A stretch of 64,000 nt of DNA from Bugula neritina (taxonomy: Eukaryota; Animalia; Bryozoa). Position numbers and translations under genes: made by a program. The DNA lies in assembly GCA_964035545.1 (NCBI GenBank), contig OZ037770.1:10298973-10362972 (forward strand). Reading direction: 5' to 3'. The notes below the pieces were generated by a model. It did not search any database, had not been told where the DNA came from, and saw nothing but the letters and a program-made list of their open reading frames with translations. Shown here piece after piece: positions 1 through 64,000 of this stretch (within the stretch, counting starts at the first letter, position 1; each line of letters opens with the position of its first letter).

Positions 1-1356
1 CATTAACTATTAAACTTTAAGTTTAAGGTTAGAGACTGGAAGTCAGAGTACTGAGTAGTCAAACTCAATGTACTATCACTACAAGTATAAGTATAACTAT
101 TAGTATTAATGATAATATTTATTATCATAATCATATTGATAATAATTAATATTAATTGATATTGCTATAGATTTGCCTAAACGAATGTTTCAAACGAAGC
201 TTTCAAAGTTCCAAAAATTAGAAATGCTTTTGCAGGAAGTGCCTCACTTTTTATATAATATATACGGGGCGATCTAACATCATTTCGATAAAAGGTTAGG
301 TTGCTGGCTTATATCCGGTTTAAATCGAAATCCTTCAATCAATTACTTACACCTGCAGTAGCGAGGTTACATTTACCTTATTTATTAGATTTATTGTGGA
401 GAGCTTTAGTAACTTAGTCAAGCTAGATCTACTAAAAAATGTTGAATTTTTACCCCTTAAGCCAGTGTTCAAGTTAGTTAGTTTCATTATTTATTTCAAA
501 AACAAAATTGAATAAAATTTGCAAATAAAATTATTATTCTTCCCTGCAGTTTCACGTTCACTTTGGTTCCATTAACTTCAAGATTATCAAATATGAATAT
601 CAATATGAAATTGAATATCAATATATTATTAGTGTTACCTGATAGGCATGGCAGATTCACATTGACTTTTATTTTTCAAGTATGACAATGACTATCACTT
701 ATCAGTATGAGTATCATTATCAATCAGTATCACTATCACTATGACCATGGTCTCTAAGTCTAAGTATCAATATGAATATTAGACTCGGCATGACTATGAG
801 TACTAATTGACTAATTTAGTAAATGTAATACTAATAGTATAAGTAATAGTATTACTCTGACTATCAGTATTGGTTTCACTATGACTGGCTATCAATATCA
901 CTATGCTTATGGTTACTATGACTATCAGTATTACTGTCATAGTCATACTGCTACTCATAGTGGGTAGCATTCTAAATATCATGTTTTAAATAAATAATAA
1001 TGTAGATGTAGATGAATGCTAGCTAATAGCTAATTATTAGCCTATTTAGACTATACTACTCACTGTGCCTATGAGTAAGGCAATATGAGTATCATACATG
1101 AGTATCATACATGAGTATCATACATGAGTCTCAACATAAGTCTTCATGTTTGTGTTGAATATAACTATAAATATAAGTCATGATTATCACATTCTATTTT
1201 GTTTTGTCATACATGAAGTTAATGATTAAATCATCATCATTAGTAATATGAATATTAGACTATAAGTGAAAGTATGAGTATGACTACAAGTGTAAGAGTG
1301 ATTGTGTCCCAGAAAATGTAATACTTAGTCTTATATTGCTAGGCTAGTTGATCTAA

Positions 1357-3072
1357 ATGGCGGAGGCCGCAGTGGAAAAAGTTGTGTGTGGGTTCTGTTT
1401 ACTTGAAGAAAATTTAGAGAATCCCAAGTGTCTACCATGTGGTCATGTACACTGTTTACTGTGTCTTACTCGTAATGTTGATGTGAATGACATGATCAGG
1501 TGTCCCTGGTGTAGGTAAGTTGGTTTTATATAGACAGAGCTGAGACATACTGTTGGTAAAGAGTTAATGATTTCACCTTATACCAAATTATTGCCTTCCC
1601 TTATATGTTGTTTCAAACATTACAAAATAATCATGTGTTCTGCACAGAGAAGTGTTTGATGTGAGAGTGGAAAGTCTTCCATCTGCTGATATAGAGGACA
1701 ACTCCGTATCATGTGACGTGTGCACTAAGAAAGGGATAGAGAAAGTACCAGCAGTTATATACTGCACTGTGTGTCGTAAACTCTTCTGCAGAAAACATGA
1801 TGAGGTATTTATTTGATAATACAACTATTAATTACTATTCAAGTTATGCACCATGCTTTTTGTAAGCCTATTACGTTTGTTTTTTCTTTGAGATATAGTT
1901 CATGTTAAATATGTCTTCTGTTATATTCAGTCACATGATGACACCAGTGATGACCACCAAAAGATGACCATCACTGACTACAGAATACAGGCCAAGAGAA
2001 TGGAGAAAAGAGTTTGTCCCAAACACACAGCATATCCCTACATTCTAGGATGTAAACTCTGCATTCAGCTGTTCTGTGTGCAGTGTGCATCTTCAACTAA
2101 CTTATGTGTTGGAGGTATGGGATTCTTGTGGTTTTATTTTATGCTGTAATTATTTGTTAACTTGTAGTTTGATTTATGTAACTTTTAGTTTTTTGGTAGT
2201 TGAAGATAATGCATTTGTTAACTTTATAATTGGACTTGAATCTTTTTAAATAAATGTCAAAATGTAGAAATTTTTCACAGAAATTAAATAGTAAAAACGA
2301 CTTGGCTGAGAAAATGCCATGACAGAGTTGGAAAAGTCATATTTGATTAATAGGTATTGATGTTAGAATATCTTGACCCTATTTTATTATTCTCTTTTTC
2401 ATGTAGCATGTTTTGTCATTATTTTACTCTAGTCGTCGTCTGTTAGCAGACTTAAATACTAAATTTTACACCAGTAACTTGATTTTATTGGCTATATTCT
2501 GTATATAGTAAATTTTCTTCCATTGGAGCTCAACCAGTATTTGTTCAAACTTGTGTAAACTCTAATCATTCGAAATTATTTTTTTACAATAAATCTGTAA
2601 TTTGAAAAATAACTGACTTGTGCAGATTGGAATCAATCTATATTGTATTACACAGATTCTGAGCATAAGCTGGTTAATTTGGATGACCTAATTAAAGACC
2701 TGATCAATATTGATGAATTGACTTCTGCAGAAGACAAGATGTCCGACCACTTCAAACAATTATCTCAAACTTTATCTGATTTTGATACTGAGACCAGCAA
2801 ATTGTTAAATATTCTTCATACACAGCGAGATGAACATGTAAGATAGTTATTTGTGTAATAAATTCAATATGATTAGGTTTTTAAAACATGCCTCAACTTG
2901 ATATTTTCTAAGCAGTCACTTCTTTGTTGAATGGTGACTTTTAGCATGTAGACATTCTATAGTGTCCTTATAAGTCACAATATTTTCTAGTCTGTTCTGA
3001 CCAACAGAACTTTTTTCACAGTCCTGAAAGTAATTAAGGGGATTTATATTATAAATATATATATATATATAT

Positions 3073-3122
<50 letters not shown>

Positions 3123-3139
3123 TATATACATATATATAC

Positions 3140-3171
<32 letters not shown>

Positions 3172-6100
3172 TATAAGCTGCCACTTCAGCATTGGTCAAT
3201 GACCAAAAGCACAAAAATGCTTTCAAATTCTTTTTTTCCGAAATTTATCATAAAGAAATGTTTTTTTTTATTTTTTTTCGGAATGCTAATTAATATGTGT
3301 GCTTATATCAAAATATTTATCTCCTAAAAGAACAGTTCCATAACATTGTTGGAATTTTATGTAGTAGTCAAACTTGAAATTTGTATTGACTTTGCTCTCT
3401 ATATTATGATCTAACTAAATCCCTACTAGGAGGAAACAACCCTTAATTGTAAATTGAGTACCAGGGGTATTGCAAAACCATTTTTTGTAATTGTAAGTTA
3501 TGTGCATCTTCTAACAAAAGGAAAACTTTGAGAGAAGTGGGTACAGCCAACTTTTCTTCTTCACTTCTTTAGCTGCACTGACTCATACCATAACGAAAAT
3601 AGGTAACAGTTAAAAAGCTATTGCCATAAAGCTTTCAAAAAAAAGCACCTGTCACACATGTTATCAAATGTATGCTTTAGTTGACTGAAGTGAGACTAAA
3701 GTATGAGAAACTGGAGAAGGAATTCTTAGCTAGTAGAAAGAAGACTAAAGAGGAACTGAACAGATACATGGAGAGAGAAGTTGAAACTGTTTTGTCTCAA
3801 CTGAGTAACAGTAGAATGAAGATAGAAGCTCAACTTAGACAAAACCATCAGGTGTGTGTAGAAGTTAAAATGTTATATCCTCAGCAAAGCTGAGTTATGT
3901 TTACTAGGTTCCTGTTTTGTGATGGTTTTATATAATTATTGTAACTATCGATGTTTTGTAGACCTATTCATTCGCTTAGAAAGCAAGCAATGATGTCACT
4001 GAGCATAAGTGTACCGTTCATTCAGGATTAGCAATTTTAGAATTTCAACCAGTTGTCAGTCTGCATCTATTCACTTTAAACCTGAATACCAATATGGTTT
4101 ACAAAAATTTGTTTAATTTTTTTTATTCTCAATAGTGCAAGGAACTTATATATTAGTGTACGTAATGTGATACTGTTTTTCATACAATGATATATATGTA
4201 CATAATACTGTGTGCGTTACAAATTTACCATCTTTCACTTCAGTCATGAATATATTCTGTTTCAGTTATAAAAAAAGTTACAAAGAAATGTGAAGTATGT
4301 CTTTGTTATTGTGTATCTGCTTAGCAACTGTTATATGTTATATTATATACAGCGTGTTGTACTAATTAGCAATATCCACTGCTAGTAATACGTTTGATGC
4401 AGAATATTATGAGCAGCCGTAGAGAGATATGAAGTAGGTCATGGTAATTGTGTATCTGTCTAACAACTGTTCATATTTGGTCACATGTTACAGGTGGATC
4501 TGGTTAGAGGATTTGCAGAGATTAAAGACAGAATACAGAGACTGATATCTGTTGAGATACCTAAACTAGAGCTGTGTGATGTCATGTCTCTAAAGGTCAA
4601 AGGTTAGTATACTAAACTAGAGCTGTGTGGTGTCGTATCTCTAAAGGTCAAAGGTTAGTATACTAAACTAGAGCTGTGTGATGTCATGTCTCTAGAGGTC
4701 AAAGGTTAGTATACTAAACTTTAGCTGTTTGATGTCACTTCTCTAAAGGTTAAAGTTAATAATTCTGCAATCAAGCTTGGTATGTGTAGTAAAATTCTCT
4801 AGCTGGTGAGCTGAATTTTTGACAAGATTTTCCTTAGTTTGCTGTTTCCTAATAGACCATGCATGGTAACCTCAGCCAATCAGGTTGTGTACCAACTCAA
4901 AAATCACCGGCTTTCCATGTACCGATCTCAGCGAGATAGATCCATGGAAAGACGGCAAAGATAGATCTCCTTCGATCTGAGCGGGTCGGTCTGTCGAGCT
5001 CGAACTCAGATCGATCTCATGTCAATAAGACCATGGAAAGACGCCAGATCGATCTGAGAAGTAGAAAAAGACTGCGAGCTACAATGTTGTCTGCTAATAA
5101 TAATGATAACTTATTGATAATTACTAAGCAAAGTATTAAATAATCATGATAACCGCTTTTTCAGATGCCAAAACTTTGACTTTCAGTACAATGATTAAGA
5201 AAACTCAATTATATGCAGTAGAACGTAAAAAAATGGGAAAATTCAAATTGAATTTAAATGACTATCAAAACTTAGTTTCATTAGCTGTTTTCTTTGTAAT
5301 TTTAAGCCTAACAGTCCTGTAAGTTTATTAATAATCTGCAAGACAGCCATTAATTTTATATAAGCTGTCAAGCTAAAAAATTAAAACTAATTATTTTAAA
5401 TTGGCCAAATTACCATACACTGAAAGCTTTGCTGCGTATAGTTTATAGCTGGGATTAAATTTTAGACTACTACCATCTTGTTTTCAACAGTAGTAGGTTT
5501 AATCACTCAAATAGGTGAACAAATTATACTTTTAAAGTATCCTTCACTTAAGAGGAGGCAACTTCGCGAGATATATCTGACACTCTTATGGAAAAACGAT
5601 CGATCTAAGCACATTTTTCAGATCGATCTCAGCGAGATCGATCTGAGATCGGTACATGGAAAGCCCGTGAATATCTCCACTATAACTTATATCAGGTTTT
5701 GAAAGCTCAAGTGCAAAATGCATGCTTTTAAAAAACAGCTCTCCAACTTTTATGCATTGTTGTATTCCATATCCAAGTGTATGAGTTTTGAGTTCATTTT
5801 GTAAACTATTAAAATTGATTGTTAAAAAGAAAAATTAAAAACTACATGTCTGCAAGAATACCCTGGTACAATTTCGCCACAACCTCAGCTGTTTCTGCAT
5901 AACATACTTTATGGCTCTTATATTGACATGGTGGTAAATTACTTGGTTTTATAGCGGCTGGGTAAAATTCAAACACTGAAATTTGAACACAAGTCTGATT
6001 GCCGAGTTTTACATGACCAGTTGATACTTGTATTTTGATTGGCCTAATATTTCACACTGTAGTTTATCTGAGATGACACTTCCCGCTTTAGGGATGCTAT

Positions 6101-8701
6101 TATAGGCATTCGTATTGTGAAATCTGTTTATTGAAAGAAATATATTAGCTTACGTCACTATGCCAACTTTCTTACAAAAATTGTAATAAAATATGCAGCT
6201 ACAACTTAGGCGACTTCATGGTAGACACTGCTTGGAACTTTAAATCAACCACTGCTGTCACTTGTTAGTATGGTAAATCAATAGCGAGAGCGTAACACTG
6301 TAATGTTAGTGCTACCCTATATTCATCAGTTCTATTGTAGAATAGTATGTTAGGAACGTATAGGACATAAGAACATTAGTCTAGGGCAGTGGTTCACAAC
6401 CTGGGGGGAATTTATACGTTTAAAGGGGGAATTTCGACTGAAAAATTCACACAATTTGTTGAAGACTTTTTGAGCTCTTGCAAGTTACATGTGTAAGTTT
6501 TCACCTTAGTTCATCAATATAATCAAACCATATTCTGCAATCTCAGTTTACTTCTAAATGAATGTGTTTATTAATCGCTCTACCCTAACTTCTCTCTGTG
6601 CTACTTCGAAGGGAGGTCAAAAAATCTGCCAAAACCAACAGGCCAACTTTCAGCAGCCACGCAAGTCAATCTCTATGAACTGTATACTACTTACTTAGTG
6701 AATATATATATATATATATGATACACTAAATAATCTGAACCTAAGAATGCAGGAGTGCAATCATTGCATATTATTGCATTTCATAGCAGCATCAATGTAT
6801 TTAAAGTTGTACTAAAGTGGTGGCATCTATCACAAAAATGCTGTCGTTCCCCGGAATCGGATGAACTTTTATAGGAAAAGAACCTGTTCTAATTTTAGGT
6901 AAAATTTCACACTAGTGTTAAATTTTCAAACTGCTGTGTGTTTTATAACATAATAACAAGATAATATAACTGTATTATGATAATTACATTATATGCAAAT
7001 ATAATAGAACAATATATATTGCATTGTATCATATATAATCATTATGTCAGTCGTAAGTTTTTTTTGAAAGAGGGAAACTAATAGTCAACATTTGTGAAAG
7101 GGGGAAATAGTGTGAAAAAGGTTGGGAACCACTAGCCTAGGGTCTGTTTGTATGTAGAGCAGTAGCACAGTCACAGCACATTCACACTACCTGCTCTATC
7201 TTGTCTATCAAACACATGAGTTGCAGTGATAATAATCATTTTGTGATTATGATTATTGACTAAAGAAAAAATGGAAATGCTAAAAGTTTGTTTGTGGAAG
7301 CAATGGATAGATGATAGATAGTTTAGTAAGAGGTGTACGATATGCTGTATTACAATAGTAGCGACATAGGCCATATGCGTGTGTGTGTGTATATGTGTGT
7401 ATGTAATATGAACAATAGTTCCAACAGTGTCGCCCGCTGACTTTCTCTTAACTTGCTTAGTATTACATTTTACATTGTAGAAGAGAGGAGAGAAATAGAA
7501 GCAGAACTGGTTCCTGCAGCAGACATGATTATTAGCTTAGATCAAGGAGTGACAACTCCTACTCTTCCTAAATCTCTCAAACTCATACAGTCTGTTGATG
7601 TTTCTGATAGCTGTTTGTCTGTCTGTAAAAATGAGGATAACACTTATGTAGGACTAGGTAATGGTGCAGGAATAGACAGAATAAATGAGCGTTTCAGTGT
7701 TTCCAAGTCTTTTGGTACTGTTGCTAAAAATGTAACTGGGATAGCAGTTTACACCAACCAGTTGTATGCTTTAGTTTGTGTCTGTGATAATGATGATGTG
7801 TATGTCAGTGATCCTCATTGGGAGGTACATGTGTATGATCTTACTGGGAAACAGGTGACCAGCTGGTCTCACCATGATAATAGTGTATTTGGTATAAACA
7901 AACTTGCTTTTGTTGATGACCAGGTTGTAGTTCCTGATAGACACAGTAAAAGACTTACAATCTACTCTCTTACTGGGGAGGTAATTAAACATGTCTCCTG
8001 CCCTCTACTCAGTGATAGTTATACAGCAATATGTGCAACAGACATACATTGTGTAGTAGTTTCTGACTCTGGTTCCTCTCAAGTATTTAAATTAGACTTG
8101 ACAACAGAGAAAGTCATCTGGACATGCAAGGATGTATCTCAACCAGAAGGTGTGACCTGCTATAGAAGTAAATATATTCTTGTGACTAACTGCATCAGTC
8201 AAACTACCGTCTGGATACTGGATGTGAAGACAGGTTAGTGATTTCCGCTTTTTAATGCGTGCATGAAAAGCATATGTATATTTGACATGTAAAATTTGTT
8301 CCATATATAAACTACATGTTCCTGTATGATTATACTGAATATTGTATACACCAAACACAATCAGTGGGTTAGTGTGTTGGTAAAGCCATTTGATGACAAT
8401 ATTCACAGCTCTACTGTATTTTTATGGCGATCATATCCTCGTGTCATGGCATTGATTTCTCAGTATTACAGGCATATTGATTATAACTTTGTTAGCACAT
8501 AACAAAATATACTAATACAACACTAAACAGTAAGATTTATTGAAGCAGTGAATTTGATATACTGTAGGTACACAGTTATCTATGCTCAAAGATCCAACTG
8601 TTAGGAGTATTAGTAATGTACTTGATCTCCATGTGTATAAAGACATGCTGATTGTACCCAGAAATTTGGAGAAGAAAGTTCTATTTTACCAGCTCAATTA
8701 A
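1357..8701 (+). CDS. TRIM-type E3 ligase (RING-Bbox-Bbox-coiled coil-NHL-like propeller), array copy 1, ~615 aa
   Basis: Exons 1357-1514, 1648-1804, 1931-2114, 2656-2837, 3681-3851, 4494-4602, 7481-8233, 8568-8701, all GT-AG, sum 1848 nt in frame. RING CGFC..CGHVHCLLC..CPWC; B-box1 CDVC..CTVC..CRKH; B-box2 CPKH..CKLC..CVQC; helical exons 4-6; beta-strand repeats (VHVYDLTGKQV, LTIYSLTGEVI, VFKLDLTTEKV) in exons 7-8. Confidence 0.88.
3055..3171. repeat. (TA)n microsatellite with TACA interruptions
   Basis: Direct reading. Confidence 0.95.
4561..4760 (+). repeat. 51-bp tandem repeat of exon-6 3' end and splice donor, 4 units (copy 1)
   Basis: Unit CTAAACTAGAGCTGTGTGATGTCATGTCTCTAAAGGTCAAAGGTTAGTATA; last unit degenerate. 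Confidence 0.92.
4905..5669. mobile_element. MITE with CACCGGCTTTCCATGTACCGATCTCAG TIRs, intron 6 of copy 1
   Basis: TIRs at both ends, multiple internal GAGATCGATCT palindromes, AAT on both flanks; second family member at 31626-32402. Confidence 0.85.
6387..7134. mobile_element. hAT-type MITE in intron 6 of copy 1
   Basis: CAGTGGTTCACAACCT ... AGGTTGGGAACCACTA TIRs; 8-bp TSD GTCTAGGG / GCCTAGGG. Confidence 0.8.
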
Positions 8702-10850
8702 ATAGGTATTATGCATATAGTTACAGTGTGTATAGCATATAGTTACAGTGTGTATAGCATATAATGTAGCCTCGGGTATTTTATAAGAGGTAAATTTCCG
8801 AACCCTGAAACTTTTTATTTGATATAAATATAGCTTATCAGTCTGTTTTGCATGAAATAAATAAAACTATTTACCTGGTGTGTATCTGTATTTTATCTTG
8901 ATGTATTTTGTTCTCATGGTAATACAGTGAAATGACTCATCCATGTAATGCTGACTAAAAACTGTATACACAAGTTCAACTTTGCTTCTGGTGTACTCCA
9001 TATGCACTCCTTGTTTTGCATGTTGTCAGCTGGCACATCTAACGGTTGTTACTACTTAACACTACACAATATTAACATTCGTGTAAAATATAACTTGACT
9101 TGCATAGATTTGAATAATCAATATATTAAATGATTACAGAAATATGATGGAGAAAAGAACAAAGCAGTTTCTGCAGCAGATACATCTACTAGTTTATATT
9201 AGAGAGTGACAAGTGAGAAGATATTCAGGTACAAGACTAAATGATGAGAACTTCACTGGAGCAGCTGATTGGTCCGTTCATCTGACCTAGTAACATTATC
9301 TGACTATATACATTACTATGAAATATGACCTAGTAACAGTCTTACCCAGTTCCATGTTATTCAATCATTTACTGCTGTAGTAATTATTGCTTTCTAATTG
9401 TATTATTCATCATATTATTATTCATACATTTGCTGTGTTAGTTACAATAGTATTTACTCATCTGTTGTTACATAAACTATTAGATATTATCTATCATATA
9501 AATAACATAATATATAATATGACACTTCATGAATTACTTCTATATTAATTTCATTTTCTATCCTCCAGAGTTGAACCCCTGCATATCAATTACTTGCAAT
9601 ATCACAGAAAGTTTCTATACTATATACTCTTTGAAATTATAGAATATTAATATATTATAAATCTGCTCTCCTTCATTGTGTAACAAAATTCTATCAGAAT
9701 CTGGTAGTTTGTAATATCAGCACTAGAGAAACTCAGTATATGTGATATGTTAGTAATAATCAAATGCTTAGACTCCATGTTTTATAGAATATTAGCAGAA
9801 TCTGACACGCTGTCACTTTGTGATTTACGTCATCACTAGGTACATTTCTAATATTTAATATGCTGTATTTAAAATCGTACTCTATGCTATGGTTTTATAT
9901 TACTATGTGTTATGTACATTATTCAGTCTATGCGTTTGTGGAATAATAAATATTCTATGCTCTCATAAATACCTGGTGTTTTCACATTATATTTATTTGT
10001 TACTCGATGACTTTTCATTTGTTAGAATAAGCTAAATTTATTTTGAAACTTGAAACAGTACTGTTTGAATAATTTAGTCAACATTTGAGACTTTGTTAGC
10101 AGAAGCTATAAACTGAGCTGCAGTTGTACTAAGATGGTATAACAGTGTGTTTTGGTGATTTGGTTATGCTGTAACTTTCTCATTAATAACCAAGAGTAAA
10201 AATTACAACTCTAACGCATCATTTACCTGTATTTCATAGGTAGCGTACATGCCTTCTGCTTTTCTTAGCCTTAGTCAACCAGTCAGTTGAGTCTCATAGT
10301 TATACAATACTTATATAGTGATGATCTACAGGCACGCTATAATATTATATAAGAAGGCTGGTCTAATACTATTTTATTATTTCTTTGTCCAGTACATGGT
10401 AACTGTGCTGGATAATTATATGACCCTTGAATTTCTGAAAGAAGATTTGCTGATCCATTGTATTTCAACAAGTAATAATTCCACTCCGTTTTTAAGTGTT
10501 CTGCAATGTTGAAGTACTGTATTGACGCAATTTATTATATCATTCCGGCATCAATAAATTTAGTTATCTCACCTGCTCAAAGATAAACCTTTATTAGTGA
10601 TATTTGGCACTTTGATCAACAGTTAAGTTTATCATTTATAACAGCTACTCATATGTAGGCAAGGCCAAGAGTTTAAAATATTCTGGTAAACACCTTTTTT
10701 ATAAGGTGCTTATCAACTACTTAACCAGTCCTGTTACTGATATGTGAATGGTATATGTAGTTTCATTTTATTCACACATGCATTTCAGTGCTGGTTCATG
10801 ATAATACACATAATATAATTCATATTAATTGTTGTACTCTTTAGAATAAC

Positions 10851-13800
10851 ATGGCTGCAGCAGAAGAAGTTGTGTGTGGATTCTGTTTACTTGAAGAAGG
10901 TTTAGAGAATCCCAAGTGTCTACCATGTGGTCATGTACACTGTTTACTGTGTCTTACTCGTAATGTTGGTGTGAATGACATGATCAGGTGTCCCTGGTGT
11001 AGGTAAGTTAGTTTTGTATAGACAGAGCTGAGACATGCTGCTGCTAAAAAGATAATGATTTCACCTCATACTGAATTATTGCCTAACATTACATATAATT
11101 TCAATTATTACTGAATAATTATGTATCTTGTCACAGAGAAGTGTTTGATGTGAGAGTGGAGAATCTTCCATCTGCTGATGTAGAGGACAACTCCGTATCA
11201 TGTGACGTCTGCACTAAGAAAGGGATAGAGAAAGTACCAGCAGTAACCTACTGTGCTGTGTGTCGTAAACTATTTTGTAGAAAACATGAGGAGGTAATTC
11301 TCTCACATAACTTTTTTTAAATCAGTTTATGACTGTTGCTGTGTTCATTTTGCTGTTGCTAAGCTTTTCAATGTAAATAATTAGCTATAAATTTACTTTA
11401 GTTTAGAGTGCTTTTATTTTATTTATGACACCCTTCACAATGTGACAATTTTTTTAAATACATATTCTGTTATATTCAGTCACATGATGACACCAATGAT
11501 GACCACCAGAAGATGACCATCTCTGACTACAGAATACAAGCTAAGAGACTGGAGAAAAGAGTTTGTCCCAAACACACAGCATACCCCTACATACACGGAT
11601 GTAGAGTCTGTGTACAGCTGTTCTGTGTGCAGTGTGTATCTCAGACTAACTTGTGTATTGGAGGTAACTCTACTGTTCTCATATCCTTTCATATCAATAC
11701 TTTAGAGCTTTTTACTTGTGTTGTAGTATGTTTGAGTATTTAGTCTTAGTAGGCCACATTGTCTATCAACACTGTCTATTCATTCTTATTTCGGAAGCTT
11801 GAATACTGTTATTGTGTATTCATCACATAAAAGAAGGTAGAAATCAATACAGAAGTGATGCTTCAAACAAGTTGTGGGTTCATTAGTTCTGGTATTCTGG
11901 CTCCAATATTATTGTTACAGTAAAATCAAGAATATCCCATTAAACTCAAGATTTTAGAGTCTTCTTAGCTGAGTCTATTTAATTGCATATGTGTGCAGTT
12001 TTATGATTTGTTTCATTACTCGATATCCTTTCTGGCAAGCCAATCAATGAAGCGTATTGGAAATCTTGTGGCAGCAGTAGCCAATGAAATTTGAGCCATT
12101 CTTATGCGAAGGAATTTATTCACTCCTATAAAATTCAAATTGTGGCAGTGTTAGTTGGAGTTCATAAATCTCAAGAGTTCAAATAGGGTTCAATCAGGAA
12201 AGACTCGGTCTCATTACTCATAATATCTAAGTTAATCCACAACCTAAATACATGTTTAAATAGTGCTGGGTGGCATGGGAGTTTGTTAGGTAATTGAAGT
12301 ATATAATGTCAAGGAAAGGCAATTTTATTAAAATATTAATAGTGCTGTTGTGCTCCTGTGCCCTGTTTGAATTAGTCGTTAGCCAGATTTAAGAAAAAAC
12401 CTTCTATCAGGGGCTCTCCCACAGAGATGGCGACTATAAACTTTTAATAATGGTGATATTGTCATTGTTATTCAGGCAAATATTAGTATACAATTATTAA
12501 TGGTGATATTGTGCTCCTGTGACCCATTTGAATAAGTCCTTAGCCTGATTGAAGAACAAACTCTTTCCATCAGGGGTTTTCTCACAGGGATGACGACTAT
12601 ATATTTCTAAGAATTTTATTAATTGTGATATTGTCATTGTTATTCAAGCAAATATTAGTGTACATATGATTACATCACTGTGATGTAGATTCAGAGCACA
12701 AGATGGTTAGTCTAGATGAACTTATCACACAGTTGACAAACATAGAAGAACTGATAACTACTGAAGATAAGACATCTCATCTCTTCAAACAGATATCTAA
12801 GGCTATATCTGACTTTGATACTGAGACTGAAGACTTGCTGAGTATTCTTTATACACAGAGAGATGAACAGGTGAGATTCTGAAGAACACAGGCTACTCTC
12901 ATGTGTTTTCATAGTTCTGTAAGATATTATTGGTTGGTAAATGTCTAAGAAATTGTGATTAGTTTGTTTTACTGTAATTCTCATAGTATACAGCCAGACA
13001 AAGTGAAAGGGCCTAACTGATTGTTGTAAGTCTAGGAAGTGCTAAGCAATAATCCAGCTAAGGGATCTGAATTTATTTTAATTTGTATTTGTTTTCCCAT
13101 TTCAAAATTAGAGTGGGGATGTTGATTTTGTACCACAACTTTTTTATAGGCTTGAGGCTGTTTTCATTTATTGTAATTGAGCAATTAATATTTATAAGCT
13201 TTTGCTTCAAGTTCAATTTACATTTGCTCAGATAGTTTTAATTCTTCTATAAGGTACATGAAATAAATCTGACAGACTTGTGTCATGCCTTTGGTTTTTT
13301 CTTTAATCAACTTCTCCAACCGCCTAATTGAATTTTGAACGATTTTTGGTAATCAAGTTTTCAATCAGCCTATTAAGATTTTAAACACTTATAACAAGGG
13401 TACCTAGAATTAAAGCTATCAGTTTTTCCTATTTGTTTGTACCACTAAAAATGTGCGAATACCCATCAATGGTTTAAAAAGGCTTTTTATTTATTGGCTG
13501 GTAAGAAAAGCTGCATATCACTATAAACTGAGTCATTGTTTGATTTGACTAAAAGTGTATTTTCTGCGTCTTGATTTTATTTTGCCAGGAATAGTGTTGA
13601 CTTTTCTGGCTTGCAGTGACTTCAACTTTGGAAAGTTTCACCATAGGTTTTACGTATAAGTTATGTTTTAGTTGACTGAAGTGAGACTGAAGTATGAGAA
13701 ACTGGAGAAGGAATTCTTAGCTAGTAGAAAGAAGACTAAAGAGGAACTGAACAGATACATGGAGAGAGAAGTTGGAACTGTTTTGTCTCAACTGAGTAAC

Positions 13801-15965
13801 AATAGAATGAAGATAGAAGCTCAGCTTAAGCGAAACAACCAGGCATGTAGAATTTTTTCAGTTATCATAGCAGTATAGTGACTATTTGAATTAGTAACAA
13901 TAAATACTTGTAGTAAAGAAAACTAGAAATTATTTTTGATGATATCTACTTGTAATATATTATACCAGGTAGATTTTTTTTAAAATTTATCATTTCATTT
14001 TATTTTTTGCTACATCAGTTGGTAGACCACACACGTTGATATAATGCTCTAGATGGTGAATCTGGCATATTGAGTTATGTTTAGTTGAAGCACTACTAAG
14101 TGTATTTTGTTTTTGTGTACTGTAGGTGGATCTGGTTGAAGGATTTGCAGAGATTAAAGACAGAATACAGAGACTGATATCTGTTGAAATACCTGAACTA
14201 GAGCTGTGTGATGTCATGTCCCTTAAGGTCAAAGGTTAGTATACTAAACTAGAGCTATGTGGTGTCATGTCCCTAAAGGTCAAAGGTTAGTATACTAAAC
14301 TAGACCTGTGTGATGTCATGTCTCTAAAGGTCAAAGGTTATACAACCAAGCAAGTTATGCATCTCCTATAAGTTGCACTTTTTGACAAGATTTTAATTCC
14401 TTATCTGTTGTATTGGTATTTCAATGCAGGTATAAGATAGATACAAGTCCAGTGAACACAGACCAGAATATAGTCACCTTAGCTATTATAGTAAATTATG
14501 GAAATAGCTGGGAGGAAGCAATACATTAAATATGTATATAATAAGAAGAATAGTTCCTACAGTCTCCCTTACTAACTTTCACTCAACTTGTACTTTGTAG
14601 AGGAGAAGAGAGAAATAGAGGCAGAACTGGTTCCTGCAGCAGACATGATTATTAGTTTAGATCAAGGAGTGACAACTCCTACTCTTCCTAAATCTCTCAA
14701 ACTCATACAGTCTGTTGATGTTTCTGATTACTGTTGGTTTGTCTGTAAATATGAGAGTAACACTTATGTAGGGCTGGGTAATGGTGCAGGGATAGACAGA
14801 ATAGATGAGAGTTTCAGTGTTTCCAAGTCTTTTATTTCTCTTACCAACTTTGTAGTTGGAGTCACAGTACATAGGAATAAGCTGTATGCTCTAGAGCTTA
14901 TCAGCAGCACTAATTGGGAGGTACATGTGTATGATCTTACTGGGAAACAGGTGACCACCTGGTCTCATCATGATAGTAGTGGGTATGTAAACAAGCTTGC
15001 TATTGTTGATGATCAGGTTGTAGTTCCTGATAGACGCAATAAGAGGCTTACAATCTACTCTCTTACTGGGGAGGTAATTAAACATGTCCCCTGCCCTCTA
15101 CTCAGTAATAGTCGTACAGCAATATGTGTAGCAGACAGACATTGTGTAGTAGTTTCTAACTCTGGTTCCTCTCAAGTATTTAAATTAGACTTGACAACAG
15201 AGAAAGTCATCTGGACATGCAAGGATGTATCTCAACCACAAGGTGTGACCCGCTATAGAAGTAAATATATTCTTGTGACTAACTGCAGCAGTAAAACCAC
15301 CATCTGGATACTGGATGTGGAGACAGGTTGGTGATTGAAGTATTATAGTCTATGTGTACAAAATGTATTTATATTTGACATGTAAACTTTGTTTCATATA
15401 TAAACTACATGCTACTGTAGATACATTGTATAAAAATGCTTGATTATGCTGTATATATACACTACATATTACTATTTGATTATCTTGTATATATTATATA
15501 CACAAACCACAATCATTGGATGGGTGTGTTAGTAAGCCATTTCATCAAAGTAATAGCAGCTCTACTGTATATTATGATGTTTAAAACTATAATAATTTCT
15601 CTTAGCTACAGATACTTTCTAGTATGCTGTACAGTGTACACTGTTTACACTTGTGTAAAGTAAAGTATGTATTATTGAGTAATAGTTTTCTAAGTGACTA
15701 TTCAACAGTGCAGTTTAAAAGTTTATTCCCTAGTGTCATGGTATTAATTTCCCAGTATTACAAGTATATTGAATATAATTTTGTTAGCACATGACTAAAA
15801 TATATTGAAACAGTGACTTGTTATATTGTAGGTAGACAGTTATCTATGCTAGAAGATACAACTGTTAGGATTGATAGTAATGTACTTGATCTCCATGTGT
15901 ATAAAGACATGCTGATTGTACCCAGACGTGATGAGAAGAAAGTTGTATTCTACCAACTCAACTGA
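10851..15965 (+). CDS. TRIM-type E3 ligase with NHL-like propeller, array copy 2, ~604 aa
   Basis: Exons 10851-11002, 11137-11293, 11480-11663, 12689-12870, 13672-13842 (GC donor), 14126-14234, 14601-15326, 15832-15965; sum 1815 nt in frame; same exon phases as copy 1. Confidence 0.87.
14193..14342 (+). repeat. 51-bp exon-6 donor repeat, 3 units (copy 2)
   Basis: Same unit as in copy 1. Confidence 0.92.
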
Positions 15966-17655
15966 ACAGGTATTATGTATATAGTAGGAGTTATGTCCCT
16001 CCTATGAACATTTTGTAAGCAAATGTAGGTTCCTCTTCGGACTCCTTCGTTATGATATGTCAAGAAGGGACAACTTTAGCAAGGCGATTTGCAAATGTTG
16101 GAAAAAGCTCGTAAAAAGATAACATAGACTAAAACTATTTCTGATCCAATAGATACCGTTAATTCATATACTGTAACATCAAACAGCAAAAAGAATTCCA
16201 TCTTCACTCTGCTTAAATTTCTGTCCAATTCAACTTATTACTTGTTAGGGAAGCTTATCCTGACAAACTAACAAAAGTTATTTGGCCAATAGGAATTCTA
16301 CCTTTCTAATTTTGTGGTTTGCCTTTTGCAGCTGTATATAAGTAAAGTTAATTTTTTGCAGTAGCCAATAGTCGCGATAAAGTAATATACTGTTTATAAA
16401 AAAATTTATTAAATATTTAAAGTTGCTTTTCCTAATACCAAATTATTTATTACAGGAAAATAGACTGATGTGGAACAGGAAGTAGTTTCTGCAGCAGACA
16501 CATCTAGTTATTTGGTTTAGAAAGTGATAAGTGAAAAGGCAGCTGATTGGTCCATTCATCTGACTTAGTAACACTCTATGGTTACATTACCATGTCATTC
16601 ATATGATACTTATTGTAACATTATTTTATATTATCTGTCATACAGGACTGAGAACTAAGTAGTAGCAGTTATTGTATATTATCTTTCTTATAGGAGTGAA
16701 AACTCTGTAGTACTTGCTTTCTATTACTATTATCATGAGTCATATTGTATTAATATTATCCACATACTAGTTACATTACATAATTTATGCTCTTCAAAAT
16801 TTACATATTTGGCTTAGAGCTTCTGTGCTTCTGAAATATATTTTTGTAAAAGATGTGCTGAAGTGAAGGTTCATTCATACTGCAAACTAAAGTAGAAGCT
16901 TTCATAGTGTAGAGTATTAGAGATGTTATATTCTTAGTTCTGACTTGATAGAAGTCAGTCTCTGTATCACCTTACTGCACTGTCTTTATTTTACTCATTG
17001 GTGCACCTTGCATATGTCAACTGAATATTAAATATATTCAACAGTTCAACAAAGCTAGTAGACCAAATAAATCCTTTACACTGTACCACAGTTATGATGT
17101 AGTATTTTATATCTACAGGGCAACAAGGCATATTTTGATGGTAGTGCTTACAACTTACTCTTTGCGTAGTAACATAAGTAACAGTAGAACCATAGATTTC
17201 AACTAACACTGATTTCCTGTACAATCATATATAGAAAGCATTAGCCAATAGGAATCACTACATTCTGACTGACAAGGGGCGTGGTTACAAGAAACAATCA
17301 TTCAAGTTGGCATAAATTATTCAAATATTACTATTTAATAATGAATAAATACACTATGAAGTAGAACCTAAAGTACAGTATTATACAGAATCATTAAAAC
17401 ATGATGAGTAGAATTATAAGTTACTGACTTTACTGGAAAATATACACAATAGTTGAGTATGTGAATTACTGGTTGTATAATAGTGAAGCAGCTATATATA
17501 CATTATAAGAAATTATAAAATATTTACTGTATAAATATAATGTCATATGTATTCATTATGTAACACATGTGTTTAATGTATAATAAATGCATAAATTAGA
17601 AAGACATTAAAATATAAAACAATATGAAATACAGTTTAGAAGTCAGTGGACAGTG

Positions 17656-17907
17656 CTATGTAACACAGAGTAAGCCTTTGAGCTCTAGAAGAGCAGAGTG
17701 AACAGATTCAGTGAACTTTGACATCTCCGTTCTGTGGTGATTTGTAGACTGAGTGACTGAAGCTATGCTGGAGAATTCAGACAAGTAATGATGAAGAATG
17801 TCAAAGTGTGGTTCAGTCTTATGTTTCTCCAGAATGTAACTCTGCATCTCATTGTACTTAGCCTGTGATACAACATTATAACTCAGTGTAGATGTGTGGA
17901 GCATAGT
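17656..17907 (-). pseudogene. Orphan terminal exon of an unidentified minus-strand gene co-duplicated with the TRIM unit
   Basis: 82-codon helical-looking ORF preceded on the minus strand by AATAAATAG acceptor; near-identical copy at 61384-61635, frameshifted copy at ~36514-36764, truncated copy at ~47575-47610. Confidence 0.5.
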
Positions 17908-19059
17908 CTATTTATTAATACAAGATGGTATGGAAAGTATCTCTATAAACAGCTCCGAGTTGTCAGTGACTGAGTGCAGTGGGGTTCTCGAGTTCGAAGT
18001 TCAAAGTAGAACTTTGGAGCCCAAACTACTGCACTCAGTCACCCCTTACTCAGGAATGCTTATAGCCGATATCGTAGAAAATATTGTACTGCAGTCAACA
18101 GAAATCTGTGAAAAGTCTTTATAGAGCTATGCACATGACTGATTGCAGCATGGGGGGAGGTTTCAACTTTGGAATAAAGTACTGCAACCCCAAACTCCCT
18201 GCTGCTTATAGATAATTTTGTAGAAAAACTTGTACAGCAAAAATATACATATAGACATTAAAGCTATGTACACGAAAAGTGTGTAGAAAAACATACTTAC
18301 TGGATATAGAACTATGAGGCAGTAGAGAGAGAGAAATTTTATTGTTATGAGGTCATGGTCAAATGCCTCAAACAGCATTATGTGTAAAGTTGCCAGTAAA
18401 CAAACAAAAAACGTTGGCTTACAAACATGTTGGAGAATCGTGTGTTGGTTGTAGTAGTTACAGTGGAGTTGTACAATTTCAGCTTGTCTTATGATGGCAT
18501 TGGATAAAGAAATCTGTTAGCAAGTTTATTATGACGGATGAAATTAACTAAACCACCCATTTTTAGCAGTAAAATATTTACAAACAAGTTTAGAGAATGC
18601 AGTTTACAGCTTTTTTCTAGATGTTGCATTACATAGAGTTGAGTTTACCAAGTGGCACCTGTATGCCATGGGTAGTTCGCTTGCTAGCAAGCCGGAGATA
18701 TTAAATGGTTTGAATCCTAGTTGGGGCTAAACTATTGTTGTAGATTTGTACACTACTAGATTGGGTGTTAATGTGTGCAAGTCTATTGTGACTGATGAAA
18801 TTAACTAAACAAACTATTTTCAAAAAAATTTAGAGAATGCAGTTTACAGTTTTTTTTTTCAAGATGTTGCATTATATAGAGGTGAGTTTACCCAGTGGTA
18901 CCTGTGGGGCAAAATTATTTTACAAGCTATTTCGGCTATTGCATCAGTTAAGCTTTCAGACATTGCAAACAGATTGCATATAGTTGTAATTTAAAATTTA
19001 CCAACCAAGCTTGATAGAACTTAGGAATTGGCTGTTTTTAAATAGTGCAGAACAGGCAG

Positions 19060-19229
19060 CTAGAGCCACGAAATGTAGCTTTACGAAGGAAGACAACCCC
19101 GTGATTTCGCCAACAAGTGAGAAAGGTTTAAATAGGAGTCGCACGCGTTCAATAACATCCGTATCAATATTATTGTTGTCGTGGTGATGGCTGGAGATTT
19201 CACAGACGCCATTACTAACTTCAGTAAGC
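19060..19229 (+). promoter_or_regulatory. Putative promoter and non-coding first exon of copy 3
   Basis: CpG-containing block (AAGACAACCCCGTG...GAGTCGC...CCATTA...TCA|GT) repeated upstream of copies 4 and 5 and at 62.5 kb; ends in GTAAGC at 19224; ATG exons all have an AG acceptor just upstream. Confidence 0.45.
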
Positions 19230-19984
19230 TGCTGAATTGTTAAGATATTATTTGTCTCTAGAGTGATCAATAGCATAAAGGTGCCCAAATCACACGCTTT
19301 AGTTTATTTTTAGTTTAACAAAGTTAACTGTGAAGTTACTAGCAGCATTTCGACTTTGCAATTTAAATGTATTACTATTAGTATTAGCATTAGTATTAAT
19401 ATTAATATAATATTACAATTTTAATTTAGTATTTACATTTACATTCACTTTTACTTTTAGTTTTAAAATCGTGATCATTTGTTTTCAGTTTGATTGCTCA
19501 AATATTAATACTAATAATAGTGAAATACTATTAGTAAATACTGTTACTACTTGTATTGAAATTAATATTACTTTTATCATTAGTATTAGTATTACTATTA
19601 GTATTAGTATATTAGTATTATTATTGTTATAGTGTCCATAAAAAGAGGGGAAGATACGAGCCCCCATTGGCTATCTATGAGCCATTACATTATTATTATT
19701 AGTATTACTATAAGCATGCAAATACAAAATTGATTTTTATTTTTTAGGTATCAGTGTGACATTGCGATTGACTGTTGAGTTTGACTATCACTTTGACTTA
19801 TCAGTATGCCTCTCACTATCAATCAGCATGAGTATCACTAGTGAATATCAACATGAGTATTACTGTTAGTCTGAATATGACTATGCTTATCACTATTGTC
19901 TCTGAGTCTGAGTATTGGTATGAATATCACTATCAGACTCTGCATGACTATGAGTACTAGTTGACTAATACTTAATAGTAATGG

Positions 19985-20255
19985 TGTAGTGAGGACGTAA
20001 TACGCGCGTCCCCCGCATTCCTTCAGCCTATCCGAGTGCGTCACGTGATAGGCTTTAGTTAGTAGTAGTTTTGCAGTAGAGAGAGCGTGCTAACTAAGCG
20101 AAGATGTAATCTCTAATCTGTGTACGTGCTGTATCTTTTATATAATTAGTAGTAAATAAACTTGGAAGCTTTTACCTAAATACTTTATTGGTGTAGATAA
20201 ATAGACATAATTACAAGCTAGGAACCCACGCATAGTAGTTACATAAATTACTACA
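19985..20255 (+). repeat. 5' LTR
   Basis: Direct repeat of 27289-27559 with one mismatch seen (C20010 vs T27314); TATA-like TTTATATAA and AATAAA inside. Confidence 0.96.
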
Positions 20256-20256
20256 G

Positions 20257-20275
20257 TGGTGGCAGCGGTGGGATT
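20257..20275 (+). other. Primer-binding site complementary to tRNA-Leu 3' end
   Basis: TGGTGGCAGCGGTGGGATT one base after the 5' LTR; reverse complement AATCCCACCGCTGCCACCA is the 3' end of metazoan tRNA-Leu(AAG-type) plus CCA. Confidence 0.88.
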
Positions 20276-20316
20276 TCTAGCTACTGTATGAGAACAATGA
20301 GAAGTATTAGAACATC

Positions 20317-23300
20317 ATGGACGAGGGAGTAACTTCAATGGAAGGAGGTGAGCAGAACATTATTATAGGCCCTCTCGGAGCTGGAGAGGAGGTATATAGG
20401 AACATGTTGGAGGTTCCCGTGTTCACAGGCTGCGAGGATATTGAACAATTCGTTCAAGAATTCCGGGAAACTGCCGCCATTGCAAGATGGCCGCCAAGAG
20501 TAACCCTTACAAAACTGCGGATGGCACTGACGGGAGAAGCCAAGCCGTACGGGTGGAAGCCTAGCATAAACGGGATCATTGCTACACTACGGGCCTGTTT
20601 TGGCATGCCCGTTGCCGTCGCCAAGTCCAGACTGCGAGGATTACTCCGCAAGACATGTACACCGCTTTCTGACCACGCCACTCTGTTGCAGGGACTGGCA
20701 CGGACCGCGTATAGCGATCTGCCAGAAACCCACAGACGGCACTACACATTCGAAGCCTTTGTACAGTCTCTCAATTCTTTGGACTTCCACCACCAGTTAC
20801 AAGCCAAGGGAGTGACCACAATTGAGGCTGCAATCCAAGAGAACAAGGCCTACGCTGGAGCCGAACGACTCTATAAGACGGAGGAGGCCACGCCCCAGCC
20901 CTCTAGGGAACCAGACCATCCGGTCCGCATAGCTGCCGCGACCACTAAAACCCCCATAGAGACGGAGATAAGCCGCTTGATGACTAGACTGGGACAATTG
21001 GTGGCGACGATAACATACAACCACTCAAGGAAAAGTAAGAGGACGGCAGCAAAACCCCCCAGACCCATGATGCGACGCTGGGAAAGCGGCAATCAGGGAC
21101 ACCGCCACCTGAGCGGCCCACGATTCAAACGGCAGCAGAAACCACAACCTCCCCGGAGACCCCCAGAGCTCCGCGGACACACACAGAGAGAAAAACGGGG
21201 TGGGTGTCGCCAGGAGCCCGTACGGGCCCAGCGACACACCCCCCGTCAATGGCAAACACCTCGCCGTACCAGCCAACCAGGTCGACCACGAGACCCCTTC
21301 TCTCTGCCTCTCACCAACCGCTTCAGTCCGTTACCAGTAATGGAACAGACCAGCGAGGCCCCTCAGGGCATCGGGGAGGATCAGAACACCTCCCCGCAAG
21401 GAAACTCTCACCGGCCCCGCAAACCGCGGAACAAACGGGCACAGCCCCGTTCGGCCGAGACCGAGCACGCTGGGGGAATACGGGTACAACCTCACGGAGG
21501 CAGCTACTTCTTGCCAGGGAAGGTGGCCGGTAAAGCTGTCACCTTCCTGTTAGACTCCGGGTGTACCACTAATATCCTCAGCCGTCGGGTCTTCGACACC
21601 CTCCCTCTCAAGGAGAGGGGAGCCTTAGCTCCCTATACCGGGGAACCGGGCACCCTAGCTGACGGGTCACGGATTCCTTTCTACGGTATCATAGAATTGG
21701 CTGGGCGCGTCCGCAACCAAGCCATTCAGGAAACCTTCGTCATCAGCCCACTGGAGGAAGATGCCATACTAGGGATGCCGTTCTTGAAGAGACACGGGTG
21801 CCATATTGACTTTAGCAAGTCAGCCATGCTAATGGGCGGCAAAGAGCTCACCTGTGTCGACAAGTTCGGTCGTCCTCCAGCGGGAGGTGTGCAGGTAGTA
21901 CGCAACTGTACTATACCCGGCCGCTCCCGGGCTACCGTTCACTGCAGAGTGAACAATAGCCAACTCTCGGGGCTAGGGGTTGTCGAAGGTGCGCACTCTA
22001 GAATCCAACTCGCCAGCAGTCTTAACCGGCTGACTGACCGAGGAGAGATCTTGGTGCAGTGTGTCAACCCCTTCTCCGAAGCGGTACAATTACCGTCAGG
22101 ATCCATGCTGGGTCGCTTCCACTCCATCCAGGAGGAGGATGTAGGGCCGTCGCTGGGAGCTGCGACGGAAGGTCCCCAACAGAGCCCGTCAGTTAGGCGG
22201 GGGACCGTCCCATCACACGTCAAAGAGCTATACCAGGCAGCGTGTAACGGCTGCACGGGCAACGTGGAACGCCAGACTATGGCTCAGTTGCTACGTGATT
22301 ATAGCGACGTGTTCAGCAGTGGGGACCATGACGTCGGCCTGACCACGGCCGTCCGTCATGAGATACCGCTGGCTGCAGGGACTACCCCTATTCGGCAGCC
22401 CACCAGGAGGCTGGGACCCGAGAAGGAAAAGGAGGTAAGCCAACAAGTCCGGGATCTTTTGGACCGCGGCCTCATCGAGCCAGCGCATAGCGCGTGGAGT
22501 TCACCGGTCGTTCTGGTCCGAAAGAAAGACGGCAGTTGGCGGTTCTGTGTGGATTATCGCAAGCTCAATAGCGTGACCATACAGGACGCCTACCCCTTAC
22601 CCAGGATCGACGAATCTCTGGACGCCTTAGCCGGCAGCAAGTACTTCAGTACGCTAGACTTGTTGAGCGGCTATTGGCAGGTCCCCCTCAGCCCAGACGC
22701 CCAGGAGAAGGCGGCGTTCATCACGCGGGACGGCTTATGGAAGTGGAAAGTCCTCCCCTTCGGACTGACTTCCGCCCCCGCCACGTTCCAGCGGCTCATG
22801 GAACAGGTCCTCAGTGGACTCCACTGGAAGACACTGCTAGTATACTTCGACGACGTCATCGTGATCTCCCCAGACTTTCAGACACACGTCAGCCGTCTGC
22901 GGGAGGTCTTCGATCGACTCCGAGGCGCCAATCTGAAGCTCAAACCCTCCAAGTGCGCTCTCTTGCAGCCAGAGGTGAAGTACCTGGGGCACATCGTCGG
23001 CCGCCACGGCGTGGCGACGGATCCTGAAAAGGTACGAGCTATAGAAGATTGGGTAACCCCCCAGGATTTGACCGGGCTACGGGCTTTCCTGGGGCTGGTA
23101 GGGTATTACAGGCAATACATACCAGACTTTGCAGGGGTAGCGCAGCCGTTAAACTGGCTCACCGCAAAGGGGGTGACCTGGCAGTGGACTCCCGTCGAAC
23201 AGAGAGCGTTCGACTGCCTCAAAGGCCGCCTGCTGGAGGCCCCTATCCTGGCCTATCCAGACCCTGCCCTGGAGTACATCCTCGATACTGACGCCAGTGA

Positions 23301-24081
23301 CCAAAATGTCGGCGCTGTGCTGTCCCAGGTGCAGGAGGGCCGCGAAGTAGTCGTGGCCTACTACAGTAAGTCTCTCTCGGCCACTGAACGAAATTACTGC
23401 ACTACCCGAAAGGAATTGCTGGCAGTAATCAAGTGGGTGAAGCATTTCAGACCTTATCTATACGGCAGGAAGTTCTGCTTGCGGACCGACCACGCCTCCT
23501 TGATTTGGTTATGTAAGAGAGCAGAACCGTCCAGCCAAGTCGCCCGATGGCTCGAGGTCCTGGCCGAGTTCTCTTACCGGATCGAACACCGACCCGGTAA
23601 GAAACACGGCAATGCTGATGGACTGAGCCGGCGACCGGACGAGGGGTGTAAACAGTGCCTCAACATCGAGAAGAGAGACGGAGGTCCTCCAAAATCCGAG
23701 TTGAGAGCACTGAACCACTCTGAAACGGAGTATGACTGGGACCAGGGTCAACTCCTACAGAAGGCCTCTACGCCCCCGGAGGCTATCCAACGCCTCCGTG
23801 CCAATCCTGTCTTGGCTGATAACGTCAGAGAGCTACGAAGACTCCAGGAGGACCTCCCTGGAGTGGTAGCCGACGTATATCGTGCCAAAAAGGAGGGGCG
23901 ACGACCCAGTGAAGAACAACTGCGGCAGGGATGCACCGAGTTACGGTTGTACTGCCAACGTTGGGATTCCCTGCGGATCGGGCCAGATGGTCTGCTGACC
24001 ATCACAGTGGCTGCTCACAACCACCAATACGGCAGAAAAAGGGTGATCTGCCCAGCCGCCATACGCCGGGAGTTAGTATAG
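20317..24081 (+). CDS. gag-pol: Gypsy Gag-Pol polyprotein (Gag, aspartic protease, RT, RNase H), ends at a premature TAG
   Basis: Protease LLDSGC; RT WRFCVDYRKLN, LPFGL, YFDD; RNase H LDTDAS, NYCTTRKELLA, LRTDHASL, NADGLSR. Confidence 0.93.
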   Translation: MDEGVTSMEGGEQNIIIGPLGAGEEVYRNMLEVPVFTGCEDIEQFVQEFRETAAIARWPPRVTLTKLRMALTGEAKPYGWKPSINGIIATLRACFGMPVAVAKSRLRGLLRKTCTPLSDHATLLQGLARTAYSDLPETHRRHYTFEAFVQSLNSLDFHHQLQAKGVTTIEAAIQENKAYAGAERLYKTEEATPQPSREPDHPVRIAAATTKTPIETEISRLMTRLGQLVATITYNHSRKSKRTAAKPPRPMMRRWESGNQGHRHLSGPRFKRQQKPQPPRRPPELRGHTQREKRGGCRQEPVRAQRHTPRQWQTPRRTSQPGRPRDPFSLPLTNRFSPLPVMEQTSEAPQGIGEDQNTSPQGNSHRPRKPRNKRAQPRSAETEHAGGIRVQPHGGSYFLPGKVAGKAVTFLLDSGCTTNILSRRVFDTLPLKERGALAPYTGEPGTLADGSRIPFYGIIELAGRVRNQAIQETFVISPLEEDAILGMPFLKRHGCHIDFSKSAMLMGGKELTCVDKFGRPPAGGVQVVRNCTIPGRSRATVHCRVNNSQLSGLGVVEGAHSRIQLASSLNRLTDRGEILVQCVNPFSEAVQLPSGSMLGRFHSIQEEDVGPSLGAATEGPQQSPSVRRGTVPSHVKELYQAACNGCTGNVERQTMAQLLRDYSDVFSSGDHDVGLTTAVRHEIPLAAGTTPIRQPTRRLGPEKEKEVSQQVRDLLDRGLIEPAHSAWSSPVVLVRKKDGSWRFCVDYRKLNSVTIQDAYPLPRIDESLDALAGSKYFSTLDLLSGYWQVPLSPDAQEKAAFITRDGLWKWKVLPFGLTSAPATFQRLMEQVLSGLHWKTLLVYFDDVIVISPDFQTHVSRLREVFDRLRGANLKLKPSKCALLQPEVKYLGHIVGRHGVATDPEKVRAIEDWVTPQDLTGLRAFLGLVGYYRQYIPDFAGVAQPLNWLTAKGVTWQWTPVEQRAFDCLKGRLLEAPILAYPDPALEYILDTDASDQNVGAVLSQVQEGREVVVAYYSKSLSATERNYCTTRKELLAVIKWVKHFRPYLYGRKFCLRTDHASLIWLCKRAEPSSQVARWLEVLAEFSYRIEHRPGKKHGNADGLSRRPDEGCKQCLNIEKRDGGPPKSELRALNHSETEYDWDQGQLLQKASTPPEAIQRLRANPVLADNVRELRRLQEDLPGVVADVYRAKKEGRRPSEEQLRQGCTELRLYCQRWDSLRIGPDGLLTITVAAHNHQYGRKRVICPAAIRRELV

Positions 24082-25776
24082 GACACCCACAAGCAAGCCC
24101 ACGCCGGGGTGAGCAGGGTTCTCTCCAAGTTACAACTCCGGTGGTACTGGCCCGGCATGGAGCGTGAGGTGCGGCGTAGAGTCAAACAATGCGAAATCTG
24201 CCAGGCCAGCAAGCATGGCCGTCTCCCTGGTGAAGCGGGACGGCGTCGGCTATATGCTGGAAGGCCATGGCAGGTGGTAGCTATCGACCTAGTCGGACCC
24301 ATGCCCGTCACCCCCAGGGGAAACAGTTGGATCCTAGTATTAACCGACCACTTTACACGGTGGGCGGATGCCCTGGCTATTCCAGATGCGTCCGCCCCCA
24401 CGGTGGCCAGGGTGCTGGACCAAAATGTATTCTGCTATCTTGGACTACCTGAGCAAATACATTCGGACCAGGGGGCTCAATTCCAGTCCCAACTGTTGAG
24501 CGACCTCTGCCGCCTCTGGGGAGTGAACCAAAGCAGGACCACCCCGTACCATCCTCAGGGCAACGGGGTGGTGGAACGCAACAATCGCATGTTGGGCGAT
24601 GCACTGCGCAGCCTGCTCCTCGGCCGGGGTCAGGAGGAGTGGGATACGGTACTACCGCAAGTCATGCGGGCCTACCGTAGTACACCACACACCAGTACGG
24701 GGGAAACCCCTAACCTCCTGATGGTCGGTCGAGAGACGCGAGTGCCTGACCACCTCACATACCACATCCCAGAGCAGGACTATACCATCCACGAGTATGC
24801 CAGTAAATTGATAGAGGACCTGAGGGCCGCACACGAAATACTGCGAGCGAAGCAGTGGCAGGTACGGCGAGAGGACTCTCAGGAACCACCCCTCTATCGA
24901 ACTGGGGACTGGGTGTGGATGATCAACTACCGTAGGCGTCGAGGACAAGCGGCTAAGCTCCAGCCTAAGTTTGTGGGACCCTACGTAGTAGTTGAGGCTA
25001 TGCCCAATCATACGTACAAGTTGGAGCGATCTGGACAGGTCTCTGTCCAGAACGAAGCCCGCTTGAAACCGTATTGGGCTAGCCCAGGAGCAGCAGGAGC
25101 AGCCCCCCCGTTGTTGGAGCCCAGGAGGCAGACAGTAACGCGTGGGCGGCAACGGCATGGACCAGAATACGAAGTGGTTGTGCCGCGGGGAGAGGACTTA
25201 GTGAGGCAGGAGACGCCACTCCCACCAACGGAAGTGCGCCCACCGCCCCCAGTACCAAGTCTACCCCCACCACTTCCGGTTCCGCATCCGCGTCCGGAAG
25301 TGCAAAACCCCCCCGTGGGAGGGGCTCCATCTGGAGACAACAGCAGAGAGGGGAACACCACCACCAACGGCGGGCCAGAAACACCACAGGTGGAGCAAAA
25401 TAGCCCACCAGTGAGTACGCCGCCCCAACCAACAGCTATAACTCCCTCTCCAGCTGATGCGTCACCTCCCCTGGAACGGGGACAGCGTACTAGACAACCC
25501 CCAGCATACCTTAAAGATTTCATATGTGACCGTGTTACAAACGGCAGTTATGAAAGTCTAGCTGGGCGCCGTACGGAAAGACTGGCAACAAAGCGTGGGA
25601 GTTGTGAACACCACGGAAATCTCAACTTTTGCGAAGGCGGAGTAGTAAACAAAACTACTACGCCCGAGGCAAATAGTTCCAGTCGTGCGCAACAACCATG
25701 CTGCCCAGTCTTTTCGTACGCTGACGTTGTCAAGGGAAGACGCATTCAAACTCAATCCACGGACATCCAAGCTTGA
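24082..25776 (+). CDS. pol: Integrase portion of pol (same frame as upstream ORF, separated by one TAG)
   Basis: HHCC (THKQAHAG...CEIC), DDE core (AIDLVGP, HSDQG, VERNNR), GPY/F motif (KFVGPY), Pro-rich tail; in frame with 20317..24081. Confidence 0.9.
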   Translation, partial: DTHKQAHAGVSRVLSKLQLRWYWPGMEREVRRRVKQCEICQASKHGRLPGEAGRRRLYAGRPWQVVAIDLVGPMPVTPRGNSWILVLTDHFTRWADALAIPDASAPTVARVLDQNVFCYLGLPEQIHSDQGAQFQSQLLSDLCRLWGVNQSRTTPYHPQGNGVVERNNRMLGDALRSLLLGRGQEEWDTVLPQVMRAYRSTPHTSTGETPNLLMVGRETRVPDHLTYHIPEQDYTIHEYASKLIEDLRAAHEILRAKQWQVRREDSQEPPLYRTGDWVWMINYRRRRGQAAKLQPKFVGPYVVVEAMPNHTYKLERSGQVSVQNEARLKPYWASPGAAGAAPPLLEPRRQTVTRGRQRHGPEYEVVVPRGEDLVRQETPLPPTEVRPPPPVPSLPPPLPVPHPRPEVQNPPVGGAPSGDNSREGNTTTNGGPETPQVEQNSPPVSTPPQPTAITPSPADASPPLERGQRTRQPPAYLKDFICDRVTNGSYESLAGRRTERLATKRGSCEHHGNLNFCEGGVVNKTTTPEANSSSRAQQPCCPVFSYADVVKGRRIQTQSTDIQA

Positions 25777-25841
25777 ACGCTGAGTATGATTACAAATACC
25801 GGGTTCTCAGGTAAGCTTGCTCTGAGCTAACATTTCCACTC

Positions 25842-26929
25842 ATGGAAACCAGTCTACCATCAGTCAGTTCTGATTTAATCGCCTTGATTGAATCACAACT
25901 ACTGGGGACTGAGTCCTATGTGAAAGGCGACGAGAACATAAAGATGGCCGACGATCTACTAGATCTGGAGCTTGACACTACGTCTCTCTGTCAGTCTACA
26001 CGACACGACTCAGTCCCTCGAGTGCTATCTGAAAAGATGTATGACTCCCAGACTAGTAACAGTCGGTTGTCATCAGAATTATGGTGTAAAGATCATATCC
26101 GATCTAACAGTAATTCTGCTCTTTTAGATACCGCTCTCTCTCCTCTATCTGGTGACATGCCGTCACTAGAAATGGCTTGGAACGGGGAACCCGTTCCCAC
26201 TACTCTTCCGGAGGCACTCCTACAACAATCATGCTGGGTTACAACAGATACGGAAACACTGATACGAGAGCACAAAGGAGACGACCAATGCACCACCTGC
26301 CGTTTATGCCAGCTTCACTTCACTACCCCACGAAGACTCCGAGTTCATATTCCCCAACATTACTTCACCACCTTTTGTCCCTGTGGTGAATATAGTTACC
26401 ACAGGGACTACATCCTCCGTCACCAACGAACCATGGGATGCCATATTGGACACCTATTCGAAGTCGACGAACCCTCCTTTCCACAATTCCTTAATCTCAT
26501 CCGACCGTTCATATCAGACCCAGTTCGATACGAACGGCTGCGCCAGGAGTTCCCCGCACCCAGGACCATCACACAGGGACCCTGCCCTAAACCACCCGGA
26601 TATAGGAAACCACGCATATCCCATTCCTCACCCCCCGCACGCACAGTGCCTCGCCCCGACTCTATACCAAGAGTCGTGTTACGACGCATCGATATACCAC
26701 AGCGATGGCGTCCCTCCCCCCTGTCTCCCCAAGGCCGTCTCGTAAGCGGCGTTGGCCATCTTCATCCCCCAATCGACACTCTGCCCCCGCCAGGAATCTA
26801 GGCGAGGCAGAAGAGCGGATACGAGAATTAGAGAAAGAGGTGCAAAGACTGACACCGAGAATCTCCGCCGCCGCATCAGAACTCCGGGCCCTCTCTGCCT
26901 CTGTAGCCCGAATGAAAGGAAGTGCTTGA
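25842..26929 (+). CDS. Retrotransposon ORF3: C2H2 zinc-finger protein with basic patch and coiled-coil tail (1-nt frameshift near 26716-26721)
   Basis: ORF 25842-26801 contains CRLC-x12-HIPQH and CPC-x12-HQRTMGCH; overlapping ORF 26705-26929 gives PSRKRR and the heptad helix LGEAEERIRELEKEVQRLTPRISAAASELRALSASVARM. Confidence 0.7.
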
Positions 26930-27277
26930 AGGTGATGTCCCTCCTTTCCCTATCCGTGATGGTACAGCAGGTGGTGCCCCATTACAGACCCTTCTCACGC
27001 CAGTGCTCACAGACAATTACTCAGTGTAACAATATAGTAACCTACCAGTATACAGCTCTACCTCTACAAACTATTCCCTTATAGTGCCTCCCGCCGGTGC
27101 CATTGTACATTTACTGTTATATTTTCTTTATATATGTATATGTTTCTTACTACTGTACATAGTCATGTTTTCTTTATGTGCCACACGCTCTCTCAGTTTT
27201 TTTATATATATATAGTTTTATAACATTGTATGTTCGAATTATCTAATCTGTGTTATCAGAAAGTAGGGCTTTCTGCT

Positions 27278-27288
27278 GGAGGGGGCGG
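27278..27288 (+). other. Polypurine tract
   Basis: GGAGGGGGCGG immediately 5' of the 3' LTR. Confidence 0.85.
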
Positions 27289-27559
27289 TGTAGTGAGGAC
27301 GTAATACGCGCGTTCCCCGCATTCCTTCAGCCTATCCGAGTGCGTCACGTGATAGGCTTTAGTTAGTAGTAGTTTTGCAGTAGAGAGAGCGTGCTAACTA
27401 AGCGAAGATGTAATCTCTAATCTGTGTACGTGCTGTATCTTTTATATAATTAGTAGTAAATAAACTTGGAAGCTTTTACCTAAATACTTTATTGGTGTAG
27501 ATAAATAGACATAATTACAAGCTAGGAACCCACGCATAGTAGTTACATAAATTACTACA
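27289..27559 (+). repeat. 3' LTR
   Basis: Direct repeat of 19985-20255, preceded by a purine tract. Confidence 0.96.
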
Positions 27560-28775
27560 ATAGTAACAGTGAATATAATAGTATAAGTAATATTAATAGT
27601 ACCTAGAACTCTGACTATCACTATCAGCATCAATCTTAGTTTCCTTATGACTGGTCAGCAGTATCACTAATATATTCATATAACTCATTGTCATACTGAC
27701 AGTGGCTATCACTCTGATTAGCCTTTTAAAATAGATGATAAATAAAATTTAGCTAATAGATAAATATTACCCTTCTTAGACTTTACGACTATGACTATGA
27801 GTATGGTAATATGAGTATGGTAATATGAGTATCAGTATCAGTATGACTAACAATGAAGCATTGCAACTTACAAAACTTAATTAATGCTTCTGTTGAATAT
27901 AACTATAACTATGAGTCATGATTATTACATTTTACTTGTTAATGATTGTGATATGAAATATTAAACCATTAGTGAGAGTGCAAGTATGATTACAAGTGTT
28001 AGTATGATTATCTCAGTGCCAGAATATGTAATATTTAGTCTTATTTTGCTAGGTGTACGAAACTATCGGTGTCACTATCACTGCAGTTCCATTGCTTCTC
28101 ACTATGCGAATGAGTTTTTGTTCGAGGTTATGGAACAGTTACATGGAATGAAACCACAACCATAAGTTAATGCAAACCGCAACCACAAATCCATCAATAC
28201 GAGCATCCACTCAAAGCAAATAAAACACAGTGCATGAGTCTTGACTACTACCTGCATTAGACAATAACTAAATCATTAACTTTAAGTATCAAGTTAAAAT
28301 TGCAGCCAAATTTGAATAGCAATTTGAAATTCTCTGTTAATTACAATTACAATTACTCTCTGTATTACTAATAGTAGAAGTAATAATACCCTTGGTCTTT
28401 GTTATATCACGTATATTTTACATGCTTCTAGAATTGTTTTTATCTGCAGTAAATTTTATTCACATTTTTGAAAGCATGTTTCTAAAAAAAACTTTTTTAT
28501 TGAAAGACGTATACTTAAATGTCAGGTCATGTGTCAGTATGAATATATGGTCATGTGACAAGTTTGAAGCTGCAGTTCTGTCTCTTCATGTTAATTCTAT
28601 TATGTTTACTCATGTTATTTCATTTGTAAAATTTGCCAGTCTATGGAAATTAGTTTATAAATTTACTTAATTATACAAAGTGCTTGTTATGATAGTTTCA
28701 ATAGTTATTTAATAATTTATATGATTGTTAATTTGAGTAAATGAACTACATTTATATTTTATAGGGTAGGTCTAA

Positions 28776-31700
28776 ATGGCGGAGGCTGCAGTGGAAAAAG
28801 TTGAGTGTGGATTCTGTTTACTTGAAGAAGGTTTAGAGAATCCCAAGTGTCTACCATGTGGTCATGTACACTGTTTACTGTGTCTTAGTCGTAATGTTGA
28901 TGTGAATGACATGATCAGGTGTCCCTGGTGTAGGTAAGTTAGTTTTGTATGAGCAGAGTTGAGACATACTATTTGTAAAGAGATAATAATTTCACCTTAT
29001 ACTAAATTCTTTCATTTCTTTATATATAGTTTAAATTATTATTAAATATATATGTGTCATGTCACAGGAAAGTGTTTGATGTGAGAGTGGAGAATCTTCC
29101 ATCCGCTGATGTAGAGGACAACTCCGTATCATGTGACGTCTGCACTAAGAAAGGAATACAGAAAGTACCAGCAGTAACCTACTGTACTGTGTGTCGTAAA
29201 CTTTTCTGCAGAAAACATGAGGAGGTAATTCCCTTACATAACTCTTTTTAAATCAGTTAGTGACTGTTTATTTTGTTGTTGCTCAGCTCGTCAATGTGAT
29301 TGTCACAATTAGCTATACATTTACTTCAGTGTAAAATGATTTTATTTTCTTTATGACACCCTCAGAATATTACAATCATTTACAAAAGTTTCACTATTTA
29401 TAGTTTAGTTATGTTTCTCAGTAAATATATGTTCTGTTATATTCAGTCACATGATGACACCAGTGATGACCACCAGAAGATGACCATCTCTGACTACAGA
29501 ATACAAGCCAAGAGACTGGAGAAAAGAGTTTGTCCCAAACACACAGCATATCCCTACATACTGGGATGTAAAGTCTGTGTTCAGCTGTTCTGTGTGCAGT
29601 GTGTATCTCCGAGCAACTTATGTGTTGGAGGTAAGAAAGTTTGATGCTGTTTTTCTATATTATATTTGTTTGGCAATTTGTGGTTTGCTTAATGTAGCTT
29701 TTCATTTTTTTAGTATTAGGTGATAGTGCATTAGTTGGCTCTTTAAAAATAACTTGAATTTTTTAACAAGATGTCAAAATATATAAAGCTCACGTAAAAG
29801 TCAAATAGTAAAAACAGACCTGACTGAGAAATAGCATGACAGGGTTGGAACAATATGTTCAACTGATAAGTATTGACGTTGATTAGTAACCTGATTTTAC
29901 CAGCTATCTTTTATTTATTATATTTTTTTACATTTTCTCTAATTGGAACTCAACCAGTCTTGATTCAAGATTTCGTATTTTGAAATACTAATAAATTGCT
30001 TGTGCAGATTGAAATGAATATATATTGTATTACACAGATTCTGAGCATAAGCTGGTTAATTTGGATGACCTAATTAAAGACCTGATCAATATTGATGAAT
30101 TAACTTCTGCAGAAGACAAGATGTCCGCCCACTTCAAACAATTATCTAAATCTTTATCTGATTTTGATACCGAGACCAGCAAATTGCTGAATATTCTTCA
30201 TACACAGCGAGATAAACATGTAAGATTATTATTATTATCCAGTGGTATATTAATTTTAATATAATTATTGTAATTTGTATTTGAACTTTATGCTTCAGCA
30301 TGCTTGTAATTTCATATCTTTAGATCTAATTTGCTTTGATTACTAAGCCATAAATCTTGATATTTGATAGTTTAAATAAAAGTAGAAAGCAAACAATGCT
30401 TTCTATAACTTCCTGTAATTTTTGTGTTGAATTCTTTGTCTATTAATTTCATGTGTGCTATGCTAGTTGATGTCATATTATTGCTTTAGTTGACTGAAGT
30501 GAGACTAAAGTATGAGAAACTGGAGAAGGAATTCTTAGCTAGTAGAAAGAAGAATAAAGAGGAACTGAACAGATACATGGAGAGAGAAGTTGGAACTGTT
30601 TTGTCTCAACTGAGTAACAATAGAATGAAGATAGAAGCTCAACTTAGACAAAACCATCAGGTTTGTAGAATTCAATATCTTCTACTAAACTGATTCTCCA
30701 TTTTACTTGTTTCCTGTCTTTTAATAATTTCTACTTATGATTTACACTTTGTGGTGTGTAGAGATTCTGGTAGGTTGGCCTGTTCCCTTTCTCAATTCTT
30801 TGGGACCGCAAACAATTACGCACTCAAATAAATTTGTATATGTAATACGGTTTTGTATGTTTTATAGTGGTATATGTTATGTCATAGTGTATGCTATATA
30901 ATAGTGTATGTCAGGGATGGGCAAATGTTTGTGAAATGAGGGGCCAGATCTCAAGATTTAAGGTGTCAGAAGGGCCAGGTCTGTTTGTTGTAAATTCAAG
31001 GTATACAATGCTGAACTACCAAATGCAAATATAAATTGCCTTTTCTCCAGTTTCCTGGGCTGAAAGTGTAAATGGCAAAATGTAGATGCAGAATACAAAA
31101 TATATGACAGTTTATTAATTTAACAATTTGTATATAGTTCACTAAGCAAGAAAGCAGCAAATAATATATTGGGTACACTTATAGTACTGGAATTAGTGAG
31201 GAATGTGAAAAGCACTTTTAGTAGCCATAATAGCACTAATGTCACTGCTAGTAATGGGTTCATGTGTGGCTACTTGAAGCAAATCTTGCAGATGCTCATT
31301 GGTGAGCTGGCTGTGTTCTATTACTATTTTTATATGGTTCATGGTAGAAAACATGCATTCGCATCTATAAGTATAATTAAATATGCCCAGTACTCTTAGT
31401 CCCAGTTTAGCTAGTGTAGGGTACTTCTCACTGGTTACTGGTGAAGTGTAGAAGCTAACTGTTGTTGCAGCAACTGGTAAATTGATCTGCTACAGCAGCA
31501 ACATCACATAACTCAAGCTGTAATGCTGCTATACTTATGCTCTCTGAAGGGTGATTTTTAGTTTCAGCAACTATATTACTTAATGTAAAATATCAGCAGT
31601 GACAGAAAGCTGTGAAGTATATATTCACCGGCTTTCCATGTACCGATCTCAGATCGATCTCGCTGAGATCGATCTGAGCATACCTCTCAGATCGATCGTT

Positions 31701-34352
31701 TTTCCATGAGAGTGTCAGATCGATCTCACGGAGTTGCCTCCTCTTAAGTGAAGAGTACTTTAATAGTATAATTTGTTCACAAATCTGGATGATTAAAGCT
31801 GCTGAGGTTAAAAAACAAGATTGTTGATGTCTAAAAATTAATGGTGCTTGTAAACAATACGCAACAAAGCTTTTAGGGTAAAGTAATATAGCCAATTTAA
31901 GATAATCACTTTTAATTTTTTAGCTCAACAGCTTAAATAAAATTAATAGCTATCTTGCAGATTATTCATAAACTTACAGGATTGTTAAGCTTGAAATTAC
32001 GCAGCAAATAACTAATGAAAGTAAGTTTTACTAGTCATTTAAATTCAATTTAAATGCTCCAATTTTTTGTAATTTCTATGGACTATAATTTTATATAATT
32101 GAGTTTTTTTAATCATAGTACTGAAAGTCAAAGTTTTGGCATCTGAAAATGTGGCTATCGTAATTATTAAGTAATTTGCTTAGTAATTATCAATAAGTTG
32201 TCATTTTTATCAGCAGACAACATTTTAGCGAACAGTCTTTTTCTACTTCTCAGATCGATCTGGAGTCTTTCCATGGATCGATCTCACTGAGATCGATCTG
32301 AGTTCGAGCTCTACAGACCGACCAGCTCAGAACGACTGAGATCGATCTTTGACATCTTTCCATGGATCGATCTCGCTGAGATCGGTACATGGAAAGCCGG
32401 TGAATGTATCTGTCTAGCAACTGTTCATATGTGGTCACATGTTACAGGTGGATCTGATTGAAGGATTTGCAGAGATTAAAGAGAGAATACAGAGACTGAT
32501 ATCTGTTGAGATACCTGAACTAGAGCTGTGTGATGTCATGTCCCTTAAGGTCAAAGGTTAGTATACTAAACTAGAGCTGTGTGATGTCATGTCCCTAAAG
32601 GTCAAAGGTTATAATTCTACAAGTCAAGCTTCTGTGATAGATTTTAATTCCTTATCTGTTGTATTGGTATTTCAATGTAGGTATAAGATAGATACAAACC
32701 TCATATACATAGACCAGAATATAGCCACGTTAGCTATTATAGTAAATTATGGAAATAGCTAGAAGGAAGTATTACATTAAATATGTATATAATAAGAAGA
32801 ATAGTTCCTACAGTCTCCCTTACTAACTTTCACTCAGCTTGTATTTTGTAGAGGAGAAGAGAGAAATAGAGGCAGAACTGTTTCCTGCAGCAGACATGAT
32901 TATTAGTTTAGATCAAGGAGTGACAACTCCTACTCTTCCTAAATCTCTCAAACTCATACAGTCTCTTGATGTTTCTGATTACTGTAATGCTGTCTGTGAA
33001 TATGAGGGTAACACTTATGTAGGGCTGGGTAATGGTGGAGGGATAGACAGAATAGATGAGAGTTTCAGTGTTTCCAAGTTTTTTATTTCTGTTGCTAACT
33101 ATGTTAGTGGAGTCACCTTACATAAGAATAATCTGTATGCTCTACAGCGTATCAGCAACACTGATTGGGAGGTACATGTGTATGATCTTACTGGGAAACA
33201 GGTGACCAGCTGGTCTCACCATGATAATGATGATCGTGCAAATAAACTTGCTATTGTTGATGACCAGGTTGTAGTTCCTGATAGAGGCAATAAAGGACTT
33301 ACCTTCTACTCTCTTAGTGGGGAGGTTTTAAAACATGTCTCCTGCCCTCTACTCAGTATGAACACTGCAGCAATATGTGCAGCAGACAGACATTGTGTAG
33401 TAGTTTCTGATAGAGGTTCCTCTCAAGTATTTAAATTAGACTTGACAACAGAGAAAGTTATCTGGACATGCAAGGATGTATCTGAACCACGAGGTGTGGC
33501 CTGTTATAGAAGTAAATATATTCTTGTGACTAACTACAGCAGTAAAACCACCATCTGGATACTGGATGTGGAGACAGGTTAGTTATTCCAGTATTGTAAA
33601 CCAAATATCTATCCGTATAAAATGCATTTATATTTGACATGTAAACTTTGTTTCATAATATTATATACACTATATAATATTCTCTCAATACATTTTTCAT
33701 ACACAAATCACAATCGGTGGGTGAGTGTGTTTATCATCACAACATTGACAGATATACTGTATAATATAATGCTGCCTAAACCATACAAGAATTTATCTTA
33801 GTTACATGTATACCTTCTAGCATGTTGTGCACTATTTATAAATGGACAATGCAGGCAACCAACTGATAACTATATATATTATGTATTATTATGAAGTTGT
33901 TGTTCATATGTTGAAGTTTGAAGATTTGTTTTCTAGTGCAGGGCATTGATATGCCAGTATTATATCTCTATAACAGAATATAGTTTTGTCAGCACATTAT
34001 ATATTAATCAATAATTACTTTTGAATTTGCTAATCCAAAGGTGCAGTTTTAAACAACTGTTTTCTAGTACCCTGATGATGATTTCTCAGTATTATAGGTA
34101 TATTGAATATAATTTTGTCAGCACATGACTAAAATGTATAGCTACAAGTTTTTTCTCTCAGTTTTTGGATATATATTGTATTTAGTCTATTGCCTTTAGT
34201 AAACTGGTTATATTGTAGGTAGACAGTTATCTAAGCTAGAAGATACAACTGTTAGGAGGGATAGTAGAATGCTTGATCTCCATGTGTATAAAGATATGCT
34301 GATTGTACCCAGACGTGATGAGAAGAAAGTTGTATTCTACCAACTCAACTGA
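28776..34352 (+). CDS. TRIM-type E3 ligase with NHL-like propeller, array copy 3, ~606 aa
   Basis: Exons 28776-28933, 29068-29224, 29447-29630, 30038-30219, 30490-30660, 32448-32556, 32852-33577, 34219-34352; sum 1821 nt in frame. Confidence 0.88.
30912..31397. mobile_element. Degenerate hAT-like MITE in intron 5 of copy 3
   Basis: CAGGGATGGGCAA left end with GGGCCAG subterminal motifs; only a weak right end (TGCCCAGTACTC); absent from paralogous introns. Confidence 0.4.
31626..32402. mobile_element. Same MITE family, opposite orientation, intron 5 of copy 3
   Basis: CACCGGCTTTCCATGTACCGATCTCAG ... CTGAGATCGGTACATGGAAAGCCGGTG; internal sequence is the diverged reverse complement of 4905-5669. 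Confidence 0.85.
32515..32612 (+). repeat. 51-bp exon-6 donor repeat, 2 units (copy 3)
   Basis: Same unit. Confidence 0.9.
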
Positions 34353-36513
34353 ACAGGTATTATGTATATAGTAGGAGTTATGTCCTTTTCCTAGGAAAGA
34401 AAAAGAATTTTAAATTAAAATTACTGCTTAGATAAGTCATTTATAATCTGTTAATGTTATTTTGGTAGTAAAACTATTAGATGAGTCATTTACACAGTGT
34501 ATACTAACATAATATATGTATAGATGATAACTTTCTTCTATGTCTGTGTATTCCCTGTGTGTTTGTCCCTCATATTACTGGTTGCTGTACTTCATAAATG
34601 ACTAGTAGTCGTGATAAAGTAATATACTGTTTATAAAAGTATTTATTAAATATCTAAAGTTGCTTTCCTAATACTCAAAATATTTATTACAGAAAATAGA
34701 CTGATGTGGAACAGGAAGTAGTTTCTGCAGCAGACACATCTAGTTATTTAGTTTAGAAAGTGACAAGTGAAAAGGCAGCTGATTGGTCTATTCATCTGAC
34801 CTAGTAACACTCTATGGTTACATTACCATGTCATTCATATGATACTTATTGTAACATTATTCTATATTATCTATCATACAGGACTGAGAACTAAGTAGTA
34901 GCAGTTATTGTATATTATCTTTCTTATAGGAGTGAAAACTCTGAAGTACACCATTTCTATTAATAATCAAAGGCAGTTTTATTATATATAGTATATATAT
35001 TTTTGAAAACAGGAAATGACCTAGTCTATATACTTTGAGTAGCATACTATCAGAATCTGGTAACACTTACATCAGTGTCAAAGAAAGTCAATATCTGTCA
35101 ACATTAGTCAAAGGAGGTCATGTGACAGTTTTGCAAGGGCCAAGCTGCCCAGTTTCCTTTCTATTGTTTGAGAATATGATGAGGCTACTCAATTACTAAT
35201 AACATAATATTACCTCATCCTTCACTCCTTGTATATAATCTAATTGATTATGATTTATGTTGATATAATTTTCTTGCTGTTAGAAAAGGCTGCAGTTTTA
35301 AATCGTTTGAGAATCATGTGTCCTACCAACTGTGTCATTCTCAGTCTGTAAAATTATTCTTATTTTACTCCATTTATTACTAAATAATATCATGAGTCAT
35401 ATTGTATTAATATTAGCCACACGCTAGTTACATTACTTGATTCATGCAACAAGAGATATATTGGTGGTAGTGCTCACTAATTACTCTCTACGCAGTAACA
35501 GTAGAACCATAAATTCCAAATCTCACTGATGGGATATATCATTTAACCAGCAGATTATAATTATTGGAAACTTGCAATATGTAATATTGTCTTAGTAATT
35601 TTATGTACATCAAAGTGTGGTACACTGGCATATATACATTCAAGGGGCCTGTTATATTCCCTAGCATATTTTCAGTAAACAAAAATATTATAAACATCAT
35701 GAAGGCTTACTGCTGAGACTATCAATTGGCATATAATAAATAAATTTGCTGTTTCTAACATGCACTCAGTTTATCATAATGGAAGGACAACTCTAATATG
35801 CCAAAAATGCCTATTTCAGTTTCTCGAAATAGCCTTGGATAACTTGCATAATTACACTGCTTGCAGTTTGTGTATATTTTTCTATGCAAATTCAAGTATA
35901 TTGCTCAGTTTTTCAATGACTAGTATTTGGCAATGCACTGTTGCTATTCTTTCATATGATAGAGAAAGAAATAGCCAATAGAAATCAACACATCATTTAT
36001 TTTGAGGAGGGGCGTGACTACAATAAACAATACAGTTGGCATTCTATTAGCGGTAATGCACTGTTGCTTTACAATCGTATATAGAAAGCATTAGCCAATA
36101 GGAATCATCACATTCTGACTGACAAGGGGCGTGGTTACAAGAAACAATAATTCAAGTTGGCATAAATTATTCAAGATTTATTTACAGGCTACAGGTAAAA
36201 TATTACTATTCCATAATGAATAGATACACTATGAAGTAGAACCTAAATTACAGCATTATACAGAATCATTAAAACATGATGAGTAGAATTATAACTTACT
36301 GACCTTACTGGAAAATATACACAATAGTTGAGTATGTGAATTACTGGTTGTATAATAGTGAGGCAGCTATACATGATAAGAAATTATAAAATATTTACTG
36401 TATAAATATAATGTCACATGTATTCATTATGTAACACATAATAAATACATAAATTAGAGCGGCAGAAAAATATAAAGCAATATGAAATACAGTTTAGAAG
36501 TCAGTGGACAGTG

Positions 36514-36764
36514 CTATGTAACACAGAGTAAGCCTTTGAGCTCTAGAAGAGCAGAGTAACAGATTCAGTAAACTTTGACATCTCAGTTCTGTTGGGATTT
36601 GTAGACTGAGTGACTGAAGCTATGCTGGAGAATTCAGACAAGTAATGATGAAGAATGTCAAAGTGTGGTTCAGTTTTATGTTTCTCCAGAATGTAACTCT
36701 GCATCTCATTGTACTTAGCCTGTGTTACAACATTATAACTCAGTGTAGATGTGTGGAGCATAGT
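36514..36764 (-). pseudogene. Orphan terminal exon, frameshifted copy downstream of TRIM copy 3
   Basis: 1-nt deletion near 36557 changes VHSALLELKGLLCVT to VTLLF-stop. Confidence 0.5.
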
Positions 36765-37329
36765 CTATTTATTAATACAATATGGTATAGAAAGTATCTC
36801 TATAAGCAGCTCTGAGTTGGAGGTGACTGTAGTAGTTGGAGTTCATAAGTTTGGAGTTGGGCGTTTAATTGGTTCTTGAAAATCCAAACTGGAGACCCTC
36901 AAACTACTTCACTCAGTAGTTATGCACTGTAACTGGGTGCAGTTCTCAAGTTGGAAATTTATGTTGGAACATTGGACCCCTTACTACTGCACCCAGTCAC
37001 CCTTAGCTCGGGGCTGCTTATAGATAATTTCGTAGAAAGAATTATACTGCAATCAACAGTAATCTACAGACATATATTAAAGCTAAGTACATGAACACCT
37101 TGTATGTACATGAAAAGTGTGTAGGAAAATATAGTCACTGGATATAGAACAATGAGGTAGCTAACCAATTACCCTACAGGGGCTTCGGGACTCCAAACAG
37201 CATCCCACCCAGTTCTCTCTAGAACCGCACTGGCCCCCATGTACTCTGTCAGTTTATGGGCTCCACTCGCCACTCAATTCTCTGAGAGTACTTTCACAAG
37301 AAAAGGCCAAAATAGCTTGAAAAACTGTT

Positions 37330-37395
37330 TTACCACACTGGGAATCGAGCCACAGACCTCCGGCTTGCAAGCAGGCACGCTAACTAATTATGCTG
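37330..37395 (-). mobile_element. tRNA-derived SINE head
   Basis: Minus strand reads TAGTTAGCGTGCCTGCTTGCAAGCCGGAGGTCTGTGGCTCGATTCCCAG (A/B-box-like); related plus-strand heads at about 18665-18730 and 62295-62360. Confidence 0.5.
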
Positions 37396-37934
37396 CAGGG
37401 GCTTCGGGATTCCAAGGAACACACACTAAATCTTTGTCTACTAGTACATGATTTGAACCCTATAATCATTAAAAAATATAGTTTTAAACTTCTTAATGTG
37501 GTGTGGAAAAATAAAATATTATAATGTGCTAATATTTAATGTCATGGTGAGGTATATAACACGTGATGAGACAAACCAGCTTTAAAACTATTTTACATTT
37601 GTTGTGCTTGTCATGTGTTATACAGTGGAATTGCACAGAGGTTTTTGCATTTTGCTTGTAGTAGTTAAATGAATTTCATTGCCAAGTTAATAATTATTGC
37701 AAGCCAATCATTTGTTCCTGTCAATTATTGCAGTTTTTAGGACTAATTACAGTTGCTAGAATTTTATAAGCATACCTAGAAAAATGTGGTATTTATTTCA
37801 TTTCAAAATAATATATTAATTTAGTATGATAATTGTCTAATGATGTGTCAAAATGCTATATAGGCCTACAGGCTTTTGCATATAATAATATTATTATTAT
37901 GGTAAGGAACAAGGATGCCCGTAAGCGCAAAATG

Positions 37935-38078
37935 GAGAAGTAAGACAACCCCGTGTTTTCGTCAAAAAACTGGAAAACGTTAAAATGGGAGTCGCGCTTT
38001 CAATCATACAATAATATCCGGTTGTGATCTTCCGCTGGGGATTTCTAACTTTAGCCATTAGCATTAGTGTCAGTATTC
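37935..38078 (+). promoter_or_regulatory. Putative promoter and non-coding first exon of copy 4
   Basis: Homologous block; GGGGATTTCT at 38037; conserved GT at 38073. Confidence 0.45.
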
Positions 38079-39027
38079 TGCTGAATTGCTGACAAAATTT
38101 TAGTTGACTAAATAAAATCAACCTTCAGAGTGATCAGTGACTCAAAAGTGATTAGATCACACGCTCCAGCTACTGTAATTTAACAAAATGCAGTGCTGAA
38201 TTGTCACTAACTTGCAATTTGCAGCGCTTCTACAGTTGCCACTTTAAGTTTATCAGTATCACTTAATCTTATTACTTATACTTATAGTTATAGTTATTAT
38301 AATTAGTTATTACTTAATATTATTACAGTAGTAGTATTACTATTAGTATTAGTAATGGTGATAGTACTAGTAGTACTTTATTAGTAGTAGTACTCATACT
38401 ACTAGTGCATTGCTAGCTTTTCTACTAGCAGTACTACTACTACTACTAGTACTAGTACTTAACTAGTGAAGTACTAGTAGTAGTAGTAGATGAAGACCAC
38501 TATTGAGTGTAACTGATTATTAATATCACTCTGACTATCCATATTACTAAGAGTAGAAGTAACAATATCCTTATTCTATGTTTTAAGTATAAGTTTTCAA
38601 TTTTATTGTGAATATTTGTAACTATATGACATAGTACAATATGTGTAAAACATCCAGTTGGTTAAGCAAATTTTGGAAATCTTTTCGGTTCAATAGTTGA
38701 AAATTTTAGGCAAATCAAGTCAAATGATTTTATCAAATTAATTGGCACTAATTATCCGCTGCTTATACCTATTTTTTACTTTTAATCTGCCTCTTTTGTT
38801 TTACTTTTTGATATTTGAAGGGCATGCAGTTTCAACTCATGAGGGTTCACTGTAACTCAGTAATTTAGTGCTAGTTCTTGATAGTACACATATTAAATGT
38901 ATTTTAAATGTTTCTAGAATATTTTTGTTTGTTTTATTTTTCCCTTACAATTCTTTGTTGAAACATGTGTCTAAGAAAAATTGTTTTTATGCAAAGCTTA
39001 CATTTCCATTTTATAGGGTAGGTCTAA

Positions 39028-42000
39028 ATGGCGGAGGCTGCAGTGGAAAAAGTTGAGTGTGGATTCTGTTTACTTGAAGAAGGTTTAGAGAATCCCAAAT
39101 GTCTACCATGTGGTCATGTACACTGTTTACTATGTCTTACTCGTAATGTTGATGTGAATGACATGATCAGGTGTCCCTGGTGTAGGTAAGTTAGTTTTGT
39201 ATAGGCAGAGCTGAGACATACTGCTGCTAAAGAGTTAATGATTTACACCATATGTTTCACCTTATAATAATTTATTGCAATCTGTTATATATAGTTTCAA
39301 TTACTACAAAGTTATTATGTGTCTTGTCACAGGGAAGTGTTTGATGTGAGAGTGGAGAATCTTCCATCTGCTGATGTAGAAGACAACTCTGTATCATGTG
39401 ACGTGTGCACTAAAAAAGGGATAGAGAAAGTACCAGCAGTAACCTACTGCACTGTGTGTCGTAAACTATTTTGTAGGAAACATGAGGAGGTAATTCCCTC
39501 ACATAACTCTTTTTAAATCAGTTTATGACTGTTTATTTTGTTTTTGCTCAGCTTTCAAATGTGATTGTCACAATTAGCTATAAATTTACTTCAGTGTCAA
39601 AGGCTTTTATTTTCTGAAGGACATCCTCCACAATTTGACGATCTTTTACATTTTTTGCTATGCATAGCTGAGTTATCTTTATCAATAAACATCTATTCTG
39701 TTATATTTAGATCATGTATTTTTAATTTTCATTTTTGCTGCTATGATTAGTTGAGTATAATTTTCTCAGTAAATATGTATTCTGTTATATTCAGTTACAT
39801 GATGAAACTGGAGATGACCACCAGAAGATGACCATCTCTGACTACAGAATACAAGCCAAGAGACTGGAGAAAAGAGTTTGTCCCAAACACACAGCATATC
39901 CCTACTCACTAGGATGTAAAGTCTGTGCTCAACTGTTCTGTGTGCAGTGTGTATCTCAGACTAACTTGTGTGTTGGAGGTAACTCTACTGCTCTCATATC
40001 CTTTCGTATCATTACTTTATAGTTTTTTCACTTGTGTTAAAATATGTTTGAGTAATTAGTCTTCGTACATGACGTTCATCAACACTGTCTTTTCACTCTT
40101 TTATTTCTGAAGCTTGAATACTGTTATTGTTTATTAATCACATAAAAGAAGGTAGAAGACAATACATAAGTGATGCTTCAAACAAGTTGTGGGTTCATTA
40201 GTTCTGGGATTCTGGCTCCAAAATTATTTTTATAATGAAGTCAAGAAACTCACGATTTCAGAATTTTTATAGCTGAATCTGTTTATATGTGTGTAGTTTT
40301 ATGATTCGTTTCATTATTAATTGTTATGCTTTTTGGTCAGCAAATTAATGAAGCGTATTGGAAATCTTGTGGCAGCAGAAGCCAATGAAATTTGAGCCAT
40401 TCTTATGCGAAGGAATTTATTCTTTCCTATAAAGTTCAGATTTGGACAGTGTTAGTTGGAATCCATAAATCTCAAGAGTTCAAATAGGGTTCAGTCAGGA
40501 AAGACTCGGTTTCATTAGTCGTAATATCTAAGTTAATCCACAACCTAAATACATGCCAAAATAGTGCTGGGTGGTACTGGAGTTTATTAGTTCATTGAAG
40601 TATATAATGTCAAGGAAAGGCAATTTTATTAATGTATTAATAGTGCTGTTGTGCTCCTGTGCCCTATTTAAATAAGTCCTTGGCCAGATTTAAGACAAAA
40701 ACCTTTCCATCAGGGTTCTCACAGGGATGGCGACTGTAAACTTTTAATAATTGTGATATTGTCATTGTTAGTCAAGCAAATACTGGTGTACATATGATTA
40801 CATCACTGTGATGTAGATTCAGAACACAAGATGGTTAGTCTAGATGAACTTATCAGACAGTTGACAAACATAGAAGAACTGATAACTACTGAAGATAAGA
40901 CATCTCTTCTCTTCAAACAGATATCTAAGGCTATATCTGACTTTGATACTGAGACTGAAGACTTGCTGAGTATTCTTCATACACAGAGAGATGAACAGGT
41001 GAGATTCTGAAGAACACAGGCTACTCTCATGTGTTTTCATAGTTCTGTAAGATGTTATTGGTTGGTTAATGTCTAAGAAACTGTGATTAGTTTGTTAAAC
41101 TGTAATTCTCATAGTATACAGCCAGACAAAGTGAAAGGGCCTGACTGATTGTTGTAAGTCTAGGAAGTGCTAAGCAATAATCTAGCTAAAGGATCTGAAT
41201 TTATTTAATGTTGTGTCTACTTTCGAATTTCCAACTTGGATTGTGGATGTTGATTTTGTACAACAACTTTTTATAGGCTTGAGACTGTTTTTATCTCTTT
41301 TAATTGATTACTATTTATAATAGGGGGGCACAACGGTCATCGGGGTACAAAAAGCCGCTCAAATTGTGAGAGAACTTATTAACTTAGAGTTGAGTCTTTT
41401 TTAATAAGAAGGTATTGACCTAATTTTTCAGTCATTGTAGTTTCAACACTTGCGGAGCATACATGTTGAAGAGGCGAGTCAAAAACTGTTTTTACCTACT
41501 CTTTGTCAATTTTTTAAGATGTCGTTAAAGCTTTATAACTTTTTACACTCAAGGGTAACAAGCCTAGATTTTACTGATGTTGTTGTCATGGTTTGTCTTT
41601 ACATTGCCTAACTAGTATAACAGCAAACGCTAAAATAAATTTTCCTTGAGCCACATTTATTTTCAACTTGGCCACACGGAGCACAATGGGCTACCTGATC
41701 CTTGCACCATGATTACTGTTATTAGTTTGTTTGCTCAAAAAGTTAGATGAAATGTTAATAAAATCTATAGACATAACACTTTCTGACCTTTTTGTAAAGT
41801 ATCAAAGACTAAGACTACCAAACTACAAGGTAAAGCTCCGCTAATAGGCCTATATACATTTGGTGAGGTCATAGCCTTGCCATTTTATACATTATACAAA
41901 ACACTCTGCTGTTGCTACTAAGTGATAGTCATGATATTCATTATACATTATATCATTGAGGGATTATACATGTATTTGACTAAAATAAATTCTGATTTGC

Positions 42001-45000
42001 ACATTTTCTCCTCCTTCCCTCTCCGCATTCCAGTCACAAACTTCTGCCATGCACTTTAGCTACAGTTCATAGAAAAAGGTTCACTCGGAATTTTGTAGTA
42101 CATGTTACTAAAGCTTTTTTCTGATGGAGGTTCCCATGAAGTGAAAATAAAAAAAACATTTTTAGTTCTAAACAGTAATGAAAATGGTACTGTAAAGATG
42201 AGTGATGCAGAAATAAGTGAGGGATGTGCGTTTGATTTTGCCTCCCCTTGCTATCTGTGGTTGTACAAACTGTACAGCTAAAAATGATTTTTGCTGTAGA
42301 TCTTGAAGAATATTTTTATTTATTTGTGTATATTAATTAAATTAAGATCAGATGCAACCAAATTAACAAAGTTTCAATATATTTGCTGTGTCCCACCCAG
42401 TGGCCCATTGTACCCATTATCACTAAAAACTGAGTCACTGTTTGACTTGACTCAGAGTATTCTGCGGGTACCTTGATTTGATTTTGCTAGCAATAAACTT
42501 GACTTTTCTGGCTTGCAGTGACTTCAACTTTGGAAAAGTTCACTCCAAATCTTACTCGTAAGTTATGTTTTAGTTGACTGAAGTGAGACTAAAGTATGAG
42601 AAAGTGGAGAAGGAATTCTTAGCTAGTAGAAAGAAGACTAAAGAGGAACTGAACAGATACATGGAGAGAGAAGTTGGAACTGTTTTGTCTCAACTGAGTA
42701 ACAGTAGAATGAAGATAGAAGCTCAACTTGAGCGAAACAACCAGGCATGTAGACTTCAGTTATCAAAGCAATATAGTGACTGTTTGGATTAATAAAATAG
42801 GTGGTAATGGAAACTAGAATTTTCTTTTGACAATGTATACTTATAATATATTTTATCGGGCACGTTTATTTTTGTAAATTTATTGTTTCATTGGATTTTT
42901 TGCCACATCAGTTGGTAGACGACACATGTTGATATAATCCTCTAGATCAGTGGTGTCCAACCTTTTCATAGGGAGGGCCACTGAAAGAGAATATTTCGGT
43001 GGCCCTCATTCCTATCTTTACATGGTGAGGGCTACACTGGAAACTTTATGTTGAGCTGGGGGCCACAGCAACAGTATTTATCAAATTATATTATTCCAAA
43101 TTCTCAGAAATCATTATACAATTGAGTCCCAATAGTTACAGCAGGCTGCATGTTTTGCACCATATGTAGAAATAAGACATTTAAAATGGTGTTTTTCACT
43201 CTAATTCATGTTGGTAGACCACACATGTTGCTCTAGATGGTGAATCTGACATATTGACTTATGTTTAGTTGAAGCACTACGAAGTGTATTTTGTTTCTGT
43301 GTACTGTAGGTGGATCTGGTTGAAGATGTGAGGTATATATTGGTTATTGTGTATCTGTCTAGCAACTGTTCATATGTGGTCACATGTTACAGGTGGATCT
43401 GGTTGAAGGACATGCAGAGATTAAAGAGAGAATACAGAGACTGATATCTGTTGAGATACCTAAACTAGAGCTGTGTGATGTCATGTCCCTCAAGGTCAAA
43501 GGTTAGTATACTAAACTAGAGCTGTGTGATGTCATGACCCTTAAGGTCAAAGGTTAGTATACTAAACTAGAGCTATGTGATGTCATGTCTCTGAAGGTCA
43601 AAGGTTAGTATACTAAACTAGAGCTGTGTGATGTCATGTCTCTAAAGGTCAAAGGTTAGTATACTAAACTAGAGCTGTGTGATGTCATGTCTCTAAAGGT
43701 CAAAGGTTAGTATACTAAACTAGAGCTGTGTGATGTCATGTCTCTAAAGGTCAAAGGTTATACAAGCAAGCTAGTCAAGTTTCTTTGATAGGCTGTACTT
43801 TTTGACAAGATTTCAATTCCTAATCTGTTGTATTGGTATTTCAATGCAGGTATAAGATAGATACAAACCTCATATACATAGATCAGAATATAGCCACCTT
43901 AGCTATTATAGTAAATTATGGAAATAGCTAGGAGGAAGCAATACATTAAATATGTATATAATAAGAAGAATAGTTCTTACAGTCTCTCTTACTAACTTTC
44001 ACTCAACTTGTACTTTGTAGAAGAGAGGAGAGAAATAGAGGCAGAACTGGTTCCTGCAGCAGACATGATTATTAGTTTAGATCAAGGAGTGACAACTCCT
44101 ACTCTTCCTAAATCTCTCAAACTCATACAGTCTGTTGATGTTTCTGATTACTGTTGGTCTGTCTGTAAATATGAGAGTAACACTTATGTAGGGCTAGATT
44201 GTGGTCCAGGGATAAACATAATAGATAAGAGTTTCAGTGTTTCCAAGTCTTTTATTTCTGTTGCCAACTGTGTAGCTGGAGTCACAGTACATAAGGATAA
44301 GCTGTATGCTCTAGAGCTTATCAACAGCAGTAATTGGATGGTACATGTGTATGATCTTACTGGGAAACAGGTGACCAGCTGGTCTCACCATGAAAGTAGT
44401 TGGAGTGTAAACAACCTTGCTATTGTTGATGATCAGGTTGTGGTTCCTGATAGAGGCAGTAAAAGACTTACAATCTACTCTCTTACTGGGAAGGTAATTA
44501 AACATGTCCCCTGCCCTCTACTCAGTAGTAGTATTACAGCAATATGTGCAGCAGACAGACATTGTGTAGTAGTTTCTGACTATGGTTCCTCTCAAGTATT
44601 TAAATTAGACTTGACAACAGAGAAAGTCATCTGGACATGCAAGGATGTATCTCAACCAGAAGGTGTGACCTGCTATAGAAGTAAATATATTCTTGTGACA
44701 AACCGCAGCAGTAAAACCACCATCTGGATACTGGATGTGGAGACAGGTTGGTGATTCCAGTATTGTAATGTATGTGTACAAAATATAATATATTTATATT
44801 TGATATGTAAACATTGCTCCATGTATGTACTACATGTTCCTGTATGATTATACTGTATGTTGTACACACCAACCACAATCAGTGGGTTAGTGTGTTAGTT
44901 CACCATTTGATGACAATATTCACAGCTCTACATTATTTTAGAACATTCAATATTCCCTACTGCCAAATCATTAATTTCTCTGTATTACAGACATATACAT

Positions 45001-45250
45001 TATATTTATATATTTATATATTATATTATATTATATTATATTTTTTATTGGCAAAATGTAATAACATAACACTGACCACAAAAAAATATTGAAGCATTGG
45101 ATTTTACATACTGTAGGTAAACAGTTATCTATGCTAGAAGATACAACTACTAGGGGTTTTAGTGAAGTACCTGATCTTCATGTTTATAAAGACATGCTGA
45201 TTGTACCCAGACGTTCAGAGAAGAAAGTTCTATTTTACCAACTCAACTGA
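39028..45250 (+). CDS. TRIM-type E3 ligase with NHL-like propeller, array copy 4, ~606 aa
   Basis: Exons 39028-39185, 39333-39489, 39795-39978, 40817-40998, 42574-42744 (GC donor), 43393-43501, 44021-44746, 45117-45250; sum 1821 nt in frame. Confidence 0.87.
41322..42418. mobile_element. Non-autonomous DNA element in intron 4 of copy 4
   Basis: About 1.1 kb absent from homologous introns of copies 2 and 5; GGGG(C/T)ACAA motifs at left end and TTGTACCC at right end. Confidence 0.5.
42948..43209. mobile_element. Partial hAT-type MITE in intron 5 of copy 4
   Basis: CAGTGGTGTCCAACCTTTT left TIR following CTCTAGAT; host sequence GTTGGTAGAC..CACATGTTG..CTCTAGAT duplicated on both sides; absent from copies 2 and 5. 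Confidence 0.55.
43460..43762 (+). repeat. 51-bp exon-6 donor repeat, 6 units (copy 4)
   Basis: Same unit. Confidence 0.93.
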
Positions 45251-46845
45251 ACAGGTATTATGTATATAGTAGGAGTTATATCTCTTTCATAGTAAAGAAG
45301 AAGAATATTAAATTAAAATTGCTGCTTTGCTAAGTATATTTGAGATGCATTTGTACCATTACAATCTGTTGATGTTATTTTGGTAGTAAAACTATTAGAT
45401 GAGTCATTTACACAGTGTATACTAACATAATATATGTATAGATGATAACTTTCTTCTATTTCTGTGTATTTCCTGTCTTTGTCCCTCATATTACTAGTTG
45501 TGATACTTCATAAACAACTATTAGTTGTGATAAAATAATATACTGTTTATAAAAGTATTTATTAAATATCTAAAGTTGCTTTCCTAATACTCAAAATATT
45601 TTATACAGGAAAATAGACTGATGTGGAACAGGAAGTAGTTTCTGCAGCAGACACATCTAGTTGTTTGGTTTAGAAAGTGACAAGTGAAAAGGCAGCTGAT
45701 TGGTCCATTCATCTGACCTAGTAACACTCTATGGTTACATTACCATGTCATTCATATGATACTTATTGTAACATTATTCTATATTATCATACAGTACTGA
45801 GAACTAAGTAGTAGCAGTTATTGTATATTATCTTTCTTATAGGAGTGAAAATTACGTAGGGTATATTTTTATTGACTATCAACGATGGTTTTATTATATA
45901 TAATATCTATTTTTCAAAACTAGGAATACTTTGAGCAGCACACTAGTGTCAAAAAAAGTCAACATCTGTCAACATTAGTCAAAGGAGGTCATGTGACATT
46001 TTGGCACTTTTCAAGTAGCCCAGTTTTTTTTGTATTAATTGTTTAAGAATATGATGAGGCTACTCAATTACTAATAACATAATATTACCTCATCCTTCAC
46101 TCCTTGTATATAATCTAATTGATTATGATTTATGTTGATATAATTTTCTTGTTGTTAGAAAAGGCTGCAGTTTTAAATCGTTTGAGAATCATGTGTCCTA
46201 CCAACTGTGTCATTCTCAGTCTGTAAAATTATTCTTATTTTACTCCATTTATTACTAAATAATATCATGAGTCATATTGTATTAATATTAGCCACACACT
46301 AGTTACATTACTTGATTCATGCAACAAGAGATATATTGGTGGTAGTGCTCACTAATTACTCTCTACGCAGTAACAGTAGAACCATAAATTCCAAATCCCA
46401 CTGATGGCATATTCTATCATTTAACCAGCATATTATAATTATTGGAAACTTACAATGTAATATTGTCTTATTAATATTATGCACATCAAAGTGTGGCACA
46501 CTGGCTTATATACATTCAAGGGGCATGTTATATTCCCTAGCATATTATCAGTAAACAAAAATATTGTAAACATTATGAAGGCTTACTGCTGAGACTACCA
46601 ATTAGCATATAATAAATAAATTCACTGTCTCTAATTTGCACTCAGTTTATCATAACGGAAGGACAACTCTAATATGCCAAAAATGCCCATTTGAGTTTCT
46701 CGAAACAGCCTTGGAAAACTTGCGTAATTACACTGCTTGCAGTTTGTGTATATTTTTCTATGCAAATTCAAGGATATTGCTCAGTTTTTCAATGACTAGT
46801 GTTTGGCAATGAGCTGTAGCTATTCTTTCATATTATGATAGAGAA

Positions 46846-47182
46846 AGCATTAGCCAATAGGATCATCACATTCTGACTGACAAGGGGCGTGGTTTTCTGA
46901 AACAAACGCTTCATTCCTACTGCGGAGGGGCGTGGCGAAAAGAAACACTTCCATATGTCATTCTAGTATTAGGTAATGCACTGTTGCTTTACAATCGTAT
47001 ATAGAAAGCATTAGCCAATAGGAATCATCACATTATTCCTACTGACGAGGGGCGTGACTACAATAAACAATACAGTTGACATTCTATTGGTAGGTAATGC
47101 ACCATTGCATTACAGTCATAATTATATAGAAAACATTAGCCAATAGGAATCATTACATTCTGACTGACAAGGGGCGTGGCTA
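46846..47182 (+). promoter_or_regulatory. Repeated CCAAT-box + GC-box module downstream of copy 4
   Basis: TAGCCAATAGGA...GGGGCGTG three times plus one extra GGGGCGTGG; also at 17237-17289, 35972-36140, 60819-60990. Confidence 0.4.
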
Positions 47183-47815
47183 CGAGACACAATAATTCAA
47201 GTTGGCATAAATTATTCAAAGTTGATTTACAGGCTATATATAGGTAAAATATTACTATTTAATAATGAATAGATACACTATGAAGCAGAACCTAAAATAC
47301 AGCATTGTACAGAATCATTAAAACATGATGAGTAGAATTATAACTTACTGACCTTACTGGAAAATATACACAATAGTTGAGTATGTGAATTACTGGTTGT
47401 ATAATAGTGAAGCAGCTATACATTATAAGATATTATAAAATATTTACTGTATAAACATAATGTCACATGTATTCATTATGTAACACATGTTTCTAATGTA
47501 TAAGAAATACATAATTAGAGAGACAGAAAAATATAAAAACAGTATGAAATGCAGTTTAGAAGTCAGTGGACAATGCTATGTAACACAGAGTAAGCCTTTG
47601 AGCTCTAGAAGTAAGAGATATTATTGTTGTCAGGTCGAGGTCAAATGACTCAAACAGGATTATGTTTAAATTGGCTGTAAACAAGCAAAAATACATACCA
47701 TATTAGATTAGACAGAGAAGGTAATGGTTGATGTATATGTGTGTGTATTGTACTTTTCAAAATGGCTGCTACCAACATGTCGCAGTGTAGTGAGTTGGTT
47801 GAGGTAGAAACTCAC

Positions 47816-48272
47816 AGCAAGTGTGAAACAACAGAAAGATAATTAAAGGATAGAAGAGAGTTTTTGCATAAAACACACCCAGATGTAGGAAAATATCATA
47901 GCCTCAGTACCTGTACAAACACTTGTCAAGGAGAGAGTAACTCTTACCCTGATGTATATATGTGGCCATCTTGTTGAGGAACTCAACTCTATCTTTATCA
48001 TCTCAGCACTTACAATGTTATTAAGATTTACAGTAAAGTATTTTCATAATATTGCTATGTATCTGTTGATGAACCTTTCACCAGCTAGGTCCTTTATGTT
48101 CTAGTACAATGTTTCTCTATAATAGGTCACTTTATATTACTCATTGTAATTCATATGCTAATGGAGTGAATATAAATAAAGTATAATTAATAAAATCTTA
48201 CAATTCAGAGCATGTATATCAAATGACAATAGATCTTCTGTAGTCCTGGGGGAGTAGACTGTTGCATCAGAA
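47816..48272 (-). pseudogene. Three decayed exon-like blocks (48202-48272, 47948-48100, 47816-47910)
   Basis: Each bounded on the minus strand by YAG acceptor and GTAAG/GTGAG donor; all frames contain stops. Confidence 0.35.
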
Positions 48273-48823
48273 CTGAATAATTAAATATATATATAATTAT
48301 TTTCTCATCATGCTGCAGTGTAGACATTCTTCAGCTCTGATATTTCCTAACTATAGAGTTATATTTTATAGTTGATAGTCAACTGCACATACTTTTAGAT
48401 TTACGTACCAGATTTGTGTACTAGTATATGACTTTAACCCTATAAACATAACAAAATATGGTTTCAAACTTTTTAATGTAGTGAGGAAAAATAAAATATT
48501 ATAATGCAATAATCTTTAATGCCATGGTGGGGATATAACATGTGATGAGACAAACCAGCTTTAAAATTATTTCCTATTTGTTGTGTTTGTCATGTATTAT
48601 AATACAATGGTATTGCACAGAAGTTGTTTGCTCTTTGCTGTTATGTCAAGTTAATGATTAATGCAAGCTAGTCATTTGTTCCTGTTAATTATTGCAATTT
48701 TTAGGACTAATTACAGTTGCTAGAAATTTATAAGCATATTTAGAAAAGTGCAATATTTATTTTATTTTAAAATGATATAATAAATTGGTATAATAATTGT
48801 CTAATAATGTGTCAAAACGCTAT

Positions 48824-49134
48824 GTAGGCTTGTAGGCTTGTAGGCTTGCAGGCTTGCAGGCTTGCAGGCTTGCAGGCTTGCAGGCTTGCAGGCTTGCAGG
48901 CTTGCAGGCTTGCAGGCTTGCAGGCTTGCAGGCTTGCAGGCTTGCAGGCTTGCAGGCTTGCAGGCTTGCAGGCTTGCAGGCTTGCAGGCTTGCAGGCTTG
49001 CAGGCTTGCAGGCTTGCAGGCTTGCAGGCTTGCAGGCTTGCAGGCTTGCAGGCTTGCAGGCTTGCAGGCTTGCAGGCTTGCAGGCTTGCAGGCTTGCAGG
49101 CTTGCAGGCTTGCAGGCTTGCAGGCTTGCAGGCT
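48824..49134. repeat. (GCAGGCTT)n 8-bp tandem repeat, about 38-39 units
   Basis: Direct reading; first three units GTAGGCTT. Confidence 0.97.
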
Positions 49135-49194
49135 ACAGCCTTTTGCATATAATAATATTATTATGGTAAGGAGCATGCATGTCCATAAGTGGAA

Positions 49195-49353
49195 GATGTA
49201 GAAGTAAGACAACCCCGTGCTTCTGTCGGAGAATTACAAAAGGTTAAAATGGGAGTCGCGCGCTTTCCTTCATACAATAATATCCGGTTGCTATCTTCCG
49301 TTGGGGATTTCCCCGAACGCCATTACTAACTTGTGCCATTAGTGTCAGTATTC
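49195..49353 (+). promoter_or_regulatory. Putative promoter and non-coding first exon of copy 5 with kB-consensus site
   Basis: Homologous block; GGGGATTTCCCC at 49303-49314; conserved GT at 49348. Confidence 0.45.
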
Positions 49354-51398
49354 TGCTGAATTGCTGATAAAATTTTAGTTGACTCAATAAAACCAAACTT
49401 CAGAGTGATCAGTGGCTCAAAGGTGATTGGATCAAACGCTTTAGCTACTGTAATTTAACAAGATGCAGTGCTTAATTGTCATTCACTGGCAATTTGCAGC
49501 GCTTCCACTGGCCGCTTTATCACTTCTACTTAATCTTATACTTATACTTATAGTTATAGTTATACTTATAGTTATACTCATAGTTACAGTTATTAATATT
49601 ACTTATTAGTTATTACAGTAGTAGTAGTTTTACCATTAGTATTATTAGTGGTAGTAGTACTAGTAGTACTTCAATAGTAGTACTACTTTTACTTTTAGTG
49701 AAGTACTAGTGTTTTTACTAGCAGTACTACTACTAGTACTAGTACTTCACTAGTGATTAGTGAAGTACTTGTACTAGTAGAAAGTAGTAGTAGTAGTTGT
49801 TGGCACTATCACTATGGCTATTAATTGAAAATTCGTTTTGAATTTGACTTTCAAATTCAACACTGATTATGAACTAGAATACTATTATGAGTATCATTTT
49901 TAAACTCAGTATGAGTATCAGCATGACTATGAGACATGAGGTTAAGTTAGAGTATTCGTTGATTAAGTTTAATAGTATTACTATTATTTTTAGTATCACT
50001 TTGACTTATAGTTATATTATTAGTATTAGCAATAGTATTACTGATACTAATACTGTAATAGTATTAAAGTATTACGACTGCTACAACTGTTAGAATCATT
50101 ATCATATTCATACTGTTAGCCATAGTGACACTGTCTTTTGATAGTGATACTAATAGTAACAATATCAAATAACTAACACTTTTTGAAATAGAATGTGATT
50201 AATGAAAATGCATGTGAGTGACTATCGCTATCACTTACACTATCACTCTGACTATGGTTTTTTGCTGCGTGTTTGTTGGTAACCACTACCCTAACCAATA
50301 ATCATTATAAATATAAGCCTCTTTGCACTTTAAAACTACTACTATGACTATGGGTATCGCACTGTAGGTACCAGTATAACAAATAGAAGTGTTATTATAT
50401 ATCAGTTATCATGTTGGTTGTGATTAATGAATAAATTATTATAATTCTAGTTACTGTGAATGATTAAATCATTGTCATTAGTGTTATGAATAATAACCTA
50501 TAAGTATGAGTATCGATATGAGTGTAAGTATGATTATCTGAATACCAAAACATATAATACTGAGTCTCATACTTATAGTTACTATAAGTATGAGAATCCC
50601 AGTATCAATATTCAGGTTGATATTTACCTGTATTAGCCATTCACTGAATCGATAATTTCAAGTGTCAACATATGTGACCTGACACCACAAAACAGGAGAG
50701 GTATATAAAATTTCCAAAACTTAGATATAATTATGAAATGATAGAGCAGACTTTTCCAAACATTTTGCACTTTATTTAAAGTCTCTAGCACAAATAGAAC
50801 TTGAGATATCAACATCAGCCATTCACTGAATGAGTATCAACATATAGTTAAGATCGAATATGAATATCAAGTTGAACACCACTGTTAAGTGAAAGTGATT
50901 ATTAGTATCACTCTGACTATCCATATTACTAAGAGTAGAAGTAACACTATACTTTTTCTATGTTCTAAATATAAGTTTTCAATTTATTGTGAATATTTAT
51001 AACTACATGACATAGTACAATATGTGCACAGCATCCTGTTGGTTAATCAAATCTTTTCGATTCAATAGTTGAAAATTTTAAGCAATTTAAGTCGAATGAT
51101 TTTATCAAATTAGTTATTATTAGTTATCCACTGCTTATAGCTAATGTTTTTACTTTTAATCTGCTTCTTTTGTTTTGCTTTTTTGATATTTGAAAGGCAT
51201 TTTCAAATCATGGGGTTTCACTGTAGCTCAGTAATTTAGTGCTGGTTCTTGATAATGTACATATGAAATGTATTTTAAATGCTTCTAGAAATTTATTTTG
51301 TTTGTTTTATTTTTCTCTTACAATTCTTAGTTGAAGCATGTTTTTAAGAAAAATTGTTTTTATGTAAAGCTTACATTTCTATTTTATAGGGGGTCTAA

Positions 51399-54300
51399 AT
51401 GGCTGAGGCTGCAGTGGAAAAAGTTGTGTGTGGATTCTGTTTACTTGAAGAAGGTTTAGAGAATCCCAAGTGTCTACCATGTGGTCATGTACACTGTTTA
51501 CTATGTCTTACTCGTAATGTTGATGTGAATGACATGATCAGGTGTCCCTGGTGTAGGTAAGTTAGTTTTATATAGACAGAGCTAAGATATACTGTTGGTA
51601 AAGATTTAATGAATTACATCATATTATGTTTTACCTTATAATGATTTATTGCATTTTGTTATATATAGTTTCAATTATTACAAAGTAATTACGTCTCTTG
51701 TCACAGGGAAGTGTTTGATGTGAGAGTGGAGAATCTGCCATCTGCTGATGTAGAGGACAACTCCGTATCATGTGACGTCTGCACTAAGAAAGGGATAGAG
51801 AAAGTACCAGCAGTAACCTACTGTACTTTGTGTCGTAAACTATTCTGTAGAAAACATGAGGAGGTAATTCCCTCACATAACTCTTTTTAAATCAGTTTAT
51901 GACTGTTTATTTTGTTGTTACTCAGCTTTTAAATGTGATTGTCACAATCAGCTATAAATTTACTTCAGTGCCAAAAGCTTTTATGTTTTTTATGGCATTC
52001 TCCAGAGTAGGACAATCTTTTAAAAAAAATTCCGCTATTCATAGTTGAATTATATTTATCAGTAAATATATGTGACCTGGCACCACAAAACAAGGGATGT
52101 ATATAAAATGTTGAAAACTTAGTTATTACTATGGAGTGATAGAGCAGATATTTTCAAACATTTTGCACTTTAATTGAAGTCTCTAGCCTAAACAGAACTC
52201 GAGATATTAGTATTTAAAAACTTTAACGTTTTTAGAATTTCTAAATTACTGTTTCGAGAAAATCGCGTTTAAAGTTGGCAACTCTAGAATAAGTTGAGAA
52301 ATATTTGTTTACAATTTACAAGCCTTAGCAACGGGTCTTTGTATATTAGGAATAGTGACAAATTTGGTATCAAAATAATTGTGAAAGTTTGGGCGTTCTG
52401 TTAAACTAAATTTCATGCTGCCTCAACATAAAATTAGGTCAAATATTGCTGCCAAACTTTTTGTCTAATTTATTTGTCAATTTGCTTTTTACTTTGTTTA
52501 ATGATTGAAAGGTTTAACAATTCCAGCAAAGAAGAGAATGTTTCAGCAAGTTTGTGTGTTGAGATATTTAAGTTAGGTATCCAAGTCAGCAGGAAGTCAT
52601 ATAAAACAAAATGGCAGCTGCTTCCTGTTATACATTGAATATCTTCCTCTCCTCTAATATATTGTGTGATATATCAAACTGCAGCTATTGAGCTGTGCTG
52701 TTTCATAGTTATTGCTTAATGAGTAGAACGCTTATGAAAAAATTAATTTGACTATTATGAGGTCATTCGAGATTCATTCATAAATATCTTTATAATCTCT
52801 AACTGCATCTAAATTTAGCAATTGATGTTGAAAATATAAACATAAAATCAGCTATTAGAACTTTTGAGTTTTATTAGGCATTATTATTCACATTTAAAAC
52901 ATCAAATACATTATTATTAAAAACTAATTAAAAGCAGTAAAAAATCCAGCCTGAATACAACCATTATGCTTGAATTAACTCTAATTAGGAAAAGAAAATT
53001 AGGTAGCTTCTACGGTTTTTGCAAAAAAGGCACTTTTCATCTTTCTACTTCCTTGGTCTTCATAATATGAGTTTATGGAGTATGGACACATAACATCATG
53101 TATGGGGCAAAAGCTTCATCACTATTATCAGCTGATTTTCTAGCAAGTATAGATGCTGCTACTTGACATCCATCATGCCAATCTACCCATCTATTGTCTA
53201 TTCCAGAGCTGCAAGTACAATGTTGACTTTTTTAAATAACAAAAGAAAACGGTAGCTTGATTAGAAATTATACACAGTTATATTATAAAAATATAGTTGG
53301 TTAAACACTCTTGTGGTACTATTATGGCAGCAGTTAATTGTCATCCTGCATTTTATCAACATTTAAATTTATTGAATTAAACAGAACAATTTAAATTTAA
53401 AAAATTGTTGAAAATTTTCAAGCACATCATTAAAAGACTGCAAACCTTTTTTATGAATGAAATAAGCAGAAGCCATAACCTTGCAAGCCAAAATTCAGAG
53501 CGTCTACATTAGAAGTATTAGATTGATAGGTAGTAGAGTTGTGTAGGTATAAGTCTTCACTCTAATGCTCTCATAAGTCCACTTTCTAAGATGTACAGAA
53601 TATCGGACTATTCTATATTAACATAGTATTATCAGTAAAATTACACATTATGCACTTAAATATCTAGCATATCTGCAATTGGCAATTTTGAAGCAATGTT
53701 TTTCGATAACTATTAACCACTCAGGCATTTAATTGAGTAAAAAAGCTAGCTAAATGCAACTGAATATATTAGACATTTACTATAAAATCAATTTGAATTC
53801 AATAAATTACTTTAAAATATGAATAAATTTTTGCTCATCCTTTATAATAAAATTAAAAAGTTTAGACTATTTATGCATTCAGTTAGTGTTACTACTCACT
53901 AAATAAGACTAAAAGTAACTTACTGAAGAACTAAGTCAGTCAACTATAGAATCACCATGAACTCGCATTAATATTTCATCATTATACTCATTTAAATTTA
54001 ATCATATTTACCATTACAATTTGGTTATAGGTGATGCTTTTATCAATATAAATAGAATTATCAATTGAGTTTTGACAGTATCTGTAAGCCTGCATATTGT
54101 GATAAAAGATTTTATCATTATATTTAAAATCAAACTTTGAGCTGATTTAAAATTGGTAGTTTGACTAGTAGGCCTAATGTTAATAGTAATAGTAATCAGT
54201 AACTGTATTGACAAAATCTAAGACAGGCTAAAAGTTACTAAGAGTAAGTCCAATATAAATTTAAATATCAACTATAAAATAAATCAATAGATATAATACC

Positions 54301-57300
54301 ATCAGTAATGAGTATCAAGTTTTAAGACCGAAGGCGAAACTCAGAGTCAGACTCAAATAGTGAATTTATAATTAATATTATTATTATTAATTATTACTTA
54401 TACTTATAGTTATACTATTATTATTATAGTAATAATATTATTGAGCTACATTTGGTTTTACTACCAAATACCAGTATCAGTAAATCATGAATGATATTCA
54501 TTATGATTATCATTATGAGTAACCGTACCTGATACTGTGAGTCATAGTGAGAGTCATTTAAATAGTTACTACTTATAGTTATTAGTATAGAATAGACATA
54601 CTGATACTGATACTCCTACTCCTAGTGACAGTATCAGTATGAATAATAATATTATTAAATTGATAACTACAAATAATCCTGGCAACAATTCTAAGTTAGT
54701 AGCATAAATGATGGTTTTGAGTATAATTACCTGTATTGTTGTGATTTTCAAGCTTGAACGCTAAAGATAAAGATTAAGTTTAGCATTTATTACCAAAGGG
54801 CAAAACAGCTCAGTAGCTAACTTTGGATGGACCACGATGAAAAACTAAAACTAGCCTTCGATTTTAAATACGATGCTTCTGACAATGCGAAGAAAGAGAT
54901 GTAAGCTAAATTCATTTGATAAAAATAAATTTGCAAGATCTCACGCTATAAAAATGACTAAAATTGTCTTATTTCTTTATTTGATAACTTCGCAATTTTT
55001 TCATCATTTAAAAAATTGAATGCCTTAGTTACCAACTTTAAATGCAATTTTAGAGCTGAAGGAATCATCAAATGCTTACGAAAGTATGATTGTTGAAATC
55101 CTTGGATTTTTTTGTATTAGAAAAGTTCAAAACCTAAAAACTGGAAATTAATTTCAAATTTAAGTATTTCCAAATTAAAGCTTCATTTACTACACTTTAT
55201 AAACGCCGCCACATCCCCGGTTTTGTAGCGACTGGTCACATATATTCTGTTATATTTAGTTACATGATGAAACCAGTGATGACCACCAGAAGATGACCAT
55301 TTCTGACTACAGAATACAAGCCAAGAGACTGGAAAGAAGAGTTTGTCTCAAACACACAGCATATCTTTATGTACACGGATGTAGAGTCTGTACTCAACTG
55401 TTCTGTGTGCAGTGTGTATCTCGGACTAACTTGTGTATTGGAGGTAACTCTTCTGCTTTTATATCCTTTCATATCATTACTTTATAGCCTTTTACTTGTA
55501 TTTACTGTATGTTTGAGTAATTAGTCTTAGGAAGCAGCCGTGGTCTAGGGGTTAGAGCCTAGTAAGTATGAGCCCAGACAAAGGTCATTGGTGATTTTAA
55601 GAATAGTACCCAGTCATAATTGCTCCTGTGCCTCATATAAATAAATCTTTATTTCGATTTAAAAACCCTCTTCCATCAGGGGTTTTCTCACAGGGATGGC
55701 AACTATATATTTGCGTAAGTTTCATTAATTGTGATATTGTCATTATTATTCAAGTAAATATAGTTGTACACATGATTACATCATTTTGATGTAGATTCAG
55801 AACACAAGATGGTTAGTCTAGATGAACTTATCACACAGTTGACAAACATAGAAGAACTGATAACTACTGAAGATAAGACATCTCATCTCTTCAAACAGAT
55901 ATCTAAGGCTATATCTGACTTTGATACTGAGACTGAAGACTTGCTGAGTATTCTTCATACACAGAGAGATGAACAGGTGAGATTCTGAAGAACACAGGCT
56001 ACTCTCATGTGTTTTCATAGTTCTGTAAGATGTTATTGGTTGGTTAATGTCTAAGAAACTGTGATTAGTTTATTTTACTGTAATTCTCATAGTATACAGC
56101 CAGACAAAGTGAAAAGGGCCTAACTGATTGTTGCAAGTCTAGGAAGTGCTAAGCAATAATCCAGCTAAGGGATCTGAATTTATTTTATTTTGTATTTGTT
56201 TTCCTATTTCAAAATTAGAGTGGGGATGTTGATTTTGTACCACAACTTTTTTATAGGCTTGAGGCTGTTTTCATTTATTGTAATTGAGTAATTAATATTT
56301 ATAAGCTTTTGCTTCAAGTTCAATTTACATTTGCTCAGATAGTTTTAATTCTTCTATAAGGTACATGAAATAAATCTGACAGACTTGTGTCATACCTTTG
56401 ATTTTTTTGGTAATCAAATTCTCAAACAGCCTAATTCAATTTTATAGATTTATAGCAAGTGTACCTAGAATTAAAGCTATCAATTTCCTCTGTTTATTTG
56501 TACCACTAAAGGTCTGTGAATACCCATCAATGGTTTAAATAGGCTTTTTATTTATTGGTTTGTAAAAAAAGTGCATATCGTTACAAACTGAGTCATTGTT
56601 TGATTTGACTCAAAGTGTATTTTCTGCGTCTTGATTTTATTTTGCCAGGAATAGTCTTGACTTTTCTGGCTTGCAGTGACTTCAACTTTGGAAAGTTTCA
56701 CCATAGGTTTTACGTATAAGTTATGTTTTAGTTGACTGAAGTGAGACTGAAGTATGAGAAACTGGAGAAAGAATTCTTAGCTAGTAGAAAGAAGACTAAA
56801 GAGGAACTTAACAGATACATGGAGAGAGAAGTTGGAACTGTTTTGTCTCAACTGAGTAACAGTAGAATGAAGATAGAAGCTCAACTTAAGCGAAACAACC
56901 AGGCATGTAGACTTCAGTTATCAAAGCAATATAGTGACTATTTGAAATAATAACAATAAATACTCGTAGTAAAGAAAACTAGAAATTATTTTTGATGATA
57001 TGTACTTGTAATATATTATACCAGGTACATTTTTTTTTAAAAATTATTATTTAATTTAATGTTTTTGCTACATCAGTTGGTAGACCACACATGTTGATAT
57101 AATGCTCTAGATGGTGAATCTGGCATATTGAGTTATGTTTAGTTGGAGCACTACTAAGTGTATTTTGTTTTTATGTTACTATGATTTGTAGGTGGATCTG
57201 GTTGAAGGATTTGCAGAGATTAAAGAGAGAATACAGAGACTGATATCTGTTGAGATACCTGAACTAGAGCTGTGTGATGTCATGTCTCTAAAGGTCAAAG

Positions 57301-58817
57301 GTCAATTCCTAATCTGTTATATTGGTATTTCAATGTAGGTATAAGATAGATACAAACCTCATGTACATAGACCAGAGCATAGTCACCTTAGCTATTATGG
57401 TAAATTAATAGAAATAGCTAGGAGGAAGCAATACATTAAATATGTATATAATAAGAAGAATAGTTCCTACAGTCTCCCTTACTAACTTTCACTCAACTTG
57501 TACTTTGTAGAAGAGAAGAGAGAAATAGAGGCAGAACTGGTTCTCGCAGCAGGCATGATTATTAGTTTAGATCAAGGAGTGACAACTCCTACACTTCCTA
57601 AATCTCTCAAATTCTCACAGTCTGTTGATGTTTCTGATGAGTGTTATTCTGTCTGTAAATATGATGGTAACACTTATGTAGGGCTGGGTGGTGCAGGGAT
57701 AGACAGAATAGATGAAGGGCTTGGAGCCAAAGTATCATTTGCTAAGGCAGTTGCTTCGGATGGAGTGATAGTCTATAAAAATCTGTTGTATACTCTACAG
57801 TATATCAGCAGCACTAATTTGGAGGTACATGTGTATGATCTTACTGGGAAACAGGTGACCAGCTGGTCTCATCATGATAGTAGTGTAAGTGAAAACAAAC
57901 TCGCTATTGTTGATGATCTGGTTGTAGTTCCTGATAGAAGCAGTAAAAGACTTACAATCTACTCTCTTACTGGGGAGGTAATTAAACATGTCCCCTGCCC
58001 TCTACTCAGTGATAACACCGTAGCCATATGTGTAGCAGACAGACATTGTGTAGTAGTTTCTGACTATGGTTCCTCTCAAGTATTTAAATTAGACTTGACA
58101 ACAGAGAAAGTCATCTGGACATGCAAGGATGTATCTGAACCAGAAGGTGTGACCCGCTATAGAAGTAAATATATTCTTGTGACTAACTGCAGCAGTAAAA
58201 CCACCATCTGGATACTGGATGTGGAGACAGGTTAGTGATTCCAGTATTGTAATGTCTGCATGCAAGACATATGTGTGCAAAATATAATATATTTAACATG
58301 GAAACTTTGCTCCATATGTATACTACATAATACTGTATGATAATACATTAAATTGTATACACAAACCACAATCAGTGGATGGGCTGTTAGTAAGCCATTT
58401 AATAATAAAATTCACGTCTCTACTGTATGTAATGGTCTTTATAATATAAATACATAGCCACATTTACCTTCCATTTGGGTTGTACACTATTTACACATTT
58501 GCTGCACAGTGCACTTTACAAATTGATAAGTATATTGTTAGGAAGTTGCTATTATAGGCCCATTGACTGTATATATTGAAACACATGACTAAAATATATT
58601 AAAACAATATGCAGTCACAAATGTTCTCCTCAGTGTCAGGATACATATTATATTCAAGCTTGATTGAACTTGTTATACTGTAGGTAGACAGTTATCTATG
58701 GTAAAAGATACAACTGTTAGGAGTGATAGTAGTGTACTTGATCTCCATGTGTATAAAGACATGCTGATTGTACCCAGATGTCAAGAGAAGAAAGTTTTGT
58801 TCTACCAACTCAACTGA
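51399..58817 (+). CDS. TRIM-type E3 ligase with NHL-like propeller, array copy 5, ~604 aa
   Basis: Exons 51399-51556, 51707-51863, 55260-55443, 55795-55976, 56732-56902 (GC donor), 57192-57300, 57511-58230, 58684-58817; sum 1815 nt in frame; intron 2 enlarged by a 3.2-kb insertion. Confidence 0.85.
52071..55240. mobile_element. 3.2-kb non-autonomous DNA transposon in intron 2 of copy 5
   Basis: Imperfect TIRs TGTGACCTGGCACCACAAAACAAGGGATG / CATCCCCGGTTTTGTAGCGACTGGTCACA, TATA on both flanks; absent from other copies; left-end fragment also at about 50673-50815. Superfamily not assigned. Confidence 0.75.
55532..55710 (+). mobile_element. SINE-like fragment in intron 3 (related pieces at ~12350-12600 and ~40650-40740)
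   Basis: A-box-like GCCGTGGTCTAGGGGTTAG then shared body TGCTCCTGTG...CCATCAGGGG..CTCACAGGGATGGC in copies 2, 4 and 5. Confidence 0.4.
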
Positions 58818-61383
58818 ACAGGTATTATGTATATAGTAGGAGTTATGTCTCTTTCATGAACTTTTGTCTCGTAGGAAATTTTGGTAGCCAACCTGCACCC
58901 TACCTGTGATTTGTCTACTAGTGTATGTCAAGAAAGGACAACTACATCAGTTTCTGTATCCTGAAGTTTGAGTTCAAAGTTCAAACTCACTTGACAAGCA
59001 GGAATATGTGCCAATGTTGGAAAAACCCAAATACTGATAACATAGACTGTTTCTGATCCAATAGAATCTGTCAATTCATGTACTGTGACATCACACAGCA
59101 GAAATAGTTCAAACTTTTTTCTGCTTGCAATGCTATCCAATTCAACTTATTTGTTTGTTATGTATGCTCATCTCGACAAACTCAGGAAAGTTATTTGCCC
59201 AATCAAAACATCGCCTTCTCTATATAGCATAAATTTTGTTGTTTGTTTCTTGCAGCACCTCATCACCAAAATTAATTTTTTCTGTAATAGCCAAATAATT
59301 GTGTTCAAGCTTTGAGCTATATTTTCTCCTTTATATCCAGTTGGATTCGTGAGTCAATAACATAGTGCCTAATTACATAGCTGCGTGAGTGTGAGTACAA
59401 GATAACTTACTTCTAATCTGCAAGCTTCCACTTTATATTACTAGTTGCAATATCTCATAGGCAACTAATAGCGGTGGTACAATATTCTACTGTTTAGAAT
59501 AATATTTAGTAATCTAAAAGTGGCTTCACACTTCTTTGATCCTTTATCAATTATTGGCAATGTTTCACAGGTAGTTAATTGTCAAAATACTAAAATTTTC
59601 ATTCATCCTGAGTTGTTTTAATTTATTACAGAAACTAGACTGATGTGGAACAGGAAGTAGTTTCTGCAGCAGACACATCTAGTTATTTGGTTTAGAAAGT
59701 GACAAGTGAAAAGGCAGCTGATTGGTCCATTCATCTGACCTAGTAACACTCTATGGTTACATTACCATGTCATTCATATGATACTTATTGTAACATTATT
59801 CTATATTATCTATCATACAGGACTGAGAACTAAGTAGTAGCAGTTATTGTATATTATCTTTCTTATAGGAGTGAAAACTCTGTACTACTTGCTTTCTATT
59901 ACTATTATTATCATGAGTCATATTGTATTAATATTAACCACATACTAGTTACATTACTTGCTTTATGCTCTCCAAAATTTAAATATTTTGCCCATTCTGT
60001 GCTTCTGAAATATATTTTTGTAAAAGATGTTCTGAAATGAAGGTTCATTCATACTGCAAACTAAAGTAGAAGCTTTCATAGTGTAGAGTATTAGAGATGT
60101 TATATTCTTAGTTCTGACTTGTTAGAAGTCAGTCTCTGTATCACCTCACTGCACTGTCTTTATTTTACTCATTGGTGCACCTTGCATATGTCAACTGAGT
60201 ATTAAATATATTCAACAGTTCAACAGAGCTAGTAGACCAAATAAATTCTTTACACTGTATCATAATTATGATGTAGTATTTTATATCTACAGGGCAACAA
60301 GACATATATTGATGGTAGTGCTTACAACTTACTCTCTACATAGTAACAGTAGAAGCGTAAATTTCAAATCTCACTGATGCCATATATCAATTAAACAGCA
60401 TATTATAATTATTGGAAACTTGCAATATGTAATATTGTCTTAGTAATATTATGTACATCAAAGTGTGGTACACTGGCTTATATACATTCAAGGGGCATGT
60501 TATATTCCCTAGCATGTTATCAGTAAACAAAATATTATAAACGATATGGAGGCTTACTGCTAAGACTACCAATTGGCATATAATAAATAACTTTACTGCC
60601 TCTAATATGCACTCAGTTTATCATAATGGAAGGACAACTCTAATATGTCAAAAATGCCCATTTGAATTTATCAAGAACAGCCTTGGAAAACTTGTGTAAT
60701 TACTCTGCTTGCAGTTTGTGTATATAAATATTTTTCTATGCAAATGCAAGTATTTCTCAGTTACTCAATGACTAGTATTTGGCAATGCATTGTTGCTATT
60801 CTTTCATATAACAGAGAAAGCGTTAGCCAATAGGAATCATTATTTTTCCTGAGGGGGCGTGACTACAATAAAAAATTACAGTTGGCATTCTAGTATTAGT
60901 TAATGCAATGTTGCTTTACAATCATAATATATAGAAAGCATTAGGCAATAGGAATCATCACATTCTGACTGACAAGGGGCGTGGTTACAAGAAGCAATAA
61001 TTCAAGTTCGCATAAATTATTCAAAGTTTATTTACAGGCTGCGGGTGAAATATTACTATTTCATAATGAATAGATACACTATGAAGTAGAACCTAAAGTA
61101 CAGCATTGTACAGAATCATTAAAACATGATGAGTAGAATTATAACTTACTGAACTTACTGGAAAATATACACAATAGTTGAGTATGTGAATTACTGGTTG
61201 TATGATAGTGAAGCAGCTATACATTATAAGATATTATTATAAAATATTTACTGTATAAATATAATGTCACATGTATTCATTATGTAGCATAATATGTGCT
61301 TAATGTATAATAAATACATAAATTAGAGACTTGAAAATATAAAAGCAATTTATGAAATACAGTTTAGAAGTCAGTGGACAGTG

Positions 61384-61635
61384 CTATGTAACACAGAGTA
61401 AGCCTTTGAGCTCTAGAAGAGCAGAGTGAACAGATTCAGTGAACTTTGACATCTCCGTTCTGTGGTGATTTGTAGACTGAGTGACTGAAGCTATGCTGGA
61501 GAATTCAGACAAGTAATGATGAAGAATGTCAAAGTGTGGTTCAGTCTTATGTTTCTCCAGAATGTAACTCTGCATCTCATTGTACTTAGTCTGTGATACA
61601 ACATTATAACTCAGTGTAGATGTGTGGAGCATAGT
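61384..61635 (-). pseudogene. Orphan terminal exon, copy downstream of TRIM copy 5
   Basis: One amino-acid difference from the 17656-17904 ORF. Confidence 0.5.
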
Positions 61636-62489
61636 CTATTTATTAATACAATATGGTATAGAAAGTATCTGTATAAGCAGCACTGAGTTGGAGGTGACTG
61701 AGTGCAGTAGTTTGGGGTTTTCGAGTTTGAAGTTCAAGTTGGAACTTTGGAGCCCAAACTACCGCACTCAGTCACCCCTAACTCGGGGCTGCTTATAGTT
61801 GATATTGTAAAAAATATTGTACTGCAGTCAACAAAAATTTGTGACAGGTCATTAGAGCTATGCACTGTATAAATACCTTGTATGTACATGAAAAGTGTTT
61901 AGGAAATATACTTACTGGATATAGAACAATGAGGTAGTAGAGAGTGTGAGATATTATCGTAGTTAGGTCAAGGTGAAATGACTCAAACAGCATTGTGTGT
62001 AAAATTGGCTGTAAACAAACAAAAAACATTGGCTTACCAACATGTTGGAGTATAGTGTGTTGGTTGTAGTGATTGCAGTGGAGTTGTACAATTTCAGCTC
62101 ATCTTATGATGGCAATGGATAGAGAAACCTGTTAGCAAGTTTATTATGACTGATGAAATGATCATGAAATTAACTAAACCACCCATTTTTAGTGGTAAAA
62201 TATTTACAAACAAGTTTAGAGAATGCAGTTTACAGCTTTTTTCTAGATGTTGTATTACATAGAGTTGAGTTTACCCAGTTGCACCTGTATGTTATGGCTA
62301 GCATGCTTGCTTGAAAACCGGAGATCTTAAAGGGTTCGAATCTTAGTTGGGGCTGAACTATTTTACAAGTTATTTTGGCTATTTCTTCAGTTAAGCTTTC
62401 GGTCATTGCAAATCGATCATATATAGTTGTCATTCAAAATTTACAGATCAAACTCTATAGAACTTAGAAATTGTCTGTTTTTAAATCGC

Positions 62490-62681
62490 GCAGCTAGAGC
62501 CACGAGATAGAGCTTTAACGAAGGAAGACAACCCCGTGATTCCGCCAACGAGTGAGAAGGGTTGAAAGATGAGTCGCGCGCGTTTCCATAGCTTCTATAT
62601 CAATATTGTTGTTGTCACTGGTTGTTGTTGTTGTGGTGATGGTTAGTGATTCCCTAGACGCCATTACTAACTTCAGTATGC
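62490..62681 (+). promoter_or_regulatory. Putative promoter/first exon of a further copy beyond the window
   Basis: Closely similar to 19060-19229; GTATGC at 62676. Confidence 0.4.
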
Positions 62682-64000
62682 TGCTGAAATGTTAAAATAT
62701 TATTTGTCTTGAGATTGATCAATAACGTAAAGGTGCCCAAATCACACGCTTTAGTTTGTTTTTAGTTTAAACAAGGTAATTGTGAGATTACCAGCAGCAT
62801 TTCGACTAGGCAACTTAAATATATTACTATTAGTATTACAATTTACATTTAGTTTTATTGTTTAGTTTTACTTTCGTCCATGACCATTGTGATTGCTCAT
62901 ATGCTAATACTAGTTATAGTGAAATACTATTAACATTAGTAAATACTATTACTATTAGTATTAGTATTAGTAATAATATTACTTTTACTATTAGATTAGC
63001 ATTAATATTACTATTACTATCAGTATTAGTATATTAGTATAGAGGCTTTTCACAAGCCCTCTGGGGACATTTGTATTTTGAAGTTGTCTCCTCCCAGAAG
63101 GGCGAAGTGCAGTCTCCATGATATATAGAACAAGCACATAAAATCAGTAGAAATTTAAGGTTTGTGGGAAGACTATTGCTAGTACGAGTTTCATTTTTTC
63201 TGAGATTAATATTTTGGCATAAGCACACAGGTTAGCAGTTCCAGAAAAATTTTAAAAATTTTCTTTCTTCAAAAATCTTGAGAAAAATTAACTTCAAAGC
63301 ATGTTTGTGGTTTTGGTTACTGCACGAGCAAGCTGAATTGGCAACTATGAGATAAGTCCCATTAATCATTTTTTGTGCTGGCTGTCATATTTAATTTATA
63401 GCTGTTGACCTTTCAACTCTTTGGTCAGAATGTGCTGTTAACACAGTGTTAGAGCACTGCTACTCTGCTAGTGCACTAAATGAGACAGCAGATTAGCTGT
63501 GTTAGCATTTTCATTACACTTACACACTTATGCTATGAGAATAGCTAGACTTTAACCTCAACATCCATCATTTTCACAAAAAGCATTTTCACAAAGCTAT
63601 AGATATATATTAAATAGACAGATTAAATATGAAATGTGCTTTGATACATGTCGGTTAATTTTCTAATACAGGTTAAATGCACTATTGCAATTGTAACAAT
63701 TGCGCTCAAATAAATATATATCTAGATAATTTAATCGAAAACCCGAGATAACCTTTTAGCAGTTGGCATTCAGGCCCTTGTGTTACAGCTTTGTTATTTC
63801 TTAATTATGCCTGTGGCTTGTAGCATTTAGGAGCATGCAGTAGTGAAGAAATTGAGATAGCCCAAGTTCTTTAACTTTCTTTGCAAATGTTGGTGTTGCG
63901 TATAATACAACTTTTTTGCTACATTTCTAATCTAGAAAAAAGGCTTTTCTCAATTTCTCCATTAGTACTGCATCTACCTCGTGTGTAGTAGTCATCTCCG

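Follow-up and report, generated by a model that had tools for sequence, protein, structure and literature searches.

The 64,000-nucleotide stretch of Bugula neritina DNA analyzed here (the window) carries five tandem TRIM-type genes with divergent NHL-type propellers, in which diversifying selection appears to be concentrated on the loops of a single face. Taken jointly, this architecture and this mode of evolution are very likely correct. The best explanation for the whole, a lineage-restricted TRIM repertoire under diversifying selection that would serve germline-encoded recognition, is one we favor by a modest margin only, with ligands, E3 activity, and expression all inferred.

All five genes are intact paralogs on the forward strand, each with eight coding exons and encoding proteins of 604 to 615 amino acids. 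In the coordinates that follow, each gene runs from its ATG to the end of its stop codon, the first exon listed is the RING exon, and the last two encode the propeller. Copy 1 (1357 to 8701; 615 aa; a CDS of 1848 nt with no internal stop) has exons at 1357-1514, 1648-1804, 1931-2114, 2656-2837, 3681-3851, 4494-4602, 7481-8233, and 8568-8701, the last including the stop. Copy 2 (10851 to 15965; 604 aa) has exons at 10851-11002, 11137-11293, 11480-11663, 12689-12870, 13672-13842, 14126-14234, 14601-15326, and 15832-15965, and copy 3 (28776 to 34352; 606 aa) at 28776-28933, 29068-29224, 29447-29630, 30038-30219, 30490-30660, 32448-32556, 32852-33577, and 34219-34352. The exons of copy 4 (39028 to 45250; 606 aa) lie at 39028-39185, 39333-39489, 39795-39978, 40817-40998, 42574-42744, 43393-43501, 44021-44746, and 45117-45250, and those of copy 5 (51399 to 58817; 604 aa) at 51399-51556, 51707-51863, 55260-55443, 55795-55976, 56732-56902, 57192-57300, 57511-58230, and 58684-58817. 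Splice sites and frames were read off the sequence and then checked by script; the reading frame is open throughout in all five copies, every acceptor is AG, and every donor is GT except that of intron 5 in copies 2, 4, and 5, which is GC. In the original prediction the locus spans 1357 to 58817, which coincides precisely with the stretch from the start codon of copy 1 to the end of the stop codon of copy 5. That the copies are collapsed alleles was considered and rejected because, on a single 16-Mb contig, their introns differ in length and the DNA between the genes differs as well.

The N-terminal half of the predicted proteins has the organization of a TRIM. The RING exon follows the pattern C-x2-C-x13-C-x-H-x2-C-x2-C-x12-C-x2-C, with all eight zinc ligands present in the translations of all five copies. 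Pfam was run on single exons, and its matches are mostly sub-threshold: RING models match the isolated 53-aa exon at E values of 3e-4 to 1e-3, under their curated cut-offs, and exon 2 matches an ANCHR-like B-box at 8e-5, also under its cut-off, while exon 3 passes as B-box 2 (PF00643, zf-B_box, 24.7 bits against a cut-off of 24.1). Exons 4-6 (approximately 150 aa) occupy the position of the TRIM coiled coil and contain many charged and heptad-like residues, and from this position and make-up we presume them to be the coiled-coil region. No Pfam match to a filamin/IG-FLMN domain was found in exons 5-7, and the stretch between exon 5 and the first propeller strand is only about 65 residues long. 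There is likewise no Pfam match to SPRY (PRY/SPRY, B30.2); the C-terminal domain is a propeller.

Exons 7 and 8, like the others, were handled individually and form separate partitions of the analysis. Exon 7 encodes a linker, the closing strand D6, and blades 1-5 (the fifth as strands A-C), and exon 8 completes blade 5 with its strand D and adds strands A-C of blade 6 before the stop, an assignment made by aligning exon 8 to the model of a homolog, P0033. An AlphaFold model of exon 7 of copy 2 (m89f4bd33e074) has a pLDDT of 92, and a model of the full propeller of the homolog (P0033:340-604) has a pLDDT of 95.7 and 24 strands, which form six blades with an N-terminal strand closing the propeller. 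Blade 6 was modeled only on this homolog, which is about 40% identical to the window genes. The best fold matches of the P0033 model are the NHL domains of Thin, TRIM2, TRIM3, Brat, and Mei-P26 (TM 0.78-0.81), and the top structural matches of the exon 7 model are identical. A family profile searched against PDB sequences recovers Thin (3e-11), Brat (1e-10), and TRIM3 (1e-10). The Pfam NHL repeat model PF01436 stays below its curated cut-off of 20, with a best score of 18.5 bits in copy 1 and about 11 bits in the other copies for which that model was listed, and full-length relatives from Watersipora also have no propeller match above the Pfam cut-off. We conclude that the propeller is NHL-type and divergent, without being a member of the Pfam NHL family. 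The prediction of a TRIM with an NHL propeller, made from sequence alone, is upheld by the RING ligands, the two B-boxes, the confident models, and the TRIM-NHL best matches.

Nucleotide identity among the five copies is 95-98% in the RING exon, 94-98% in exon 5, and 94-97% in exon 6, so the description of the first two as almost identical was accurate and extends to exon 6. Exon 4 is not near-identical; copies 1 and 3 share one deep haplotype and copies 2, 4, and 5 another, the two being approximately 73% identical in nucleotides and separated by a dS above 1.4. Each of the nine sets of variable propeller peptides named in the prediction is present as written, copy 1 having one extra residue in the second set, and the 2 codon series offered as examples (CAC/CGC/GGC/GGC/AGC and TGC/TGC/TAC/CGC/TGC) are exact. 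In 38 further paralogs the same columns vary and the strands are nearly invariant. Shared variable columns on this scale, together with the significant selection tests described below, show that the pattern is far beyond chance.

Across exons 1-6, dN/dS ranges from 0.12 to 0.54 (0.31 for the RING exon), and over the whole propeller it is approximately 0.85-0.9. The top-face loops were assigned from structure before any dN/dS counting, and the counts were pairwise and tree-free. By these counts the top-face loops have a dN/dS of 1.45-2.07 in four separate gene clusters: 1.45 in the five window copies, and 1.58, 2.07, and 1.68 in the others. Among 19 disjoint nearest pairs the value is 1.59 (P 2e-4), or 1.58 without the window copies. 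In the same kind of count the strands are at about 0.6 and the bottom loops at 0.55. The segments originally predicted to have dN/dS above 1 reach 1.83 in 15 pairs of paralogs, none of which is a window copy. Together with the rejection of neutrality by site models, this bears the claim out. With 38 paralogs and a separate tree for each blade, the site models give an LRT of 266 with 11.9% of codons at an omega of 4.2; when the models are run on the five copies by themselves, exons 7-8 give an LRT of 48.4 and the negative control, exons 1-6, one of 1.35. Overall, the selected class amounts to approximately 10-12% of propeller codons at an omega of 4-8. A single-tree analysis of exon 7 was dropped, since each half of the exon rejects the other half's tree, and was replaced by the tree-free pair counts and the per-blade trees. 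The site-model code holds relative branch lengths fixed, and residual recombination within blades could inflate its LRT.

These results bear on a first rival reading, in which there is no adaptive diversification at all: unconstrained loops would simply drift, and conversion or recombination would counterfeit positive selection. In its favor, recombination in this family is strong and is known to inflate site-model tests, and the introns are far more diverged than the exon synonymous sites, so dS could have been depressed by conversion. Against it, the tree-free counts on pre-chosen loops exceed 1 significantly in three of the four gene sets. Moreover, pS is about 0.10 in every structural class, loops and strands alike, and a conversion tract that lowered dS would necessarily lower dN in the codons it covers. 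The loops of the bottom face, which are equally exposed, have a dN/dS of 0.27-0.7, and the exon 1-6 control is clean. We regard the drift reading as very unlikely, and positive diversifying selection on propeller codons as very likely.

The selected sites can be placed by residue, using copy 2 as the numbering reference (residue n of exon 7 at window position 14603+3(n-1), residue m of exon 8 at 15834+3(m-1)). In exon 7, P(omega>1) exceeds 0.95 at residues 35, 43, 45, 59, 74, 83, 99, 106, 127, 128, 163, 169, 171, 187, 211, 213, and 228. The selected sites of exon 8 are residues 14, 16, and 18, which lie in the D5-A6 loop and at the beginning of strand A6, and residues 32 and 33, in the B6-C6 loop. 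Thirteen of the 22 selected sites lie within top loops (Fisher P 1.6e-4) and a further seven at strand ends adjoining them, so that 20 of 22 are in or beside D-A or B-C loops; none of the 22 falls in a bottom (A-B or C-D) loop. The exceptions among the selected sites are 35 and 74, which are inconsistent with a top-face position, as is the near-significant site 51. By the propeller topology rule and secondary structure, without model coordinates, the D-A and B-C loops of each of the six blades are inferred to lie together on one top face. The prediction that the variable segments share one face has held in this form, with the sites in D-A and B-C loops or adjacent strand ends and the face assigned by rule. 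In solved TRIM-NHL domains the top face is the ligand-binding face.

The five genes do not form a closed system; they are a window-sized slice of a much larger family, and recombination has shaped that family. They belong to an array of 14-16 genes, and there are 151 propeller-exon matches genome-wide, only six of which have internal stops; the family in the Bugula neritina genome thus comprises at least about 150 propeller exons. RING exons pair with propeller exons in the same arrays. That the paralogs are recombination mosaics is shown by the conflicting trees of the 2 halves of exon 7 and by the clear mosaic that copy 1 and paralog L032 form. Outside this species, the only named relatives found by sequence search come from the bryozoan Watersipora, and a word-index protein search returned only unnamed JGI metagenome fragments of at most 86% identity and no transcripts. 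A young LTR retrotransposon lies inside the array.

A second rival reading is that the copies are decaying or unexpressed duplicates, or alleles assembled side by side. There is no RNA evidence for the genes, and L019, a close paralog that lies outside the window, carries a stop codon. Against decay, however, all five copies retain eight open exons and working splice signals, dN/dS is significantly below 1 in exons 1-6 (0.12-0.54) and in the strands (approximately 0.6), and only six of the 151 propeller exons contain stops; the allele version meets the differences in introns and intergenic DNA already described. We consider this reading very unlikely as well.

The closest known proteins are the TRIM-NHL family (TRIM32/Thin, TRIM2, TRIM3, Brat, Mei-P26, and TRIM71/LIN-41), which share the order RING, B-box(es), coiled-coil position, and six-bladed NHL propeller and give the best structural (TM 0.78-0.81) and profile (E 3e-11 to 1e-6) matches to the window family. 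Thin/TRIM32 has no filamin domain between coiled coil and propeller, and the window family is like it in lacking a filamin match, whereas in the TRIM2/3/71 subgroup a filamin/IG-FLMN domain would be expected. Known TRIM-NHL genes are conserved, occur in small numbers per genome, and are placed among the slowly evolving “group 1” TRIMs (PMC2533329), unlike the at least about 150 arrayed propeller exons seen here with selection on the ligand face; the window repeats are also too divergent for the Pfam NHL model. In evolutionary mode there is a likeness to TRIM5alpha and the other group 2 TRIMs, which form clustered lineage-specific expansions with a constant RING/B-box/coiled coil and selected loops in the recognition domain (PMC2533329). 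The finTRIMs of fish are, like TRIM5alpha, a lineage-specific expansion with selected recognition loops. The window family shares with TRIM5alpha, TRIM22, and finTRIM a recognition domain whose surface loops are positively selected, but in those proteins this domain is a B30.2/SPRY beta-sandwich rather than a propeller, group 2 TRIMs are reported to be absent from invertebrates (PMC2533329), and the antiviral function shown for TRIM5alpha has not been shown here. By analogy, the window family resembles TRIM5alpha and finTRIM in how it evolves without being a member of their group.

A propeller-based parallel, again by analogy only, exists in the fungal HNWD NLRs, including HET-E and HET-D, whose WD40 propellers have hypervariable sites under diversifying selection on the interaction surface (PMC4986451) and which undergo concerted evolution, with repeats exchanged inside single members of the family as well as from one member to another (PMC4986451). 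These belong to another kingdom and combine a NACHT NTPase with WD40 repeats, in place of RING/B-box and an NHL-type propeller, and single repeats are exchanged among them, whereas the blades of the window genes are mutually dissimilar and exchange is between paralogous genes. The nearest proteins by protein-language-model features are mollusc TRIM2/3-like clusters, each of 60-308 mostly molluscan proteins with NHL, some also with a B-box. Parallel expansions in other lophotrochozoans are thus possible, a suggestion that rests on look-alike scores with no alignment behind it. Nothing relevant on TRIM-NHL expansions in bryozoans, bivalves, or oysters, and no paper on bryozoan TRIMs, was found in the literature searched.

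The evidence shows a family in which tandem duplication builds arrays of genes for TRIM-type proteins, predicted E3 ubiquitin ligases, and in which recombination or gene conversion between paralogs keeps the framework similar while reshuffling blades. Positive diversifying selection acts on the top-face loops of the propeller. From this we infer that each paralog may recognize a different intracellular ligand, protein or RNA, through this face, with the constant RING/B-box module predicted to couple recognition to ubiquitination. The paralogs together would constitute a germline repertoire in conflict with targets that change fast, of which viruses or other parasites living inside cells are the most likely. 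An immune function is slightly less likely than not in the absence of expression, ligand, or infection-response data, and the “arms-race” label given to the locus by the original prediction remains an inference for want of expression, ligand, or pathogen data.

A third reading accepts a diversified recognition repertoire and gives it non-pathogen targets: allorecognition between fusing colonies, control of symbionts or gametes, or transposon or endogenous RNAs. This is possible, since the selection signature says only that the binding face diversifies, and fungal NLRs with WD propellers and the same signature serve heterokaryon incompatibility (PMC4986451). Bryozoans are colonial, the solved Brat NHL structures have RNA bound (4zlr, 5ex7), and, as noted, a retrotransposon lies within the array. 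On the other hand, allorecognition in animals usually takes place through receptors at the cell surface, a location closed to a RING E3 that has neither signal peptide nor membrane segment, and large gene number with family-wide selection is most typical of host-parasite conflict. No evidence here separates non-pathogen from viral targets.

If the preferred reading, a repertoire directed at pathogens, is pressed further, then bryozoans would possess well over 100 germline-encoded intracellular E3-ligase receptors in which the NHL propeller acts as an antibody-like variable surface, diversified by selected point substitution and by blade-scale recombination among arrayed paralogs and directed against RNA or protein of viruses or parasites. 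As a whole we think this bolder reading would more probably fail than stand. Were it true, a propeller that in developmental regulators elsewhere is conserved and binds RNA would have been turned into a variable recognition surface.

The TRIM family has been divided into an ancient, conserved group 1, including the NHL type, and a young, SPRY-based, vertebrate-only antiviral group 2 (PMC2533329). The window locus breaks this division, being an invertebrate NHL-type TRIM with group 2 dynamics, that is, arrays, lineage-specific expansion, and selection on the binding surface, and it gives animals a counterpart to the recognition repertoires that fungi have built on propellers. To our knowledge, no immune receptors have been described in the phylum Bryozoa, whose immunity is essentially unknown, and the locus supplies a concrete and testable candidate for intracellular non-self recognition. 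It is also a natural library of NHL top-face variants, showing the positions at which the fold tolerates and exploits change. The residues found at the selected sites are enriched in Tyr (4.1-fold) and Trp (2.9-fold), as well as in Ser, Asn, Arg, and Gly, a make-up shared with binding surfaces.

The five plus-strand TRIM-type paralogs of the window (copies 1-5; 1357-8701, 10851-15965, 28776-34352, 39028-45250, and 51399-58817) form a tandem array of intact TRIM-NHL-type genes, each modeled as eight coding exons with every frame open and encoding proteins of 615, 604, 606, 606, and 604 aa. Splice sites were read from the sequence in copy 1 and carried over to copies 2-5 by local alignment, and exons were analyzed individually rather than as the joined spliced protein. 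The window is AT-rich (GC approximately 0.33) with a single GC-rich island at 20-27 kb, and its self-comparison resolved five same-orientation units with starts near 1357, 10851, 28776, 39028, and 51399, between which similarity is confined mainly to short blocks corresponding to exons. All introns have AG acceptors, and all have GT donors save intron 5 of copies 2, 4, and 5, which begins with GC, the commonest noncanonical splice donor. The splice between exons 7 and 8 is supported by annotated full-length relatives in a bryozoan, Watersipora subatra, since these share the same layout, including a C-terminal part homologous to exon 8.

Exon 1 holds a complete C3HC4 RING pattern in all five copies, with matches to Pfam RING models (E about 3e-4) that fall under the cut-offs for so short a piece; exon 2 has a sub-threshold B-box-1-like finger (E 8e-5), exon 3 a B-box above the Pfam cut-off, and exons 4-6 sit where the TRIM coiled coil is expected, so that a coiled coil is presumed from position only. 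Exon 7, which carries the linker, a closing strand, and the propeller as far as strand C of blade 5, was modeled as five four-stranded blades (pLDDT 92, pTM 0.85). The equivalent domain of P0033, a full-length Watersipora homolog (propeller at residues 340-604), includes the counterpart of exon 8 and is predicted to have 24 strands (pLDDT 95.7, pTM 0.92) making six blades, with the first N-terminal strand closing blade 6. Structural comparison ranked NHL domains of TRIM-NHL proteins highest, with Thin, TRIM2, TRIM3, Brat, and Mei-P26 at TM-scores of 0.78-0.81 in both directions, while seven-bladed WD40 proteins score lower (0.5-0.7), and a family profile run against PDB sequences recovered Thin (3e-11), Brat (1e-10), and TRIM3 (1e-10). 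On the window exons, the single-repeat NHL model of Pfam does not reach its cut-off, and a Pfam search of single exons for a filamin domain found none. Taken together, the RING and B-box exons, the fold and profile matches, the sub-threshold NHL repeat, and the lack of filamin make it very likely that copies 1-5 encode divergent TRIM-NHL-type ligases with a TRIM32/Thin-like layout, ligase activity itself being inferred.

The original prediction had placed the array between 1357 and 58817, limits that coincide exactly with the first ATG and last stop. It had also listed nine sets of short variable propeller strings and two codon examples, all of which are present exactly as given, and had called the RING exon and exon 5 almost identical among copies. 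This last claim holds, with the RING exon, exon 5, and exon 6 at 94-98% identity, but exon 4 (2656-2837, 12689-12870, 30038-30219, 40817-40998, and 55795-55976 in copies 1-5, plus strand) is an exception that falls outside it: two deep forms, one in copies 1 and 3 and the other in copies 2, 4, and 5, share approximately 73% nucleotide identity, with dS above 1.4. The other N-terminal exons of genes with a diverged exon 4 are mostly 90-98% identical, and the split could be a relic of an older divergence erased elsewhere by conversion. It coincides with the division of intron 5 into GC-AG forms (first bases 13843, 42745, and 56903 in copies 2, 4, and 5) and GT-AG forms (copies 1 and 3).

The E3 half and the propeller framework are under purifying selection, and one set of propeller loops is under positive diversifying selection. 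Nei-Gojobori pairwise dN/dS among the five copies is 0.12-0.54 in exons 1-6, 0.85 in exon 7, and 0.71 in exon 8. For a larger set, we took exons 7 and 8 from 40 close paralogs on the same contig, in all of which the columns variable in the window copies also vary. Single-tree methods are unsafe here, since each half of exon 7 rejects the maximum likelihood tree of the other half (delta lnL 515 and 185; AU P <1e-6), and we therefore used two approaches independent of any single tree.

The first was a tree-free count over codon classes set in advance from the secondary structure of the model: top loops (D-A and B-C), bottom loops (A-B and C-D), strands, and linker. Across 19 disjoint nearest-neighbor pairs, dN/dS was 1.59 in top loops (binomial P(>1) = 2e-4), 0.58 in strands, and 0.55 in bottom loops, with pS alike at approximately 0.10 in all three. 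Top loops gave 1.58 (P 1.5e-3) without any window-copy pair and 1.45 in the five window copies alone. The second was a codon-model mixture in our own code, with GY-type rates, F3x4 frequencies, and seven partitions with a separate tree each. For 38 paralogs, M0 omega was 0.86 and M2a was preferred over M1a (LRT 266, P about 1e-58) and put 11.9% of codons at omega 4.2; for exons 7-8 of the five window copies alone, the LRT was 48.4 (P 3e-11), with approximately 10% of codons at omega 7.6. The same mixture gave no significant result for exons 1-6 of these copies (LRT 1.35), a negative control for the code.

Posterior support exceeded 0.95 at 22 codons. The preset top loops, 23% of all codons, hold 13 of them (Fisher P 1.6e-4), and 7 more are at the terminal one or two strand residues adjoining a top loop; none of the 22 lies in a bottom loop, and two are off pattern (copy 2 exon 7 residue 35, which belongs to the closing strand, and residue 74, on strand D of blade 1). 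Selected sites touch all six D-A loops, and B-C loops or their flanking strand ends in five blades, with the exon 8 sites placed by the homolog model in loops D5-A6 and B6-C6. By a standard rule of propeller topology, D-A and B-C loops share one face, the top. That the selected loops form this single face is very likely, although the case rests on that rule and the modeled secondary structure, not on 3D coordinates. The prediction thus held on three counts: dN/dS exceeds 1 at its nine segments (1.83, P 1e-3, versus 0.62 in the remaining propeller, in pairs without window copies), neutrality of the propeller is rejected by our M1a/M2a site models with per-partition trees, and the variable positions lie on one face, 20 of 22 selected sites being in or beside D-A/B-C loops.

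Residues at the selected sites are enriched in Tyr (4.1-fold) and Trp (2.9-fold), and also in Asn, Ser, Cys, Gly, and Arg, a make-up typical of a binding surface, although we have no ligand data. We infer that the selected loops would be the ligand face, that each paralog may have its own specificity, and that recognition would be coupled to ubiquitination, for which there are no expression or activity data. Brat and TRIM71 bind RNA on the top face of their propellers, and RNA-bound Brat entries are among the structural matches; recognition of transposon or endogenous RNA is not excluded as the driver. Hypervariable propeller faces are already known from fungal NLRs, and allorecognition, for which fungal WD-propeller NLRs are a precedent (PMC4986451), is not excluded either. 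Our reading, drawn by analogy from TRIM5alpha and the group 2 TRIMs (PMC2533329), has viruses or other intracellular parasites as the most likely selective agent. Clustered TRIM expansions with a selected recognition surface are a known principle that this family shares; what is new is the combination, in which an invertebrate carries NHL-type propellers on TRIM scaffolds at such scale, and of which we found no description in the literature searched.

The array holding copies 1-5 comprises 14 propeller exons and 16 RING exons on one strand (10.30-10.52 Mb of a 16-Mb contig), with two further close clusters on the same contig (9.10-9.21 and 11.44-11.60 Mb) and more distant ones on other contigs. 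The 216-Mb genome has at least 151 propeller-exon matches, only 6 of these 151 with internal stops. The variable-loop pattern recurs family-wide: top-loop dN/dS is 1.58 (P(>1) 5e-3) in cluster C8 at 10.1 Mb, approximately 41% identical to the window genes, 2.07 (2e-3) in cluster C3 at 30.8 Mb, and 1.68 (0.07, three pairs only) in cluster C8 at 5.6 Mb, with strands and bottom loops at 0.27-0.72 in all three. Dozens more RING-like exons (33-45% identity) stand in arrays at 6.6-7.3 and 4.2-4.7 Mb of G000:C8 with a single propeller match, near 7.25 Mb, and may come from separate RING families that carry a different C-terminal domain.

The paralogs recombine with one another. The genes are mosaics: between copy 1 and L032, a paralog 100 kb downstream, divergence is 0-0.9% across the linker, blades 1 and 5, and exon 8 but 7-15% in blades 2-4, and the nearest relative of each window copy switches from blade to blade, often belonging to another cluster. 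Introns 3-5 are mostly unalignable among copies beside exons that are mostly 90-96% identical, exon 4 apart, which suggests that exon similarity is kept by conversion, selection, or both.

Searched with a family profile, 1.84 billion representative proteins yielded only 450 matches at E <=1e-3, the named full-length ones exclusively from Watersipora subatra ("uncharacterized" or "tripartite motif-containing protein 2-like"). A separate protein search placed nearest to the window genes, at <=86% identity, unnamed ORFs of one exon each from short contigs of JGI metagenomes. A distant member is represented by L079, a Logan contig (SRR4125604_5838, 1525 nt) with 469 residues uninterrupted from the coiled-coil region to the propeller end. 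Since the window genes carry introns over that span, L079 resembles a spliced transcript and may be one, but this evidence is weak and the run type unverified. In protein-language-model space the neighbors are NHL and B-box proteins in large mollusc clusters, a hint of parallel expansions in other Lophotrochozoa. A cheilostome bryozoan source for the genome is inferred rather than directly demonstrated.

Between copies 2 and 3 lies a Ty3/gypsy-type LTR retrotransposon (19983-27569; GC approximately 0.55 versus 0.33 in its surroundings) bounded by LTRs of 283 nt (19983-20265 and 27287-27569) with 98% identity to each other. Of its three ORFs, the first (20317-24081) encodes protease, RT, and RNase H, the second (24109-25776) encodes the integrase and opens after a break, partway into the zinc-binding domain, and the third (25842-26801) has no Pfam match. 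Within the genes, a 51-nt tandem repeat (4561-4755, 14196-14340, and 43460-43760) copies the final 38 nt of exon 6 plus its donor; gene copy 1 has 3.8 units, copy 2 has 2.8, and copy 4 has 5.9, while copies 3 and 5 have one each. Because an in-frame TAG immediately follows the first donor, use of a downstream donor would yield a propeller-less product or a target of nonsense-mediated decay. Copy 5 intron 2 is 3.4 kb versus 126-305 nt in the other copies, and a repeat of approximately 780 nt (85% identity), likely a transposable element, occurs in intron 6 of copy 1 (4904-5674) and, inverted, in intron 5 of copy 3 (31621-32403). The spacer of copies 4 and 5 contains a near-perfect 8-nt microsatellite (48826-49134; unit AGGCTTGC, approximately 39 copies, 99% matches). 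Approximately 2-3 kb downstream of copies 2 and 5, a conserved stretch (18166-18516 and 61796-62098) with similar minus-strand open frames is probably a piece of the duplicated unit rather than a gene.
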